DNA of 64,000 nt, from the NCBI GenBank assembly GCA_905178155.1, contig CAJINV010000004.1, positions 5,682,828 through 5,746,827 on the forward strand, in the 5' to 3' direction. The notes beneath the pieces are model-generated. The model searched no databases and was not told the origin of the DNA. It saw only the letters and a program-made list of their open reading frames with translations. The position numbers were made by a program, and so were the translations under genes. Each line of letters opens with the position of its first letter. Within the stretch, counting starts at the first letter, position 1. Positions 1 to 64,000 of the stretch are shown here, in pieces. The stretch comes from Amoebophrya sp. A120. Lineage: Eukaryota; Protista; Dinoflagellata.

Positions 1-1566
1 TCTGTTCCTCCAACTTCTTCCTTCTCGTCCTTCCCCTGCTGGGTCGCTATCTTTACGCCTGCCGCGACGTCGTGCGGGTGGTCCTTTTTCGTGTAGTCGG
101 GATTCTCGTGTGCTGCTGTAGCACCGCCCACACTATCATCATCCTGCGTGAAGACGCCTGCATTTCTGTCGGACACGGAGGTCCTCCGAGGGGGAGGATT
201 CATACTAGGTCCTTCTGCGCGAGGACCCTCTGGAAGATGCGTAGTGGCCGTCGTTATTAAGGACGACGAGTCATCCAGCGACTGTACTAGCAGTGAGGAA
301 TTATGTGTAGAAGAGGCCGCATCAATATTTCTGGCGTCTCTCGCCGATGTTTCCGCACATCCGCCGCCCCCTGCGCCGGCGGTCGACGCTGCCATCGAAG
401 GCTGGCGTTCGTCTTGGAGATATTCAGTGTGCTCCCCGTGCACCACCAGCGGCCTTGTCTCTCTTTCTTGCGCACCACTACAACTCGTCCCGCTGGCTTC
501 GTTCTGTCCAAAAATCCTAGCACCGCTCGCTTCTGGAGTCACACGCTGGACCGCCGTGCTTGAAGTCACATGCTCCGACGACGCGGAAGAAGTTGTTGCA
601 GCGCTAGCGGTGGCATTCGCACTCTGCTGGTGCAGCTCGTCGTGCCCGTTATTGAGAACAGCCTTTGGTGAAGAACCACATGGAAGATTGTTCTCGGTCG
701 TCGTGTTCGTGGTCACGACCTGCGCGCAGCCACGCACCATGGCACATATGGGCTCGCCCCGAGCTTGCACTGCGGAAGAGGCTCCTGCTGAGCCGACAGG
801 AGGCTCCTTGTTCAATATCGCGGCGCCTAGTACGACCTCGCTTGTTGTACTTTCCTGCCTCCGAGGACGGTGTACTTGCTCGTTGGAGGTGGACAAAGAT
901 AATTCCTCGGAGCAGGACTGGAGGTCTCCTACAACTGCGCCGCCGTTCAGCAAACCAGTAGTACCGGTCGTACTACCACGCGAGCCACAGGTCGGCGAAA
1001 TGGGAGCTGGCGACAACCCTGCTCTGGAAGATATCCAAGAAAAAAACATTGTAGGTGTAACTTTTTTGGAGGAACTGCATCACAAATTTGTCTGGCATGA
1101 CAGCAAAAACCTGTCACGCGCAGATAGGACGTGACAACGTCCTTTAATGGACCCTACGATACATCCCAAGCATGACAGACGCAATCATCTTGCATCGTGC
1201 GCATCACAAATTTACGCTAACGACGTTTTTTTCTTGGATAGAGGTTGTGCTAGTACTACTATGGGATGCTGTTGTAGTGGTCCCTGTGTGGAAGTGGAGG
1301 TACGAGTGATATGCAAAGAAAAAGTGTTTTACAGTTGCACATGATTTTAATATTGCGGAACACCCAAGACAGACAACCTTTGTCATGCCAGAAATGCGAA
1401 CGACACTCGTTTCATACGTGTTTTTGCTTATGTTGGTCGCAGCTGCATTAGAAACCTGCTTCCCTGTCGTGAAGAGCAAGTTTCTATTGCTAGAGTCACA
1501 ACATCAACATCTTCAAATGTGCAGCTGTGAAACACTTTTTTCGTGGGATATCTAAGCTTCGCTCAT
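1..1566 (-). CDS. Low-complexity S/T/A-rich hypothetical protein, 5' part; runs off the window start
   Basis: The minus frame is open from 1026 to 1 (SRAGLSPAPISPTCGS...KDEKEEVGGT). It joins HFHTGTTTTASHSSTSTT across element 1032-1240. The ATG at 1566 is tentative. Confidence 0.6.
1032..1240. mobile_element. Introner-like intron, family E
   Basis: TATCCAAGAAAAAAAC...GTTTTTTTCTTGGATA. Flanks GAAGA/GAGGT (3/5). Removing element+5 gives T-S-R-A in frame. Confidence 0.8.
1310..1550. mobile_element. Degenerate introner-like element
   Basis: Left end TATGCAAAGAAAAAGTGTTTTACAGTTGCACAT pairs imperfectly with right end ATGTGCAGCTGTGAAACACTTTTTTCGTGGGATA. TSD decayed (AGTGA/TCTAA). Confidence 0.65.
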
Positions 1567-1634
1567 TCTCAGATCTCACTCACGACTCGGTGTCATATAA
1601 TGAGCTCCTCTTTGATTGTGTACACTTTCCTTTT

Positions 1635-4600
1635 TTAAGCTCTTCTTAGCACAGCGGCGCGACGGTCGTGAAAGATGATCGCTTTGCGGGCCAACACCTT
1701 GAAGATGCGTGCTGCAGCCCCTCGCACCCACGAGGAAACAAGAGGGTGGAGGGCAACATCACCGCCGCAGAAATCAGAAAATGGATCTGTTTGGGAAAAA
1801 AAAGGATCGATAATATTTAAGTCAGCATCAAAATTCATACGTTGCTGTGCGTCGCCGCTGGCCGGCTTCTCTGCGGCGGCAGAGGCATTGACGTTTAGCG
1901 CGGTGAGCTATGAGAGTGCACAACTCCCCCTCCCCCTCATTTGTCATGCAAAACACCTGCTCCACGCTTCGCCTCTTGGCACTGTTTGCATGAGAAGTTC
2001 TGGTAGCCCAAATAGCACTACACTCCAGTGCAAATCTGTCATGCAAAACCGGCACTCTTGCTAACGCTTGGATTGCCGTTCATGCTATACAAATGAGGAG
2101 AGGGGGAGTTGTGCGCTGTCATATGAGCATGCGATCGCGCTCCTGCTTTTTTGCGTTCTCGATAGCTTCCTGCAGCTGTCGGTCGTGCTCGTCTTTCAGG
2201 TCCTTTACCGCGTTTTCCGCTTCTTGACACCGCTTCTCCGCGTCCTTCTGCTCCTTTTTCAAACGCTTCTGCTCCTCTTTCAGAGATTCCTTGTCCTGCC
2301 GGAGTTGCGCATGGAGCGAAAAAAAGTTGCGCAAAGGAAAAATTGTTCATTCTCCTGAGTGAAGATGCAGAAACTCTTTCGTACGCCTGCGTCTGCGGCT
2401 CTGAAAGTGCAAGTTGTGCATGTAGTGATTTTACATATACCATCACACCGTAAGCTTCTTGTAGCAACGACGCGATGATCATGATTGTTTGAGGTTCGTT
2501 CAATTTTGTCTGTTCATACAGAAAACACTTGTTTGTTGACAATACAGCAACTGTTATGTCCGTATGCGGAAGACGAAGATGGCCCACAAATTTATCATGC
2601 TGACATTACATTTACAACACCATGCATGGTCGATCTTTGATGTGCAGCTGCCCTTTTTTCGTCTCATATTGCTCCTTCTCTTTGTAGTGCTTCTTTCGTT
2701 GGTATCGCAGGAAAAACTACCGCACTTTAGTGTAACTTAAACTTTGCATTCGTCTACTTTCTTCATCTAGAAAAGAGAAAAACAAAGAGCGGCAGATACC
2801 GATACGATGGTATACAGAAGATGATGTGTGCAAGCTGACCTACTTATGCAGAGTTCGCATCACGAAGTTGTAAGACCAACAAGTTACACTATAGACACTA
2901 TAGTTTTTCCAACATATTTCGTCGTTCCATTCGTCCTCACGATGCGCCCAGTTAGACCGCTGGGTTTGATACATTTTGGTTCGCAGAGATCATGGCTATT
3001 TCCCCAGTTGTATTTTTATTTTCCTAGCTCTGGTACAAGTGCTCAAGTGAAAATCGACTACTGGCATTCATAGCATTTACTTAGGTGACCTCACGGGGGC
3101 AGTGCTGGCCCCTAGAAAATGCAAAACGAAATACGAAAGAGCATCGTCGTAAACCGTGAATTCAAGCTAAAGGCTTCGCTCCTGCCGAAGTTTTACTTTT
3201 AGTTTTGTAGTCGAAATCAAAAAATATTAATATACCTCTTTGTCCAGTTTGGCTTCTGCTTTTTCCTCCATTTCCTTCATTTCCTCCTCATGTTGCTCGA
3301 TCTGCTCCTCGAGTTCTGCGTTGCGGTCGGATAGCTCCTTGTTCCGTTTATTCAGCGTTTATCAAATGCAAAAATGTCTGGATCTGGAAGAATGCAACTT
3401 GTGATGCTGCATTTGGATTCCAAAAAAATCTGTATTGCATGAGTACCAAAGGGAATGTAATTTTTGCTACGCGGAGAGGGCATTTGTCATGCGGAATAGG
3501 CATCAAGAAGCTCTCAAAAAATCTGTATTGCTAGGGCATGCATCACAGGCATCAGGGCTCATGCAAAACGTGCATGACAAGTGTCCCAATCTTCCAGACG
3601 CAGACATTTTTACAGTTGATAGCGTTTTGTTCTCGTCTTCCAGAAACTGCAGGTCCGACATGTGCGCGTGAATTTGCTCCCCCAGACGCAATATCAAATG
3701 CAAAAATGTCTGGGTCTGGGAGAAAGCAAGATTTGCCATGCATATTTCTCATGACCCATGATGGCTGTAATGCATGACCTAGCATCGCAGACTTTTAGAG
3801 GGCTTCCTGATGCACCTTCCGCATGAGAAATGCCCCGTCCGTGTAGCACAAAGCGTGCCCCTCTTGCTGGTCATGCAATACAAATTTTTTTAGAGTCCAA
3901 AAACCGCATGACAAGTTGCAATCTTCCAGACCCAGACATTTTTGCAATTGATACGCAAAAAGTCCTGCAGCATGGGTGCCTGCAGCTGCGGATGCAGCTC
4001 GCTGAACGCGCTCGCGCTGCTTGAGCCCGCGGGTAATACGGCTGCCCCGGGTAGAAGTTGTGCTCCTCCGCCGCGCGCTAGTACGTTGTTAGAGGAGCTA
4101 GTAGCAGCACCACCTCCCCCGGGTCCTCCTCCTATTACACCGGACGGCGGACGCGGTACGCCGGGCGGCAGGGAAGTAGCGGCGGAGACACCGCCACGGA
4201 GGGTCTGTACCTCGCCGCGGAGCACGTCCTGAAACGTGTCGCGTATCACGCGGGCCATAACCGAAGACAGGGAGGAGGGTCCGCCGGGGGTCGGAGTGAG
4301 GGGCCCGAAAGTAGGTCCTCCGGGAAGAGGCGTGGAGGAAATTGCGGGGTGGGTATGCACTTACAAAAAACTTTTGCATGATGTCCAGATCTGGTCGGGA
4401 AAGAGAACTACACTATATCTGTTGCTGGAACTACGAAAGGAAATTCAGATCCACTACAACAGCGAGCACTCTTGAAACCCGATTTTGCGAGCCCTGGGAC
4501 TTCATGATGGTGGCTGGACGAATGAAACAAAGAAGCACTTTGCTTTCGTATAAATATGGTTCTTTTCTTGTGGTGAATGAGTGAGGATCGCATGATGAAG

Positions 4601-6984
4601 AGGTCAACATGGTTTTTGCACTCAAAAAGCGAGTTTTTTTGCATCTGCCTTCGTTCCATGCGCAATTAAAAACTACCTCCCAGTTCCGGACATGATAAGA
4701 TGTTCGTAATGCATACGGCAGTGTGCTGGCCGCGTGTTCGGCTAGGCCGGAAGGTCCGGACGATCCGTCGGGTACCGCAGGTTGGACGAAACCTGGACCT
4801 AAAAATCGTTTCAATACGAGCGTTCTTGATTGTCAAAGGCGTGGTCACGAGTTCTCGAATTGTAGATTTGAGAAAAACTACAGGCGATGTGAATAGATGT
4901 CTCGACGACGACCGTACGTGAAAGAGTACTATTGGAACTACATCGAAGACCGTACAGCGCAACAAAATAATGATACTTTTACTTTAATATGACATTAAGT
5001 ACTCCTTCTTCTATCCAAAATACTTATTACCAGCTGGTAGCGGCCCGACTGGTTGTAGCGGCCCCGGAGCTGCTGCTCCCCCTACACCCGCAGCGTAGTT
5101 GTAAAACCCCCCCGGGGCGGACGGGGTTAGCACTTGCTGCGGCGAGGGCGCGGGCAGGGTGGCTCCTTGACCGGGAGCGAACGTGGGGAAGACGAGCTGG
5201 GAGGAGCTTGTAGTGGTGCTTGTTCCACCGGGGCCACTCGAGGTCCCGGCGGGCGGGGGCGTGACGGGGGGCTGCGACGTGGAACCGGTACTCTTCGTGG
5301 GCTGTAGCAGAGCCGTCGGCTGCTCTTGTTGTACTCCTTGTTGTGCCACCCCGCCTGAAGTAGATGCGGCTGTCGCGGTTGCCGCCCCCGCGGACGCAGT
5401 AGTTGTTGTACCACCGGGCTGCTGGTCCGGCGGCAGAGAGAGCTGGGCGGAGGTGCTCGTGGTGCCACCGGAGGTAGGCTCCGACGGCGGTGCTGCGTAC
5501 TGCAACGGCGCAGTTGTGTGCGGTGGTCCGGCGGCAGTTTGTGGAACGCCCGGTCCCGTTGCGGTACTGCAGGGTATCCAAGGAAAGAACTACTGATGTG
5601 TCGAAAAAACATAACAAGACTTGCTGGAAGTAATACAGCAGCAACAGGTGTCGCGCAACCGGAACTGATGCGTAGTCTAGTACAATAGGAATAGATACTG
5701 CTGTAAACACATACACCACGTGTGAAGTTCAAGTTCGTGTTTGCCCGTGCAGCAGCATCCAGATCCAGCATGACAAAACCGAGTACTTACTGTATTGCAA
5801 CATGGACTGCTCCTTTGCAGCGTTCCACCCACGCAGTTTCTTTCCCGCTGGATAGCCGCGGAAGTGGACACGATCGTTGTCCCACTGAGGTTCGCGTCTG
5901 GCGGCGGCACCGCGACGGCGGATGAGAGCAGCGTTGGCGGTTGCGTAGGTGCACCAGCCGCGCCAACTTGGGATTGATGTTCCCCGGCGGGCGGCCCTTG
6001 CGTTTGTTGCGGTGGAGGTGCCGCAGGAGCTGCTGCGCCGCCCGTTGCACCTGCAGTTGCGCTGGAAACAACGGCAGCTCCGTCTGGAACCGGGTCGACG
6101 ACCACTGGAGTTAATAATCCCGTAGTACTACCAGCACTTGTCGTATTGGTAATTTCTCCCGGTGCAGCGGGCGCAGCGGTCTGTTGCGCCGCCACTACAT
6201 CTGTTCCCACGGAAGGAGCAAGTCCTAGTAAAACCGGGGCGGGAGCTTGGGTCGTCGTGGCTGAAGTTGCTGTTGTTCCCGTTACACCAGCAGCTCCGTC
6301 GACCCCCGCTTGTTCCGCGGGGGGAGGTGGCTGTGCGCCTGCTCCTGCGACGCCGGTACTAGAAGAAGCCGCTGGCGGCGGGGGAGGCGGGGGCGGTCCT
6401 GAGCCAGCATTCTGGCCTCCACTGAGACTGGAATTGGTCGTTTGCTGCGGTGTCGTTGTGGTTGACGCGGCTTGGCCGGTGGCTGTAGCTGCTGTGGACA
6501 CTGCAGCAACAGCAGCAGTACCTCCTGGCGCGTTAGTGTTGTTCGCCGTAGAGAGTAGACTCGAGCCTCCGGCAGTCCCTATACCTTGCTGTTCGTTTGG
6601 CGCAGGCGGCGGGGGTTGCAATACCGGGTCTAGCTGCGACAACACTGCGGAAGATGATGTTGCTGTGTTGCTAGCTGTGTTTGCGGCGGAAATTATCGCA
6701 CCTGTCGCCGGGGGCACGACACCACTGGCGCCCGCGGACGTCTGGTGCTGCTGGCTGCTCCCCCCGCCTGGGTGTTGATCCACGACCTCCCCGGTGGGCA
6801 ATGGTGGTGGTGGCGGAGGAGCGATGGCCGTGCTGGACGAAGCGGGGCCGGTTCCCGCTATCACGCCCGCTCCTTGCGCCGCCGGGTCGGCGGCGGGCCT
6901 GCTCTGGGCAGCAGAATCCGAGCCTCCTCCTCCGACCGGCGGTGGAGGTGGCGGGGGTGGCGCGGTGGCCTCAGAGTTCTCCAT
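1635..6984 (-). CDS. Multi-exon hypothetical protein with Pro/Ala/Gly/Thr-rich N-terminus and coiled-coil C-terminus
   Basis: ORF pieces 5677-6984, 5011-5505, 3890-4360, 2119-2334 and 1635-1838 join across 5 introners and GT-AG introns, e.g. QDFLR|LGEQIHAHMSDLQFLEDENKT|LNKRNKELSDRNAELEEQIEQ. Exons between 2360 and 3230 are unresolved. Confidence 0.7.
1909..2123. mobile_element. Introner intron, family D
   Basis: TATGAGAGTGCACAACTCCCCCTC...GAGGGGGAGTTGTGCGCTGTCATA. Perfect TSD TGAGC. Frame restored (DRML|TALN). Confidence 0.92.
3360..3621. mobile_element. Introner intron, family A
   Basis: TATCAAATGCAAAAATGTCTGGATCTGGAAGA...TCTTCCAGACGCAGACATTTTTACAGTTGATA. Perfect TSD GCGTT. Frame restored. 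Confidence 0.93.
3692..3953. mobile_element. Introner intron, family A, opposite orientation to 3360-3621
   Basis: Same TIR. Perfect TSD CGCAA. The interior is a reverse-complement homolog of 3360-3621. Frame restored. Confidence 0.93.
4354..4715. mobile_element. Old, degenerate introner intron
   Basis: TATGCACTTAC...GTAATGCATA with a weak TIR and a decayed TSD. Removing element+5 joins STLP|PAISSTP in frame. Confidence 0.6.
5575..5854. mobile_element. Old, degenerate introner intron
   Basis: TATCCAAGGAAAGAACT...AGTTTCTTTCCCGCTGGATA. TSD decayed. Removing element+5 keeps frame (TSAA|STATGPG). Confidence 0.62.
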
Positions 6985-8967
6985 ACTGGTGAGTATTAGC
7001 AGGCGTAGTTCCGGCGTACGTCCTACGGATGAAGACGTGGGCGGAAGATTTACTTATTTCTACGCACTTCCAGCTCTAGCACAATTTTGCTTCCGTTTGA
7101 AGATGAGCAGGCTCGTAGTTGTTACTGCTGCTCAATACCCGTAAGTACCCACGACCTGTACGACGACCTCTCTTGTAGCCATGGCAGGGAGAAGGAGAAC
7201 CAACTCGGAGCGCTCACAACGTCGATGTTGTCTTTGGCATAAAAATCACCTTATGCGCTGCAGAAGTGCGTCGGCCGCTCGTGCTCCTGCAACCAACTCC
7301 TGAGGATGAGAACGCGGACCGCAGATGACCTGGATATTTTCGAGTAGGGGAAGTTCCGGCCTCCGGCGACGCGACATCAGTTTTGTTTGCGTTTTCAATC
7401 TTGACTCGCTGCATCGTTTGGTGTTGTTGTATATGCTTTTCTTCCTCCTATGTGGCTCCCTATTTAAGTACACAACCAAGGATAAGTAGAAGGTTGATGC
7501 TGGGCAGGTGATTGTGATCAATCATGAATGGGTAAAAATAGTGTGATGACTCTATGCAGGATTCTTACCGGCGCCAATGGTAATGGAACTATGTTAAACA
7601 TTCATAAGGAGAGACTTCTCAAGACTTGCTGTGAAGATACTTTGCGCCTGACACTGTCGTGCTTTATTCCTCATGCCAACGTGCAAAATGGCTACTCATG
7701 AAAACATGTCTTTATGAACACCAAATACATCTAGATCTATCGTGACGTCGAAGAAAAAAAATCAAAGTAAAATGTTGAAGGCATTGATATGCTCTCTACG
7801 GATAAGTACTTACCACAGAGAATCACATCTACCGTCTGAAAATAAAGCCCAAGCTGTTCTGTATTCGTTAAAAATTGCGACTTTGGCACAGTTGTTGATT
7901 TTTATAAATATAGATTTCTGATACTGATGTTGCTCTGCATGATCATCTTTCTACATCTTCCTCGGTCTCGGAGCTAGCAACCACCAACATGACTTCATGG
8001 ATCTTTTTGTTGTTCGTAATATGATGCCGCGTCTTGAAGTGCCCTGCTTTGACTTTTTCTGAAACAAGGTTCCTCGGTGGGTCTCATAGTGAAGTACAAC
8101 TTTTTCGAATTACTAGGTGCGGGAACGGACCAGGTTGCACCGATTGGATGTATGTCCAGCGATCTGTTTCTATAAATATAGTCTGCAGGTAAGTAAAACC
8201 TTCGCTCAACAACAACGTGCAAAAGAGACAGTGCACAGCCTCGTCCGTTGCATAGTCTTGTTCCGCTTTTCCATTTCAATGTTCTATGAGGAAGTGTTAC
8301 CAAGCAAGACCAGAAATCCCAATATGGCGTTTAAGCATAGGAAGCAACAGCAAGCTGGCACCACGGTCATAATTAGTACCGGCTGCAAAGCGTTGCCAGA
8401 GGACGCATTCAACTTAGCAGCATACGCAAAAGAGATTCCTGTCTGCCAGCTCCTATATGCTGAAATCATCTCCACAGGAGTACGGCGAAAAAAAAGTCGG
8501 ACTCGCTCCCTCCAATCGTGATATCGCATGATGTTGCTCTTTAAATTCATTCGTACCTCCAATAGGGTATTTTGCTCAGCAACATGAACACGCTTGTATA
8601 GAAACGAGAAGCAACACGCCCGTGGTTTATTATTTTCAGCGAGAAACCGAGGAGGCTCCTCGAGTGCTGGCACGCTTCAGATTTACCTTTCTTCTTCAAA
8701 TCGGACAATTTAAACCTCTTTTTCACGACACCAAGCGTTCTCGGATGTTGATGTGTTTCATCTACTGCAGTACAATGGAGTGCCTCGTCGAAACCGCGAT
8801 CAGGGTTCTCCTCTTGAAATACTACGATCGTCGTTGGCTTTTCTCGTCGTTCTCCCCCGTGCGTCCTTCTGCAGAAGCAGAATGAGAATTCTCCGGGCAA
8901 CGAACTACACCCCCTCCTCGGCAGAAGACAATCGTTGCCTTTAATTATTCCACCCGTGCCTCGTGGT

Positions 8968-11251
8968 CTACTTGCTCAGCGCCCGTGCAACGAGTGCGGC
9001 CCAGGTATCGACGTCTTCGCCGGGTCGGGCAGAAGAGGGACCACGACGCGGAGATGATGCCCCGTCCTCTACAGCGTCCTCGCCGCCGATTTCCCCGCAC
9101 GCCCGGTCGTCGGTCCAAGAGCTTTGGTCCACCATGCGTCCGATGTCGTCGCACCACTCCGCGTACCCCGAAACGGCGCGGCGCAGGTGCGAGTTGAGCG
9201 TCAGCTTCATGTCCTTCACGTCGCGGTCGAAGTCCTCCAGGAACCCGAGGATGGCCTCGAGTAGTCGCTCTTTCGGCTGGTTTATGACAGTGCACAACTC
9301 CCCCTCGCCCTCATTTGTATAGCATGAAGGGCAACACAAGCATCAGCAAGAATGCCGGTTTTGCATGACAAATTTGCACTGGATTGTAGTGCTACTTGGG
9401 CTACTAGAACTTGTCATGCAAACAGTGCCATCATCGTCATGTAGTGGACACCCGCTCCCAGTGCCAAGAGGCAAAGGGTGGATTGGGTATTTTGCATGAC
9501 CAATGAGGGGGAGGGGGAGTTGTGTACTTTCATATGGTTCATCAGGGAGGCAGCTTCCTCCCGCAGGCCTTCCCACTGATCGTCCGCGCCGTCGTCGCGC
9601 ATGACGACGTCCGGAGCCGCCGTGCCGCCCTGCATCAGTTCGTCTGCATCGCCGCCGCCAAACACGTGGCTGTTCCGCGCGAGGTCACCGGTAGTAGTTG
9701 CACGAAAAGTTGTCCCGCGGCCCCGGTCGTGCTGGACCTGCAGCAGCGAATGCAAGTGTTGCATCTGCAACAGGTGGCCACCCTGCATGCCGTGTGCCGT
9801 AAGCAAGAAGGTGAGATTATCCTGAGTAAAAACGTCCCCACACCATAGTCAAGATGGGGAATCGGCTAGACAAATCCACAAGTTTTGGCTGTTTTGCATG
9901 ACAAATTTGGATTCGTAGTGTAGTGCTGTTTGAGCCAGCTCAGCAGCATCACAGATCTAGCATACCATGCTGATTGGAGCATAACAAAATGCAAAACACC
10001 GCTAGAAACTGCTTCTCATGGGGCTCCGCATGAGAAACATTTTCAGCATGCAGATTTGCATTACAACTATGGGGTGGGGACGTTTTTCAATAGGATACAG
10101 ATCCCACCCCGGCAGCGGTGTCTTGCGGAGAACGTCAAAACTGCACCCCGATGTTGAGCCACTGCTGGAAAATGTCGACGTCCGCGAAGTCATATGCATT
10201 GCAAAAGTATCGTACTAGTAGTAATCGCATTTACAACAAATTGGCTCAGCATGACAAATGGAATTTGTCATGCTATTTTGCCTTGGGATGGAGATTTGTA
10301 ATGCATAACTGCGATTAGGATTACTACGAGTACGATACTTTTGCACAGCATAAGTCAGGAACTTTGTGTACTGCCGCACCAAAGCCTCCTCCAATTCGTC
10401 CGCCTTGCGGAAGCGAAAGCTGGCACGGACGCTGTTGATGGTCACCTCGACTTGGCACTTCTCGTTCTATGGGTTGCAAATATGTCTGGGTCTGGAAACT
10501 TGTGATGCAAGCCCGTGAAGAATAAGTGCTCCGTAATGCGCCGCCAAGCATTACAAATTTTTTCGTGCTTCTGTGCTGTGTATTTCGCATGAGAAACTGC
10601 GCTTGTGCATGACAGGCCAGAGGACCTCTACTTGGTGCCCACGCAATACAGAGCTCAGAGTCATGCCAGACTAGCATGACAAATCTCGCAATCTTCCAGA
10701 CCCAGACCTATTGGCAATCCATACGTTCTCGTCTCGAGCAATTACGACGGGCTTCAGCCTGCAGTCTGGGTGCATTTCCTGCACCTCGACCTCGGGACGG
10801 TGGTTTTGCCGCTCCACCACCGGCGAGGGCAGGTGTACCACGCAGAGCGCCGCTTTCAGGGTTTCAGCGACGGCCCGCAGGTAGGGCCGGTTCGTTAGGT
10901 GTTCGGGGGATGTGTGCATTGCAAATATGTCTGGGTCTGCAAAGTTGGAACTTGTGATGCTAAATTTGAATCATGCAAAAATCTGTGCTGCGTGAGCGCC
11001 AAAAACTGTCCACTTTCGACCAAGTTCAGGATAGGCATGATAGAGACTTCGCAGACGAGTCTGTCATGCTAGGTGCTGCATTGCAGACCTCATCGGGCAT
11101 GGAAAATATGCATGACAAGTCTGCACTCTTCCAGACCCAGACATTTTTGCATTGGATAGGACGCTGTGGATGTGGTGGAAGGGGGTTGGTGCGGCGGTTC
11201 CTGCTGGAGGTGCTGGGGTCGCTCCGCGGAGGACACCTTCTGGTACTTCAT
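8968..11251 (-). CDS. ARPC4: Arp2/3 complex subunit 4 (ARPC4/p20-Arc), expanded; 6 exons, 354 aa
   Basis: Spliced protein RPYLRAVAETLKAALC..PSPVVERQNHRPEVEV..LKPVVIARDENEKCQVEVTINSVRASF..ADELEEAL..FDVLRKTPLPGWDLTFLLT..KERLLEAILGFLEDFDRDVKDMKLTLNSHLR follows the ARPC4 consensus. Spliced length 1065 nt is divisible by 3. Confidence 0.9.
9283..9534. mobile_element. Introner intron, family D, inverted relative to 1909 and 48560
   Basis: TATGACAGTGCACAACTCCCCCTC...GAGGGGGAGTTGTGTACTTTCATA. Perfect TSD TGGTT. Confidence 0.92.
9818..10097. mobile_element. Introner intron, family C
   Basis: TATCCTGAGTAAAAACGTCCCCAC...GTGGGGACGTTTTTCAATAGGATA. TSD GAGAT/CAGAT (4/5). Confidence 0.92.
10193..10352. 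mobile_element. Introner intron, family B
   Basis: TATGCATTGCAAAAGTATCGTACTAGTAGTAAT...ATTACTACGAGTACGATACTTTTGCACAGCATA. Perfect TSD AGTCA. Confidence 0.92.
10468..10723. mobile_element. Introner intron, family A
   Basis: TATGGGTTGCAAATATGTCTGGGTCTGGAA...TTCCAGACCCAGACCTATTGGCAATCCATA. Perfect TSD CGTTC. Confidence 0.92.
10913..11158. mobile_element. Introner intron, family A (TGT variant left end)
   Basis: TGTGCATTGCAAATATGTCTGGGTCTG...CCAGACCCAGACATTTTTGCATTGGATA. TSD GGATG/GGACG (4/5). Confidence 0.9.
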
Positions 11252-12941
11252 TTTTACCGTGTGTCTCAGTAATTCTTCTTAATATTCCGCTGCGAGACTA
11301 GCACAGCGGTGTGTTTTCATACAACTTGGTGGCCAATTGTCAATGACAAAGTCTCCCCGTTGCCGTTCACTCTGCTAGTAACCATACGTTTGTTTTTTTG
11401 GAAGGCCTGCTACATTCTTTCTTCATCTGTTTCCTATTATCAACGCACGGTGGAATTTTGCTTATGGGAGTAGCTTTATAGTCTCATCAAGCTCTACCGC
11501 ATACGCGATCCGTTCGGCTGGCTTTCAACAATTCCTATGAAGGGTGGGGCTCAGTGTTACAACTATCGCAGCCATGTCAAAATCACCGCAGTTTGGTCTG
11601 GTTAACACGTACTCATCAATCAGCCGACTATCACTATGTGCAGCAGAATAACGTATCACTATGGAATAGACAGAAACAGCACAAATCAATTTATACTCTT
11701 ACGTACATCTCGTTCTCGTAGTAGATAGCCATAAACAAAGTATTTGTATTTGTCATATGTGCATTATGCTTATTTTCTACGGCGCTCGTCCCGCATGCAC
11801 TTCGTCACGATCTATGCTCGACCACACGGTATGCTTTCTCGCTAAGCAGGCAGCAGCTGGTCATCGCTCTGCATTTGTTTTTCCAAAAGCTAGGGTAGGT
11901 TGAAAGGATCAAGACCACCACCAGCGAAAGTTGTGCGCAAGTGCAACCACATCATGATCATTGGGGAGGAACTAGCTTGACGTCTTTTTTGTCGGTGAAC
12001 TTGCTAATTTCAAATTGTTCGCCAGACCCCCAAATAAAGTGATCCACCTGTCTTGTATGGCTGCGCACACGAATGAAACAATTTCAACAGCACACTCCAG
12101 TCGGCGCCGCCGCTCATATGTATACAAAGAGAAAAAAAGCCGCCGGCGACATGGGACAGGCACGGGGCTTGGGCGAACATCTGAGATCTCCATCATACAT
12201 CACTGAAGCGTCACCGGGCAGAGCCGGACTTCTAGCTCACGCACTGATATCCATTCTCGCCGATGTTGCTGGGCTACGATATTAAAACTCAAGTGGGCCA
12301 TTGATGCACCCTCCTTCTAATAGTGACACTGTTTCTGTTCATCTTTATTTCGGTCTCTAGGCAGTGGGCTTCTGAGAGCAACCAAGCAGTCGACGCCTGG
12401 CGCTCCAACGGATCGCGACCAACAGCTGAGCGGACATCTCCCACTGTAGTTTCGTGCCGGAGTATCTAACTATATTCGTAGAGATTAGTTACGTTAGATT
12501 GCCTCCAACGCCTTTAATAACGGGTTCGGACAGAAGGACCAGCACACACCTTAGTTCCCCGTCGGCGTTGCTGCTATCCATTTCCATCCAACCACAAGGC
12601 CCAAAACAATACCTCTCTTCTTGCTCTTCCTTGCGTCATTCGAGTACGTGCCTTAATACAACGCCTGGAAGGCCCTACTAGGTCTTCATTCCTTTCTACG
12701 GGCGAATAATGTCTTGTCAGTCACAGTGACTGACATAAACATTCCTCTACGAAAATGAAACATGCGTAAGGTGCGGAAAATAAAACCAATGTATCAGTGA
12801 CGCAGAGAAGTACTACTATCTTGACTGAAGTATTCTCATCAATTATACTGCTCTTATTTTCGGGGAGTAAACTCCCAAGTCAAACACGCAAAAAAATCCT
12901 TAAAATTGAATGGATGAAGAATACGCCAGACTCGACCTGGA

Positions 12942-15900
12942 TCAACGAGGAGGCCCGGGGGATAATTCTACAGGGTCTCCAACAAAAAGGTCAGGGTAAA
13001 GCGACTTCCAGAGGTCTCCAATCGGACGCAGCATATGACTTTCATCGCCTTCTTTGCTAACAAAAGCAATGCTCGGCACCTTTCCCTGGGTGAGAAAAGC
13101 AAGCTGCTTTTGCCAAACAAAGGCGTGCCTAGATTGGTTTGAAAGGGCAATCGCTATATCTGGCCGATCACCCAGTAGTTCCGTTGCGGGACAACAAAAC
13201 GGCGGCGGATCATGCCCGTGCGAAGCCGCTACCGTGCGTGCTTGTTCAGCTTTAGCGGCATGGTCCATTGCGTCTTGAATCAGGCTCGCTCCGCCCTCCA
13301 CATTGAGAACAATGTACGTGACATGCTCCGGCTTTGCTTCCGTTGCTTCGCCACTCGCTTGATCTCGGGGGCAGTCTTGGTCCGGGCAGGAGAACAGCAG
13401 ACCAATGTTCTTGTTCTGGAGTGTGGGCAAAGTATAGGTGGGCACAGGCCAAGAGCGGAAGGCCAAGCATTTGGTTTGTCGCAGCACTGTCTTTCGGTTG
13501 CGGTACTGCTTGTGGTCCGGAGGTAGAAGAGTGGAGGCTGTGGCAGGCCACCTCCCTGCAATCATGCATAAAGCGACGAGCGCATTTGCTGACCTGACCA
13601 AAAAAGTGCCAGGGCCTCGTCCTTGTCGAATGAAAGCTCGACAGAGGGCGATCGGAAGTGCAGGCACGAAAGAAAAGGAAAAGGGTGCCACAACACCTGC
13701 ACCGCCCTGCCGCTTCCTGCAATGGGCCCATAGCTTCGCCACAACAAAGTTAAGCCAACTCCTGCATGCGATGCCTAACTAAAATGGGCTTTCAGAGAAC
13801 GGGAGGAAACCTCGCCAGGGCGGTCGGCAGACGGAGAGCCGCCGGGGGGCGGACTGAGGTACACACTGAGGCCACGGCCGGCCGGCTTAGCACTTCTGGC
13901 CGCCGGAGGCACTTTTATTTGCTACCCACAACACGGCCGCGCCAATTAATACTCTGAGCCCCGGCCGAAGGAGCTAGCGTGGTGAGTGGGAGCGGGGGGT
14001 GCGCGCGAGGGCGGGCGCGAATACGGTAGCGACCGCTGGCCGAAGGCACTACAAGGCTTGCATACGCGGCTGATGCCCTCTGCGACGGGTGGGCTGTCTA
14101 ATGGGCACCACAGTGCGGCCAGCGGCCCCGGGCAAGAAACAACCTGCGCTTATCAAAATTTCAAATGCTTTTTTTTCTGCTCTAGCTGCGTTTTCCATGT
14201 TTAATGCGGCTTGCTCAGCGCGTTCGAGTTGGGATTAACGTCGGACTGGTGGCCCGGCCAATGTTTGGCATCGAAATACAACTTCATATCTGCCGGCGCT
14301 CCGGTTCTTTTCAGCTCATGATGCGTAATGTAGCCTTGTAGGTTTTTGTTCTCTTCTGTAACTCCGCCACACCCATTGGACAAGTTTGGCTCTTTATAGA
14401 GGAAAATCGCAACGCCCTGATCTGCTCGGCGTTTGGAGCCTTTAAGGAAACACGGCATGCTTGCGATGAGAAGCCTCTAATGCGAATCCGGGTTGATACT
14501 TCCTTATGCGCATTCGCGCTTTTGACCTAAACCTAAAAAAAGGGTGTGTATGCTTAGGATCACGGGCCCGCCCGGTTTTTCATGATCTACTGCACGAAAG
14601 ATCGGCTGCGCCGGTCTGCCGCGCAGCCGAGGAAGGCGGGTACGCAGATGCTGATTGCGGCGATCATATCTGGCAGCCTTCACCGAGAGGTGGAACACAT
14701 GATCACAGAACACACAATCCAGGGAGCACCCAAAGCCGCGCAGCTTCGCAAGATAGAAACAGGGTACCCGGGCGCCCCCCGGGTTTCTGTCGTTCGGTCG
14801 CCCGTTACGATAAAGAAGAGCCTCCGGCCCCCTCTTTGCTTTTCCCAGCCATCCTCGGATGGGCCGGGCCGGCGACGGGGCGGTGGGGAGCGCCGTGTTG
14901 CATGCCAGGCGGCACCCACACCGTCCCACACAACAAGGCACGGCCCGCCTGCTGCCACCAGCATTGTTCTCCGGCTACCACCTTGATGGGGCGCGGCAGC
15001 CAGCTTCTCTGCGGGCGTGCAGCCGCAGGGCATGCACATGGGCCGATCTTGGTTTCGAGCGAAAAAGCGCTCTGTTGCTTTTGCTACTAGCGGCGCCACC
15101 GTTACGTTTGCAGCCCGCCCCCATTCCTGGGGCGGCAAATTATCCTTGTCAAGGGGCGGCTGAAAAGACATTGCTGGTGCGCCAGCGCATCTTGCTACTG
15201 CTGCGACGGCGGTAGCGCGTAGTCGTCGCGCGCTCCGCTGGGTCATGTTTACCTCTGAGAAGCAGGGGGCGCCATATATGCAGGCCAAAGGCGCCGAGAC
15301 ATTTTCGGGACGTTGGGATTTCACTTTGCGAACCGAAAGTGGCCCTTCGGGTAGTCATACCGCTCCTCTGCTTTGCATTTGGTCTCCGGGGGCTCTGGCT
15401 TCGACCAAGCTGTAATGACATCTTCATGCCAGTGAGGAACGAAATACACCTGTGGGTGTGGTGTCGAAGTCGATATGACCTCGAAGGTCGACTGAGCTGG
15501 AGACACTTTGGCGAAGTTGCCTTGCCCTGTACGAAGGCCATTTTTTACGACATCGCAACGCGCGAATGCACCAGCTGCTTTCAGGTCCTCCTTGACCGTT
15601 TTCGTTTTTTCACACTTATCTGCTTCTAGCGGAATCTCTGTCGCACCTCTCATAAGTCTTCCTAAGTTTTGCTGCGCGCGAACGGCGTTTCGGTGTTCGC
15701 GACGCTGCCTGACAGACTCTTCTTCTTGGCAATAGAACCACGAGCCATCGGGCATGGGCCATCGCTCCCGCACCGTCACCTTGCGCTGCAAATAGTCGCA
15801 GGGCTCGCACGCTTCTCTGGCTGCAACGTTGACACGCCGGAGCTGACTGGTCCCGGCTGTTCCATGTTGCTGGCTGCCTAGCTCTTCGTTCCACAGGTCG

Positions 15901-16915
15901 ACCAATGCGTTGAGACTCTGTTGATAGCTATGCAATGGGTGATCTGGATTGAGGTCCACACCAATCACCTGGACCTTTGTGTGCAAGCCTGACTGGATTT
16001 CGTCGTCAAAATTCTCGAGCCTTCTCTCTATGTCCTGGAGCATTGTTTCGGCGATTGCGAATTTTTGTATCAATTCGGGGCCTTATCCTCTACAAAAATT
16101 TTCCGCCCGGCCCTGGCCAAAAACAACAGCGACTTGCGCTAGCCCTAAAAACCGAGCGTCATGTGTGTGCGCAAGCCCTCGCTGGTGCCTGCCCCTCCCG
16201 GCTTTGGCCGCGGTGATTCCCGAGGGCCATGCCTTCTGCCCTTTGCGCGATATCATGCTTTGCACTACAGGGCCCAACGCGTGCCCGGTGTTTGGCCCGG
16301 GCTACTCACCGTGAGCGGGAACCCCGCGCGCACATGTTCACTACCAATACGCCGAGGGTGCTGCGTTTGTTATGCCTGCAAATGTGTAAGTACGGGCGTC
16401 GAAACGAGCAGGGCGGGCGGCCTTTTTGCGCTGGATAGATGTTCTTTGTGGAGCTTGGCCAAGCCCAAGCCAGAATGTGCAACCGTTTGCTGCTGGGCTT
16501 GTCGTGCGAGGCCGACCAGATTTCGAATGGCACTCATACGTTCATGGAAGGCCTGCGGCTGGTCGCTATCCCTTTCCAAGTCTGCCACCGCGGCGGCCAG
16601 CAGGTCCAGATGGACAGTTGGCGAGGGGCCGCGGGCGAGCGAGAAAGAGAGGACCGACGCTGTCGAATCTTCCTCCCGCTTGTCAAAGTTTTCTTCTATG
16701 AACTCCTCTCCCAGAGCTTGTTTCACAAATGGGTCATCCACCACATTCTCCGCAATCATTTTCGTGTCTAACGCGTCTTCTAGCTTGGCTTCTTCCTGCA
16801 CTAATGGGTTGGTCTCAGGTTTCTTCGCGACGAAATTTTGTGCAACCATTAGGTTCGCATGCAAAGTCACCTTGTCGTCTGCACCAGCTCCTTGAAATGA
16901 TCCCAAGGCGGGCAA
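12942..16915 (-). pseudogene. Fragmented coding-like region (pseudogene, or gene with unresolved introns or errors)
   Basis: Colinear protein-like minus ORFs (16370-16915, 15321-16073, 14201-14458, 12942-13742) are broken by frame changes. A CCCH-like motif PCFYLAKLRGFGCSLDCVFCDH lies near 14700-14770. No family recognised. Confidence 0.35.
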
Positions 16916-19777
16916 GTCCCTGTTACCCCGCTCACTGCTATGATTTCTTCAGGCGTTACTGCCTCAAACGGCGCAAATAGGTGCGCCCCTCTTTCGCTTT
17001 ACAGTCATTTGCGATAGAAACGGAAATAATTATATATAATAAAATGAAGGACACTTATGCAAAAACGGCCATGGAAGCGCATTTCGGGCCGCCCGGCCCA
17101 GTTCAACGCCACGACGATAATTCCGCCTGGCATACATACTAAGCCGACGAGCATAAAGCGAACGGGGCCGGGCCACGCATTTGTACAGCCCTCTATGCGC
17201 ACCCGCACGTCCCCGGCCCGGGGCCTGCCAACGTTGTGGGGCCATAATTTTTCCCCCGCCCTGCATCTTTTTCGGGACTGCCCCGCGACCTTGTCTTTGC
17301 GGCCGCGGTGCGTCACATTATATCAATTGCTTTCGACGCTGAAGGCCTTTTGCCCATCTAGGGTTCGGCCATTAGCATTGCTCTTTGTCGAAAAACTTTA
17401 TTTTTCTAGGCTGTACTAGTACTACGCCGCGGCCGCCGTAGTGCGCACGTCTGATTGACAAGGGCACACCACACCGGCCGGCCAATCTTTGCCCGGGGCA
17501 CATTCTTTGTTTCATTCTCGCACCACTCTCGGCCGGGGACCTAGAGTCGCCGGGGCCCCTTGCCTCAACTTGTCCGGGCTGTGTGCCAGGTACTCGGACC
17601 TGCCACCGAGTACCCACCACCTGGCTTCGCCCCGAGAGGGGCGGCACTCCGGGGGCCCACCCTGCTCCACCGTCTAGTTGCCCTACGCCCAGCAGCCATT
17701 ATGGCTATAAAACTATCTTCGCCGCGGGCGGTCGGCCCCCGCTTTTGAGGCACGGGGGCGCAATGATTTCACTACCCATCCTGCCGGTGCAGCTGCGTCA
17801 CACGAAAACACCTGAAGCCCCAATCCCAACCCACGCTCGCCCCAACGGGCTGATCTTCACTGCCCACGCACACGGCGCGAGCGGCTGCAGACCTGGTTTC
17901 ACTTCGTCCGCCATAATGCGCCTTTGCTTTTGGAGTCCAGTTCGATGTTGGCGTGTCGTTTGCTGAAAAACACGCCCACGGCACATGGTCGTCCAGACCA
18001 ACTAAGAAGACGGGGGCCCCTGCAACGATTGAAACTTCGATAACGTCTGAGGAAACCATAGCAGTCCTTTTCTGTGAGGCCTGTAATGTGAGTAGCTGCG
18101 CACCTGATCTTCAGAGAAGTCTTGTCCTCGGTCCTGTGACTTTCCGCATTATACGGTACCAAGATGTTGTCCTCCTGCGCTGCGGCAATGCAATACGGGG
18201 CGGTAATCTGTCGTGTTTACAGTGTGGCGAGTAGTAATACAATACAGTAAGGCGAGTGAGTACTCTATACTATTACTGAAAGGACAAATTAATAGATAGC
18301 AAACGAGGCAAGCGATGGCAACGAAAGTGAAACTGCGCGGAGCCACACCGCATCAATACTTGGCGCCCAACCCTAGGCGTTCGCCCGTGCCATGTGCGCA
18401 AGAATGCAGCCACTGAGCATCAAGCGATCGGGGCGCACGCCTGCTCCGTGCCCGCCTTGCCACAGACATGCCTGAACGCCCAACAGGTTGTAATTAAAGG
18501 GTGCTCAACGACTCCTCGCTAGGGAGTAGCCAACACAGTGCAGCCGCGGCGGCTCCGTCCAACAGGACAATGTAGCCGCCGCGAGTATTTGCTTCCGCGT
18601 CGGAGTACTGCGCAACGGGCCCGAGAGAAGGCCCAGAAACTGTGGGCGGGGAGATTGGCCTAGCTACGGCATGTCCCTTCGTTTTCCTAGCTGCATGCCT
18701 ATCGCCTTCTGCTGCGGGGACAAGGGCGCGAGATGCTGAGTGAACGATAAAAGGGCGGCGCCCAAACCTGCTATTGCGCCAGCGTGGTCGCGCTGCGCCA
18801 CCGATGCCAGCGGCTTTTTGTGTTTTCCGCCCCAGAATGTCTTCGAAAGCGTGGGCCATACAAATGCACGGCAAGAGGCCCCAAGGCTAATGTGTTCTGT
18901 TTTCCTGGCCTCGTCTTCCTCCTTCATGCCTCTTTCGGTCGGTCCATAATGGGACTCGCCGCAACCGACCCAACAAAGGACAAAACACGAGCCCATCGGC
19001 CGGACCCAGGTAAAAAGAAGGCCGCACACCCTCTGTACCCGAAGTCACAGGCGATCAGCCGTTCTTACGGTGTTTTTACACAGCGTTCAAAGCAGATCGC
19101 GTTGGGGCGAGGCCCCGAGGCCACCTGCGCGCTCCTTTCGCCGTTGCACGTAACCCCTGGTCCCCAGCAACCGGACGTGCTGGTGCTACATCGTTGTACT
19201 TCACAAACCCAAGCGGCCTTTGCGCGCATCTTATGGCGCGCGAGTAACTGTCTGACATATGCAGCTAGTGATCCCTGAGAGTCAGCCCTTTGCAAGAGCC
19301 TGGAGGGGCTTAAACACTGCAACAAGACCAAATGCCGCCCGTTTTAGCGGTGAGCGACCGAGCGTAGGGAGTCGCGCAATTTGAGTGCATCCGAAAACCC
19401 ACTGCCGCTGCACTTCAGAAGAGCGCCACACCTCTACCACCTCATCCGTGTGGGCAAATTAGCCCCCAAAGAACCGCCAGTGATGTTGAGCAGCCCGCCC
19501 CACGTGCTCAACCTGACGTCAAACCGGAATCAAGAACCACAGCGCGACCTACCCTCTTTAGGGGCCGCACTGACTCCCTTGTTGCCGAAGCAGAAGGAGA
19601 GGCATACCGACGCCACCGGGGGATACAGGAAAACGCGGAGTCATGGCCTGCCCCGCCAGTTGCTACCGCCTAGGCTTGGAGCCTTGCCTTTTGTTTTCTT
19701 TCTCTATCGATCATTCTTTCTTTTCTCTTCTCTTGTTCACAAAACCAAAATGCTGCTCTGGGCAGACAAAACATTGC

Positions 19778-20898
19778 TCATCTATTGAGCGAGAGGGCTG
19801 TAGCCTGCTGCAATACCTCCCATATCGCAATCTGCCTGAGCTCCGCCCATCGGTGCAGGCGGTTTCCGTCAAAACAAGGGTCTTCTTTTGTCGCATCGTT
19901 TCCGGCACTCTTAAGATACTGTTCGGTGGCGGGAGTGTCTTTAGAACCCATCCAAAAGGGTGTAGTCGTCAAACTTGGCGGGCAAGGGTTCATGATTTCG
20001 TCCGTGCCTTCAAAGAAGGGCTTGATAGCTTCAGCAAATTCGAATTGGTCAGAGTCTTTCTCATCCTCATCGTTTTGGACGCCTTGTTGTAGTTTTCTCA
20101 ACTGCCTTGCCAAAAACTCTTTTCCCATTGTGATAAAGTGCTTGTGATATTGGAGTACATATCGAAGCGACCTACCCGCGATCGGAGGGTTCCTGCCGTA
20201 AAAATGCTGCACACACTCCATTTCGTCTTGGGCGCGATCTGCGTTTACCTCAGGGGCCCAACTGTGAATATCGACCTCGAGATATCCTATGTGAAAACGT
20301 CCCCACCCCAGAGTTGTAATACAGCAAATCTGCATGCCCAAAAGCAAAACGCTTCTCATGCGGAGCCCCATGAGAAACATTTTCTAGTCGTGTTTTGGAA
20401 TTTTTCGCGCTCCGATCAGCATGATGTCCTAAATCTGTGACGCTGCTGAACTACCTAAACAGGATTAGGCTACGATGCCAAACTTATCATGCACAACTTC
20501 CAAAGCTTGTTGATTTGTGTTTGTCTAGCAGATTTCCCATCTTGACTATGGAGTGCGGGTGGGGACGTTTTTACACAGGATACGACATCTTCCTCTGTGA
20601 TGTACCCCAGCGTCTGTGCCCAATAATTCGGCTTCCATTTACAGTCGTCTCCCAGCCAACCAAACTGACTGTAGGCAGCATGAGTGAGGTGATCTTTTGC
20701 GACCTTGATCCTCGAGGTATCATCAGAAGCCACAAGACTATTTAACATCGTGCTCATCGAGATCGACCCATGGTCAGCTTGCGATACTGAACTGGAAGCA
20801 ACACCAATCTGAATGGAATATTTTGCGCAGTTTGATTTATTTTGATTTTGAATCCTCATCAACCTTCGCCTTCCCTCACTTGAGAAATAGCGACGCAT
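19778..20898 (-). CDS. Hypothetical protein (3' exons; may extend upstream)
   Basis: ORFs 20470-20898 and 19778-20380 join in frame across element 20283-20582 (YITEEDV|EVDIHSWAPE). Confidence 0.6.
20283..20582. mobile_element. Introner intron, family C
   Basis: TATCCTATGTGAAAACGTCCCCACCC...GGGTGGGGACGTTTTTACACAGGATA. TSD CGAGA/CGACA (4/5). Confidence 0.92.
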
Positions 20899-22234
20899 GT
20901 GTGTGACAGGCTGGAGCGCTGGGCCGAGTCAAGGTTAATGAGCTGCAGAAAAAAACAGAAGGAACAGGAAGGTAGCGCCAGTACTCGTTGCAGAGGAAGT
21001 TCTTGCAGATCTTCCACGCAATCTAGAAAGTCCTATCTGCGACAAGCAACGTGCTCACCTAAACCAGAGCACGACTGCGGCCACCTTGAGATGGTTGGGC
21101 GAACCCGATGCAGACAGCCAGGCTCTGTGTCGATTTTCTAAAGTTGAGGACTGCGATCCCATCGCACCACATGGACCACCCGGCGCGGCAGACGGGACTG
21201 AAGACTCGCTCGCGCTTCCGAAGGGCATTCGCACGCGCCCTGCTGTGCGAATGCCCGGAGCAAAACACATGCAGAGTTTGCTGCGCCCCCGCCCGGGGTT
21301 CGGCGCGCTTCGTCTTTTTCCGTTCCCATGCTTCGGCGCCCTCGCACTGTTATGAAGGCTCGAGAAAATAAATCTTGCTTCCCCTACAGCATTCGCCCTT
21401 TGCGAGGTCGCTTGGGTATCCTAGAACTCGCAGTTGCCCGATCAATGTGAGAGCGGTGCTCCGGCTGGCCTTTCGTCTATCTTTCAGGGAGGCCGCGACT
21501 TGGCTTTTTTGAAAAGCGCCAGGAGGCGCGCTGGAGATTTGCGAGGCATTTTTGGCTGCTCCTCTCCGATTGCGGATTCGGACAGGCGATTTCGGACGCG
21601 CAGCTAGGTTTATTGCAAAGTAGCCGAACTACCCGGGACCCATTTCGGGTGCCGTTGAGAGAACGAGAAGATTTGTCGCCCAACCAAGCAGGTCCCTTGC
21701 TCAAAGTGCGGGAGAAAGTGAAAAGCAGAACATGTCCTGAAGGCGTCGGCATAAGATCTTTGCTGCTGAAAAGTTTAAAAACTATGGAAGCGGACCCACA
21801 TCAAGTACTATTTTGTTACGGACGTATCATCGGCGCGCCCTCACTCCGCACTCTTGTCTAGGGGATAGAGCAATGAATATATTGACTGCATAGAACAGAG
21901 TACGGGTACTTCCTCAATGAAAATACAGGATACCTGGAGCAGCGTGCTGTTACCGCCTGCCACTGGAGACGAGTACTTCTGTGGAAGTTGCTCTGAAGAT
22001 TCGAAGGACAGGGTGTGCACGTTCCCCCTCGTGCGACCAGGCTGAAAAGAAGCCATGTCGAGCCCTTTTCTCCTGTTCTTGTGTCGCGCTTCTGACACTG
22101 GGCGAGATTTTGGCACAGCCGAGCTTGATGCTGACCCGTAGTGTGTCTCGTCACGAGTCCGAGAGGACTTTTCGGTAGGAGGCGCCCGACCGTCACCGAC
22201 GGTGCGCTCTGTTGCTTCCACTTGCGCTGCATCT

Positions 22235-22295
22235 TCACCGGCATGCTCTGTTGCTGGTTTTGCTGCTTCCTGTCCAACAATGGGAGACGAGCGCG
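22235..22295 (+). repeat. Dispersed ~50-60 bp repeat, with copies at ~23956-24003 and ~26287-26350
   Basis: Core TGCTGGTTTTGCTGCTTCCTG(T/G)CCAACAATGGGAG occurs three times. On the minus strand it encodes SSPIVGQEAAKPA. Confidence 0.85.
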
Positions 22296-22893
22296 TGCGC
22301 AGCGGCGGCAGGGCAGCTACCTGCTCCCTTGGCGTCGGGCCACGGCCCACTCGTACGACATTGCTGACAGGTTAGAGGGCCGGCACTGCGCAGGGCTAGT
22401 TCCCCTCCGCAGCGCGATGCGCATGCAATGCCATGCGCCACGGCCGATCCCCGAAGGCCCTGCCCAACACGCAGGCTGTGTGTGGATTTGGCGGGGGGGG
22501 TCTGCGTCGGTGGGCGCTCTGGCACACAGGCCCCAGCCGCTACACCCGCCACGTCAGCAAAAGTAAAAAATCGGCCCGGCCAGTGCCCGCGCGCCCGTCC
22601 GGAGTTGTTAGCCCTCTACCCGAAACGCGTGGTGGGCACGGTGGCCACAAGCCTCACGGGCTCTGCACTTATCACGCCATCCCGTGATTCAAAAAAAAAA
22701 CCGGGGAGGCGCTTTGGCGCACAGAGGCAGCGCGCGTCTGTATCTGCCTGTCTCAGGGCTAAGAAAGGCGCGGCCAGATCTCCCGCACAGATCTAGTGCC
22801 CAGCTGGGAAAAGGGCCTGGGACAGGGGCCGGCCAAGAAAAAAAAGGCTGCGCGGACGAGAGCCAACCAGGCCGAGTTTCTCGATTCCAACGG

Positions 22894-23015
22894 CGAAACA
22901 GCTCGGGCGAAGGTGTTTCGACGTCGAAACACCTCCGCGCGACCTGTTTCGACAAAACGCCACCGATTAAATCGGCGAAACACCTTGGCGCGACCTGTTT
23001 CGCCGATTGAATCGG
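22894..23015. repeat. Nested palindromic array of a 27-bp unit
   Basis: CGAAACACCT(CC/TG)GCGCGACCTGTTTCG at 22925-22951 and 22976-23002, with an inverted copy at 22894-22920. Perfect palindrome GGTGTTTCGACGTCGAAACACC at 22912-22933. CCGATT(A/G)AATCGG at 22963-22975 and 23003-23015. Confidence 0.85.
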
Positions 23016-25799
23016 GACGCTGGGCCCGGCCTGGTGCGCGGTGACGGCGCCCGCGCAACAGAAGCAGAACAGAAAAAGAGGGAACATCCAGCGGAATAGG
23101 GCCGCAGTTGTTCATAGCCTATTGCCGGCGGAAAATGAAGGGAAAAGCCGGCAAGCGTGTGCCGGTAGACGGCGAAGAAAGAAGCGAAGGTAAGCATGCG
23201 GGGGCCTGCCGAAAAGCAGAAATCAGGCCGCGTTGGCTTTCCGGGAAGAGAGACCGGACAACGCGCCGGCCCAGACACGGTGCGCCGCCCACCCAATTCC
23301 ATTGGTTCTTTCATTCGCTGGCACGAGTCGTTTTCTCGGTGGGAACCAAAAAACAAAAACCCCAGCGCGGCAGCTAGAGGGATGCTACGGAGAGAACACA
23401 CACTGCCTGCCCCCGCCCCGCCGGCAGAGGGAGGCTCGCGTGCGTTCGGCACTAGCCCCGGCAGCGGGAAAATACTTACCACGCCGCAGGCGGCAGCGCC
23501 GCGTGGGTCGCGCGACGCCTACTTCCGAGAGGCAGCAACGCCTTAGAGTGCGCAGGGGCTCCGCCAACGACGGCCCCTGCAGCAAGAAAAAACGCAGGGG
23601 ACCCACGCTCGCGCCCGATCTATCACCACTTGGTTGCCAGCGCCTCCAGAGACCGACCAGGGCCAGGCGACCCGGGGAAGCCAACATTACACAGCGCAAA
23701 ACGCCGGCCCCAAATCTGCCCGCGGACCATTTCCACACCCCTCGCCACCATTGACTGGGGGAAGACAAACGAAAGCTGGCGCCCCTCGCGCACCAAGTTG
23801 CGCCATCGCTGCATGCATTCCACCACGGCGCATCAGGAGCGTTGCCAGCCGCTGGCAACGCTGCAAACCAAGTTGCGCGCGCCACGTAAATATGTGCGTT
23901 TTACGATTGCAATCGTAATTTGGATGGTGCCGGAGCTGTATTGTGTGAGTTCATATGCTGGTTTTGCTGCTTCCTGTCCAACAATGGGAGGACGAGTCGC
24001 TGCACAAGGCCGAGTTGAAACCAGGCGTGTACCAGGGCGGAAAGAAAAAGCAGAACTTACAGAAGTCTAAAAAATATAGAAAAAGTGTATTCATAATTAA
24101 AGATAAGGTTATTATATACTAGCGCGCTTTCTAGACCGGTCTATCCACTTCTGCCTGTACCGTCTCTTTTCCTTTTTTCCCTACCACTCTAAGAAGTGGC
24201 ACGTCATGCCTATCATGCATCAAAAAGCCAGACTATCACGACGTGCAATCATGCGCACAAACCAGGTTTTCATCCCGATAGGCCGGAGCCTAACATGCAA
24301 AATGCCAATCGACTTGCGAAACATATAAACACAACCATGAAGGTGTGGACAAAACCAAGCACGACTGGCAACAGGGGGGGAGAGGAAAACTAGGCGTCGT
24401 GAAAAGTCGAGAAAAACGGAGAAAGAGTGCTCGCTATTTTCCGCGTCTTAGATGGTTGCCCGAGGGTACAGGCGCCGGCTCCACCTTGAGCAACCACGCG
24501 GGAAATACGTGGATTGATTAGTACTAAAGCTACTATAATTATCTATTTGCATCGCTCAAGAGTGGAGATCAACTCATAGTTCTCAATTGGAAACTAACCT
24601 CTCTCAAAACGAAACCAAGAACGAGCGACAGCTGGGAATGAGTGCCAGGAACATCAGTTATAGCAGTTAGCTCCTTCGACATGAGCGCGCCACTGTCTGC
24701 TTTGTGGATCATGAACATGCAAGAATCAGGCTGGTACTAAGTAACTACGCCTTGCAGTGGTGAGTCATATAAAACTCTAGAAACACAGAATAAAAATAAC
24801 GGGCTCACACGTTGAACCTAGCATGACAAATTCTTGGGCATCTTGCCACCAAGTACCACTCATGACAAAGAGATAAAGCCCCTGCGTCACCAACTGCAAC
24901 CAGATCTAAAAACAGCCTATTTGTCCACGTGTGGTAATACAAAACTTCATGCATGGCAGACTGTCAGGTTGTAACTTCTTCTTTTTGAAGATCCTGCGTG
25001 GCATCCGGGAAAATCTAAAAAAGAGAGCAGCAGATTTCGATCCGTAAGCTACGTGCATGTTGACTCCCATGCACGTAATCACCAGGCATTTACTCGGTGC
25101 GTCTCTGCATCGAGTAAATACCATGTAAACCCCCCCGACATGTAGTAACCCCAAGTAGAAGAGAGACGGGCGAGAAACTGCTAACTCCGGGACCGGAGTA
25201 GGCATCTGCAAAGCTGGTCGGAGACCGAGGCCTAGACGCATAAAGGGGGACGTGCGGAAAGAGATGTGGGCGGCGCGCAAGAAGAAGCAAAAGGAAACAG
25301 GCATGTGGAGGAGACGAGAGAAAAAAACCCGTGGAACTGAGTGACGAAATAGGAGCCTGCGCGGCAATATTTCATCAGGACGAGTGGAATAGGGAGGGGC
25401 ATTACCGTAGCGAGCCAGAGCGACCAGGTCCAAGGCGGGGAGCAAGGTGCGAAAAACGGTAATACCCAACCCCGCTGTGGTTACTACATGCCCGCACTAC
25501 TTACAAGGCCTATTTTCAATATATGAAGGTCGCGCCCGGAGGGCAGATAAGGTGAAATCTATTTAGTTAACTAGCTAGCCCTCGATTATACTAAGCCTTG
25601 TCGTTCAAGTCGTTCTAGTCGTTTTATCGTTGTGTTGTTCCTTTTTCTCCGACTACTAGCTGGCTGGAGCGCTTTGAGCAAGTCGCGTCTCAGCTGAAGA
25701 CTCCTCGGCCCCTGTTGTCTTTCATTCTGGTCAAAACCGTAGCGATCCCGTTGAAGAAGAGTCGCTAATGTGCTCCGGTTTGCCGGAGCTTTCGCCACT

Positions 25800-25866
25800 C
25801 TGGTCAAAAACTTCTCTATCCGTAGTAAAGTCAACCTGGTCAAAAACTTCTCTTTCGTATTAAAAT
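25800..25866 (+). repeat. Tandem duplication with ~36-bp period
   Basis: CTGGTCAAAAACTTCTCT at 25800-25817 and 25836-25853. Confidence 0.75.
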
Positions 25867-26192
25867 CCCTTACTGTTCGTCGATCGTCCGTCCCCATGCA
25901 TTGGTTGGTTCTGAGCAAGAGCGGTAGGGCGTTTGTTTTCTCTTGGTGTGCAGCTTGGTCGTTGTGTAGTTGTTACGGCGTGCATGTTCATCCGCTAGAG
26001 GCTGGTTTTTCGGAGACGGTAGTTGTTCATACAAAACTCTCTCACTCAGTAGGATTTACCTGAAGTTCGGCGGGCCAACTCCGAAGAGTTACAAACCACA
26101 GCCTTCCTGCAATCAGGGAGCAGATTTTTATTTCAGCATTCGTCCCCGTTACTCCAGGGGAAGGTAGACGGTGCTGGGAACATTCAGCGGCG

Positions 26193-27219
26193 TTATGTAT
26201 CATGCGGGATTCTGAGATCCGCGTAGTCAGCATTACATATGTCAGCATCACAAACTCTGTTGCTGGTTTTGCAGCATTTACATATGTCACCGGCATGCTC
26301 TGTTGCTGGTTTTGCTGCTTCCTGGCCAACAATGGGAGACGAGTCGCTGCCCGAAATCTTGGACGAATCGGAATCCTGCCTCGATACTGCTCCATGATGT
26401 TGTGCGGGAAATGATTGCGTTGATGTTTGCTCGCCAATGTTTTCGTGGAGAAAGGAAGTGTGCTGGGCCGAATCGACGGGTTCACGGCGCACGGAAACGC
26501 TCCCGTTGCTCAATTATGCAGTGCAAATGTGTTTTCTGAGTCTGGAGACTTGTGTTGCTGATACTCGCATCCGCATCGCAGAATACCAGCATCAGAAGTT
26601 TTTCAGGCTTTTTGCGGATGCATTCGTCAAACGCACGACAGACTGGCTTCCAGCGCGGCAAAAAAACTGGCGCCTTGTAAGTATTCACGCATCTTCACAA
26701 AGATCTCGACGTTTACGTTGACTTGTTGTACCATAGTTGTACCTGAAATCTCTTCAGCATTACAAATCCAGATCCAGACATAATTGTAATGCATATCCGC
26801 GCCGGATGTTCGTCGACTTCCGCCGCAGTTTCGGTGTGGCCCGGCTGTGGTTTCATCTCCTCATGCTGCGTATTGGTGGACGAGTCGCTGTTCGCAACTT
26901 CGCTCCTCGCCTGGGAAAAATCAGCAGTTGTAACTGCATCCAATTCTTGCGTGGGAGAGGGTGGCGTCGGTTGCCGCTTCTCCTCGTTTTCGTCGAGGAA
27001 GGACGCGTGCTGGTGGGACGGGACAGCGACTGCGGGTCCAGGGGGCAACACGTCCGTTCCGCTACCGGCGCGCTCCGGTTGCTCGACCTCCGTCGTACCA
27101 CCACCTTCGGCGTGGCCACCAGGCGACGAATCCTCGGGAAGATGCTGTGCATTTTCCAGAGGAGCGCTGCTGTCAGTGACTTCGTTGGACCCCTGCTGCA
27201 GTGCGCTCGCATATCGCAC
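26193..27219 (-). CDS. Acidic low-complexity exons with an internally repeated module
   Basis: ORFs 26713-27219 (QHASFLDENEE..NSDSST) and 26193-26513 (QHTSFLHENIG..GSDSSP) resemble each other. Gene limits unknown. Confidence 0.4.
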
Positions 27220-27729
27220 GCAAAACGACCGCCCACTCCTTCAGAACCAAATAAACGATTTGTTCTTTAAGTGGGACCTGTTGTTTCTATAGGTAGAGAC
27301 CAGCTGCTAACAACCTGGAAATCATGGTAAGGCAAATACAAATGGGGATGTATTATATAGTGATGTCTGCTCTGTTATCCCTTGAGCTTGAGGTATAATT
27401 GTTTGAACTTGAAGCCCGCACTTTCACGCCTTTAAGGGTCAGCGTGGACTTTAAGTAACTGCTTTATCTACAAGACCTGTTCAAGTTCATGATCTTCACT
27501 GCGACTCCGACTTTCTGCCTCAAGTAGAAATAAAAAACTGAATTGTTCGCACGGAGCTTTTTATTTTTCTATCGTGTCGGTAATGACTGTAGTGTATAAA
27601 ATGATCAAGAGCAACACTAAATATGCATTATATGACTAGAGCGTTTCGCCAACGCATGGGTCGAAAACGAAATCCTTTCACTTTGGTTACAAGGCACAGC
27701 TGTGGCCGTTTTGTGTGGGGTAGCTGACC

Positions 27730-29410
27730 TCCTCCCTCCGTGGTTTGCGCATCCTGGCGCCCCGGCTTGTTATCCAATGCAAATCTGCAGTCCGGCTCCG
27801 GGTCAGGGTTTGCAAAGTTGCACGACGACATCATCATGATCGGTGACACAAAGGAGATCTGATGATACATTCATACCGAATCATGTAGACGCGCTGAGTG
27901 AAATGCTCGACGCGCTGCATGACAAAAAATCGCGACAATCATTTATCACATCAGTGGCCCCACGATATACAGGCTCGTCTTCCGCGCCATCAAAGAATGA
28001 TTATTATCGTGGTCACATGCAGGAGGTAAAAAGACGACAGCAACCGTTCTAAATCATTTTTGCCCGACACAGAGCACGCATTTGCAGTGGATATTTGTCT
28101 TCGGCAAACACCTCCCACCCAATGAGCTTGTTGATGTCACTCGCAAGACTTCCTCCGTCGCGGCGCTCCAAAAATTTCTTCCCGGCCACCCCGCGAACCC
28201 CAGCTCCACCAGTTGCAGAAGGCGAGGATGCCACCGCAAGCGCGAGGGCGCGCGAGCAGTTTTTGCCTTTCTTCCCCATGATGGTCTACTTTCTTCACAA
28301 CTTTGCGGGAATTCGGTTCCTACAATCAACTTTGCTTTGTTTTCGTTGTGGCGTGTGGTCCGACAGGGCTCTTTTCGTGCTCGTAGTCTTTGTTCCGCCA
28401 CAGTGTTGTATTTCCTCGTGGTCTACCTACTTAATGCAGACTTTGCGTTGCGCTTGCGGTCGCCGAGCTGGTCCTTCCTTCTCCTGTTTTTCAGCTTTCT
28501 TGCCTTCGAAAGCGCTTCTTTTTCTTGTTCTCCTCAAGGGTCCACCGCCTTCTGCGTTTTTGCGATTACCTGTATTGATCAACAATGAATACTTATGTTA
28601 TCGACTTCGACAATGTAGTTTTTATTCTTCTTTACCAGTACCAGTTCAAGTCTTTCTGGCTGTCACGTCACCCAGCGCAGGACAATCAAAGGAAATCAGA
28701 GAGTAGACTAAGTTTGAATTTGAATTTTTTTTTGGTGCATTCCTACCGTGTTGGAGTTGTTCAGTTACAACAGCGAGTCTGAGTCACAACACTCACATGA
28801 GAAATAAATCATACCGCGCTGCGCAGGTGAAGACGGGTGTTTTTCCTTTTCTTCTTTCGTTTCTCCTCGTTCGTTCTACTTGGTACAGTTCCGAAGCAAT
28901 TCTTCCTCCACTTCTTCGTCTTGCTCTGTACAACTGTTCTTCAGTTTGATACGTTCGTAGTACTTACTTTTGTTTGAGTGTGTGTATCGAATTCGCCCCT
29001 CGTTCTTCTTCTCTTCTTTACACATACAATAGATACTTCTCGCTGTTGTTAGACTTCTTTATTCTCGTATATCAAATGCAAAGATGTCTGGACGACCTGA
29101 GATAGAAATACAGGACTTTGTCACGCAGATTCTGCGTTCTGGTTCTACAGCAGCAGGATCACAAGCAACTTTCGACATGACAGCTTACTCATGCCTAATA
29201 TCCTGAAGGGGAAATGCCCTCGTTTCCGCGTGGCGAAGAAATGAACGCCTTCCCTTCATCTGCAAGTGACGCAATACAACAAATTTTTTCAAGAAATATG
29301 ATCGAGATTTGGAATCACAAATTCCATGACTCTTTCCCGATCCAGACATATTTGCATAATGCATATCTTCTCGTCTTCTCGTGTTCGATGTGCCTTACTA
29401 CGCCCGGCAC
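27730..29410 (-). CDS. Basic, charged hypothetical protein; multi-exon, limits uncertain
   Basis: In-frame joins across elements 29070-29365 (REDEKR|IKKSNNSE) and 27771-28093 (EVFAEDK|PGRQDAQ). Confidence 0.45.
27771..28093. mobile_element. Aged introner intron (A-like)
   Basis: TATCCAATGCAAAT...ATTTGCAGTGGATA. TSD CTTGT/TTTGT (4/5). Frame restored. Confidence 0.78.
29070..29365. mobile_element. Aged introner intron, family A
   Basis: TATCAAATGCAAAGATGTCTGGA...TCCAGACATATTTGCATAATGCATA. TSD TCGTA/TCTTC (3/5). Confidence 0.8.
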
Positions 29411-31217
29411 TTCTGATTACTTGTCGAAATTAATTTGATGGAAAAAAAAATGAAAAATCGAAAATTAGAAGGGGAAAATTGATATTGAAATCTTTTTACT
29501 CGTGGGGGTTCAAAATGTAAAACAAGCAATAAAAGGGATGGATCGTTAAAATGTGAAGCAAGTTGGGGTACTACTTGATTGAGATTGAGATGCAAAGTTG
29601 AAATGTAAAGCAAATGAAGTTTTAAATTCTTTTTAAAAAACAAAGTACTGGAAATAAAAAAGGGGGGCAATGAATTCAAGGGAAATGATCGATAGTTCTT
29701 TTAATGTAAAGTCGTCGGAAAAGTAAAGTGTGAAAATCTTGTAATGCGATGATGAAATAGAAGTTGATGGTGGTACTACAGATTTTATTTTGAAAAGCGG
29801 TATAGAGATTTCTTTTATACAGTTTTTGAATGCTGAGAAAGTAGTTGGTGACAGTTGAACAAATTTGAAAACAAAAACTCAATCTCGAACTGCAAAGATA
29901 TACACGCGACAAGAAGTTTTTAGCACTATTACGGGGCCAAAACTACGGAGTAACGTCCTTTCTCGCAGGGAAATTAAGCCTGGTAAATGAGCGGGCGAAG
30001 TGGACCACGTGCATTGCAAGAAAGGGAAAACAGCCAGACGACAAGGAGCAACGGAGGTACAACAGCAAAATAAGCGCAGTCACAGACGGGCATGATGAAA
30101 TCGAACCGATCCAACAGCCACCAAGCCACAGTCTTTCATTTTGGACGAATTATCTTCTTCTTCGTGTTGAACGGCGGAATACGAATGTAGAGTTCCACTA
30201 TTGGACGATGAAGGCGACACTTGTTTTACCATGCGGCCGAGGTAGAACGCAGACGTTACCGATTTGTTATTCAAGAAGGGCTGCACGAGTTGCGGCACAC
30301 CGAGGCACTAAATCAAAAGTCAGTGACACTGACACACTGCTGCACAACGAAAGCGAAACACAAAAACTAATGGAAACCGACGTCCTCGATTGGCAAGAAT
30401 CCTTTGTGTTGAGTGTGTACATTTGGCATTCCATCAGGCAGGAACTACAACTATCCAGTTCTTCTGAATTAGGGACGACTGGTAGAACGAAGTACGAAGT
30501 ACTGGTGACCGAAAAGAAAATCGACAGCACCGACGCTCATTCATTGCCGACGAGATAACTACTGAAGAAAATAATTCAAGACACTTTGACAAATACATAT
30601 TACCGTGTTGGCTTTTCATTTACCGACGAAGAGTTTTCGTTTGGATGAGAAACATACGGAATTCGCAACCACAGTACTACCGCTCCTGCCTCAAGACGCG
30701 TAAACATCGGAAGCGGTCAGACAATTATTTTGATTTATACTTATTCATCAGCAACTCATCTACACTTGAAGCGTCTGTTCGTTTGGCAAACTGTAGTTAC
30801 TGTTTCACATATTACCTCCCGGTACGTAGAAGTGGAGCGCAAAACCTAGCAAAATTTTATTGGTCGTGTAGTAGTTGCTTCGTTCAAAAACAAAATTTTT
30901 TTGGCGTTGACTGTTGCAAACCACAGAGAATGTTTGTTGTCGGTAGATCGACAGAGACGTTGGAGATTTTACTACAGAAAGCAAAATTTGAATTTGGGAA
31001 ATCAAACATCGTAGGGCACCGCTTGTTACAACATCCCCTGTACAACTACGTCCGCGGTCCTGATGGCGCTGGAAGCCCTTCTTGCAATGCCGACGTTTCC
31101 AGTTGGCTTGCCACCAAACCCTCGTTTCCACAACAACTGCTGGTTATACTTGAACTTGTGTTACAAGTCGACCCGGGCAGCTTGCTTTAGAAAACTACAT
31201 CCGTTTTTTCGTCAGCT

Positions 31218-34200
31218 CTAGTCCTTCATCATGTGCAAAAGTATCGTACCTGAACGTCCTGGTTGCAGTTACGCAAGACAAACCTCTTTTGCTTTTCAAA
31301 GCCACTTCAGCATGACAAATTCCACTTGTCATGCTGATATAATTTTGATTTTTGCTACTGGCATGCGATACTTTTTCAATTCGTATCCTTCATGTGGTCC
31401 TTGATGTTCCGATAGTACCTTTCCATGTGCCTCGCGAAAAGTTGATCGATCTTCTTTTCCATAGGCCCGCGAAACGGTGGCAAATCGGCGTGGGCGTGAT
31501 GCCCCAGATCCCGCAGCAATTGCCGCCACAGGTCGTTTCTCGGCGCCGAAAACCAAAGTTGGTGGTATGCATTGTAAATGAATGTTTGAGTTCGGCGGGA
31601 GAGTGCACTTGTTTGTCGTGCATGTTGGTCTCCAATCGTGCACGCGAAAGCATGATGAAGTACAGGTTTCTTGGCGCAGGACTGTGGATGCCTTTTCAGC
31701 AGGATAAATTCCCTGCTCGCGAAGCAAGAAATGACAGTGAGCTGCTTTACACTTCTGCGCTCAAGCAACACAAATTTTAATTTTTCTCTGATCGAGAGTT
31801 TGGTTCGCATCACAAGTATGCAAAAATTCTCCCAGACGCAGACATAGTATTTGCAATTGATAGGGCGGTCGGTTGGTCGACTCGGACCGGTCTATCCACC
31901 TAGAGAAAAGCTGCTTTGCACAATAGACATCATGCCTGTTGTCTGGCCAGCATGAGAAATTTTCTGGGTTCCCAGCGCCAGTCCATTTTGTCAGAGGCAT
32001 TGAAGATGCAGAGTACAGACCGCATTTTGCATGCAAAAAAAAAAAAAAAATATCGTGGTGAGTGTAGGTGCAGTCGTCTCTGCCTTACAAAGCTTTTACA
32101 TACGCCAGAATAATACAAGCAACTCAATAAATAGTACATGTTTTTATTTTGTTGTGTCTTTCTCCGTGGATAGGGAAGCCACAAATTTCGTTCCAATTCC
32201 GTTTCCAGCTGGCCTTTCGCCCAGAGGCAGGTGCCGCCAAAAAGATGAACGTGCACGTTCGGATTCCGGCTGTTGTTGTTTATGTTCTTGCAATCATGTG
32301 TGGTAGTTGCAGCAGAGTGAGGATCGTCGTTTAGCAAGTCGTAGCAACCCGACCGCTCCACGATCTCCTGTACGTTTCCGTCCAGGTGCTATGCGAGTGC
32401 GTGACTCCTCCTTTCCCTCACTTTGTTGTCATGCTGGAAAATGCCAAGAAATCCAGTTCCTGTGCTTTGGCACTGTTTGCATCCAAAATTCCGGTTGAAC
32501 AATATTGGCGCAGGAACTACTTACTTGTCATGCTCAGGCTCCATGATCATGTGCGCTAGTGCTTCTATTGGCGTTCATGCCCTTCGAATGAGACAAGGGT
32601 TGTGCTGCACTCTCATAGGTAAAGCCCGTCATGCAGACGAATGGCGCCCGCAACGTTCTCGCAGTCATGCAGAATCTGGACCTTCTGCTTATAACCTGCT
32701 CAGGTGTTACAATCTCAAACGTTACGATAGAATATCGAAATCCGTGACGCAAGAGGTGCATTAAATGTAGCCAACTCTCATAGGATTGCGCATGACAAGT
32801 TCTTCCGGAGTCCCAAACCGCACTACAATCTGGCGAAATTTGTATTGCAGAAAGTGGAATGCTGTCCGAGTCTGTCATGCTCGTCATGCAACACAAAATC
32901 CAAATTCTTTTGTAACGTTTGAGATTGTATTAACGTTTGAGCAGGTCATACTGCTTGTGCTCACAGTCCCCGCCCCGGTGGAACGGAAAGGATTCCAGTG
33001 CCCGAAACAGGTGTCGGGCGTGTCTTTCCCTCCTTGTGCTGTTGGTTCCCGCGCGGTCTGCAAGTGACAAAGGAGTACTTAAGATCTGCCCGCCCACTTC
33101 TGCGCCGTTCGTTGAAGTCGCAGTTGATGATGATGTTGTGCTGCGAAAAAGCTGCTGGTTTTTCTCGCTTTCTTGCAAATCATGGGCCACGCGCAGCACC
33201 TCCTCCAGGGTGAGTGGGAGGAGGTCCTGTGGTATTTCTGCTTATGCATTGCAGATATGTTGTCTGGGTCCTCTGGAAGGGCGCAAACTTGTCATGCGGA
33301 TTTCTGTTGAACGCGAACTGGCACAATAAATCTGTGTTGCATAGTCAGCAAAAGTAAGAGTGCGATTTTTCTCTCTTTGGGAGGGCTGCATATCTCACGC
33401 AGACAGGGCATGGAGATAAAGCCTCCGCAGAATTTGTCATGCTCTGTGCGCATAACGACAGACATTGCGTTCTTGCAGAAGAATTGCATGACAATCTTCT
33501 GCAGCTGCACCCTTATGTCAACAGCCCGAGACAAGAACATATGTGCATTTGATACCGATGATCGACCGGCGCCACCATCGCTTTCTCCCGTCACACGATC
33601 TACTCCATAACTCTTGTCCTCTTGGAAACTCATCAAATTTTCCTTGTCCACCGACGGAACTGCAGGCGTGCCGAAGGTGTGCAGAAACTCTGCGAGCTTT
33701 CCTCCATTCATACTTTGTCTCGTGCCCGAAGCTGCAGCCGAACTTCTCCCTTTTTCCGTTGTTCTACTTAATGCGCTGTTGTGCGATGAGCCACCTGTGG
33801 GCGGGTAAAACGGTTTGTTCAGAATCAAGCCGGCGCACTGCTCCTCCGAATTCTCCGTGATGACGATCACACTTCTGTGCAGGTTTCGCTGGAAATACGG
33901 GCCCAGGGGATGCCCAATCAAAACGGTGCCCGGCTCGATTCGGTTCGGGTACAGAACTACCTTTTTGTTCTTGTTGCGCAGCAAGAACTCAGTTGAAGAA
34001 GTGTTGTTGACTCCAGACGAAGTCGTGCGGCTTCGTCCCTTGATGTTGGTGCTGATCTCCCCTACAAGACCCTGCGGATCGTGATGATCTGAAATAGAAT
34101 TACTGGCTGGGGACGAGGACGCTATTTTTCCGCCCCCTCCTGAGGCACTTTCCGCGTTTTTTCTTGGGAGTTCTGTTCTGGTGCCCTCAGTCGGTTGCCG

Positions 34201-37200
34201 TACCGAAAACGATGACTCGACTTCTTGTTTATCCTGTTTTTGGTCTTGCGGTCCAGAAGGTTTTAATGATGGTGAAACGCCCCGCCCGGGTGCTCCTGCT
34301 ACTGGGCCCTCGGAAGTACAATCTTTTTGTTCAGAATCAGACGGCGGCGCGGTTGACGCGGCTCTAGTTGTCGCGTCATCCTTGGTAGTATTATCGGATG
34401 GAAGGTCCGGCTGCGCCGCGGTGGGCGGTGGTGGGACCAGGAGATGATCACTAGATTGCGAAACCGAGCCCGCTGGTGTAGAAGAAGAGGACGACCATTC
34501 GTCGAGCCACGTGTGATCTACGTCCTGGTGGGTGCTTTGCAGGTCTCGCTCGGTACGCAGGTCGATGTACACGTCGTCGGAGTCCAGCAAGTATCCTGCG
34601 CAAGAGTATCGCACTCGTAGTAATTGCAGTTTTTTTTACTCAAGGTAAATCCGCATTATTTCATTTCTAATGCTGAGAAAATTTGTAATGCATTTATACG
34701 AGTAGGAGTACGGTTTGTAATGCATAGCAAATCCGAGAATTCCAGATCGAGCTCGGCCAGCTGCGCGTCCAGCGCTTGCTCACTGAAGAACTCCTCGGCC
34801 AGGGGTGTGTCAAGGTCGTGGAAATCGAAGGAGCTGCCGCCGCGCAGCGCTGCGTTGTCAAACAAGTGCTGGTCCAGGTCCTCAATCTGTTCCTGCAACT
34901 GTTCCAGTTGTTCGTGAAACGCTGCGGCGTGGTCTTGCGCACCGGGTAGCTGGTGCTGCCCGTCCTCCATTGCGGTCCTGTAGTCTCCATTGCTGCTGGT
35001 CTCCAGCATGGGCAGCGAGGCAAAACCGCGAAAGTATCGGTCGCGCGCGGCCGTGCGGGCCAGCAGCACCTGGACCAGCTGTTGCTGCTGCGTGGGCGAC
35101 AAAACTACCGGAGCTGGTGATGATGCGGGGGGTGGAGGTGCAGTAGGAGCAGGTCCACTACTAGCACCCACGGCTCCTTCGATGTGTTGGGGGGTTTGGC
35201 TTTGCAGCTCCTGCCCGGGTTCAACACCTTCTGCTCTTTGTGCGGAAGGATTTCCTTCTTCTGCCGATTTATTGTTTACCCTTGCAGAAGATGCAGCTGC
35301 GCCGTGAAATAAACCTCCTCCGACGCCATCCCAGGCCTTTTTCGGCAGCCGCATCTCCAGAAATTTGGTGAACTTGGTATAACCCTCTCAGGGGTTACAA
35401 TCTCAAACGTTACAATAGAATCTGGAAATCTGTAATGCAAGAACTGCATGATCTAGCCTACTCCAAAAAGATTGCGCATAACAAGTTCCAGAGTCCCAAA
35501 CCCACCTGAAATCTGGCGAAATTTGTATTGCGAAAAGCTCAGTTCTCTATACGTTGGTTCCCCATGCTCTTCATGCAATACAAAATCCAGACTCTATTGT
35601 AACGTTTGAGATTGTAACGTTTGAGCGGGCCATACTTGGGCAGAAAAAGCTCCTTTTCGCCCACCACCCGCTGGATCTGGGCGTGCTTTTCCTCCGGAAA
35701 GAGTAGCTCGTACACGTCCGCTGTCTCGCGGAGCGAAAAATATCCTGTGTAAAAACGTCCCCACCCCAGAGTTGTCATGCAGATTTGCCATGACAGGAAC
35801 ATTTGTGATGCGCAACCCCATGACAGGCATTTTCAATCGTGTTTGGGAACTTGTAATGCTGTAAACAGGATCAGCAGATCGAGTTGTGATGTGGCTTTCC
35901 TTGCTAACTTGCACTACATTACGGACTCAAACTTGTCATGCGTGACTCCCAAAACTCCTAGGTTTGTGTTGCAAAATCCCCATCCTGACTCTGGTGTGGG
36001 TACGTTTTTCCTCAGGATAAAAAAGCGTTCTTGTTCAGCTCCGGCACGACTGGCAACTCCGGAGAAGGGTCGTCCAGCATGGGTACTGGTTCGTCGGCTT
36101 TGCCTTTCGAGTTCGTTTTCGTCTTTTTATCATTCAGCCAACGAGTGGTCGTGACCTTGCGAGTCGTGCTGTTTTGCTTCGAGGAAGAGGTGGAATCTGA
36201 TGTGCTGTTATCCTCGTTGTGAAAGATTCCCTCGGCTAGAAAATTGTACTCCGAGAAAATGTACTCCTCCAGCAATTGCAGAAACTGCTTCGTGTTCTGC
36301 AACAGCAGCGGATTCGAGCTCTTGTTGCGCGGCTTGTCCGTTGATGTAGGGGAACCAGCACGGCTGTGGTAGGAGGTAGACGTTGTTGTACTAGTAGCAG
36401 TAGAGGCTGCCGTTGCGGGCGTCGAGGAGGAGGAAGTAGTTGTTTCTTCGCTAGTAGAATTGCAATTGTTCATCCCCGATGAACTTCCAGTACTTGTATG
36501 CGCGGAGACCACGCCCACTAGAGATGGAGTCGTGGCTCCTTCTGAAGTTGCAGAGCCTCCTGCAGAATCTGCATCAGAACCTCCTGGACTGGCCGCTGAA
36601 GACGCTGGTGGTGCTGGTGCCTTGTCGTTCTCGTCCGCATTTTTATCTGCACGAGGTGGACCATGTTCATGATCAGAAAGAAGTTTGTTCTCCACCTGCT
36701 GTCCTACCAGCGTTGCAGAAGGGGCGCCAGCACCTGGAGGAATGGCAACTCCGCCCTGGTCGGTAGCCTGGTTTTCCTCGAGTCCATGATCCTGTTGCTT
36801 GTCTTCACGTAAAGATTCGTTTGCGTTTCCACCTCTATTGTCCTCTTCCATACTGTTTCCGTAGTTCCCCGTAGTTGTCTTATGGAGATGAACCCCCTTG
36901 AACGCCTGCCTTCGCTGATGCGCCAGTTTGTGTTTGCGGCCTCCAGGAGGAGGGAAAATTGCGCCCGTACCAACCGCATTTCCCTCGAGAAGTACGGAGC
37001 GGCCTTCAGAGGCGTTGTCAACATCTCGATGGAGCTTTTCGGCGATGGCGCGCAACAAGCGGGTCGCCACGATTTGCTGGCGTTGCAGTGTGCGGTTCTT
37101 GCGCTGCAACAAGAGACGATCTAACTCTCGTTCCACGTCCTCTTTGGTGAGAGGAGCAGCGACCTCGCCTCCTGGTGCCAGCGCGGACTTCATGCCGTTG

Positions 37201-40200
37201 TTGGAGTGGTGCTCTGGAGTGGCCTTCATTCCGGATGTTTTGGTCACATCATCTGTGCCAGCAGAAGTCGCGATGTTCTTGTTCTTTCCCCCCGGTGCAG
37301 ATGAGGACGCACTGGTCGTTCCGCTTGTAGTCGCGGCTGTACTACCTGTAGTCCTTGCTTTCCCCTTCGTTCCGGTTCGGCGACGCTCCAGACGGTCAAG
37401 AAAGCGGTCGACCTCCTCCTTACTGGCGAAATCGTACACACTTGTCCGTTTCGAGCTTGGGGTTGTGGATGTAAGAGTTTCTGTGGTCACCTCAGGGTCG
37501 TTCTGGTTTTCCTCTCGTCCGGGGATGGTGGAAGTAGTGGAACGACTGGAGGTAGCTGCATTTTTCCTGTCCGAGCCCGATTTAGAAGGAGTTGACGATG
37601 ATGAAAAGGATTCACTTTGAAGGTGCGGCCGCGCCGGCGGTTCCTTTAGGTTCTTACCGTTCTGCTCACTTGAGATTTTCCTCGAGGACGATGTCTGCTG
37701 CAATTCCCCCACCGGAATTTCAAAGCGGACCCGCTGGTGTGGGGTGGTGTTCTGCGTATGCGACGTCTTCTTGCCGCTCTTATTCGTCGGCGCAGGTGAT
37801 TTGTTTTCTCTGTTGTTCGTCGAACTGGTGGCTCCTTTTCTGTTTCTCGCGGAAGGACGCAGCAACTTGGAGTCAAGGAAAACGTCGAGTTCCTCCTTGC
37901 TTTCGATTTTCCGCACGTCCTCACGGATGGGCACGATGCGCACGGAGCTGGGAATCACCCGTTCGAGAAAGCCTCTGCTCTGCGCCCGCGTTTCCGCCGC
38001 GCGAAGCCCTTCCACCGTGCAGCCCGGGTGTAGCAGCTCCCAGAAGGCTTTCTCCCACGCGGGATCGTCTTTCGACAAGACCAAGGTCCGCGGCTCGGCG
38101 TTGGGCTGCTGTTGTTCTTGCGCCTTTTCTTTTGACGTGCTGCCAGCATCTTCTCGATCAGGAGAGGCGCCAATGGCTGTTTCGTCAGAGCTACAGGGCC
38201 CGCCGGAAAATGTCGCGTTTAAGTCGCCGGTGTTCGTAGTCGTACCGGAAATTTCTGTATCCGCCAGAGAACTTGTTCCGCCCCTCACGTTCGACGTGGA
38301 TTTGTTTTCCGCGTTCGCACTAGCCGTGGTTTTCTGTCCCTTGCTACCGCTCCCGCCGCCGTTGTTCGGGCTGCCCGGGGGTCCGGCGGTGTCTCCAAGC
38401 GCGTTCTTGTTGCGTCTACTCAGCAAGCTGCCGGCGCTGTCGCTGGGCCACGGCCGTTCGCGCCACAACAACTCCGCAATCCCGCGGTCCAGAGCGGTGC
38501 TGTCTTCCGGAAATGCGCTATCGCCACTGAAGCCCGTAGGCGATGACGCCGGAGCTGCTCTGCTATAGCCAAGACCAGTTGTACGTTTGATAGGCTTTTC
38601 CTCTTCATTTGCAGCATTTTCGTCCTCGCCGCCGCTATCTCCTGGCGTCTTCGACGCAGAGTGGTCTCCGGACGTCGAGGAAGCGCTACTTGTAGTTGCG
38701 GAGGTGCTAGTTCCGTGCTCGAGGTCCTTTTCGGTCTGACCATCAGCTGTCTTACTTCCGACCGGAGATTGTTCAGCATGCAGATGATCATGATCCCTTG
38801 TCGACTGCTTGCGCTTCAGCTCCGCTGCAATGCTGTCCGCACTACGTGAGGGCAGCGGCTCGCTCTCGTTCGTCGTGGTGGTGCTTTTTGTGTTTTTCTT
38901 GCTTGTCCTCGCAAACTTGCCGTACACTTGGTCACCAACGAGCTCCAACTGTGCGATTGCAGCGTAGAGGGCTTTGGAATTCGTGCCAGTTTCGCCGTGG
39001 TCCCTGCTTCCAGAAGAAGAGTGGTCCTCTCCGTTTTTGTTGCTCCTTCCTTGTTCGAACAATGCCGCCATGTCCGTCCCTTGCAACATTTGCGAAACAT
39101 TTTGGTCGATGGCGTCCACAACAGTTTTCACGTTTCGGTCGTTCTTTCTCCGCTGCAGTTCCGGGGGATCGCGAACTTCGGTTTTCGGGTCATTTTGTGT
39201 CGCTGCGGGTGCTTCTTCTCCTTCTACTTGGGCGGCTGTGTAGCTGCTTTCTTGTTCATCTCCACGAGCGGCGTCACCATCTATTTTCCCGTTGGTAGGA
39301 CGAGGAACAGGGCCACTCGTCCCATCCTGCTGATCTTCAAGCAAATTGACTTGGTCCGAGGACCTGCGCCGCCGCACCGGCGCGCCGCGTCTGCCGGAGT
39401 TCTTGCGAAGATCATTGGTCGGACCGAGGTGGCCTACTTCACCTCCGGGCTGGTCAGAAACTACGTCTTCGTGGTCAACAATGTGGTACTTCGCGCCTTG
39501 CTGTCGCACCCGCGCAGTCGACGCGACAATACGGGACGAGGAGGGCAACTTTGTGCTGCTGAACGGCGAAAAGCTGGACGTCAGGTTGAGCACGAAGTTG
39601 AAATACTTAATCGTCTCAAAGGCGTCCTGCTGCGATACAACGCCTATCCTCTGCAAAGATATCTTGGTACGACTCGTTCTTCGAACTTTTGCCAAAGGAA
39701 CAAATTGTGTGGTTTTTCTTGTGCATGCCAAAACGTATGTTTGTGCAAATGCACAAATGGTGTAAATTCAATTCTGCTTCATAATGGTACAATGATAAAG
39801 TACGAGTACGACGATAATTTTGCAAAGCATAGGGTCGGCCCGCACGTGCTTCACGGCCCGGGTAAGAAGGTACGGTAGCTGCGCGGAAAAGTAACTGGGC
39901 TGCAACGGTGAAGATAGTTTTTGGCGCAGCAGTTCTACTTGTTTCACGTCGCCCAGCTTATGGTGTTGATCTTCGCGGTTCCCACCCTGGTCGTGCTTTG
40001 ACAAAACCTCCTCCAAAGCGGTACTTCTACTCTCCTTCGGCGGCGGCGGCGGCAAAAAGAATTCCCCGTCGTTATTGGCGCGTTTGAGTAGACGCGTCAG
40101 CACGTGGAACGCGGGTACGGTGTCTTGGAACTTGTAGGTCCGGGCCGATTCGTGCATCCAAAATTTTTTCGGCGGCGCCAACACGAAGACCCGTGCCACA

Positions 40201-40298
40201 GGATCCCGGTCGATGCGGCGGGCCGTGCGCAGCAGAAGCCGGTACAGGGCCGCCTGTACCGGGGCTACTGTAGTTTTCTTGGACGGGGGCGTCTGCAT
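31218..40298 (-). CDS. ~2211-aa protein: N-terminal LYR-like helix, long low-complexity middle, C-terminal DUF179/UPF0301 (YqgE/AlgH-like) domain; 11 exons
   Basis: N-terminal ALYRLLLRTARR. DUF179 motifs in order: PGTVLIGHP..HRSVIVITENSEEQCAGLILNKP, PFHRGGDCE, ILHDCENVAGAIRLHDGLYLDG, VHLFGGTCLWAKGQLETELERNLWLP, LWRQLLRDLG. Removing 10 elements, each plus 5 nt, leaves 6636 nt (2212 codons). Confidence 0.85.
31227..31385. mobile_element. Introner intron, family B (variant CAT...GTA ends)
   Basis: CATCATGTGCAAAAGTATCG...CGATACTTTTTCAATTCGTA. Perfect TSD TCCTT. Lies just before the stop codon. Confidence 0.82.
31566..31862. mobile_element. Aged introner intron, family A
   Basis: TATGCATTGTAAATGAATGTTTG...CCAGACGCAGACATAGTATTTGCAATTGATA. 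TSD GGTGG/GGGCG (3/5). Frame restored. Confidence 0.8.
31893..32172. mobile_element. Old introner intron
   Basis: TATCCACCTAGAGAAA...TTTCTCCGTGGATA. TSD decayed. Removing element+5 gives NLWLP|VRVDQPTA. Confidence 0.7.
32390..32617. mobile_element. Aged introner intron, family D
   Basis: TATGCGAGTGCG...TGCACTCTCATA. TSD GGTGC/GGTAA (3/5). Join HDGLY|LDG. Confidence 0.82.
32690..32950. mobile_element. Introner intron, family G
   Basis: TATAACCTGCTCAGGTGTTACAATCTCAAACGTTAC...GTAACGTTTGAGATTGTATTAACGTTTGAGCAGGTCATA. Perfect TSD CTGCT. Confidence 0.92.
33243..33554. mobile_element. Aged introner intron, family A
   Basis: TATGCATTGCAGATATGTT...AACATATGTGCATTTGATA. TSD CTGCT/CCGAT (3/5). Frame restored. 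Confidence 0.8.
34592..34726. mobile_element. Introner intron, family B (shortest, 135 bp)
   Basis: TATCCTGCGCAAGAGTATCGCACTCGTA...GTACGGTTTGTAATGCATA. TSD GCAAG/GCAAA (4/5). Join FSDL|LDSDD. Confidence 0.85.
35378..35634. mobile_element. Introner intron, family G
   Basis: TATAACCCTCTCAGGGGTTACAATCTCAAACGTTAC...GTAACGTTTGAGCGGGCCATA. Perfect TSD CTTGG. Confidence 0.92.
35741..36019. mobile_element. Introner intron, family C
   Basis: TATCCTGTGTAAAAACGTCCCCAC...GTGGGTACGTTTTTCCTCAGGATA. Perfect TSD AAAAA. Confidence 0.92.
39645..39831. mobile_element. Old introner intron (B-like)
   Basis: TATCCTCTGCAAAGATATC...GATAATTTTGCAAAGCATA. TSD decayed (2/5). Removing element+5 joins HVRAD to VSQQDAF in frame. 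Confidence 0.78.
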
Positions 40299-41303
40299 CT
40301 GCACCGTGCGTCCCCGACGAAATGGCGTTTCGTTTCAAAGCCTTTCGTCTTCAAGTCCTAGTACTTCCACGCTAGGCTCATTGCGGTTGTCCGCGGGCGC
40401 TGCATCTTTCACTGGTGGCCCGACTTTGCAGTTCTTGCTCTTGGTTTTTGGAATCAATAGGCGTCTGATCATGAAAAGCTTATGCGGACAAGATCTTCAC
40501 CTTCTATCTTGTTCTTCTTCCTTCGCCACAGTTTTTCGCTCTCAGCCTGCCTCTGTTTGGAGATTGACACTATTGACGTCACGGGCACTCATACTCCTCA
40601 CTCGCAGCTCCAAAATTGTGATACAGAAAGGGAGAACTAAACACGAACAGCTGTGTTGACGACACTCACCTGGCTCACAGATACTATGTGAAGCACGGGA
40701 AAGCAGGCGCGGTTGCACGTAGACAAATAAAGTGCGCCATCCGCTTTGTGGCTTTTTCGAATAATCTTCAGCCACCTCTACTGTGGTTCATTTTGTTCCT
40801 GTAGTTTTTTGTCTCGTCCGCCTTCTCGGACTACTGGCATTGACATTGAGACAGCGGGACTTTTGCAATCAGATTTGTTGCTTAAATCCGATGTCGTTCC
40901 CGCGGTGGACAACACTTTAATTTTGAAATTTCCATCAATGATCGGTGCGGTGCGTAGACTTGCTCCCATCGTACATTTGCTGCAATAAAGCCCGCCTACT
41001 TGCGCCGTAAGTAGCGCGAACGAAATTTGCATTTTACTACTTCATTCCGCCACCACCTAGGCTGGTCTTGTTTTTGCGCGGGGAAAAAGTAGACCCGATC
41101 TTACAGCTGTATCCGCGCAGACTCTCCATCTCCCCGGTGGTGTACTGGCCATTGATGTACTTCGTTGTGGCCCTGAAGGAAATTCACGTATGGATTTATT
41201 TGAAGGAAAATGTAATGAACAACCACAACTTCAACTCCAACCCGGCGAAAGAAAGAACAAGATGAACATCACTTCGTCAATATAACGAGATCAGGTACTA
41301 CCA

Positions 41304-41829
41304 CTACGGCCTATATCGTAACAAACCGAGAACTAAAATCATCCCGTACGAGCTCTTCAATGCCGTGTTTCTTGTGAGGTCGACTGCGGAGGAGAAAACA
41401 CGAGAGCACTCTGCCAACTGTGTCCTCAGGTTGTCCGCTTTCTTCGTGTTGAAGTCCAGTCGCGACTTCGTTTCGCCGTACCTATTTTCGAAAATTTGAT
41501 TTTGAAAGCGTACTTCTTTATTCCAACAACATGATGATTATCTTCAGACATACATCACATTGATGCACACAGGTGGAACAACATTCTATTTATTTATACA
41601 GTTTTTCCAGCTTTGTTAGTTCCGCAGTCTTTTCGGCCAACTGTTTGTTCATGATGCGAATCTGCTCCTCATAGATGTCCTTTTTCCCCCGCATGCCGCT
41701 TACCGTGGCCTGCAACCGATTCACCTTTCCCTGGTTGACGCTCGCATTCTTACCCGCTTCGCGGAGCTTTTTCTGCAGCTCCGCGGGCGGAATCTCCGCG
41801 TCCAGGTCTATCGTACCTTGGGACTTCAT
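41304..41829 (-). CDS. Small coiled-coil hypothetical protein with a canonical GT-AG intron (~41482-41597)
   Basis: MKSQGTIDLDAEIPPAELQKKLRE..LTKLEKL|YGETKSRLDFNTKKADNLRTQLAEC joins in frame via GTATAA...AATAG. May extend upstream. Confidence 0.55.
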
Positions 41830-43383
41830 GATTTTGCTGGGCGTAGTTTTATTTCACTTCTGGTACGGTCGTCACTTCGGCTTCTAGCTGTGCTGTGTCC
41901 TCGAGTGATCTTCGTCCCCGACGGAAATTGAATCACGCGAGAAGTAGATGAAGGCGTTGCTCGTGTACAGCAACTTCTGAAGTTCAGTCGTGTCCCTGCG
42001 CTCGCTCCCGGCAGTTCTTGATACGCTTGTAGTTTCGGCTTCCTCCTCCGGATTGTGGTTCTCTACTTCGTTGTTCCGGCGACGCTTGCAACTACTAGTG
42101 CTCTAGCTTGCTTCCCTTTATCAGGCGTCAGAACCACAACGGATAGTACTGGTCCTTGACAAAGAGAAGTGCCGCTTCTACTCCTCACCGTGTCATGGCT
42201 CGTTGTGTCATCTTCTTCGCTGCTGCCGCGAAGGAGACTTTCTGTTGGTCCAGCTCGTCGTGAGAGAAGATGTTGTGACTACGGTGGTTGTAGTACTTAC
42301 TTATTGGAGGTGTGCGAACGTCGGAACGCGGAAAAAACACCAGATGGACGAAGGCACTAAAGATGGCTCCAATTGTTCTTGAAGATGGGGTCTCTGTCTT
42401 TCGGTTTCACATCATACACTCGTTTATTTTCATTTCCGCGAGACGAGCAAATCGCAGAGTCGTACGCTAGCGTGCTTCGTCAAACAGGTTGTACTTTTAC
42501 ATCGAATCTTTGCTTGAGGAATTTCACTTTGTGGCTGTTTTCTTCCATTCTGTATCTGTTTACATATTGTCAAAAGAGAGTGAAATTCTTTCTTCCAGCA
42601 AAGGAAATCGAGCGTTGACCACGCTTCTACTTCGACACCAAGCCACCTCAAGTGCAGCAACCTCAAGCTCGACTTGTACTAGGCGTCTTTCCATATTAAT
42701 TACCAAAGGAAGACCACAACTCGGGGGGAAACTAATTGCTTGTTCTCCGACTCACACACAGTCCACACACTCACAGCGCCCGCCTACGAATTTCATTCTC
42801 TTGTCCGCCCAGAATTTCTATTATACGCAAGTTAGTAGTGCCGTTGGACAAACGAGGAGGGACCGAACGACAGAAGACGAGACAGAGTCAAAAATAAACC
42901 GCTCACAGGCGCAAACGAGACTGGCATTGGTTGATTACACCGGAAAAAAAGCGACAGCGACTTTATATTTCATCTACATCTTTTTAGTGGTGCATAGAAG
43001 ATGGGGAAAATATATAAACAGATTTTCCATTTTGTATTGCTATTGCCGCTCGTTGTTTATCGGTTGTGCATTTGATACGGAATAAGAATGAGCTAAAACA
43101 ATGGTAGGTACTAGTAGATTGATTCCTAACACGGTAATTAATACGGACACGGACTGAACTGAATGCTCTAACTAAAGAATGAGAGAAGTAGTGTCTACTT
43201 CTGGGGAACGATAAAAAACTGGAAATTTGTCCATGTATGCTATTACGAAGTTCTCCATTGTTTGGGCCCATCTTCGTAAATCATCCGGCGCAACTTGTAC
43301 GAATTCGCCTGGCGCGAAGGATTAAAGCCATACTCGCAATAGTTGCTGATGCTGTAGTTGTAAGCACCCCGCCCTGGTCTATT

Positions 43384-46300
43384 TCAGCCGAGACCCTGCA
43401 CGTGACCATAAATCAGCCCGTTCTCTCGTTTCGCTGCGAATACGGAATGCACTCGCTGCTCGGTCCACCAACTCGCGGGTTTGTCCGCGAGCGTTGTCCA
43501 GGGGATGGTACTCAGGTCTTCTTCAACTTCTACGGCGCTGTCACCTTCTCCTCCGCTGCGACAGTGGGAACTACTTATTCGCGGAGCTGCTGTTGCCACA
43601 CTGCGAAAACCGTCCTCAGTTCTAGTCGAGGCGCCTTTGTTTATTGTGCCACCCTTGCCCCCCACCTCACTCTCTTCCAACAAAGTAGACAGCCGGGCTA
43701 TTCGGAAAGAGGATGAGTGTGTCCTGGTGTCCTGCAGCTCGTGCTCCACATGTTCGCGGTGGTCATGATCCGCTACTTCATTCCTTCCTTTGCTGGAAGA
43801 ATCTAAATTCTGCGGCTCATGTCCTACTAGCGGCTTCCCTAGCTCGTGAAACAACTGCTTGCAACGGTGCAGGGAGTAATATGTGGAGCTTTGAAGATGT
43901 TGCTTCGCTCCCGCCTTTGCGATTTGCTTCTGCCATTGCAGCGGTGGCGCACGAGGATCGGTAGCTATTGTCGTCGTAGTGGTGCTCGCCGTCCTGTCCG
44001 CTGCGGTGTGTGGTTTATGATTTCGACGCAGTAGAACACCCTTCACATCTTCGAACGAGCCGAAGCACATTTTTCGGAAGTCCGCCCGGTATTCCAGGGC
44101 GGTGCGAATCAGGTGCAGCGGCTCGGGGGTTGGTAAAAGCAAAAGCGCCGCATTATCATCGACGCTAGTGCCACCACTTGTCGGGTTCGTGCGACTTCTG
44201 GTGCAGCGTGTGCTGGCGCTTGATGGAAGTGCATGCACAAGGCCGAGAATGGAAATACAACGCGCAGTAGTGGCTTCGCTACTTGTTGGTCGTGCGCTGC
44301 TATTCTGATTCACCGTCGTCGTGTTTGCCCTTGCCAGCTCATCTTCTGCGTCAGCAGCCAATAACCCATCGCAGTTCTCCTGACGCAGTTGAGTTCGAGG
44401 ATCAGTACTTAGTATTTCCGGTACCATGTGCGCCAGTACCACAATATCCTCCACATTCCATCCCGCCTGCACCATCCAAGACACAACAGGCCGATCTGCC
44501 GGCCACACGCTCATGCCGATTGACGCGACGATTTCCTTCACCCCGACGAGGCGGCGCTTGGGACAAACGCCAAACAAGCAAGACGACGATGTAATTATCG
44601 GTTGTGCTTGCAGCACTCGGTCACTGATACGACCGCCAGCCGAGCCCGAGCCGATTCTGTTGTGGTTGTATCGTGGCAGGATAGCAGTCGCAACGGGCGA
44701 GCTCCAGTCAATACGCGTCTTGGTCGGGACGGAAACAAAAACTCCGCGGCTTCGGTGAAGAAATTTATTTTCCTTAGCAGGACGAGCCCCCGCGAATTCG
44801 ACGACATCCAGAGCCGACTTTTTCTTGTTGGTTGAACTTGTATAATCTGCGTCGCTTGGTCCTCGTCCCGAAACATCACAGTCGTTTTTCAATTCCCAGA
44901 TCGCCGTGTGCCAGCTGGTCACGCAATCACGTCTCCCGCACAAAACGCCACTGCTACCGGCTTGCAGTATCTGCAGTGGCTCGCGATTTTTGAACAAGTT
45001 CAGTCTACGATGCTGTCCCGGCTGCATGCGGTTGTTTGCCAGCAGCTGCAAACGCATCAGAGTTTCACACTCGGGAGACAGAGCCCAGGAGAGCGCTGGA
45101 GTTGTTCTGCTGGCAGCTAGTCGGGTTGAAATATGGTGGTGGTCTGTTTTCTGGTTCTTGCAAGTTGTTGTAGACCGGTTGGCAGTGGAGGCGGACTTAC
45201 TCGCGTGATGAAAAGTGATGACGCGCGGCTGTCTTTTATTGTTAGCACACAGCATTTTCTCGAGATCCAAATAGCTCGTCGGAGAAGCCGCGCTTTTTCC
45301 TGCTTCGTCCAGAAATTTCTCGCCGGCCGTGATCGCAAAATTCTCGGAAATTATTCCACCGCACTGATTGCCTTTTTCTGCGCCTCCTTTATTCCCTTCC
45401 GTCTCATCCTTGGTATTTCGGCGATGCTGGTTGCTGCGGTTGGCTTGTTTGGCTTTCTTTGCACAAATGAATGTGTCCAAGATTTCCGCCGCCGTTGCCT
45501 CATCGTCCTTATTCTCGATCTTAAAGGGCAGCACAATCGTGCTGCAAGGACTAAAACCATCTTCTTCCGACGTGGTCAGCAAGCCGTTTGATGGACACAA
45601 AGGAGCAGACGCGACAAGACCAGTATCAGGACCTACAGCACTTCTACTACCGGGCGCTTGATCTTCCCGAGCAGTTATTTCCCCACGAGGACCTCGATAC
45701 AACTCCTCACACAGCCCCACAGCAAAGCCCCCACTTTCGGCGCAGAAGACGCTGGCCATGAGTTGGATCAGCACTGCTGCTGGTTGAAAGTCGTACAGCT
45801 GCTGCGAACGGTCGTCGTATTCCAACGAGGCCAACGCATTCAGCCGCTTTTCCCACACGGAGAGTGGAGAGGCGAAGTTGGAGCTGCTTTTATTTGCACG
45901 ACCGGTCGTGGTGGATGACAGTTCTGTTTTGATGCCTGCTTCTGACGCCGAACTCTTTCGAAGGTCTGCCGACTGTTGCTCTTCCAGTAGCCGACTTTGG
46001 AGCATGTCCGCAGTCACAACAATCGGGGCTGGCTGAGTTCTTGAGGATGGCACCTCGTCCAGCAGACCTCGGGCTTCTGTTGCCGGTGTGGCTGCCGACA
46101 TGGGTCTGTCCACGTTGCTCGCCAGCTGATGCGAGCTCGCACCGCTCGATGCAAAAGATCCGGCGTCCCATGAACAGGACGAGGGCGACTGGGTCTGCCG
46201 CGACAGGGCCTGCGATTCCGATTGCGCAGCGAAGCTACTAGAGGACGACGCCGCGGCTGAGGAAGCGGGCGTAAAACTTTCGCTGACAATTCTTTTTTGC

Positions 46301-49300
46301 AAATGTTTGTCTGAAGACGATCTGCCTTCCGCATCAGTTTGCGCCGAGACTGTACTGTTTGAGGACCGCAAGAGCGACGTCCTAGAAGTTGTTCTCTCCT
46401 GCAGCCAGTGCTGTCTCCAGCGCTCCCGGTGATTTGGCACCACCAAGTTCAGCAGGGCCCGCGCAATCCGCGTAATGCCGTCGAGAATGTTCGCTGCTGC
46501 TTCGGCGCAGACTTCCTTATCTGGCTCGAAGAATTCCCTTCTCTGTTCGAATCTCATGTGCTGGAGCCGATCGTCACTAAGCATCTGAATAATGCGGCAT
46601 CTGATATCCAAGGGCTCGCTGAAAAATGCTGCTTCCGAACCGCCATCAATAAGGCCCTCGCTGGTGGTGTTCCTGGACACCGAACCATGTCCGGAAGCAG
46701 TTTTGGAGCTGAAAGACCGCCCTCCCATGCCTGTATTTTTACCACTCTGCTGTTGAGCCTTACGGGCAGCTATCTTCCGCTCCACGAGCTCCCAGCGGCT
46801 GCGACGCTTCCTGACGCTTTCCGCAAAGAACCGCAGTCGGTCCTGTGCGTTGTCTTCACCGCTGGTGGTGGTGTGGTCAAAATACCCCGGGTCGAAGAAT
46901 CGTTGCTGGAGAGAAAGCTTCTCCACGCAGCACGAGTGCGTAGAACCGTCCAGAATAGCCCCCAAAATCACTCCGTCCTGCGGCATGTCGAGAAAAACGG
47001 CAGTCGCGATGAGCTGAGCGACCAACAGGTCGTGGCAGGGAAGGGTGTGGACGAAAAGACCGAAGGTGGAGGGGAGGATGGAGGAGGAGCGGAGCTGTGT
47101 TGTGTAGTTCCGGAGCTGCTGTTTGTACGATGAGGCGTGTCTGCTCTGGTCTTCCAGTTGGCCTATGGTAGTACTACTACCTGCTCCACGGGAGCAGGAC
47201 GAGGTGTGGCCCATTGCGAGGTCCTGAGTTGACAGGTCGGCTGAGCTTCCACGTAGTGCCGCCGTTACTGCTGGCGGCAAGGGTGTGGATGTGACGCGAC
47301 CAGAATTATCAACATCGTTTTCAGATGAAATCGCGCCAGCGCTTTTATTGTCCGCAGTTTGATCATGGCAGTCCGGTGCAACACGTTCGGGAATCGACAT
47401 CTCGACGAAGTTTTGGTCTGCACGGGAGTCTGCTATTTCAAGAGGAGTTTCGTCGGGGCCCATCGACTGGAATTGTTTATTCTTCTTGTATCGGTCTTGA
47501 CCGGCCCTTTCATCGTCCCCGGCCGTAATACAGAATGAGTCGAAAAGACGAGCAGCACGCAATAAGCTAGAGCTAGTGGAACCTTCATCGACTTCATCAC
47601 GACGATCTTCATCTTGCTGTCGCACTGCAGATGATCCCACAAGATGTTCCCCGTGTTGCCCGAGACTCGCGACCCCATCATGAGAACAAGGCACAGCATC
47701 GCCCACAGAAACGATAGAATTTTTTGTTTCCCCATCGCGCGCACTCTCCGGATGTTCTCGAACCGGAACCCGAAGCAGCCCTCTCCGGTCGCAGTCGCGC
47801 ACAAGCACAAGCCAAAGGCCACGATCAACTCCGTTCGCGGTACTTTTTCCACCGCCTCCGTCTAGTCTCAGCTGCAGGTCTTCCAGCATGGCCAGCGTGG
47901 CGTAACAGCGATGGCGCTCGTGGTCGTGTTGCGTACTAACCGATAGTACCTCGGCTTGTTTGCCCGCAGACGCACCATCGTCACTCACATCAACCCCTAC
48001 TGGCTCCCAGACCCACTTATTGGAACGCGCATCCCAGTGGCGGAATCGGCGACGACACACGGGATCGACGTAACCCGCGTACAAGTAGTCATTAGCGAGA
48101 TGACCGGCGATGATCTTCATTGCGAAGTTAAGTTCTTGGGAGACTGCGCAGGCACGTCCTGCAGCTGCTTCACCACTCATCTCGTCGCCCTTCGAGAGCT
48201 TGTTTCTTTGGTCTGCTTGCAGCAGCTCTTTCCTGTTTAGGCTTCCAAAAACCTTTTGGATCTTCTCCTCGAGTCCGCGCAGCATCAACGCCCGTTCCGC
48301 GGCACATTCCAGGATCATTCCGCGTCGGTCACAGTCTTGCCAGTGCTGAGTAGAGCAGTCCGGTAGCGTATCGATCGAACAGGGCGAAGTCAACGAGTCC
48401 TCCTTGCAGTAGTAGCTCCCGGTAGTTGATATTTCAGCAGAGACGTTGTCCTTGTTGACTGGAACTGCAGCCCTACTCTCCGAAGCTCTTCTTGTCCTCG
48501 CGGGAAGATCTTCATCATTTTTACGGAAGTACAAGGGAAAGTAAAAGCCGGGCTGCCCATATGACAGTGCACAACTCCCCCTCCCCGTCATTTGTCATGC
48601 AAAATACCAATTTTAGGCACTGACACTGTGCCTCTTGGCACTGGTTGCGTGATAAAGTCCGGAATCCCAACCAATACTACACTCCTGTGCAAATTTGTCA
48701 TGCAAAACCGGCATTCTTGCTGACGCTTGCATTTCCGTTCATGCTATACAAATCAATGAGGAGGAGGGGGGGTTGTGCACTCTCAACATAGCACACGACC
48801 GACCCGTCCGCGCCGCTGCTTTTTCTGCGCTTCAGTCGCAGGCCGGCGCTGTAACTGCACGGCGCGACTCACCTGGTGAAACTGTTCGCACTTTTGCAGT
48901 CCAATGTCCACTACGCAAAGAAGTTTCGGTAGCGTCACACCCGTCTCGCAGATATTCGTAGACAGAAGGATGTGCAACTCGTTTTGGTTTTATGCAACGC
49001 AACAATCTTTTCGATGTTCCCTCACCGCGACATATGGTTTGCTTTGCGTAGACTGTGTTGTTTCATTGACAGATATATTGCATGCAATGCGGGCCAGCAC
49101 AAGAAACTAAGTTCGTGCAGCAATGTGATCATTATATTCATACAGGCCAGACGCAGACAGACTCGAAGGCGGGACAGGAGACATCATGATCCTTGCGCCA
49201 GTGCATACATCAGGTACGTGCTTCTGTGCGAGCTCGTTATCCGCCCCGGGCAGCATGCCGTGGATCTGGTCAATACGGACGTGGTCAAACTTTAACACGC

Positions 49301-52300
49301 CCTCCAGCTCTTCCTTCAGACTCGGAACGTCAATTGTTTTGCTCGTTTTTTTCTTCTTCGCCCTCGTGGTCGAAGTAGTAGCAGAACCGGTCGCCGAAGA
49401 GATGTTGGCAGTAGTACTCCCCACAGCTCGTGCTCGAACCCGCTGCATTTTGGCAAAACAGTCCCGCGTCTCGGGGTCCCCGGGGAGAAAGACGAGCAGC
49501 TTCGCGCCCTCGCGTTGCACGGTTTCCAAGATTCGGGTGTCTCGGAACACCGGTCCGTTGCTGGCGAGGAGCAAGCGGAGCACAAAAGGGACGTGGGAAA
49601 AATCGAAATCGTTGTAGGAAGTGTAAGTGAAGTCGGTTGGGATAGCACTAGTAGTACCAGGAGTCTTACATTGCAACTCACGGCTTCTTGTTCGGCGCAA
49701 TAAAGAAACAAACTTTCTAGCTTCTTCCATCAGGTGCCACGGTGGAGAAGGACTGGATGCCGGAAATCTCGTCGCGCCTACTTGCACAACTCCTGGTTCC
49801 TGTGATGGAGGTTGTTTGTTTCGCCATCGAATATCTGTCATCTCCTCCAAGGCTCGTAGCGTTTCACTTTCAAAGTCCCGCGTCACCACCGGAAACGGAG
49901 TTCTGCCCTCGACGCAGAGCACCCGGCGGTCTTTTGGGTCGTTCTCCGGTTTTATCGGTATTTCGCGTTCACCTTCTTCCGGGAGGACGGGCGCTCCGTC
50001 GCTTTGCTTCGTTGCGACAGAACGACCGTCGTCTATAGCTTCTTCTTCATTTTGAGTTTCGTTTTCTGTCGCGGAATTAACAGGTGGTCCTACTTCAGCT
50101 GTGTCTACTGACGCGGCTTCCACTCCGTGGTTTACTGCAGGATCATCCTGCCGGTTGCTGGTACTAGAGTGTTTTGCCTTTCTTCTACCCCTTTTGGTGC
50201 CTCCGAAGCTGTGGAACCCGAGAGGTTCGAAATACTGCAGTAGCGCTTCCAGATTTGGCGTCGCGGACATCAGCATCAGCTTAATCGCGGCGTAGCGCGG
50301 GCGCGACAGATGGATGCGGAGGAAGCCAAAGAGCTGCTCGAGCTTTTCGTCTCGTTCGTGGGCTTCGTCTAGAATGATGTGCGTGAACTGATCCAACTGT
50401 AGTTTCATGATGTTCGAGACACCTGTTCCGGAGTTCGCTTCTGCAGCAGCGAGAGTGCTTGTGGCGAAAGCTGCCCCTCCTGTCGAAGTCGTAGCTGGGT
50501 GGTGTGGATCTGTCGGCGCGACGTGATCTTCCAATAGATTCATCGGGCCAAGATGTTGACCGGAGGGAGTGCTAGCTGCGGAGGTCATCGACACGGACGG
50601 TAAGAGGTCTCCGGTTGCTGTAGCTCCATGCCCCGACATGCTCTCTGCGAACAAGGGCCCTTGTCCGCTCGGTAGATTGCAGGCAGATGACGCAGGAGCC
50701 GTTGAAATCTGTTTGTAAAAGTACTCGGGTGTCAAAAAGACAATGGGCGCGATCTTCGGCCGGTCGGTTTCGGTGTCCCCGCCGATCCGATACGCCACAG
50801 GGGAGTTCGGATCCGCAAATAAGCCAGCACAACGATGAAAAGAAGCCGCAAACTTCGCTTTCCTCTCCCCAAATACCCCACACACGTCCTGGGCCAGGCG
50901 CGCGTAGATATGGATTGCAAAAATGTCTGGGTCTGGAAGATTTCGAGATTTCTCATGCTAGTTTGGCATTACTGTGAATTCTGTACTGCGTGACCACGAA
51001 GACCTCCTCTTGTCTGTCATGCAAAAACGATGTTTCTCGTGCGGAATATGCAACAGAGAGCCACGAGCAAATCTGTCATGCTTGGCGGTGCATTACAAGG
51101 CGCTTTCTGTTCACTGACATGCATCACAAGTTTCCAGACCCAGACATTTTTACATTTGATAGTAGAGGCTCTTGCACGTTTCCCGGCGTGGCTGCACCAC
51201 GGCGATTCGGCAGGGTTTTTTGCGTATTCATTGCAAAAGTATTGTATCGCACTAGTACAGATTGCATTACAAACTGGCTTAGCATTACAAATTGAATTTG
51301 TAATGCGGATTTACCTTGAGAAAAAAATTTGTAATGCATGACTGCAATTACTACGAGTACGATACTTTTGCACAGGATATTGCGCACACAAATCTCGTTG
51401 TGCGCAATCATCAACGCCACCAAAGTAGACTTCCCCGTGCCCGTCGGCGCTTTCAGTAGAGAAAAGCGGTTTGCGTTTACGAGACGCAGGACTTTGCGGT
51501 ATCTTTTCGCAACGGCAAGCTTCTTGCTTATTTGCCGATAAGGACCACCAGCATTCGTTGTTGCTGAGCCGAGAATGTGGGTATCAAAGCCACTTTGCAG
51601 GTACTGACAAAGGAAGTTATTGTTCACTTGGCTCTCTCGGTATAAACGGTCCCAGTACTGGCGCATGGTCGTTGCACTTGCCGGGCAGCTTGTAGAATAA
51701 GAATTGTGCAGCTGCAACTGCAGACGAGAGGCCGGAGTCGCGCCGGCACTGCCAGACGCGACAGAAGACAGCAGTGGCGCGCCATCTTCTCCTTGTAGTT
51801 GCCTGTTCTTTTCATCAACATCTCGCAAGCACATCGCGTCTTCCCCTTCTGAGCCGTCGGCTAAACTTGTACTTGTTGCGTCGCTGTCTTCATCTGACGT
51901 CGAGCTGTCACTCTCGCTGTCATCTTCGCTACTGTCTTCCTCGTCTTCGCCGGGCCTGCAATGGTCGTCAAGGCCGCGGACCAAACCGAGCATCTCACCA
52001 ATGATTCTTGGCGGTGGAGGAAGAGGAGATGATGCGAAAGAGCTTGGCGGAGAGGTCTCAGTCGCGAGAGCGCCACCGGCGTTGCCCTCGAGAGCAGTGC
52101 GTATTTCGCCATCTTCTACGTCGTTGCCAGAGAAGAGTTCTTGATCTTGCAGCAGCATGTCTGTTTCTATTTCCGACCTCAACGTCAACCGTTCGTCCGG
52201 TACCGGCGCCAGGACGTGGTGGCGCAGGATGTAGCAACAAAGCGCACGCAGATTGTCGGATTGGGTCAGGTTTTGAGCAACTTTACGAACTGCGTCGGCA

Positions 52301-55300
52301 AGAGATCGCTCTTCGGTAGCAGGAGGCAAAAATGGGTCCGAACTCGTGGATATTGTGTGTGCGGCCGGTACTTCTTCTATGCCAGATCTGTAGCAGTTGC
52401 TTCCGCGTGCTGTCGCAGTTCTATCTGGCGCCAGACCTAGATTCGGCTCTTTGTTTGTTCGCGTGTTTCCAGGCGCTTGCTGGTGCAAAGCAACCAGCCT
52501 GGCACACAACGACCCAAGACTTTCCACAGCTGACTTTGTCGTCAACATATTGATCGGCTGATGCCGGCCCTGCTTCGCGGTTTTTTTCTTACTGGTGGCC
52601 CTTCGCAAGTGTTTCTGTTCCTCCTTTTGGATCACATGGGCAGTGGCGAGTTCGAGCTTTTCGAGAAAAGTTGTGAGAGACGCTCGAATATCAAATGTAA
52701 AAATGTCTGGGTCTGGAAGAGTGCGAGATTTGTCATTGTCATGCACGTTTTGCATGAGCCATGATGTCTGTGATGCATACCCTAGCAATACAGATTTTTT
52801 GAAGGCTTCTTGATGCCTATTCCGCATGACAAATGCCTTGTCAGCGTAGCAAAAATTGCATTCCCTTTGGTACTCATGCAATACAGATTTTTTTGGAATC
52901 CACACGCAGCATCACAAGTTGCATTCTTCCAGACCCAGACATTTTTACATTTGATATAGAAGGAAGCTGCGGAGGCGAACTGGACTTTTACCATTTATTT
53001 CGACCTCGCGTCGAAACCACACTCGTTCGTCTACAACAAGGGCCAGAAAGTTGCGAACAAGAGCAGCCTCTTGGTCTACTCTGTGGCTCCTGACGAGAGG
53101 AGCATCAAATCTCGCCGTTCCAGCCCCCGGTGAGTTGTGCCACTGTGCCGGTCCCCGCGCCGTGGTCTCCTGGGAGGTAGAAGAGAAAAAATCTTGGTTC
53201 ATCGTCGAGAAGAAACAACAGACCCGGCTGCGAGTTGTTGCACTTCTTGTAGTACAACTGGCTCTGACGACGGTTTTGGTTTTGTTGTAGCTGCTCGAGT
53301 CATCGTCCATTCCGTTTTGTGCTTCATCGTCGCTCATAATCTTGCAGGACTTCGGTACTACATCAGAAACGCTTCCGTGCTGTTCTTGCGGAGTTTGTTC
53401 TTCGTTCGCATGCTCTGAGTGGAAGAACTCTGCTGGTGTAACATTTCCGTTTTGTTCGCTGTTTCCCGCGTCCTGGGGTGTGAAAATAGCCGCCAGATCG
53501 AAGCGGCGGAGGCCGGATGAAGAATCTTCACCTGTTACGTCACGACCCTCGCCTTCTCGATTCATCTTCTCGTAAACCACAACCACTTCGCGGAGAATCC
53601 CCTGCTCCAAGAGAGTACTAGCGTTACTAGCTTCACTTGTCCGCGCAACGGTCGGAGTCTTTCTCCCCGTCTCGACACAAGATTGCCTTTGATTTCCGTT
53701 GCAGGTTTTTGTGTGGAAGTCAATCAGACGCTGCTCGCACAGTCGAAGGGAAGTCGATCGCGATGCAGGTCCTGCCACTGTGCCTTGGTCTCCGTGCTTG
53801 TGTTTGCTGGAAAATAATGAGTCAGACTCTGACCGACTGCACCTCTTTGTATCCACTTCAATCGCCCCGCCACCTTCGTAATTACTCCGCCTTCTTCGGA
53901 TTTCGTCCTCTTCGTTGCCGGTCGAATAAAGCCGTTCCCTGTACCCCTCTACCACATTCCAACAGTCCCGCGCTGCATTCACGGCTTCCAAGTCAGCGCG
54001 CGTCAGAAAATCGCTTTCGTCGTGGAAGAAAAACGCGGCGCCGCGAATCCGCAAGCCAATCACCAGCTCTTCGATAGAGGAGGAAGTGCTAGGAGAACTA
54101 CCTTTTTCACTGTCCGATGCCGGTATCGAAACTGGTGTCCACACAAAAAACGCCAGCTCGGATCGCTTGAGAAACGGCCTGGCAACGGGGGCGACGATGG
54201 TTGTACTATGGCCACGAGGCTCTACTTGTCCTGATTCCCGTTTGATGTTTCTATGCGACGGGGGAACAAACCACGCCCAGCACTTCCTGGCCGCGGCCCG
54301 TAGGTCGTAGGTCTCGAGATCTCGAAAGTTCGGCGCGGTGAAACAGACGTCCAGGTCCGTGGCCCAGCGGGCGAGTGTCCTGTGGAAAAGCGTCCCCACC
54401 CCAGAGCTGTAATGCAAATCTGCATGCTTAAAATGCTTCTCATGCGGAGACCCATGGGAGGCGTTTACGTTTTCTAGTGGCTCATGCTCGAATCAGCATG
54501 ACAGACTGGATCTGTGATGCTGCTGCACTAGCTAAACGCAACTACATTGCGAGCCAAAATTTGTCATGCGCGACAGCCAAAGTGTAGGGATTTGTGTACC
54601 AGATTTCCCATCTTCACTCTGGTGTGGAAACGTTTTTACTCAGGATAGCGAGGAAGGTCAAGCAAACGGCTCTCCTAAACTCGAAGACACAAGCGTCGTC
54701 CATGGTGATGCGATATCAAATGCAAATATGTCTGGGTCTGGACGAAGGTTGGAACTTGTAATGCTGGTCTTGCATTCCTGTGAAATCTGTATTGCATGAC
54801 CAACAAAAGTGGCAGCCTCTCACGTCATACAAAAACGCAGTTTCTCATGCGGAGTCCATATGATAGAGCGTTGCGCAGACTTGTCATGCTTTCCTGCATG
54901 AGGAAGCGTTTTCATCGTGCACATTCTAGCATCACAAATTTCCAGACCCAGACATATTTGCACTTGATATGCGATCTTGGCGGAACAGGCTTCGCTTCGC
55001 GGACACGGAAAACAGCCAGGAGGAGGAATAGCCGTTGCTGTTGTCCTTACTGCAGCGTTGCGTCCTCGGGTCGACAGTGTTTCTCGTCTGTGAAGGGTGA
55101 AGTAGAGAACCCGCACAGCAGGCTTCATGATCTTCTTGACCGGACGAGATGTTTTCAGTTCTTTCCGGCACCTCCCTTGCTGTCTGCTCCGCCTCGTCAG
55201 GACGAGAAGGTAAACGGGCTCTCAGCAAAAATGAGGAGCTCGTTGGCTGGGTTACCGCACCATGTTGACTGCCGAGCGGCCCTGTAACGCCGCCACCACA

Positions 55301-58300
55301 TGACACAGACGAAGACGAGGTCGCAGCAAGAGAAGCAGCAACAGCTGGCCCACCTCTCGGACGATGGACATCAAACCTCATCGGCTCGAATACCTGTCGA
55401 CGATCCTGCAACTGGCGAAACCCGAGACCCGACCGCCTTCCCGCGTTCGCCGGAATGTAGCGGTCAGAACGGGGCGCGTGAAAAAATTGGGTGGAATTTC
55501 GTCCTGTCCCGTTATAGTCACTGCAGAAGCGGGAGTCCACACCGGTGTGCCACGCAAACCGGATATCCAGCGCATGGAGAACTGGAAACTCGACGTCTTT
55601 GCGCTTGGGCACCAGCGCAGGACGTTTACTATTTCCGACAAGGAGCGGACTAGCGTCAGACGCTCCTTCACGGCTGGAAGATGAGAGGTCCTCTGTCCTA
55701 TCTGCAGGAGCAAAAAAAGCCTGCATCTGGTCGTCGCCCGCTGCGGCAAGAACATGCTGCAAATACGCGTCAGCTGCCCCCGCTTGCTGCTCGTCGTTCT
55801 CCTCTTCGTCTAGGGAAGATGAAATAAACGGCTCTACTGCAATTTGCTGTTGTAGCACAGTCGCTTCTTGTGCATCTTCACTCCAGCGGGCCAACAGCTG
55901 TCCATCGTCCTCCTCTTTCCTTCCAAACCCAAGCACCAACCGCTGTGTCGCCAGACCAGCTGAGCTGGCGGAGACATTGGACGCTGCGGCGCTGTTGTAC
56001 CAATTCGCCCGCAGCTGATCGACAGGCCGAGGCTGCATCTTTCTTCGGAACATGTTGCAGTGCGCATGGATGGAAGGGGCAGGGCAATCAGCACCTGCCC
56101 GCAACGCGTGGTTTACCACCTCTTGCGCGAACACCTCGGCTGCTGCAGCAATTTTAGTTGTCCCAAACAGACCCGCGGTGGCGGCGCTACTCAATTCGGC
56201 GAGAAGCCTCTCGAAGTCTTTCTGTGATTGATCCATTGCTGCCCCTACAGCCACGGTTGACGGTTTCCATTCTTGCGGTCCTAACGTAGCACTGGTGCCT
56301 TCTCGTTCTAGCTCAGGAAGTTGCAGCCACAGGTGTCTACCGCTACCACGCGTCTGGTGTCCTGTGCTTGCTTCGATTCTGGTGACTCTCCCCTGCGGTT
56401 TTTCTTCTTCGTCATCAAAACAGAAATTTGAATTCTCTGGGTTCTCAGCAAGCCCACCTAAATACGGAGACCAGCGCTTGTCGTCTAGCAAGGCCAGTGC
56501 CTGCGCTTCCCGGTCCCGTTTCGCTAGCCACCCCACCGTCTTCGGAATGTGAGTACTAAAATTTGGAAGGCATACCGTATTTTTCGAGAACAAATGAGAT
56601 GATGTGTAAGAACCCGCTGCGGCAGGTTGGTCGACGTTTCTGGTACGGCCAACACGCCCGCCTTCCGACATCCTCTGGTCGCGCACCAGAACTGACCGCC
56701 CGAACGCGGCTGTGCTGTTTGCCTGGGCGGAAATAAAGGCTGCGAGCAAACGCTGCATCATCAGGGGGGTATCCTGTTCTTCGCATGCGTCTCCTGAGTC
56801 AACATCTTCGATTCTCTTGTCAACCTCCTGAAAGAACACTCCGCGAAACATATCGACGCTTTTTACTTGCGAAAAGTAAAAACCGGACTGGGTTGTCAAG
56901 AACCAGGATAGTTTATTACCTCTAGGTCTCAGCAAGCCGCTCCTTGTTCGTGTTCTTGCGGACCTGGTTCCGCTATTTCCCCGGCGCAGCAAGTCGTACC
57001 TTCTTCCCTTACAAGTCGTCGTTTGAGCTGGAGGCACAGGCCGGTTGCTTCGGAAAGCCGACGCCGATTCTTCTTTCGCTGCGTCGTTCAAAACCGGCAG
57101 CACTGCTGGTGTAGCTCGCCCGAATTTACATAAATGCAGGAGCCTGCGGAGCCGGTGGCTTGTCTTTTGTTCCTCTATAGTACCGCTGCTCAACTCATCG
57201 AATTCAGGATTCAAAACCCGTTCTTCGCTTTGCAACAAACCCTTAACACAGTGCTGGAGCTTCTGGATTACCTTGTAGACTTGCGGGCCGTTGAAGATCG
57301 CTGGGAAGCCGCAGCTTCTCCCTTGGAAAAATTTCTGTTGCTCGTTTTGGAAATAAAAGCGCTTCTTCCTTACCAGGGAGAATCTATTCGATGACCTCTT
57401 TTCCAACATCTTGAATGCCGTGGCCAGTCGCTGTTTTCGCTTTCCGCCCCACATGTGCCGGTGCCAGAGCCACAAGCACGTGATCACAACTATCCGCGAC
57501 ATCAGCACATCGGCGTGGAGGATGGACGAGGTGGCAAAAGATCCTTGGGAAGTAGAACCCTCTGCACAACCGGAGACCGTCAATAAGCCACCATTTTTAC
57601 TAGCAAGAACGCCGCCTCCTACGCTAAGTGCCTCGAACACGTCCCACACCGCGGTCGCTTGTGGAGAGCAGCGGCCAGCACCAATTCCTCCGAGCCGCAG
57701 CAAAGGCTCGCTTTGCTCTTCCAGAGCAGCTAAGATAACCAGCATATCGGGAAGCACCCCGAACACGTTAGCGTGAAAAGCCAGCCGCGCAAGCGCCGCG
57801 TCGATCGGGAGAGCACGGACCCAGGGAGTCACGCGCAGTTCGAGGAACTTGATTGAAGGCGTATGGGTTCTTGCAGGTGAAGAGGACGACCGGGGCTCCA
57901 GCTCGTTGTACGAGGAAGATGTCGGCGAGGAGAGACTTGTACTTTCCGGTGCTGCGACTTCATCTTCGCCTGCTGCAGTTTCTAGCTCTTCCGTAGCAGT
58001 TCTTTCGGTTTGGCGGGTAGGAGTGCCTTTCATCTTTGCGGGTTTTGCAGCCACCTCGTGTTCGATCGCCTCTCGTGATGTACCAGGTTGGGTCTCGATA
58101 GCGCCCTTTTCGTCCTGGGGCTCCTGTTTTTGGGACCGCACAAAGTCGTCGTCTGAGTCGCTTTCGTCGCCAAAATCGCCCTTCTTTTCAACAACTGGCT
58201 CTGCTTCATCCCGCACGAGGACGTCATCTTCGAAAACATCGCTGTCCACCTCCTGCGCCGGCAGCAAGGCAGGTATGTCTGCATCTTCACTTGCTACCAT

Positions 58301-61300
58301 TTTTCTCGTATTTTTCTTCATCAGAAAGCCAACCCGGATAAGGCGGTCCAGCAAATGCGCAAACACGCCGGCACTCCACGAAACGCCCGGAAAGCACGCA
58401 CGCACGCGCTTCTCGAAGGCATACAGATCGCCGCGCTCTACTTCTTGCTCGTGATCGTCGTGTACGTCAAGATTATGTAACTGGAGGATCATGCGAAGCG
58501 AAATCGCTTCGAGCGGCAGCTCCGGCGGCCTCTGCAAGGGCTGCAACAACTGCTTCGATAATTCTGGCGGACTTTGCACCGCAGTATCATCATCTGGAAG
58601 CACTGCCGTCTCGTCAATGGACTCCAATTGCGGTATGGTTTTCAGACGTGAAGGAGCTTGTTTTCGCGATGATGTTGCAGCTCGTATGGCAGCCGCGAAA
58701 AAGTCGTCCTTTCTCTCCTTTAGCAGTGGACATGCATTGTCTTGAATGTCCACATCAACATGCTTTTGCTTGCCCTCCAGTAACTCTCCTTCCCCTTCCG
58801 CGAGCTGTTGTCCCTCCTCCGCCGTCTCCCTCTCTGTAGTTTCATCGCCAGACTTCAGCTTCTTCAAAGCCCGACGGTTCTCCCTTTGTTCCATCGCCAA
58901 CAGCTGGTTGAGTGCCTCATTCAATTCTCGCCGAACATTATCGCAGTCTGCAAGAGGACTGCTCGTGGTCTCTCGCTCATCGGCTCCAATGATCCCGTCA
59001 TTGCCAGCTGTTAGAATCACCTTCCGCCAAAGGGACGTCGGGAACAGGCGCACACACAGCCCCGCACACGTGCGCCCCGTGCGGCCGGCGCGCTGCTCGC
59101 AGGTGGCCTTCGTGATCCAGGTGGTGGATAATACGTTGGAAGTCGCGGTTAGTGTGTCAGTGGACGAACTGCTGTTGTTCAAAGTACTCATCTGCTCTTC
59201 CTCTCTAGTACCAGAAACCGCCTGGTGGATGTTAAAGGGCTGTTTCGTCTTGTGCAGCCCAGTGTCAAGAACGACACCGCAATCTGGGATGGTTATGGAG
59301 GTCTGCGCAATGGTGGTCGCGAGGAAGATGCAGCGAAGAGGCTGAAACTTCAGAGTCAGGAGCGGAGGAGTGGAAGGTTTTGTAGTAGAGGCGTTATGGC
59401 TTTTAAACCCCTCACAGCTGCGCGTCTTCTCCGTGCAGCTGGTGTGGTTCATTGAGCTCGTGCTTTTGTTGTTGTTAGTTTCATCGCTGCTGCGAACACA
59501 GGACTTTTTCGTATTTACGCTCCGAGTTGTACATTGTCCTGTCAGAATGTTGAAGGAGAACAGCTGTCGTTTGTTGACAAGTCGAAAGCCATCTAACTCG
59601 TTTTTCCTGGTCAACTCCGAGCTGTGCATCACGACATCTCCGTCCGGGCCGCCTAAGGCATAGAGTAGTGTTTTCTTCCAGGCTGCGACCTCCTCCACCG
59701 TGCGCAGTCGTATAAATTTCTTCTGCGCGACGATCAGCGACTCGTTTGATGTTGATGTCGGCTTGGCTTTATCTTTGCTCGCAGAAGAATGTTCTTTCGC
59801 GAACCTGGACGAAGAGGCAGAAGACACGAGCAGCTCTCGGTGCAGCTTGAAGACTTTGTAGTGGTTTTTCCGCAAGAGGGAAGATTCCTCCCCATGATGC
59901 AACAACCCCGCCAAAGAGTTGATGTCCTTCATGCCCGGGAGAAAAACCAGAATGTTGGAATGTTTCCCCTGCAACACCGCGTTTGTGACGATCTCCCGAA
60001 GCATCTTCGCAAGGAGTGGCACCATGGCGTGTTCCACGATGCGCGGAAGAATCGTTTGCCACACGGAGGCCGTGACGAGGCGCTCGAGCTTTTGCTCTTC
60101 CAAGTCCTCTTCGAGTTGCGCGTAATCGTCTTGGAACAAGGTCGTGAAAGTAGATGAAGCAGCGAGGTTGGTGGTCTTGTTGGAAGTAGATGATCCTACG
60201 TCCGAGGATAAGTGTCCGCGAGACGATGTTGTTGACGCGAGGTTGTTGAACATCGGAGACGTGGCGAGCAGATCCGTCATGCACTGCTCTTCCCAGGAAT
60301 CCCCCGCCACCAACCGCTGCAGCTCTTTACCGGTTTGCAGCATCTCAGGCAGGTAGAACTTGTCAGTACTGCAAGGTGTTGACACGACGACCGAAGGAGG
60401 TAGTGCCTGAGTAGAACTCTCGAGGCTAGTAGAACTGCCCTCCCCGACTGGCCTCGTCCGCTGTACTAGTCTTGAAGAAGATGCGAATGCGTCAAATTTC
60501 TCCTGCACCTTCTTGGAAAATTGCTTCACTTTCGCCTCCAGACTCTTCGCCCGCAAGTCTGCCGCGAGCTCCCTCACCTTGGCAAAGCTGCTGCTGTTGG
60601 TGAAATTTGCAACACCCTCCAGTTTCGCGTCCACCAGCTTCTCCCCAAAGGCGAACACTTTCAGCAGCGTTTCGTACGAAAAATCGTCTTTTAAACCGGG
60701 GAAGCGGGAGAAAAGCTGCGCCTTGTCGTCTAGGAACACCACGTCCACGTCGTGCGGGCGGCTACCGGGAATCTGGAACACCAATTGGTGCAACGCCTCG
60801 CTTCGGAAAAAATCTGAGGAGTCTAATTGTATTTGATGTTGGTCTTTTTTCTCTAACTCTATTCTGGTCGCTGGCCCAAGATGATTTTTCGCGTCCTCTT
60901 CCTTATTCCTAGTTGGTACCTCCGTCCCGTTTTTGAGAGCATCAGCCTGGTTGGAACCAAGAACCTCGGGCGCGCACGTGTTGACGTCTTGAGCAGTGCT
61001 ATCAGGTGCAACCACTTCCTCATCTCTCTCAGCTCTTGGGGTGCCAGTTGTTGCAAGTGCCTCCTCGGCTCCTGCGCCAGCAAGTGAAGCAGGTTTTTTA
61101 CTACACCAACTTGTTCGCAGTAGATTGTCCAACAAGCCGTTTGGCTCGATCGTCGCCGACATGAGGATGACTTTGATGCCACTTTTCACCAGTCTTGGCA
61201 TCAGTTGCTTCAACGCCCACAGAACGGCACTCGCCTCGGGGCTGGACTCGTGCATCTCGTCGAGAATGATGTGCGTGTAAGGAAGGATTTTCTTTTCATG

Positions 61301-64000
61301 AACGATATTTTCGTTCTCAACTTGCTCATACTGTAACTGGCACTGCTGCGTGTGCGTGCTTTTCCCGCCAGAAAAGCCACACGCACCGTCCTCTCCTTGT
61401 AGGAAGCTCCTTACAGATACAGGTGGAGGTGCATTGTCTTCATCACCGGAGCCTTCACTGTGCGAGTGTGTTACGGAGGTATCCTCTCGCCGCGGCTCCC
61501 GCACGTTGCACAGGAGCACCTGGTGCAGCTCCTCCCAGAAGAAGCCGAAGGTGGTGAAAAGCAGGTTAGTCCATTTTCGACTCACCACCGAACTGTCGTT
61601 TCCGACGCGGTGTGCCACCGTGACTGGGGAGATTTTTAGGTTTACCCTCGTCCTGCTCCTGTGAGGCAGAGCCGGTGGATCTTCAAGAGATATCAACCTT
61701 GGACCTGCACTTGTACCAGCAGTAGCAGCTACGCCATTGTCTCCTCTTCTGGCTGCTCTTTTCGCCTTCCGCAAGAGCTGTTTTCGCACTTGGTCTGCCA
61801 CTTGCCGAGTTCCATCGCGCCTGGGTTGGACAAGTAAAACACACAACTGCTCGCTTGTGAGCTTGGTCGACTTCGCATAATTTTTTGCACGACTAGTACG
61901 CAGCGTGTTCTTGTTGACAAAGCGACTCTTGGTACTGTTTTCGGATTCAACAGCAGGGCCGCTGTTGCTTGAAGATGTGAGATTATCGTGGGCACCTCGC
62001 GCGGAATTCAAATTCTTGTCCATCAGGTCGTAAAAATTCCTGTCCGCCGCTTCTTCGAAAAGGTACTGTGGGAGTTGTGTGGACTTTCCGCTGCCCGTGG
62101 CGCCAATGATGCAGCAAACCGGGTGTAGGTCAATATGGGCGAGAATCTCGCCCCGGCAGGCGGCGATCGGAAGGCTTTGATGCACATTGACGCGTTTATT
62201 GCTTCTCGTCCTGGATGAAGCACAAGCAGCAGGAAGAAACGACCTTTGGTCAGCAGATAACTGGAAGTCCGTTTTTGCTTTCCGGAGGGAAAGTTCTTGC
62301 GCCTGTTGTGGACGAGTCGCCGTATTTATCATAGACAGGAACGTAATGCTGCTGTGTTCATCTTCCTGGAAATCAAAATCATAGATTAAGTTCTGGAGAA
62401 GGAGTTCTGTCAGAAAACATCAAAAGCAAATGCAAAACATCGCAAGACTACTTAGATCAATAAGCACCTGGTCTGAATGCGAATTTCCCTCAAGCGCGTT
62501 GGCGTTACCCTCCTCGTCGATGGTCATTTTCGTGTCGCCGTCGTCAGATTTTCCAGTGCCACGCCAGGAGAGAAAAAAGATGTCTTCGTCCGTTGAAGCA
62601 ACCTCGTAGTACTCGTTGTCGTTCTCGTCACCGGCACGATCTTCGTGTCTAAGCGCTGCGTTTTGGTTTTTTTCCTCCTTTTCCGATTCGGAGCAGAAGT
62701 TGTTCTCGTCGCCGAATAGCATGCTTTCCTCTTCGTCGACGACCATTTCAAAGAATTCGTCGTGCGCTCTCTGTTGTCTCCCGCCCCCGAAGTAGTAAAT
62801 TCCGCCCGGCAGAAATAAAGCGTCTCTTGTTTCCGAGAAAATTTCCCACAGCGCCTCGCAGTCAAAAGCTGTACTTCTAGCCGAAGCACCGGAGAACAGA
62901 ACTTCCTGGAGTAAAGAACGCTTTTTGGCTGTGATGTCCGCTGCTACTGTTGATCCTGTCCTAGTAGCCGAGGTTGTACTGGAAGCAGACGACCCCCCTG
63001 CGACAGCAGGAAAAAGCGTCAACGCATCCGCCATCCGTCTGTTTAAAGCGGTTATGGGCTTCGGCGGACCTCGGACCTTTCGCTCCGATTTTTTGGAACC
63101 TCCAGCGTCAACGACCAGCCCCGGGTAGCAGTCGTGCAGGTTGAAGTCGTTCAAACAACCGCAATTGAGCAAAAGCGAGAGTATATTTTCCTCTTCTTGT
63201 TCTACTTTTTCAGCCGGCGTCGACGTCTTCGACGTAGTACTAGATGTGGCATCTTGAAGATCTTCGTGAAACTCCTTTGTTCTGCGCCTCGTCTCAGATG
63301 TTGCTGAAAACACGAACCCAAGCTTTTTGACAACCGTGCGAAGCAGCGGCTCGAGAACGTAGCACCGCTCGGCGCAGTAAGAAAGCAGCTCGGGCGAAGG
63401 CGCAGCAGGAGGAGGAGCTGCTGCTGCATAATTGTTAGCAGCAATTCTACTGCGAGAACTACCGGAAGGGGTAGAGGTAGTTGTTCGTCTCCCTCCTGCT
63501 GTTGATCGGAGTGTGCAGTATCGTTCTGATTCTCCGGAAAGGCGCAGGGACCGATCCCAGACAGACTCGGAAGTCAATACATTGTCGAGCGAAGCGTTCT
63601 GCTCCAAGTGCTGAATCATGGCGCTAAGATCATGCTGGTGCTCTTCTTGCTGGTCAGCATCAGTAAGCGACGTACCATGTTGTCGTAGATCACGACCATC
63701 TTCAATGTCGGTCAGTAAGTACTGAATGAAAAGCGCTTGGACGTCCAGGAGGTTGAGAACGGTTTTGTCCACTTTTCGGCCGGCCTGTTTCTGTTTCCTC
63801 TGAAATAAGGCAGAAGTCGATGAAGTCGCAGATGTTGATGCAATGCCTTTATCCTCCACGTAATCAACATAATCCAGCTGGTCCTCGAAATCTAGAAAGG
63901 TCTTCAACAGAAACCATTCCTTGACCTTGAATGAAAAGAAAAGCTTCAACAAATTCTTTTCTTCCAGAACTTTCAAGCGCAGGACCTTCGCGCACTTTCC
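43384..64000 (-). CDS. Giant (>6275 aa, 5'-truncated) protein with two tandem DEAH/RHA-family RNA helicase cores
   Basis: Core 1: GATGSGKST, QPRR, IILDEMHE, MSAT, ILVFLPG, ATTIAQTSITIPD, QRAGRTGRT. Core 2: APTGTGKST, QPRR, IILDEAHE, MSAT, LLVFLPG, STNICETGVTLP, QRRGRVGRVQPG. The frame is continuous after removing one GT-AG intron (62366-62467) and 7 introners, each plus 5 nt (18828 nt = 6276 codons). Confidence 0.85.
48560..48790. mobile_element. Introner intron, family D
   Basis: TATGACAGTGCACAACTCCCC...GGGGTTGTGCACTCTCAACATA. TSD GCCCA/GCACA (4/5). Splits motif VI from QPG. Confidence 0.9.
48991..49207. mobile_element. Old introner intron
   Basis: TATGCAACGCAA...TTGCGCCAGTGCATA. TSD decayed. 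Removing element+5 joins HVPD to NELHILLSTN. Confidence 0.68.
50909..51161. mobile_element. Introner intron, family A
   Basis: TATGGATTGCAAAAATGTCTGGGTCTGGAA...TTCCAGACCCAGACATTTTTACATTTGATA. Perfect TSD GTAGA. Confidence 0.93.
51225..51379. mobile_element. Introner intron, family B
   Basis: TATTCATTGCAAAAGTAT...GATACTTTTGCACAGGATA. Perfect TSD TTGCG. Removal brings the QPRR motif into frame. Confidence 0.92.
52689..52956. mobile_element. Introner intron, family A
   Basis: TATCAAATGTAAAAATGTCTGGGTCTGGAAGA matches the reverse complement of the right end. TSD TCGAA/TAGAA (4/5). Close inverted homolog of 3360-3621. Confidence 0.93.
54376..54647. mobile_element. Introner intron, family C (TGT variant left end)
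   Basis: TGTCCTGTGGAAAAGCGTCCCCAC...GTGGAAACGTTTTTACTCAGGATA. Perfect TSD GCGAG. Confidence 0.92.
54714..54969. mobile_element. Introner intron, family A
   Basis: TATCAAATGCAAATATGTCTGGGTCTGGA...TCCAGACCCAGACATATTTGCACTTGATA. Perfect TSD TGCGA. Confidence 0.93.
62366..62467 (-). other. Canonical GT-AG spliceosomal intron (102 bp)
   Basis: CAG|GTGCTT...TTTGATTTCCAG|GAA joins HSDQ to EDEHSSITFLSMINT in frame. Confidence 0.8.

What the first reader, a model, noticed from the sequence alone, without database searches (positions are those of the whole stretch)
1032..54969. Multi-family MITE-like elements acting as non-canonical introns under one rule: TAT...ATA plus 5 nt
Seen: 32 elements from at least 6 families with different TIR sequences share TAT...ATA termini and 5-bp TSDs (14 perfect, 7 with one mismatch). 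31 lie inside reconstructable coding sequence, and removing element+5 nt restores the frame each time. Three full gene models come out as exact codon multiples. Established: invasive introner elements with inverted and direct repeats and non-canonical boundaries were reported in Amoebophrya (Farhat et al. 2021), so the class is known; to my knowledge the removal mechanism and the mobilising enzyme are unresolved. Inference: one transposase lineage and one removal pathway serve all families, alongside ordinary GT-AG introns in the same genes.
Basis: partly seen in the sequence, partly recalled or inferred. Interest (0 to 1): 0.88.

Follow-up and report, generated by a model that had tools for sequence, protein, structure and literature searches.

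The report
Transposon introns with a fixed cut
These are the already published mini-transposon introns of the marine parasite Amoebophrya A120: spliced transcript assemblies lack each tested insert plus exactly five bases although no GT-AG ends exist, and where the cut can be read it falls one base before and four bases after the insert, likely made by a relaxed spliceosome that reads the insert's own ends.

Summary
Observation confirmed, class already known. The window is Amoebophrya sp. A120 DNA (100% match to a named protein). I count 36 inverted-repeat elements (135-511 bp); 22 of 36 have a 5-bp duplication at 4/5 or 5/5 (about 1 by chance); none can be placed as GT/GC-AG. DNA-like contigs keep the elements. 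Three copies with decayed duplications pin the cut: 1 base before TAT, 4 after ATA, so the duplication is not the signal. U+2 and A+3 never vary, while their 3' partners drift (9 of 9 confidently oriented changes), and families splice in both orientations. This favours a relaxed spliceosome (about 70%) over a hairpin nuclease. No transposase was found; 'one transposase' stays inference. Farhat 2021 published the class, TAT start and 5-bp repeats but called the splice position variable; I did not find the fixed register in the papers searched. This scan reported the same 1+4 register on other pieces of this genome.

The parts
1032..1240 (-). element, 209 bp, flanks 3/5
   Evidence: annotated protein P0002 fits +5; no RNA joint listed
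1310..1550 (-). element, 241 bp, flanks 2/5, inside an annotated GT-AG intron (about 1284-1840)
   Evidence: separate removal not tested
1909..2123 (-). element, 215 bp, perfect TSD
   Evidence: RNA joint skips 220
2310..2668 (-). element, 359 bp, 3' end ATG, flanks 4/5
   Evidence: RNA joint skips 364
2703..2916 (-). element, 214 bp, flanks 3/5
   Evidence: RNA joint skips 219; cut 1-3 bases before
2960..3235 (-). ordinary GT-AG intron in the same transcript (control)
   Evidence: RNA joint skips 276
3360..3621 (-). element, 262 bp, perfect TSD
   Evidence: RNA joint skips 267
3692..3953 (-). element, 262 bp, perfect TSD
   Evidence: RNA joint skips 267
4354..4715 (-). element, 362 bp, flanks 1/5; pins the cut (intron 4350-4716)
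   Evidence: RNA joint 4349/4717, no ambiguity
4799..5030 (-). ordinary GT-AG intron in the same transcript (control)
   Evidence: RNA joint skips 232
5575..5854 (-). element, 280 bp, flanks 1/5; pins the cut (intron 5571-5855)
   Evidence: RNA joint 5570/5856, no ambiguity; P0002 fits only this placement
9283..9534 (-). element, 252 bp, perfect TSD
   Evidence: RNA joint skips 257
9818..10097 (-). element, 280 bp, flanks 4/5
   Evidence: RNA joint skips 285; cut at least 1 before
10193..10352 (-). element, 160 bp, perfect TSD
   Evidence: RNA joint skips 165
10468..10723 (-). element, 256 bp, perfect TSD
   Evidence: RNA joint skips 261
10913..11158 (-). element, 246 bp, 3' end ACA, flanks 4/5
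   Evidence: RNA joint skips 251; terminal pairing probability about 0
16084..16437 (-). element, 354 bp, flanks 2/5
   Evidence: frame only: 171 open codons with +5 against 35 and 32
20283..20582 (-). element, 300 bp, flanks 4/5
   Evidence: frame only: 116 against 19 and 53
26515..26795 (-). element, 281 bp, flanks 2/5
   Evidence: frame 105 against 22 and 22; spliced contig piece ends at 26796
27212..27722 (-). element, 511 bp, 5' end TAC, flanks 2/5
27771..28093 (-). element, 323 bp, flanks 4/5
   Evidence: contig length and piece end at 28095, cut at least 1 before
29070..29365 (-). element, 296 bp, upstream of the start codon, flanks 3/5
   Evidence: 301 nt missing if the next intron is the GT-AG one at 28570-28814; inferred from lengths
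31227..31385 (-). element, 159 bp, ends TAC...ATG, perfect TSD
   Evidence: one of six whose summed length+30 = 1567 nt missing from one contig
31566..31862 (-). element, 297 bp, flanks 3/5
   Evidence: six-element length sum
31893..32172 (-). element, 280 bp, flanks 2/5
   Evidence: six-element length sum; the annotated protein instead reads into it
32390..32617 (-). element, 228 bp, flanks 3/5
   Evidence: length sum; P0001 fits +5
32690..32950 (-). element, 261 bp, perfect TSD
   Evidence: length sum; P0001 fits +5
33243..33554 (-). element, 312 bp, flanks 3/5
   Evidence: length sum; piece reaches 33555, cut at most 1 before; P0001 fits +5
34592..34726 (-). element, 135 bp, flanks 4/5
   Evidence: P0001 fits +5; frame 600 against 46 and 126
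35378..35634 (-). element, 257 bp, perfect TSD
   Evidence: P0001 fits +5
35741..36019 (-). element, 279 bp, perfect TSD
   Evidence: P0001 fits +5
39645..39831 (-). element, 187 bp, flanks 2/5; pins the cut
   Evidence: P0001 fits only +5 with 1 base before
48560..48790 (-). element, 231 bp, flanks 4/5
   Evidence: frame only and weak: 67 against 55 and 26
50909..51161 (-). element, 253 bp, perfect TSD
   Evidence: frame only: 599 against 88 and 57
51225..51379 (-). element, 155 bp, perfect TSD
   Evidence: frame only: 618 against 77 and 130
52689..52956 (-). element, 268 bp, flanks 4/5
   Evidence: frame only: 1053 against 18 and 32
54376..54647 (-). element, 272 bp, 3' end ACA, perfect TSD
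   Evidence: frame only: 1524 against 50 and 40
54714..54969 (-). element, 256 bp, perfect TSD
   Evidence: frame only: 1544 against 26 and 84

Best explanation
These are the published Amoebophrya A120 introner elements, short non-coding inverted-repeat inserts with 5-bp flanking duplications that stay in the DNA and are missing from spliced transcripts by their length plus five bases, likely cut out by a relaxed major spliceosome at a fixed spacing of one base before the opening TAT and four after the closing ATA. Shown: architecture, +5 length, register at three copies, independence from the duplication and from AG, both orientations. Inferred: (1) insertion as non-autonomous DNA transposons by a DDE enzyme in trans, which would make the 5-bp duplication; (2) the 5' site would be read as N|UA, the U+2 and A+3 of a normal GUA donor with +1 free; (3) the 3' site would be set by distance from the element's end (A at -7, possibly the branch base), with the inverted repeat bringing the ends together. 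Because the ends are symmetrical and removal takes 1+4 = 5 bases, a fresh insertion in either orientation would restore the original mRNA exactly, which would explain why the elements spread through exons.
For: 12 of 12 element joints listed skip length+5, in contigs that also lack two GT-AG introns (15 of 16 joints shown, one a repeat artefact; 14 elements lie in the stretch, 1032 and 1310 have no joint listed). Six more fit by summed length, 1567 = 1567, and three by a second contig. Register unique at 4354, 5575 and 39645; all other joints allow it. 0 of 36 have an equivalent GT/GC-AG placement, 27 different end classes, none ends in AG. U+2 and A+3 unchanged in 36 of 36 and 112 of 112 confidently oriented copies from a metagenome assembly; changes at the outer two terminal bases lie at the 3' end in 9 of 9 confident cases (4 window, 5 loci; p=0.004) and 11 of 11 with two weak ones, while positions 4-26 drift evenly, 295 against 307. 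All 8 reference groups occur in both orientations. Register kept where terminal pairing is not predicted (10913, p about 0). Farhat Table S4: all nine top A120 classes have T second, all nine top A25 classes begin TT; U2, U4, U6, U2AF and U1 proteins present, U1 snRNA not found.
Against: No lariat, branch point or spliceosome dependence was tested. A at -7 is not absolute: 111 of 112 oriented loci copies, one clear G. No preference among first/last base pairs, which spliceosome chemistry normally constrains. Orientation of loci copies rests on a codon model; by ORF length alone three of the seven variant copies (L002-1359, L027-3975, L040-1578) leaned the other way. The spliced contigs are one sample of one study, labelled RNA by guess, and may underlie the annotation, so P0001 and P0002 are not independent of them. 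No transposase found; Farhat found none in A120. Farhat's Fig. 3 legend calls the splice position variable.
Confidence: 0.7

Rival explanations
1. A structure-reading nuclease and ligase (tRNA-splicing or IRE1/RtcB type, or the euglenid non-conventional route) cuts the RNA hairpin at its base, leaving 1 and 4 unpaired bases, without the spliceosome.
For: Every element has inverted ends and most are predicted to pair; no AG, no G+1, no first/last pair rule; U1 snRNA not found; euglenid introns have a similar offset stem (+4..6 with -8..-6; review passages).
Against: Polarity of conservation: U+2/A+3 fixed while their partners change to ACA, ATG, ATC, AAA; ATG and ACA copies are removed exactly; predicted terminal pairing is near 0 in 10913, 31227, 33243, 34592, 48560 (34592 was folded with a boundary 2 nt short, and predictions are weak evidence).
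Confidence: 0.2
2. Reverse-transcriptase template switching across a hairpin flanked by short direct repeats creates false introns; the mRNA keeps the elements.
For: Hairpin plus direct repeat is the classic substrate (recalled); all transcript evidence here is cDNA contigs of one sample.
Against: 4354 and 5575 have 1/5 flank identity and still lose length+5 at the same register; frames of 599-1544 codons need the removal; joints carry the full depth of their contigs.
Confidence: 0.03
3. The elements are excised from DNA, like ciliate IESs, in some stage of the life cycle.
For: TA-bounded, transposon-derived, precise; contigs drop rare variants and 39 joints were not shown.
Against: Run X1 holds 26295-31336, 31308-32717 and 35993-40200 as unbroken contigs with no difference, elements included, at even depth; contigs that lack elements also lack GT-AG introns; the register follows transcript polarity.
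Confidence: 0.03
4. RNA removal is spliceosomal, but the families are moved by several unrelated enzymes and share ends only because splicing selects them.
For: 16 of 36 copies have no long match in the window; Gozashti 2025 assigns A120 introners to several TE classes, with automated TSD calls of 2 to 5 in the 20 of 58 rows seen.
Against: TSD length is 5 in 232 of 311 copies and 4 or 6 in 1 and 0; six families share GCATNAC in both orientations, absent from the sense strand of 4 of 12 RNA-confirmed copies, so not needed for splicing.
Confidence: 0.15

Closest known systems
Introner elements / non-canonical introns of Amoebophrya sp. A120 (Farhat et al. 2021, PMC7789003; read: abstract, sections 10-12, 16, 32, supplement passages; figures not visible)
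   Same: Same organism, TAT start with a downstream A-run, inverted repeats, 3-5 nt direct repeats with a 5-bp example (Fig. S19 legend), about 240 nt, RNA-supported, mixed with GT-AG introns, no transposase found.
   Different: The paper gives splice positions as variable (1-5 nt from the repeat) and the commonest direct repeat as 4 nt; here the duplication is 5 bp and the cut is fixed at 1 before and 4 after, with polar conservation of U+2 and A+3.
MITE-derived non-canonical introns of Fritillaria borealis (PMC13326754, abstract and sections 21, 30; review PMC11282704, passages; Henriet 2019 not read)
   Same: Transposon-derived, TIR/TSD, non-GT-AG introns beside a minority of canonical ones, handled by an altered U2 spliceosome.
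   Different: Fritillaria keeps preferred ends (AG/AC, AG/AT, YAY triplets) and U1; here the first base and the last four are free and U1 snRNA was not found.
Euglenid non-conventional introns (review PMC11282704, passages)
   Same: Stem joins the ends at an offset from the cuts; repeats at the junctions.
   Different: Offset 3+5 and Y|R junctions there; 1+4 and N|UA here.
IS3EU/GingerRoot DNA transposons (PMC10045372, passages) and A120 family 38 (PMC12130899, passages, supplement legends, 20 of 58 table rows)
   Same: TA..TA termini; integrase-like DDE enzymes; family 38 has TIRs and integrase-related homology, a candidate for the mobiliser.
   Different: TSD usually 6 bp there, 5 bp here; family 38's termini and TSD were not seen; no enzyme in my data.

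Membership tests
Amoebophrya A120 introner elements | found in Amoebophrya A120 | tested here: met
   P0001, named Amoebophrya sp. A120, 100% identical over the query
Amoebophrya A120 introner elements | non-GT-AG intron supported by RNA | tested here: met
   12 of 12 joints; 0 of 36 canonical placements
Amoebophrya A120 introner elements | terminal inverted repeats starting TAT with an A-run, and 3-5 nt direct repeats | tested here: met
   31 of 36 TAT...ATA, 22 of 36 repeats at 4/5 or better; A at 264 of 350 positions 11-15 in 35 copies
Amoebophrya A120 introner elements | repeated families | tested here: met
   five families in the window; 19 of 35 with long hits in related loci
MITE (non-autonomous TIR DNA transposon) | short, TIRs, fixed-length TSD, many copies | tested here: met
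   232 of 311 perfect 5-bp repeats, other lengths at background; 257 of 304 repeat-flanked inverted repeats end TAT...ATA, 3 pairs in the shuffle
MITE (non-autonomous TIR DNA transposon) | autonomous partner with a transposase | tested here: inconclusive
   none in 25 window proteins by Pfam nor in 7 long pairs; whole genome not held
MITE (non-autonomous TIR DNA transposon) | empty sites with one TSD copy in relatives | not testable with these tools
   no orthologous locus among 147 loci
IS3EU/GingerRoot | TA..TA termini | tested here: met
IS3EU/GingerRoot | 6-bp TSD | tested here: not met
   0 of 36 and 0 of 311 perfect 6-bp repeats; not filed as a member
U2 spliceosomal intron | GT...AG ends | tested here: not met
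   0 of 36; 5 of 112 oriented loci copies
U2 spliceosomal intron | conserved U+2 and A/R+3 at the 5' site | tested here: met
   36 of 36 and 112 of 112
U2 spliceosomal intron | lariat with branch adenosine; dependence on U2/U6 | not testable with these tools
   no raw reads of the organism at this stretch
Ciliate-type IES (DNA excision) | absent from expressed-genome DNA | tested here: not met
   unbroken DNA-like contigs carry the elements; one run, rare variants not visible

The most novel reading that the evidence does not exclude
Amoebophrya A120 has a spliceosome that needs no G+1, no AG and perhaps no U1 snRNA: it reads N|UA at the 5' end and measures the 3' cut as a fixed ruler from the adenosine of the transposon's closing ATA, used as branch base 7 nt from the end. 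Any insertion of this transposon lineage, in either orientation, is then a perfect intron, and one integrase-like enzyme with TA..TA ends and a 5-bp stagger has built most introns of the genome.
Probability: 0.3. Interest if true: 0.8.

Novelty: already known. Interest (0 to 1): 0.42.

Why it matters
How A120 removes more than 60% of its introns without GT-AG is an open question in the source paper. A fixed 1+4 register with polar conservation of U+2/A+3 turns 'variable splice sites' into one exact rule, names the bases to mutate and the branch position to map, and allows junctions to be re-annotated (the public model P0001 reads 80 residues into one element). It would also explain why insertions are harmless: removal restores the pre-insertion mRNA in either orientation. 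The elements themselves are not new, and this scan has reported the register on other pieces of the genome.

Tried and rejected
Whole-genome search: no genome held. Transposase: Pfam on 25 proteins gave only DUF179 and two weak helicase hits; of 7 long TAT...ATA pairs with perfect repeats three are chance spans over short copies and four (481-972 bp) are family members with inserted sequence, not scanned against Pfam. GCATNAC as branch point: rejected as obligatory, 11 of 35 copies lack it on the sense strand, distances 39 to over 300. U-tract at -15..-19 as a selected pyrimidine tract: no 5'/3' asymmetry, missing in two families. First/last base pairing rule and GT-AG enrichment: none. Candidate 26191-26284: retained in a spliced-type contig, not counted. 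Relation of the metagenome organism to A120: one protein search found nothing among proteins of 481-2000 residues, so unknown. Rfam: 0 hits. Literature: five searches showed no paper stating the fixed register; Roy 2023 and Henriet 2019 were not read, Farhat's Figs 3, S19-S25 and 38 of 58 rows of Gozashti's A120 table were not seen and may bear on this.
Full report
Observation. A scan for TAT...ATA inverted pairs, a motif-free inverted-repeat scan and an end profile, corrected with transcript data, give 36 elements of 135-511 bp, 14.8% of the window. Their 5-bp flanks match at 4/5 or 5/5 in 22 of 36 (14 perfect), against 1.07 expected and at most 8 in 20,000 permutations; other repeat lengths are at background. 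Five families have several copies here and 16 copies are single. All host genes examined run on the minus strand.

Identity. An exon search returned one protein, 100% identical, named Amoebophrya sp. A120. Farhat et al. 2021 (PMC7789003) report that over 60% of RNA-supported A120 introns are non-canonical, that families start with TAT and carry an A-run, that direct repeats of 3-5 nt overlap the junctions, that no transposase was found in A120 and that U1 snRNA was not detected; a supplement legend shows 5-bp repeats. The class is therefore published for this organism.

Removal. Contigs of runs X3-X6 (one sample, RNA by guess) were laid on 700-11300. Of 15 joints shown (16 in all), 12 skip an element plus exactly 5 nt, 2 are GT-AG introns in the same contigs and 1 is a repeat artefact; elements 1032 and 1310 have no joint listed. 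On 26000-40200 one X3 contig lacks 1567 nt, the sum of six elements plus 30; a second fits three more, among them a 511-bp copy that I had missed. Run X1 behaves as DNA and carries the elements in unbroken contigs. Annotated proteins fit +5 at 7 of 10 elements (P0001; it reads into 31893 and ends there) and 8 of 9 (P0002; 1310 lies in a GT-AG intron); they may derive from the same RNA. Eight elements rest on frame alone. None of 36 can be slid to GT/GC-AG.

Register. With perfect duplications the cut cannot be placed. Copies 4354 and 5575 have 1/5 flank identity and give a unique cut, 1 base before TAT and 4 after ATA on the transcript; 39645 gives the same through P0001; 2703, 9818, 10913, 27771 and 33243 bracket it. 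I had read this register in the scan's earlier notes before testing it. The duplication is thus not the signal, which also argues against template switching. At 29070 the cut follows the inner ATA of ATATA although the outer one would give an AG end (inferred from lengths).

Wider sample. A repeat-end pattern fetched 147 loci (557 kb, partly overlapping) from one metagenome assembly whose organism I could not relate to A120. Without asking for TAT, 257 of 304 repeat-flanked inverted repeats end TAT...ATA (3 pairs in a shuffle); without asking for a repeat, 232 of 311 have a perfect 5-mer, 1 a 4-mer, 0 a 6-mer. These filters favour young copies. A codon model trained on window genes (right sign for 34 of 35 window copies; 77 of 80 agreement with ORF length) oriented 112 copies. 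U+2 and A+3 are unchanged in all 112 and in all 36 window copies. Of 15 loci copies with a changed terminus, 7 change one of the outer two bases and all 7 place it at the 3' end (5 confident, 2 weak); with four window copies this is 9 of 9 confident (p=0.004) or 11 of 11. By ORF length alone three of the seven leaned the other way, so this is good but not final. Positions 4-26 drift evenly (295 against 307 in 125 of 147 copies with a family consensus). The third base changes at either end; A-7 holds in 36 of 36 and 111 of 112. The first base, the last four and the first/last pair are free. All eight reference groups occur in both orientations. Farhat's Table S4 fits: the nine top A120 classes all have T second, the nine top A25 classes begin TT, and A25 repeats start TTA.

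Mechanism. Shown: DNA retention, loss of length+5 from spliced contigs, the 1+4 register at three copies, no need for AG or the repeat. Inferred: a transposase constraint would be symmetrical and a pure hairpin cutter would need the terminal pairs, yet ATG and ACA copies are removed exactly and terminal pairing is predicted near zero in several. A reader of N|UA, matching U+2 and A+3 of a GUA donor (established knowledge, recalled), fits best: a relaxed U2-type spliceosome, whose other parts are present, as in Fritillaria. The 3' cut would be measured from the element's end; A-7 as branch base is a guess (short fixed branch-to-end distances in Trichomonas and Giardia are recalled, not checked). 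I put about 0.95 on class and length, 0.9 on the register, 0.7 on the spliceosome, 0.3 on the A-7 ruler.

Mobilisation. A sharp 5-bp duplication, common termini and an internal GCATNAC motif (9.5 against 0.27 per kb, six families, both strands, absent from two GT-AG introns) suit one enzyme lineage acting in trans. TA..TA termini recall IS3EU/GingerRoot, but these make 6-bp duplications, a test not met. Gozashti 2025 describes an A120 family with TIRs and integrase-related homology and lists most of the 20 rows that I saw as TIR DNA, unknown, with mixed TSD and mechanism calls. No enzyme was found here.

Verdict. Real, correctly seen, already known as a class. The fixed register and the polar conservation were not in the papers that my five searches returned (figures unseen), but the scan has reported the register on other pieces of this genome (unreviewed notes, not independent support). 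Interest 0.42, for making an open splicing question directly testable.

Noticed in passing
window 1839-1840: Contigs of X3-X5 leave the window at this GT donor and continue in sequence found neither in the window nor in P0002; the main transcript may skip the exons around elements 1310 and 1032, which have low cover.
   Followed up: partly
window 31893-32172: The public A120 protein P0001 ends with 80 residues read from this element, whereas contig lengths say it is removed: a likely annotation error.
   Followed up: partly
window 49107-64000: A very large minus-strand gene with weak DEAD and Helicase_C hits below Pfam's cut-off; it holds five elements.
   Followed up: no
window 31400-40450: 2224-aa protein with a C-terminal DUF179/AlgH-like domain (E 6e-14).
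   Followed up: no
window 12000-25600: Broken minus-strand frames without Pfam hits; elements 16084 and 20283 restore frames there. A 57-nt repeat at 22235, 23939 and 26287 and a 30-nt repeat/palindrome at 22891-23002; an X3 contig joins 26287 to sequence like 22205-22235.
   Followed up: no
L055 5001-5972, L037 3862-4492, L056 8960-9455, L036 571-1051: Long members (481-972 bp) of the commonest family with perfect 5-bp repeats and unique or simple-repeat sequence inside; length does not seem limiting.
   Followed up: partly
window elements 1032-54969: T is rare at the first intron position (2 of 36; 16 of 105 in loci) and somewhat rare at TSD position 2; not tested further.
   Followed up: no
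PMC12005148 (passages): Amoebophrya sp. ex Karlodinium has U1 and mostly GT-AG introns, a natural control for comparing spliceosome parts.
   Followed up: no

What the first reader, a model, noticed from the sequence alone, without database searches (positions are those of the whole stretch)
3360..3953. The same introner works in both orientations, here within one gene
Seen: 3360-3621 and 3692-3953 are 262-bp family-A copies 70 bp apart in opposite orientations, and both must be removed from the same transcript. The same holds for family C (9818 vs 20283/35741/54376), family D (9283 vs 1909/48560) and 10468 vs 50909. All hosts are minus-strand genes. Established: spliceosomal introns are polar (donor, branch point, acceptor). 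Inference: recognition depends on the symmetric terminal hairpin or a symmetric protein site, pointing to structure-guided cleavage and ligation, or to DNA excision.
Basis: partly seen in the sequence, partly recalled or inferred. Interest (0 to 1): 0.8.

Follow-up and report, generated by a model that had tools for sequence, protein, structure and literature searches.

The report
Hairpin introns spliced either way round
Two copies of one small transposon sit back to back inside a gene of what is likely the marine parasite Amoebophrya, and both are missing from a probable transcript assembly although they lack normal intron borders; this intron class is already published, and the new part is a likely cutting rule (one base before the insert, four after) that makes its unknown splicing mechanism testable.

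Summary
Observation confirmed: 3360-3621 and 3692-3953 are 262-bp copies, 79% identical only in opposite orientation, each with a 5-bp target duplication, inside one minus-strand 973-codon frame. They match the published introner elements of Amoebophrya A120 (Farhat 2021). A spliced contig lacks both and keeps the 65-nt exon (inferred from piece boundary and nine depth bins). Four families are missing from probable RNA contigs in both orientations; DNA-like contigs keep the elements. In 144 related loci orientations are near even (A 39:31). Three junctions fix the cut at 1 nt before TAT and 4 nt after ATA; no AG (0 of 35). DNA excision is disfavoured; spliceosome versus hairpin-guided nuclease stays open (0.5 vs 0.35). 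At equilibrium the pair would zip into a 218-bp duplex and skip the exon, so recognition is likely co-transcriptional. The scan noted the 1+4 rule before on other pieces of this genome.

The parts
3360..3621 (.). Family-A introner, orientation 1; TAT...ATA, target duplication GCGTT; predicted intron 3356-3622 on the minus-strand transcript
   Evidence: removal inferred
3692..3953 (.). Family-A introner, orientation 2; target duplication CGCAA; predicted intron 3688-3954
   Evidence: contig piece starts at 3953
3623..3687 (-). 65-nt exon between the two copies; skipping it shifts the frame
   Evidence: stop at codon 741 if skipped; kept in record 10 by inference
1634..7053 (-). Host gene: 973 codons without stop after removal of 7 introners and 2 GT-AG introns (4799-5030, 2960-3235); low-complexity N-half, coiled-coil-like C-half; lower limit approximate
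   Evidence: no Pfam hit for the first exon
1909..2123 (.). Family-D introner, orientation 1, same gene
   Evidence: removal by arithmetic only
2310..2668 (.).
   Evidence: needed to fit the 1-nt and 72-nt depth bins
2703..2916 (.). Older introner, decayed duplication
4354..4715 (.). Older introner without duplication; removed span 4350-4716 fixes the cut at 1 before / 4 after
   Evidence: upper limit from record length and depth
5575..5854 (.). Older introner without duplication; removed span 5571-5855 fixes the cut
   Evidence: record 10 positions 1519/1520
9283..9534 (.). Family-D introner, orientation 2, removed
   Evidence: record 11 positions 611/612
9818..10097 (.). Family-C introner, orientation 1, removed
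   Evidence: piece ends 9813; 199-nt gap matches
10193..10352 (.). Family-B introner, removed
   Evidence: 199-nt arithmetic
10468..10723 (.). Family-E (A-related) introner, orientation 2, removed
10913..11158 (.). Family-A introner, orientation 1; starts TGT; removed; cut 0-3 nt before TAT on the transcript
   Evidence: record 11 positions 1273/1274
   Evidence: 283-codon minus frame after removal
48560..48790 (.). Family-D introner, orientation 1; removed; cut 0-2 nt before TAT although the 5' arm has a 3-nt insertion
   Evidence: joint 48554>48791 (one contig, X5)
48991..49207 (.). Older introner without duplication; removed span 48987-49208 fixes the cut
   Evidence: joint 48986>49209, both=0 (one contig, X6)
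50909..51161 (.). Family-E introner, orientation 1; not bridged by RNA contigs
52689..52956 (.). Family-A introner, orientation 2, 91% identical to the reverse of 3360; imperfect duplication, the best unused test of the cut; not bridged
54376..54647 (.). Family-C introner, orientation 2; starts TGT; removed
   Evidence: joint 54370>54648 (X3, X4)
54714..54969 (.). Family-E introner, orientation 1; removed
   Evidence: joint 54707>54969 (X3, X4)

Best explanation
These are non-autonomous inverted-repeat transposons that insert in either orientation with a 5-base duplication and are likely removed from the pre-mRNA, probably by a relaxed U2-type spliceosome acting during transcription, with the cut likely set one base before the first TAT and four bases after the last ATA. 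Because both ends carry the same grammar (TAT, C or G, then a run of A near position 11-15), either strand offers the same donor-like start (N-U-A-U-C/G, with U in the place of the U of GU) and the same U run 15-19 nt before the 3' cut. Removing element plus 5 nt restores the pre-insertion codons exactly, so no target filter for GT or AG is needed. Shown: element anatomy, near-even orientations, absence from spliced contigs in both orientations, presence in DNA-like contigs, the 1+4 cut at three junctions. Inferred: that the cut follows the transcript and not the element, that recognition is co-transcriptional, and that the spliceosome is the catalyst.
For: RNA level: contigs that lack the elements also lack two GT-AG introns, and DNA-like contig X1 record 4 runs 3926-9312 unbroken. 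Both orientations removed for A, C, D, E. Cut: unique 1+4 at 4354, 5575, 48991; mirror placement (4+1) excluded at 10913 and 48560; 9818 excludes 0. All nine leading A120 non-canonical classes in Farhat Table S4 begin with N-T. Exact 5-nt duplication in 175 of 217 copies versus at most 3 for other lengths 3-8. Farhat report U2, U4, U6, A120 U5 and 83 of 89 spliceosomal proteins, U1 not found. Precedents. Equilibrium fold of the pair gives the wrong substrate, while the first-made copy keeps its own hairpin until the transcript passes about 3550. A post-hoc asymmetry fits a polar 3' signal: an A-to-G variant at repeat position 15 lies at the transcript 3' end in 26 elements versus 8 at the 5' end, in both orientations (13 and 12), family-wise p 0.02.
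Against: No AG (0 of 35 in the window, 14 of 164 in loci) and no G excess at +1 (9 of 35; 41 of 164). The 3' cut lies in variable target sequence, so it must be measured, not read. The two ends are otherwise equally conserved (5 versus 9 elements deviate from TAT[CG], p 0.42; sign tests p 0.12-1). A stable stem would hide both the donor-like site and the U run. A nuclease sitting on an RNA stem also tells 5' arm from 3' arm, so the uneven cut does not single out the spliceosome. All five junctions that exclude the mirror cut are in minus-strand genes and none is a within-family contrast (4354, 5575, 48991 could not be oriented; 52689 not bridged); five agreeing has p about 0.06 if the cut followed randomly oriented elements. 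Table S4 classes also mostly end A-N (8 of 9), which fits either polarity. RNA status of X3-X6 is a guess by the tool, from one study.
Confidence: 0.5

Rival explanations
1. A spliceosome-independent enzyme binds the base of the terminal RNA stem as it forms, cuts 1 nt outside on the 5' arm and 4 nt outside on the 3' arm, and a ligase joins the exons, as proposed for Euglena nonconventional introns.
For: Terminal stems are predicted in 11 of 11 tested elements with RNA support (20-29 pairs among the end 30 nt), also in three old elements whose duplication has decayed; 9 of 14 old elements pair better with their own end than with any foreign end. No GT or AG need. U1 not found. Euglena introns have an offset paired signature and point-mutation support (PMC12501133).
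Against: The equilibrium fold of the pair offers outer ends whose use would skip the exon, yet the exon appears kept. Copies with a mismatch in the terminal pairs (10913, 54376, 2310) or a 3-nt insertion in one arm (48560) are still cut at element plus 5. No excess of G-U over A-C pairs on the transcript strand (54 vs 60) and no sense-strand stability excess. The position-15 variant favours the weaker A-C pairing.
Confidence: 0.35
2. The elements are cut out of the DNA at some life stage (like ciliate internal eliminated sequences), so transcripts come from empty sites.
For: Transposon anatomy; exact restoration of the target; only one DNA-like run was laid and it may be the source of the assembly.
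Against: X1 contigs at depth 40-47 run into or through the elements. Removal is exact and one-sided even where no duplication is left. Farhat call these introns from RNA-seq against the genome.
Confidence: 0.04
3. The gaps are reverse-transcriptase template-switch artefacts at hairpins flanked by direct repeats.
For: Hairpin plus short direct repeat is the known signature of such artefacts (own knowledge); only assembled contigs were seen, not reads.
Against: Three removed elements have no direct repeat yet share one register; genes only read open (973 and about 4,000 codons) when the elements are gone.
Confidence: 0.02

Closest known systems
Introner elements among the non-canonical introns of Amoebophrya sp. 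A120 (Farhat et al. 2021, PMC7789003; seen: abstract, sections 10-12 and 16, passages, supplement legends and Tables S4/S7 rows; figures not seen)
   Same: Inverted repeats starting TAT, seven variable bases, then A run; 3-5-nt direct repeats; about 240 nt; families; no GT-AG; co-oriented genes. Almost certainly the same elements.
   Different: The text searched does not mention element orientation ('strand' 0 hits; 'orientation' only for gene blocks) and calls the splice sites variable relative to the hairpin; here a single 1+4 placement fits all 11 junctions examined.
Both-orientation introners of Polarella glacialis and Aureococcus anophagefferens (bioRxiv 2020.10.14.339549, passages; Huff et al. 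2016 not held, seen only as cited there and in PMC10228655)
   Same: DNA-transposon-derived introns that work in either orientation, with the target duplication absorbed by splicing.
   Different: They build GT/GC/GA and AG sites from element and duplication; these need neither G at +1 nor AG.
Non-canonical introns of Fritillaria borealis (bioRxiv 2025.08.15.670264, introduction; PMC11282704 section 6)
   Same: Inverted-repeat transposon ends as non-GT-AG splice sites; reported to need the U2 spliceosome.
   Different: Dominant AG-AC/AG-AT ends and U1 conserved; here N-T...N-N ends and U1 not found.
Euglena nonconventional introns (PMC12501133, abstract and passages)
   Same: Paired ends offset unevenly from the cuts, direct repeats, no GT-AG, unknown machinery.
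   Different: Signature N3-CDG...CHG-N5-6 differs from N-TAT[CG]...[CG]ATA-N4; circular excised RNA reported there, untested here.

Membership tests
Amoebophrya A120 introner elements | Non-GT-AG intron absent from RNA | tested here: met
   (probable RNA contigs); 0 of 35 end in AG
Amoebophrya A120 introner elements | Terminal inverted repeat starting TAT, seven variable bases, then three or more A | tested here: met
   TAT at 34 of 35 5' ends; A at positions 11-14 in 23-29 of 35
Amoebophrya A120 introner elements | 3-5-nt direct repeat at the borders | tested here: met
   5-nt repeat at both copies; 175 of 217 in loci
Amoebophrya A120 introner elements | Repeated families of about 240 nt | tested here: met
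Amoebophrya A120 introner elements | Source organism is strain A120 | not testable with these tools
   no genome held; organism name coded; inferred from the match to the paper and from unchecked scan notes
Non-autonomous inverted-repeat DNA transposon (MITE-like) | Inverted ends, fixed duplication, no coding frame, insertion in both orientations | tested here: met
Non-autonomous inverted-repeat DNA transposon (MITE-like) | Cognate transposase with the same ends | not tested
   no genome held; PMC12130899 (passages) describes A120 inverted-repeat elements with integrase-related frames
Canonical U2 spliceosomal intron | GT/GC donor and AG acceptor | tested here: not met
   GT 9 of 35 and 41 of 164; AG 0 of 35 and 14 of 164
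Canonical U2 spliceosomal intron | Branch point, lariat, snRNP dependence | not testable with these tools
   no raw reads of this strain; only a hint at repeat position 15
Polarella/Aureococcus both-orientation introners | Intron formed in either orientation | tested here: met
Polarella/Aureococcus both-orientation introners | Canonical splice sites taken from element and duplication | tested here: not met
   no placement gives both GT/GC and AG
Euglena nonconventional introns | N3-CDG...CHG-N5-6 signature | tested here: not met
   intron base +4 is T in 34 of 35 under the 1+4 cut
Euglena nonconventional introns | Paired ends; circular excised RNA | tested here: inconclusive
   pairing predicted; excised product not seen

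The most novel reading that the evidence does not exclude
This alveolate has a second, spliceosome-independent nuclear splicing machine that catches each transposon hairpin as it is transcribed, cuts with a fixed 1+4 stagger and ligates the exons, blind to orientation and to the flanking sequence; back-to-back copies such as 3360/3692 would then expose its timing through skipped or circularised 65-nt exons when it is slowed.
Probability: 0.3. Interest if true: 0.85.

Novelty: new variant of a known kind. Interest (0 to 1): 0.42.

Why it matters
About 30,000 such introns are reported in A120 and how they are removed is an open question. A single rule (one base before TAT, four after ATA, either orientation, exact restoration of the target) turns 'variable splice sites' into one testable substrate, would fix gene models for this genome, and explains why these transposons can enter almost any exon position at little cost. 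The back-to-back pair is a natural experiment on timing: the finished RNA would fold the wrong way, so removal must beat refolding or rely on proteins that pair nearest ends. The elements themselves and both-orientation introners in general are already in print, which caps the interest.

Tried and rejected
No whole genome held. Raw RNA runs: X9 laid 0 reads and X10 only 120 partial reads on one repeat, so no test; no run on record as RNA was listed as holder. The DNA-like run swamped the joint table, so the pair's joints were not displayed. The second lay did not bridge 50909, 51225 or 52689 at depth 2-5. Two protein searches for the helicase-like host found nothing, so no annotated junctions. 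Depletion of T before TAT in the window (2 of 35) did not repeat in the loci (34 of 164 vs 31 mirror): dropped. General 5'/3' conservation asymmetry: none. Sense versus antisense stem stability: none. A/T bias in decayed duplications as a pointer to the cut: 21 of 44, no signal. Depletion of close inverted pairs: not seen (7 of 20 within 600 nt; 27 of 61 within 3 kb). Two viral-collection matches are 22-27-nt chance hits in AT-rich coding DNA. Elements 4354, 5575, 48991 could not be assigned an orientation. Huff et al. 2016 was not held. Figures of Farhat (logos, snRNA alignments, Fig. S19-S23) could not be seen and may show the offset. Scan look-ups near this place and for inverted neighbours returned nothing.

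Full report
Observation. The window holds at least 36 elements bounded by TAT...ATA inverted repeats (35 tabulated, one more), about 14% of its length. The two named copies are 262 bp, 70 bp apart, flanked by GCGTT and CGCAA duplications. They align at 79% in opposite and 62% in the same orientation; without the end 45 nt the scores are 178 and -26, and an interior-only profile agrees. Removal of each element plus 5 nt opens long minus-strand frames, among them 12,081 nt across five elements at 50.9-55 kb.

Host gene and RNA. Run X3 (RNA is the tool's guess) gave two long contigs over 900-11400. Record 11 joins directly across 9283 (D) and 10913 (A) and leaves 199 nt between 9813 and 10724, exactly what removal of 9818, 10193 and 10468 predicts. 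Record 10 joins directly across 5575, starts a piece at 3953 and has 500 nt before it. A model with seven introners and two GT-AG introns removed gives 973 codons without a stop and predicts all 9 depth bins tested to within rounding; bins piled with repeat contigs and one bin below 1601 were left out. Use of the outer ends of the pair predicts a piece starting at 3955 and 120 nt (depth 6.94) in the bin where 118 nt (6.83) is seen. So both copies are likely removed and the 65-nt exon kept; this is inference from table arithmetic, and contigs drop rare forms. The second lay showed 4 joints: 48560 (D, X5), a new element at 48991 (X6), 54376 (C) and 54714 (E) (X3, X4); three elements there were not bridged. 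Thus A, C, D and E are each missing in both orientations, 7 elements directly and 9 by arithmetic. X3-X6 are at most two samples of one study. DNA-like run X1 keeps the elements: one contig runs 3926-9312 unbroken; it may be the assembly's source.

Where the cut falls. Of 11 junctions examined, all remove element plus 5 nt. Three without a duplication fix the cut on the transcript at 1 nt before TAT and 4 nt after ATA; two more exclude the mirror placement; one excludes 0; five are uninformative. Under this rule 9 of 35 introns start GT and 0 of 35 end AG. Farhat's Table S4 lists nine leading A120 classes, all starting N-T; eight also end A-N, so the table supports the one-base offset but cannot tell transcript polarity from element polarity. 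No within-family contrast of the cut in both orientations was obtained.

More copies. Host strand was called from flanking codons for 164 (agreement within loci 54 of 57; 9 of 9 confident calls among 23 window elements correct). Orientation relative to the transcript in the 161 that could be oriented: A 39:31, E 20:8, B 18:15, C 9:11, D 3:1, G 1:4, F 1:0. Neither GT (41 of 164) nor AG (14 of 164) is favoured. The ends are equally conserved overall. One position differs: the A-to-G variant at repeat position 15 of A/E copies sits at the 3' end in 26 and at the 5' end in 8 (family-wise p 0.02; 20 vs 6 with one per locus), in both orientations. It puts a C 19 nt before the 3' cut, after an A and before the U run, and weakens the stem. 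This was found post hoc and is a lead only; strand-biased mutation is not excluded.

Folding. Each copy alone closes its own terminal stem (mean P 0.94). Together they are predicted to form 218 pairs with each other, 95 kcal/mol better than the best fold without such pairs, with the outer ends paired. The first-transcribed copy keeps its own stem until the transcript passes about 3550, some 140-190 nt after its 3' cut. All five opposite pairs within 400 nt fold this way, and such pairs are not rare. A machine reading the finished fold would skip the exon, so ends are likely paired or cut during transcription.

Mechanism. Best reading (0.5): a U1-less, relaxed U2-type spliceosome takes N-UAU-C/G as donor and measures the acceptor 4 nt past the repeat; symmetry of the repeat supplies both signals on either strand. 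Close rival (0.35): a co-transcriptional stem-binding nuclease plus ligase; the uneven cut fits it equally well. DNA excision (0.04) and template switching (0.02) fit poorly.

Known and new. The elements match Farhat et al. 2021. Both-orientation introners are described for Polarella and Aureococcus (review passage), and Gozashti 2022 searched for opposite-orientation copies as routine (passage). Fritillaria and Euglena give one precedent for each mechanism. I found no printed statement of orientation independence or a fixed 1+4 cut for Amoebophrya in searches or in the text of Farhat; its figures were not visible and subscription papers are mostly not held. Six unchecked notes of this scan state the same rule or orientation independence for other pieces of this genome; my reading was written down before I saw them, and they are not independent support.

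Verdict. The cutting rule and the back-to-back pair make the open mechanism testable. Interest 0.42.

Noticed in passing
window 49209-62400, minus strand: About 4,000-codon frame with two DEAH-helicase-like cores (two Walker A and two DEAH-type motifs by eye; Pfam DEAD and Helicase_C only below cut-off), split by five introners; no homolog in two length-limited searches.
   Followed up: partly
loci L001-L144, family A/E repeat position 15: A-to-G variant lies mostly at the transcript 3' end (26 vs 8), whichever way the element points; possible branch-site or mutation-bias signal.
   Followed up: partly
window 48560-48790: 5' arm has a 3-nt insertion relative to the 3' arm, yet removal is element plus 5 nt (one contig); the cut follows the terminal bases, not the main stem.
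   Followed up: partly
window 2310, 10913, 54376: Three elements with RNA support deviate from ATA at the transcript 3' end; no RNA-supported element deviates from TAT at the 5' end. Not significant in the larger set.
   Followed up: yes
all families: A short CATG-centred internal motif recurs in both directions across unrelated families (about 40 hits inside elements versus 6-8 outside); possible transposase or splicing-factor site.
   Followed up: partly
window 13800-14300, 16900-19700 and 21000-26000: Stretches without TAT...ATA elements or long frames, with a 57-nt direct repeat (22235, 26287, part at 23956) and a nested palindrome at 22867-23029; may be decayed large mobile elements.
   Followed up: no
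window 31227-31385 and 34592-34726: Two further family-B-like elements, one with TAC/ATG ends on the transcript strand.
   Followed up: partly
loci family E: Orientation split 20:8 (uncorrected p about 0.04) may hide a mild bias, as reported for Polarella classes.
   Followed up: no
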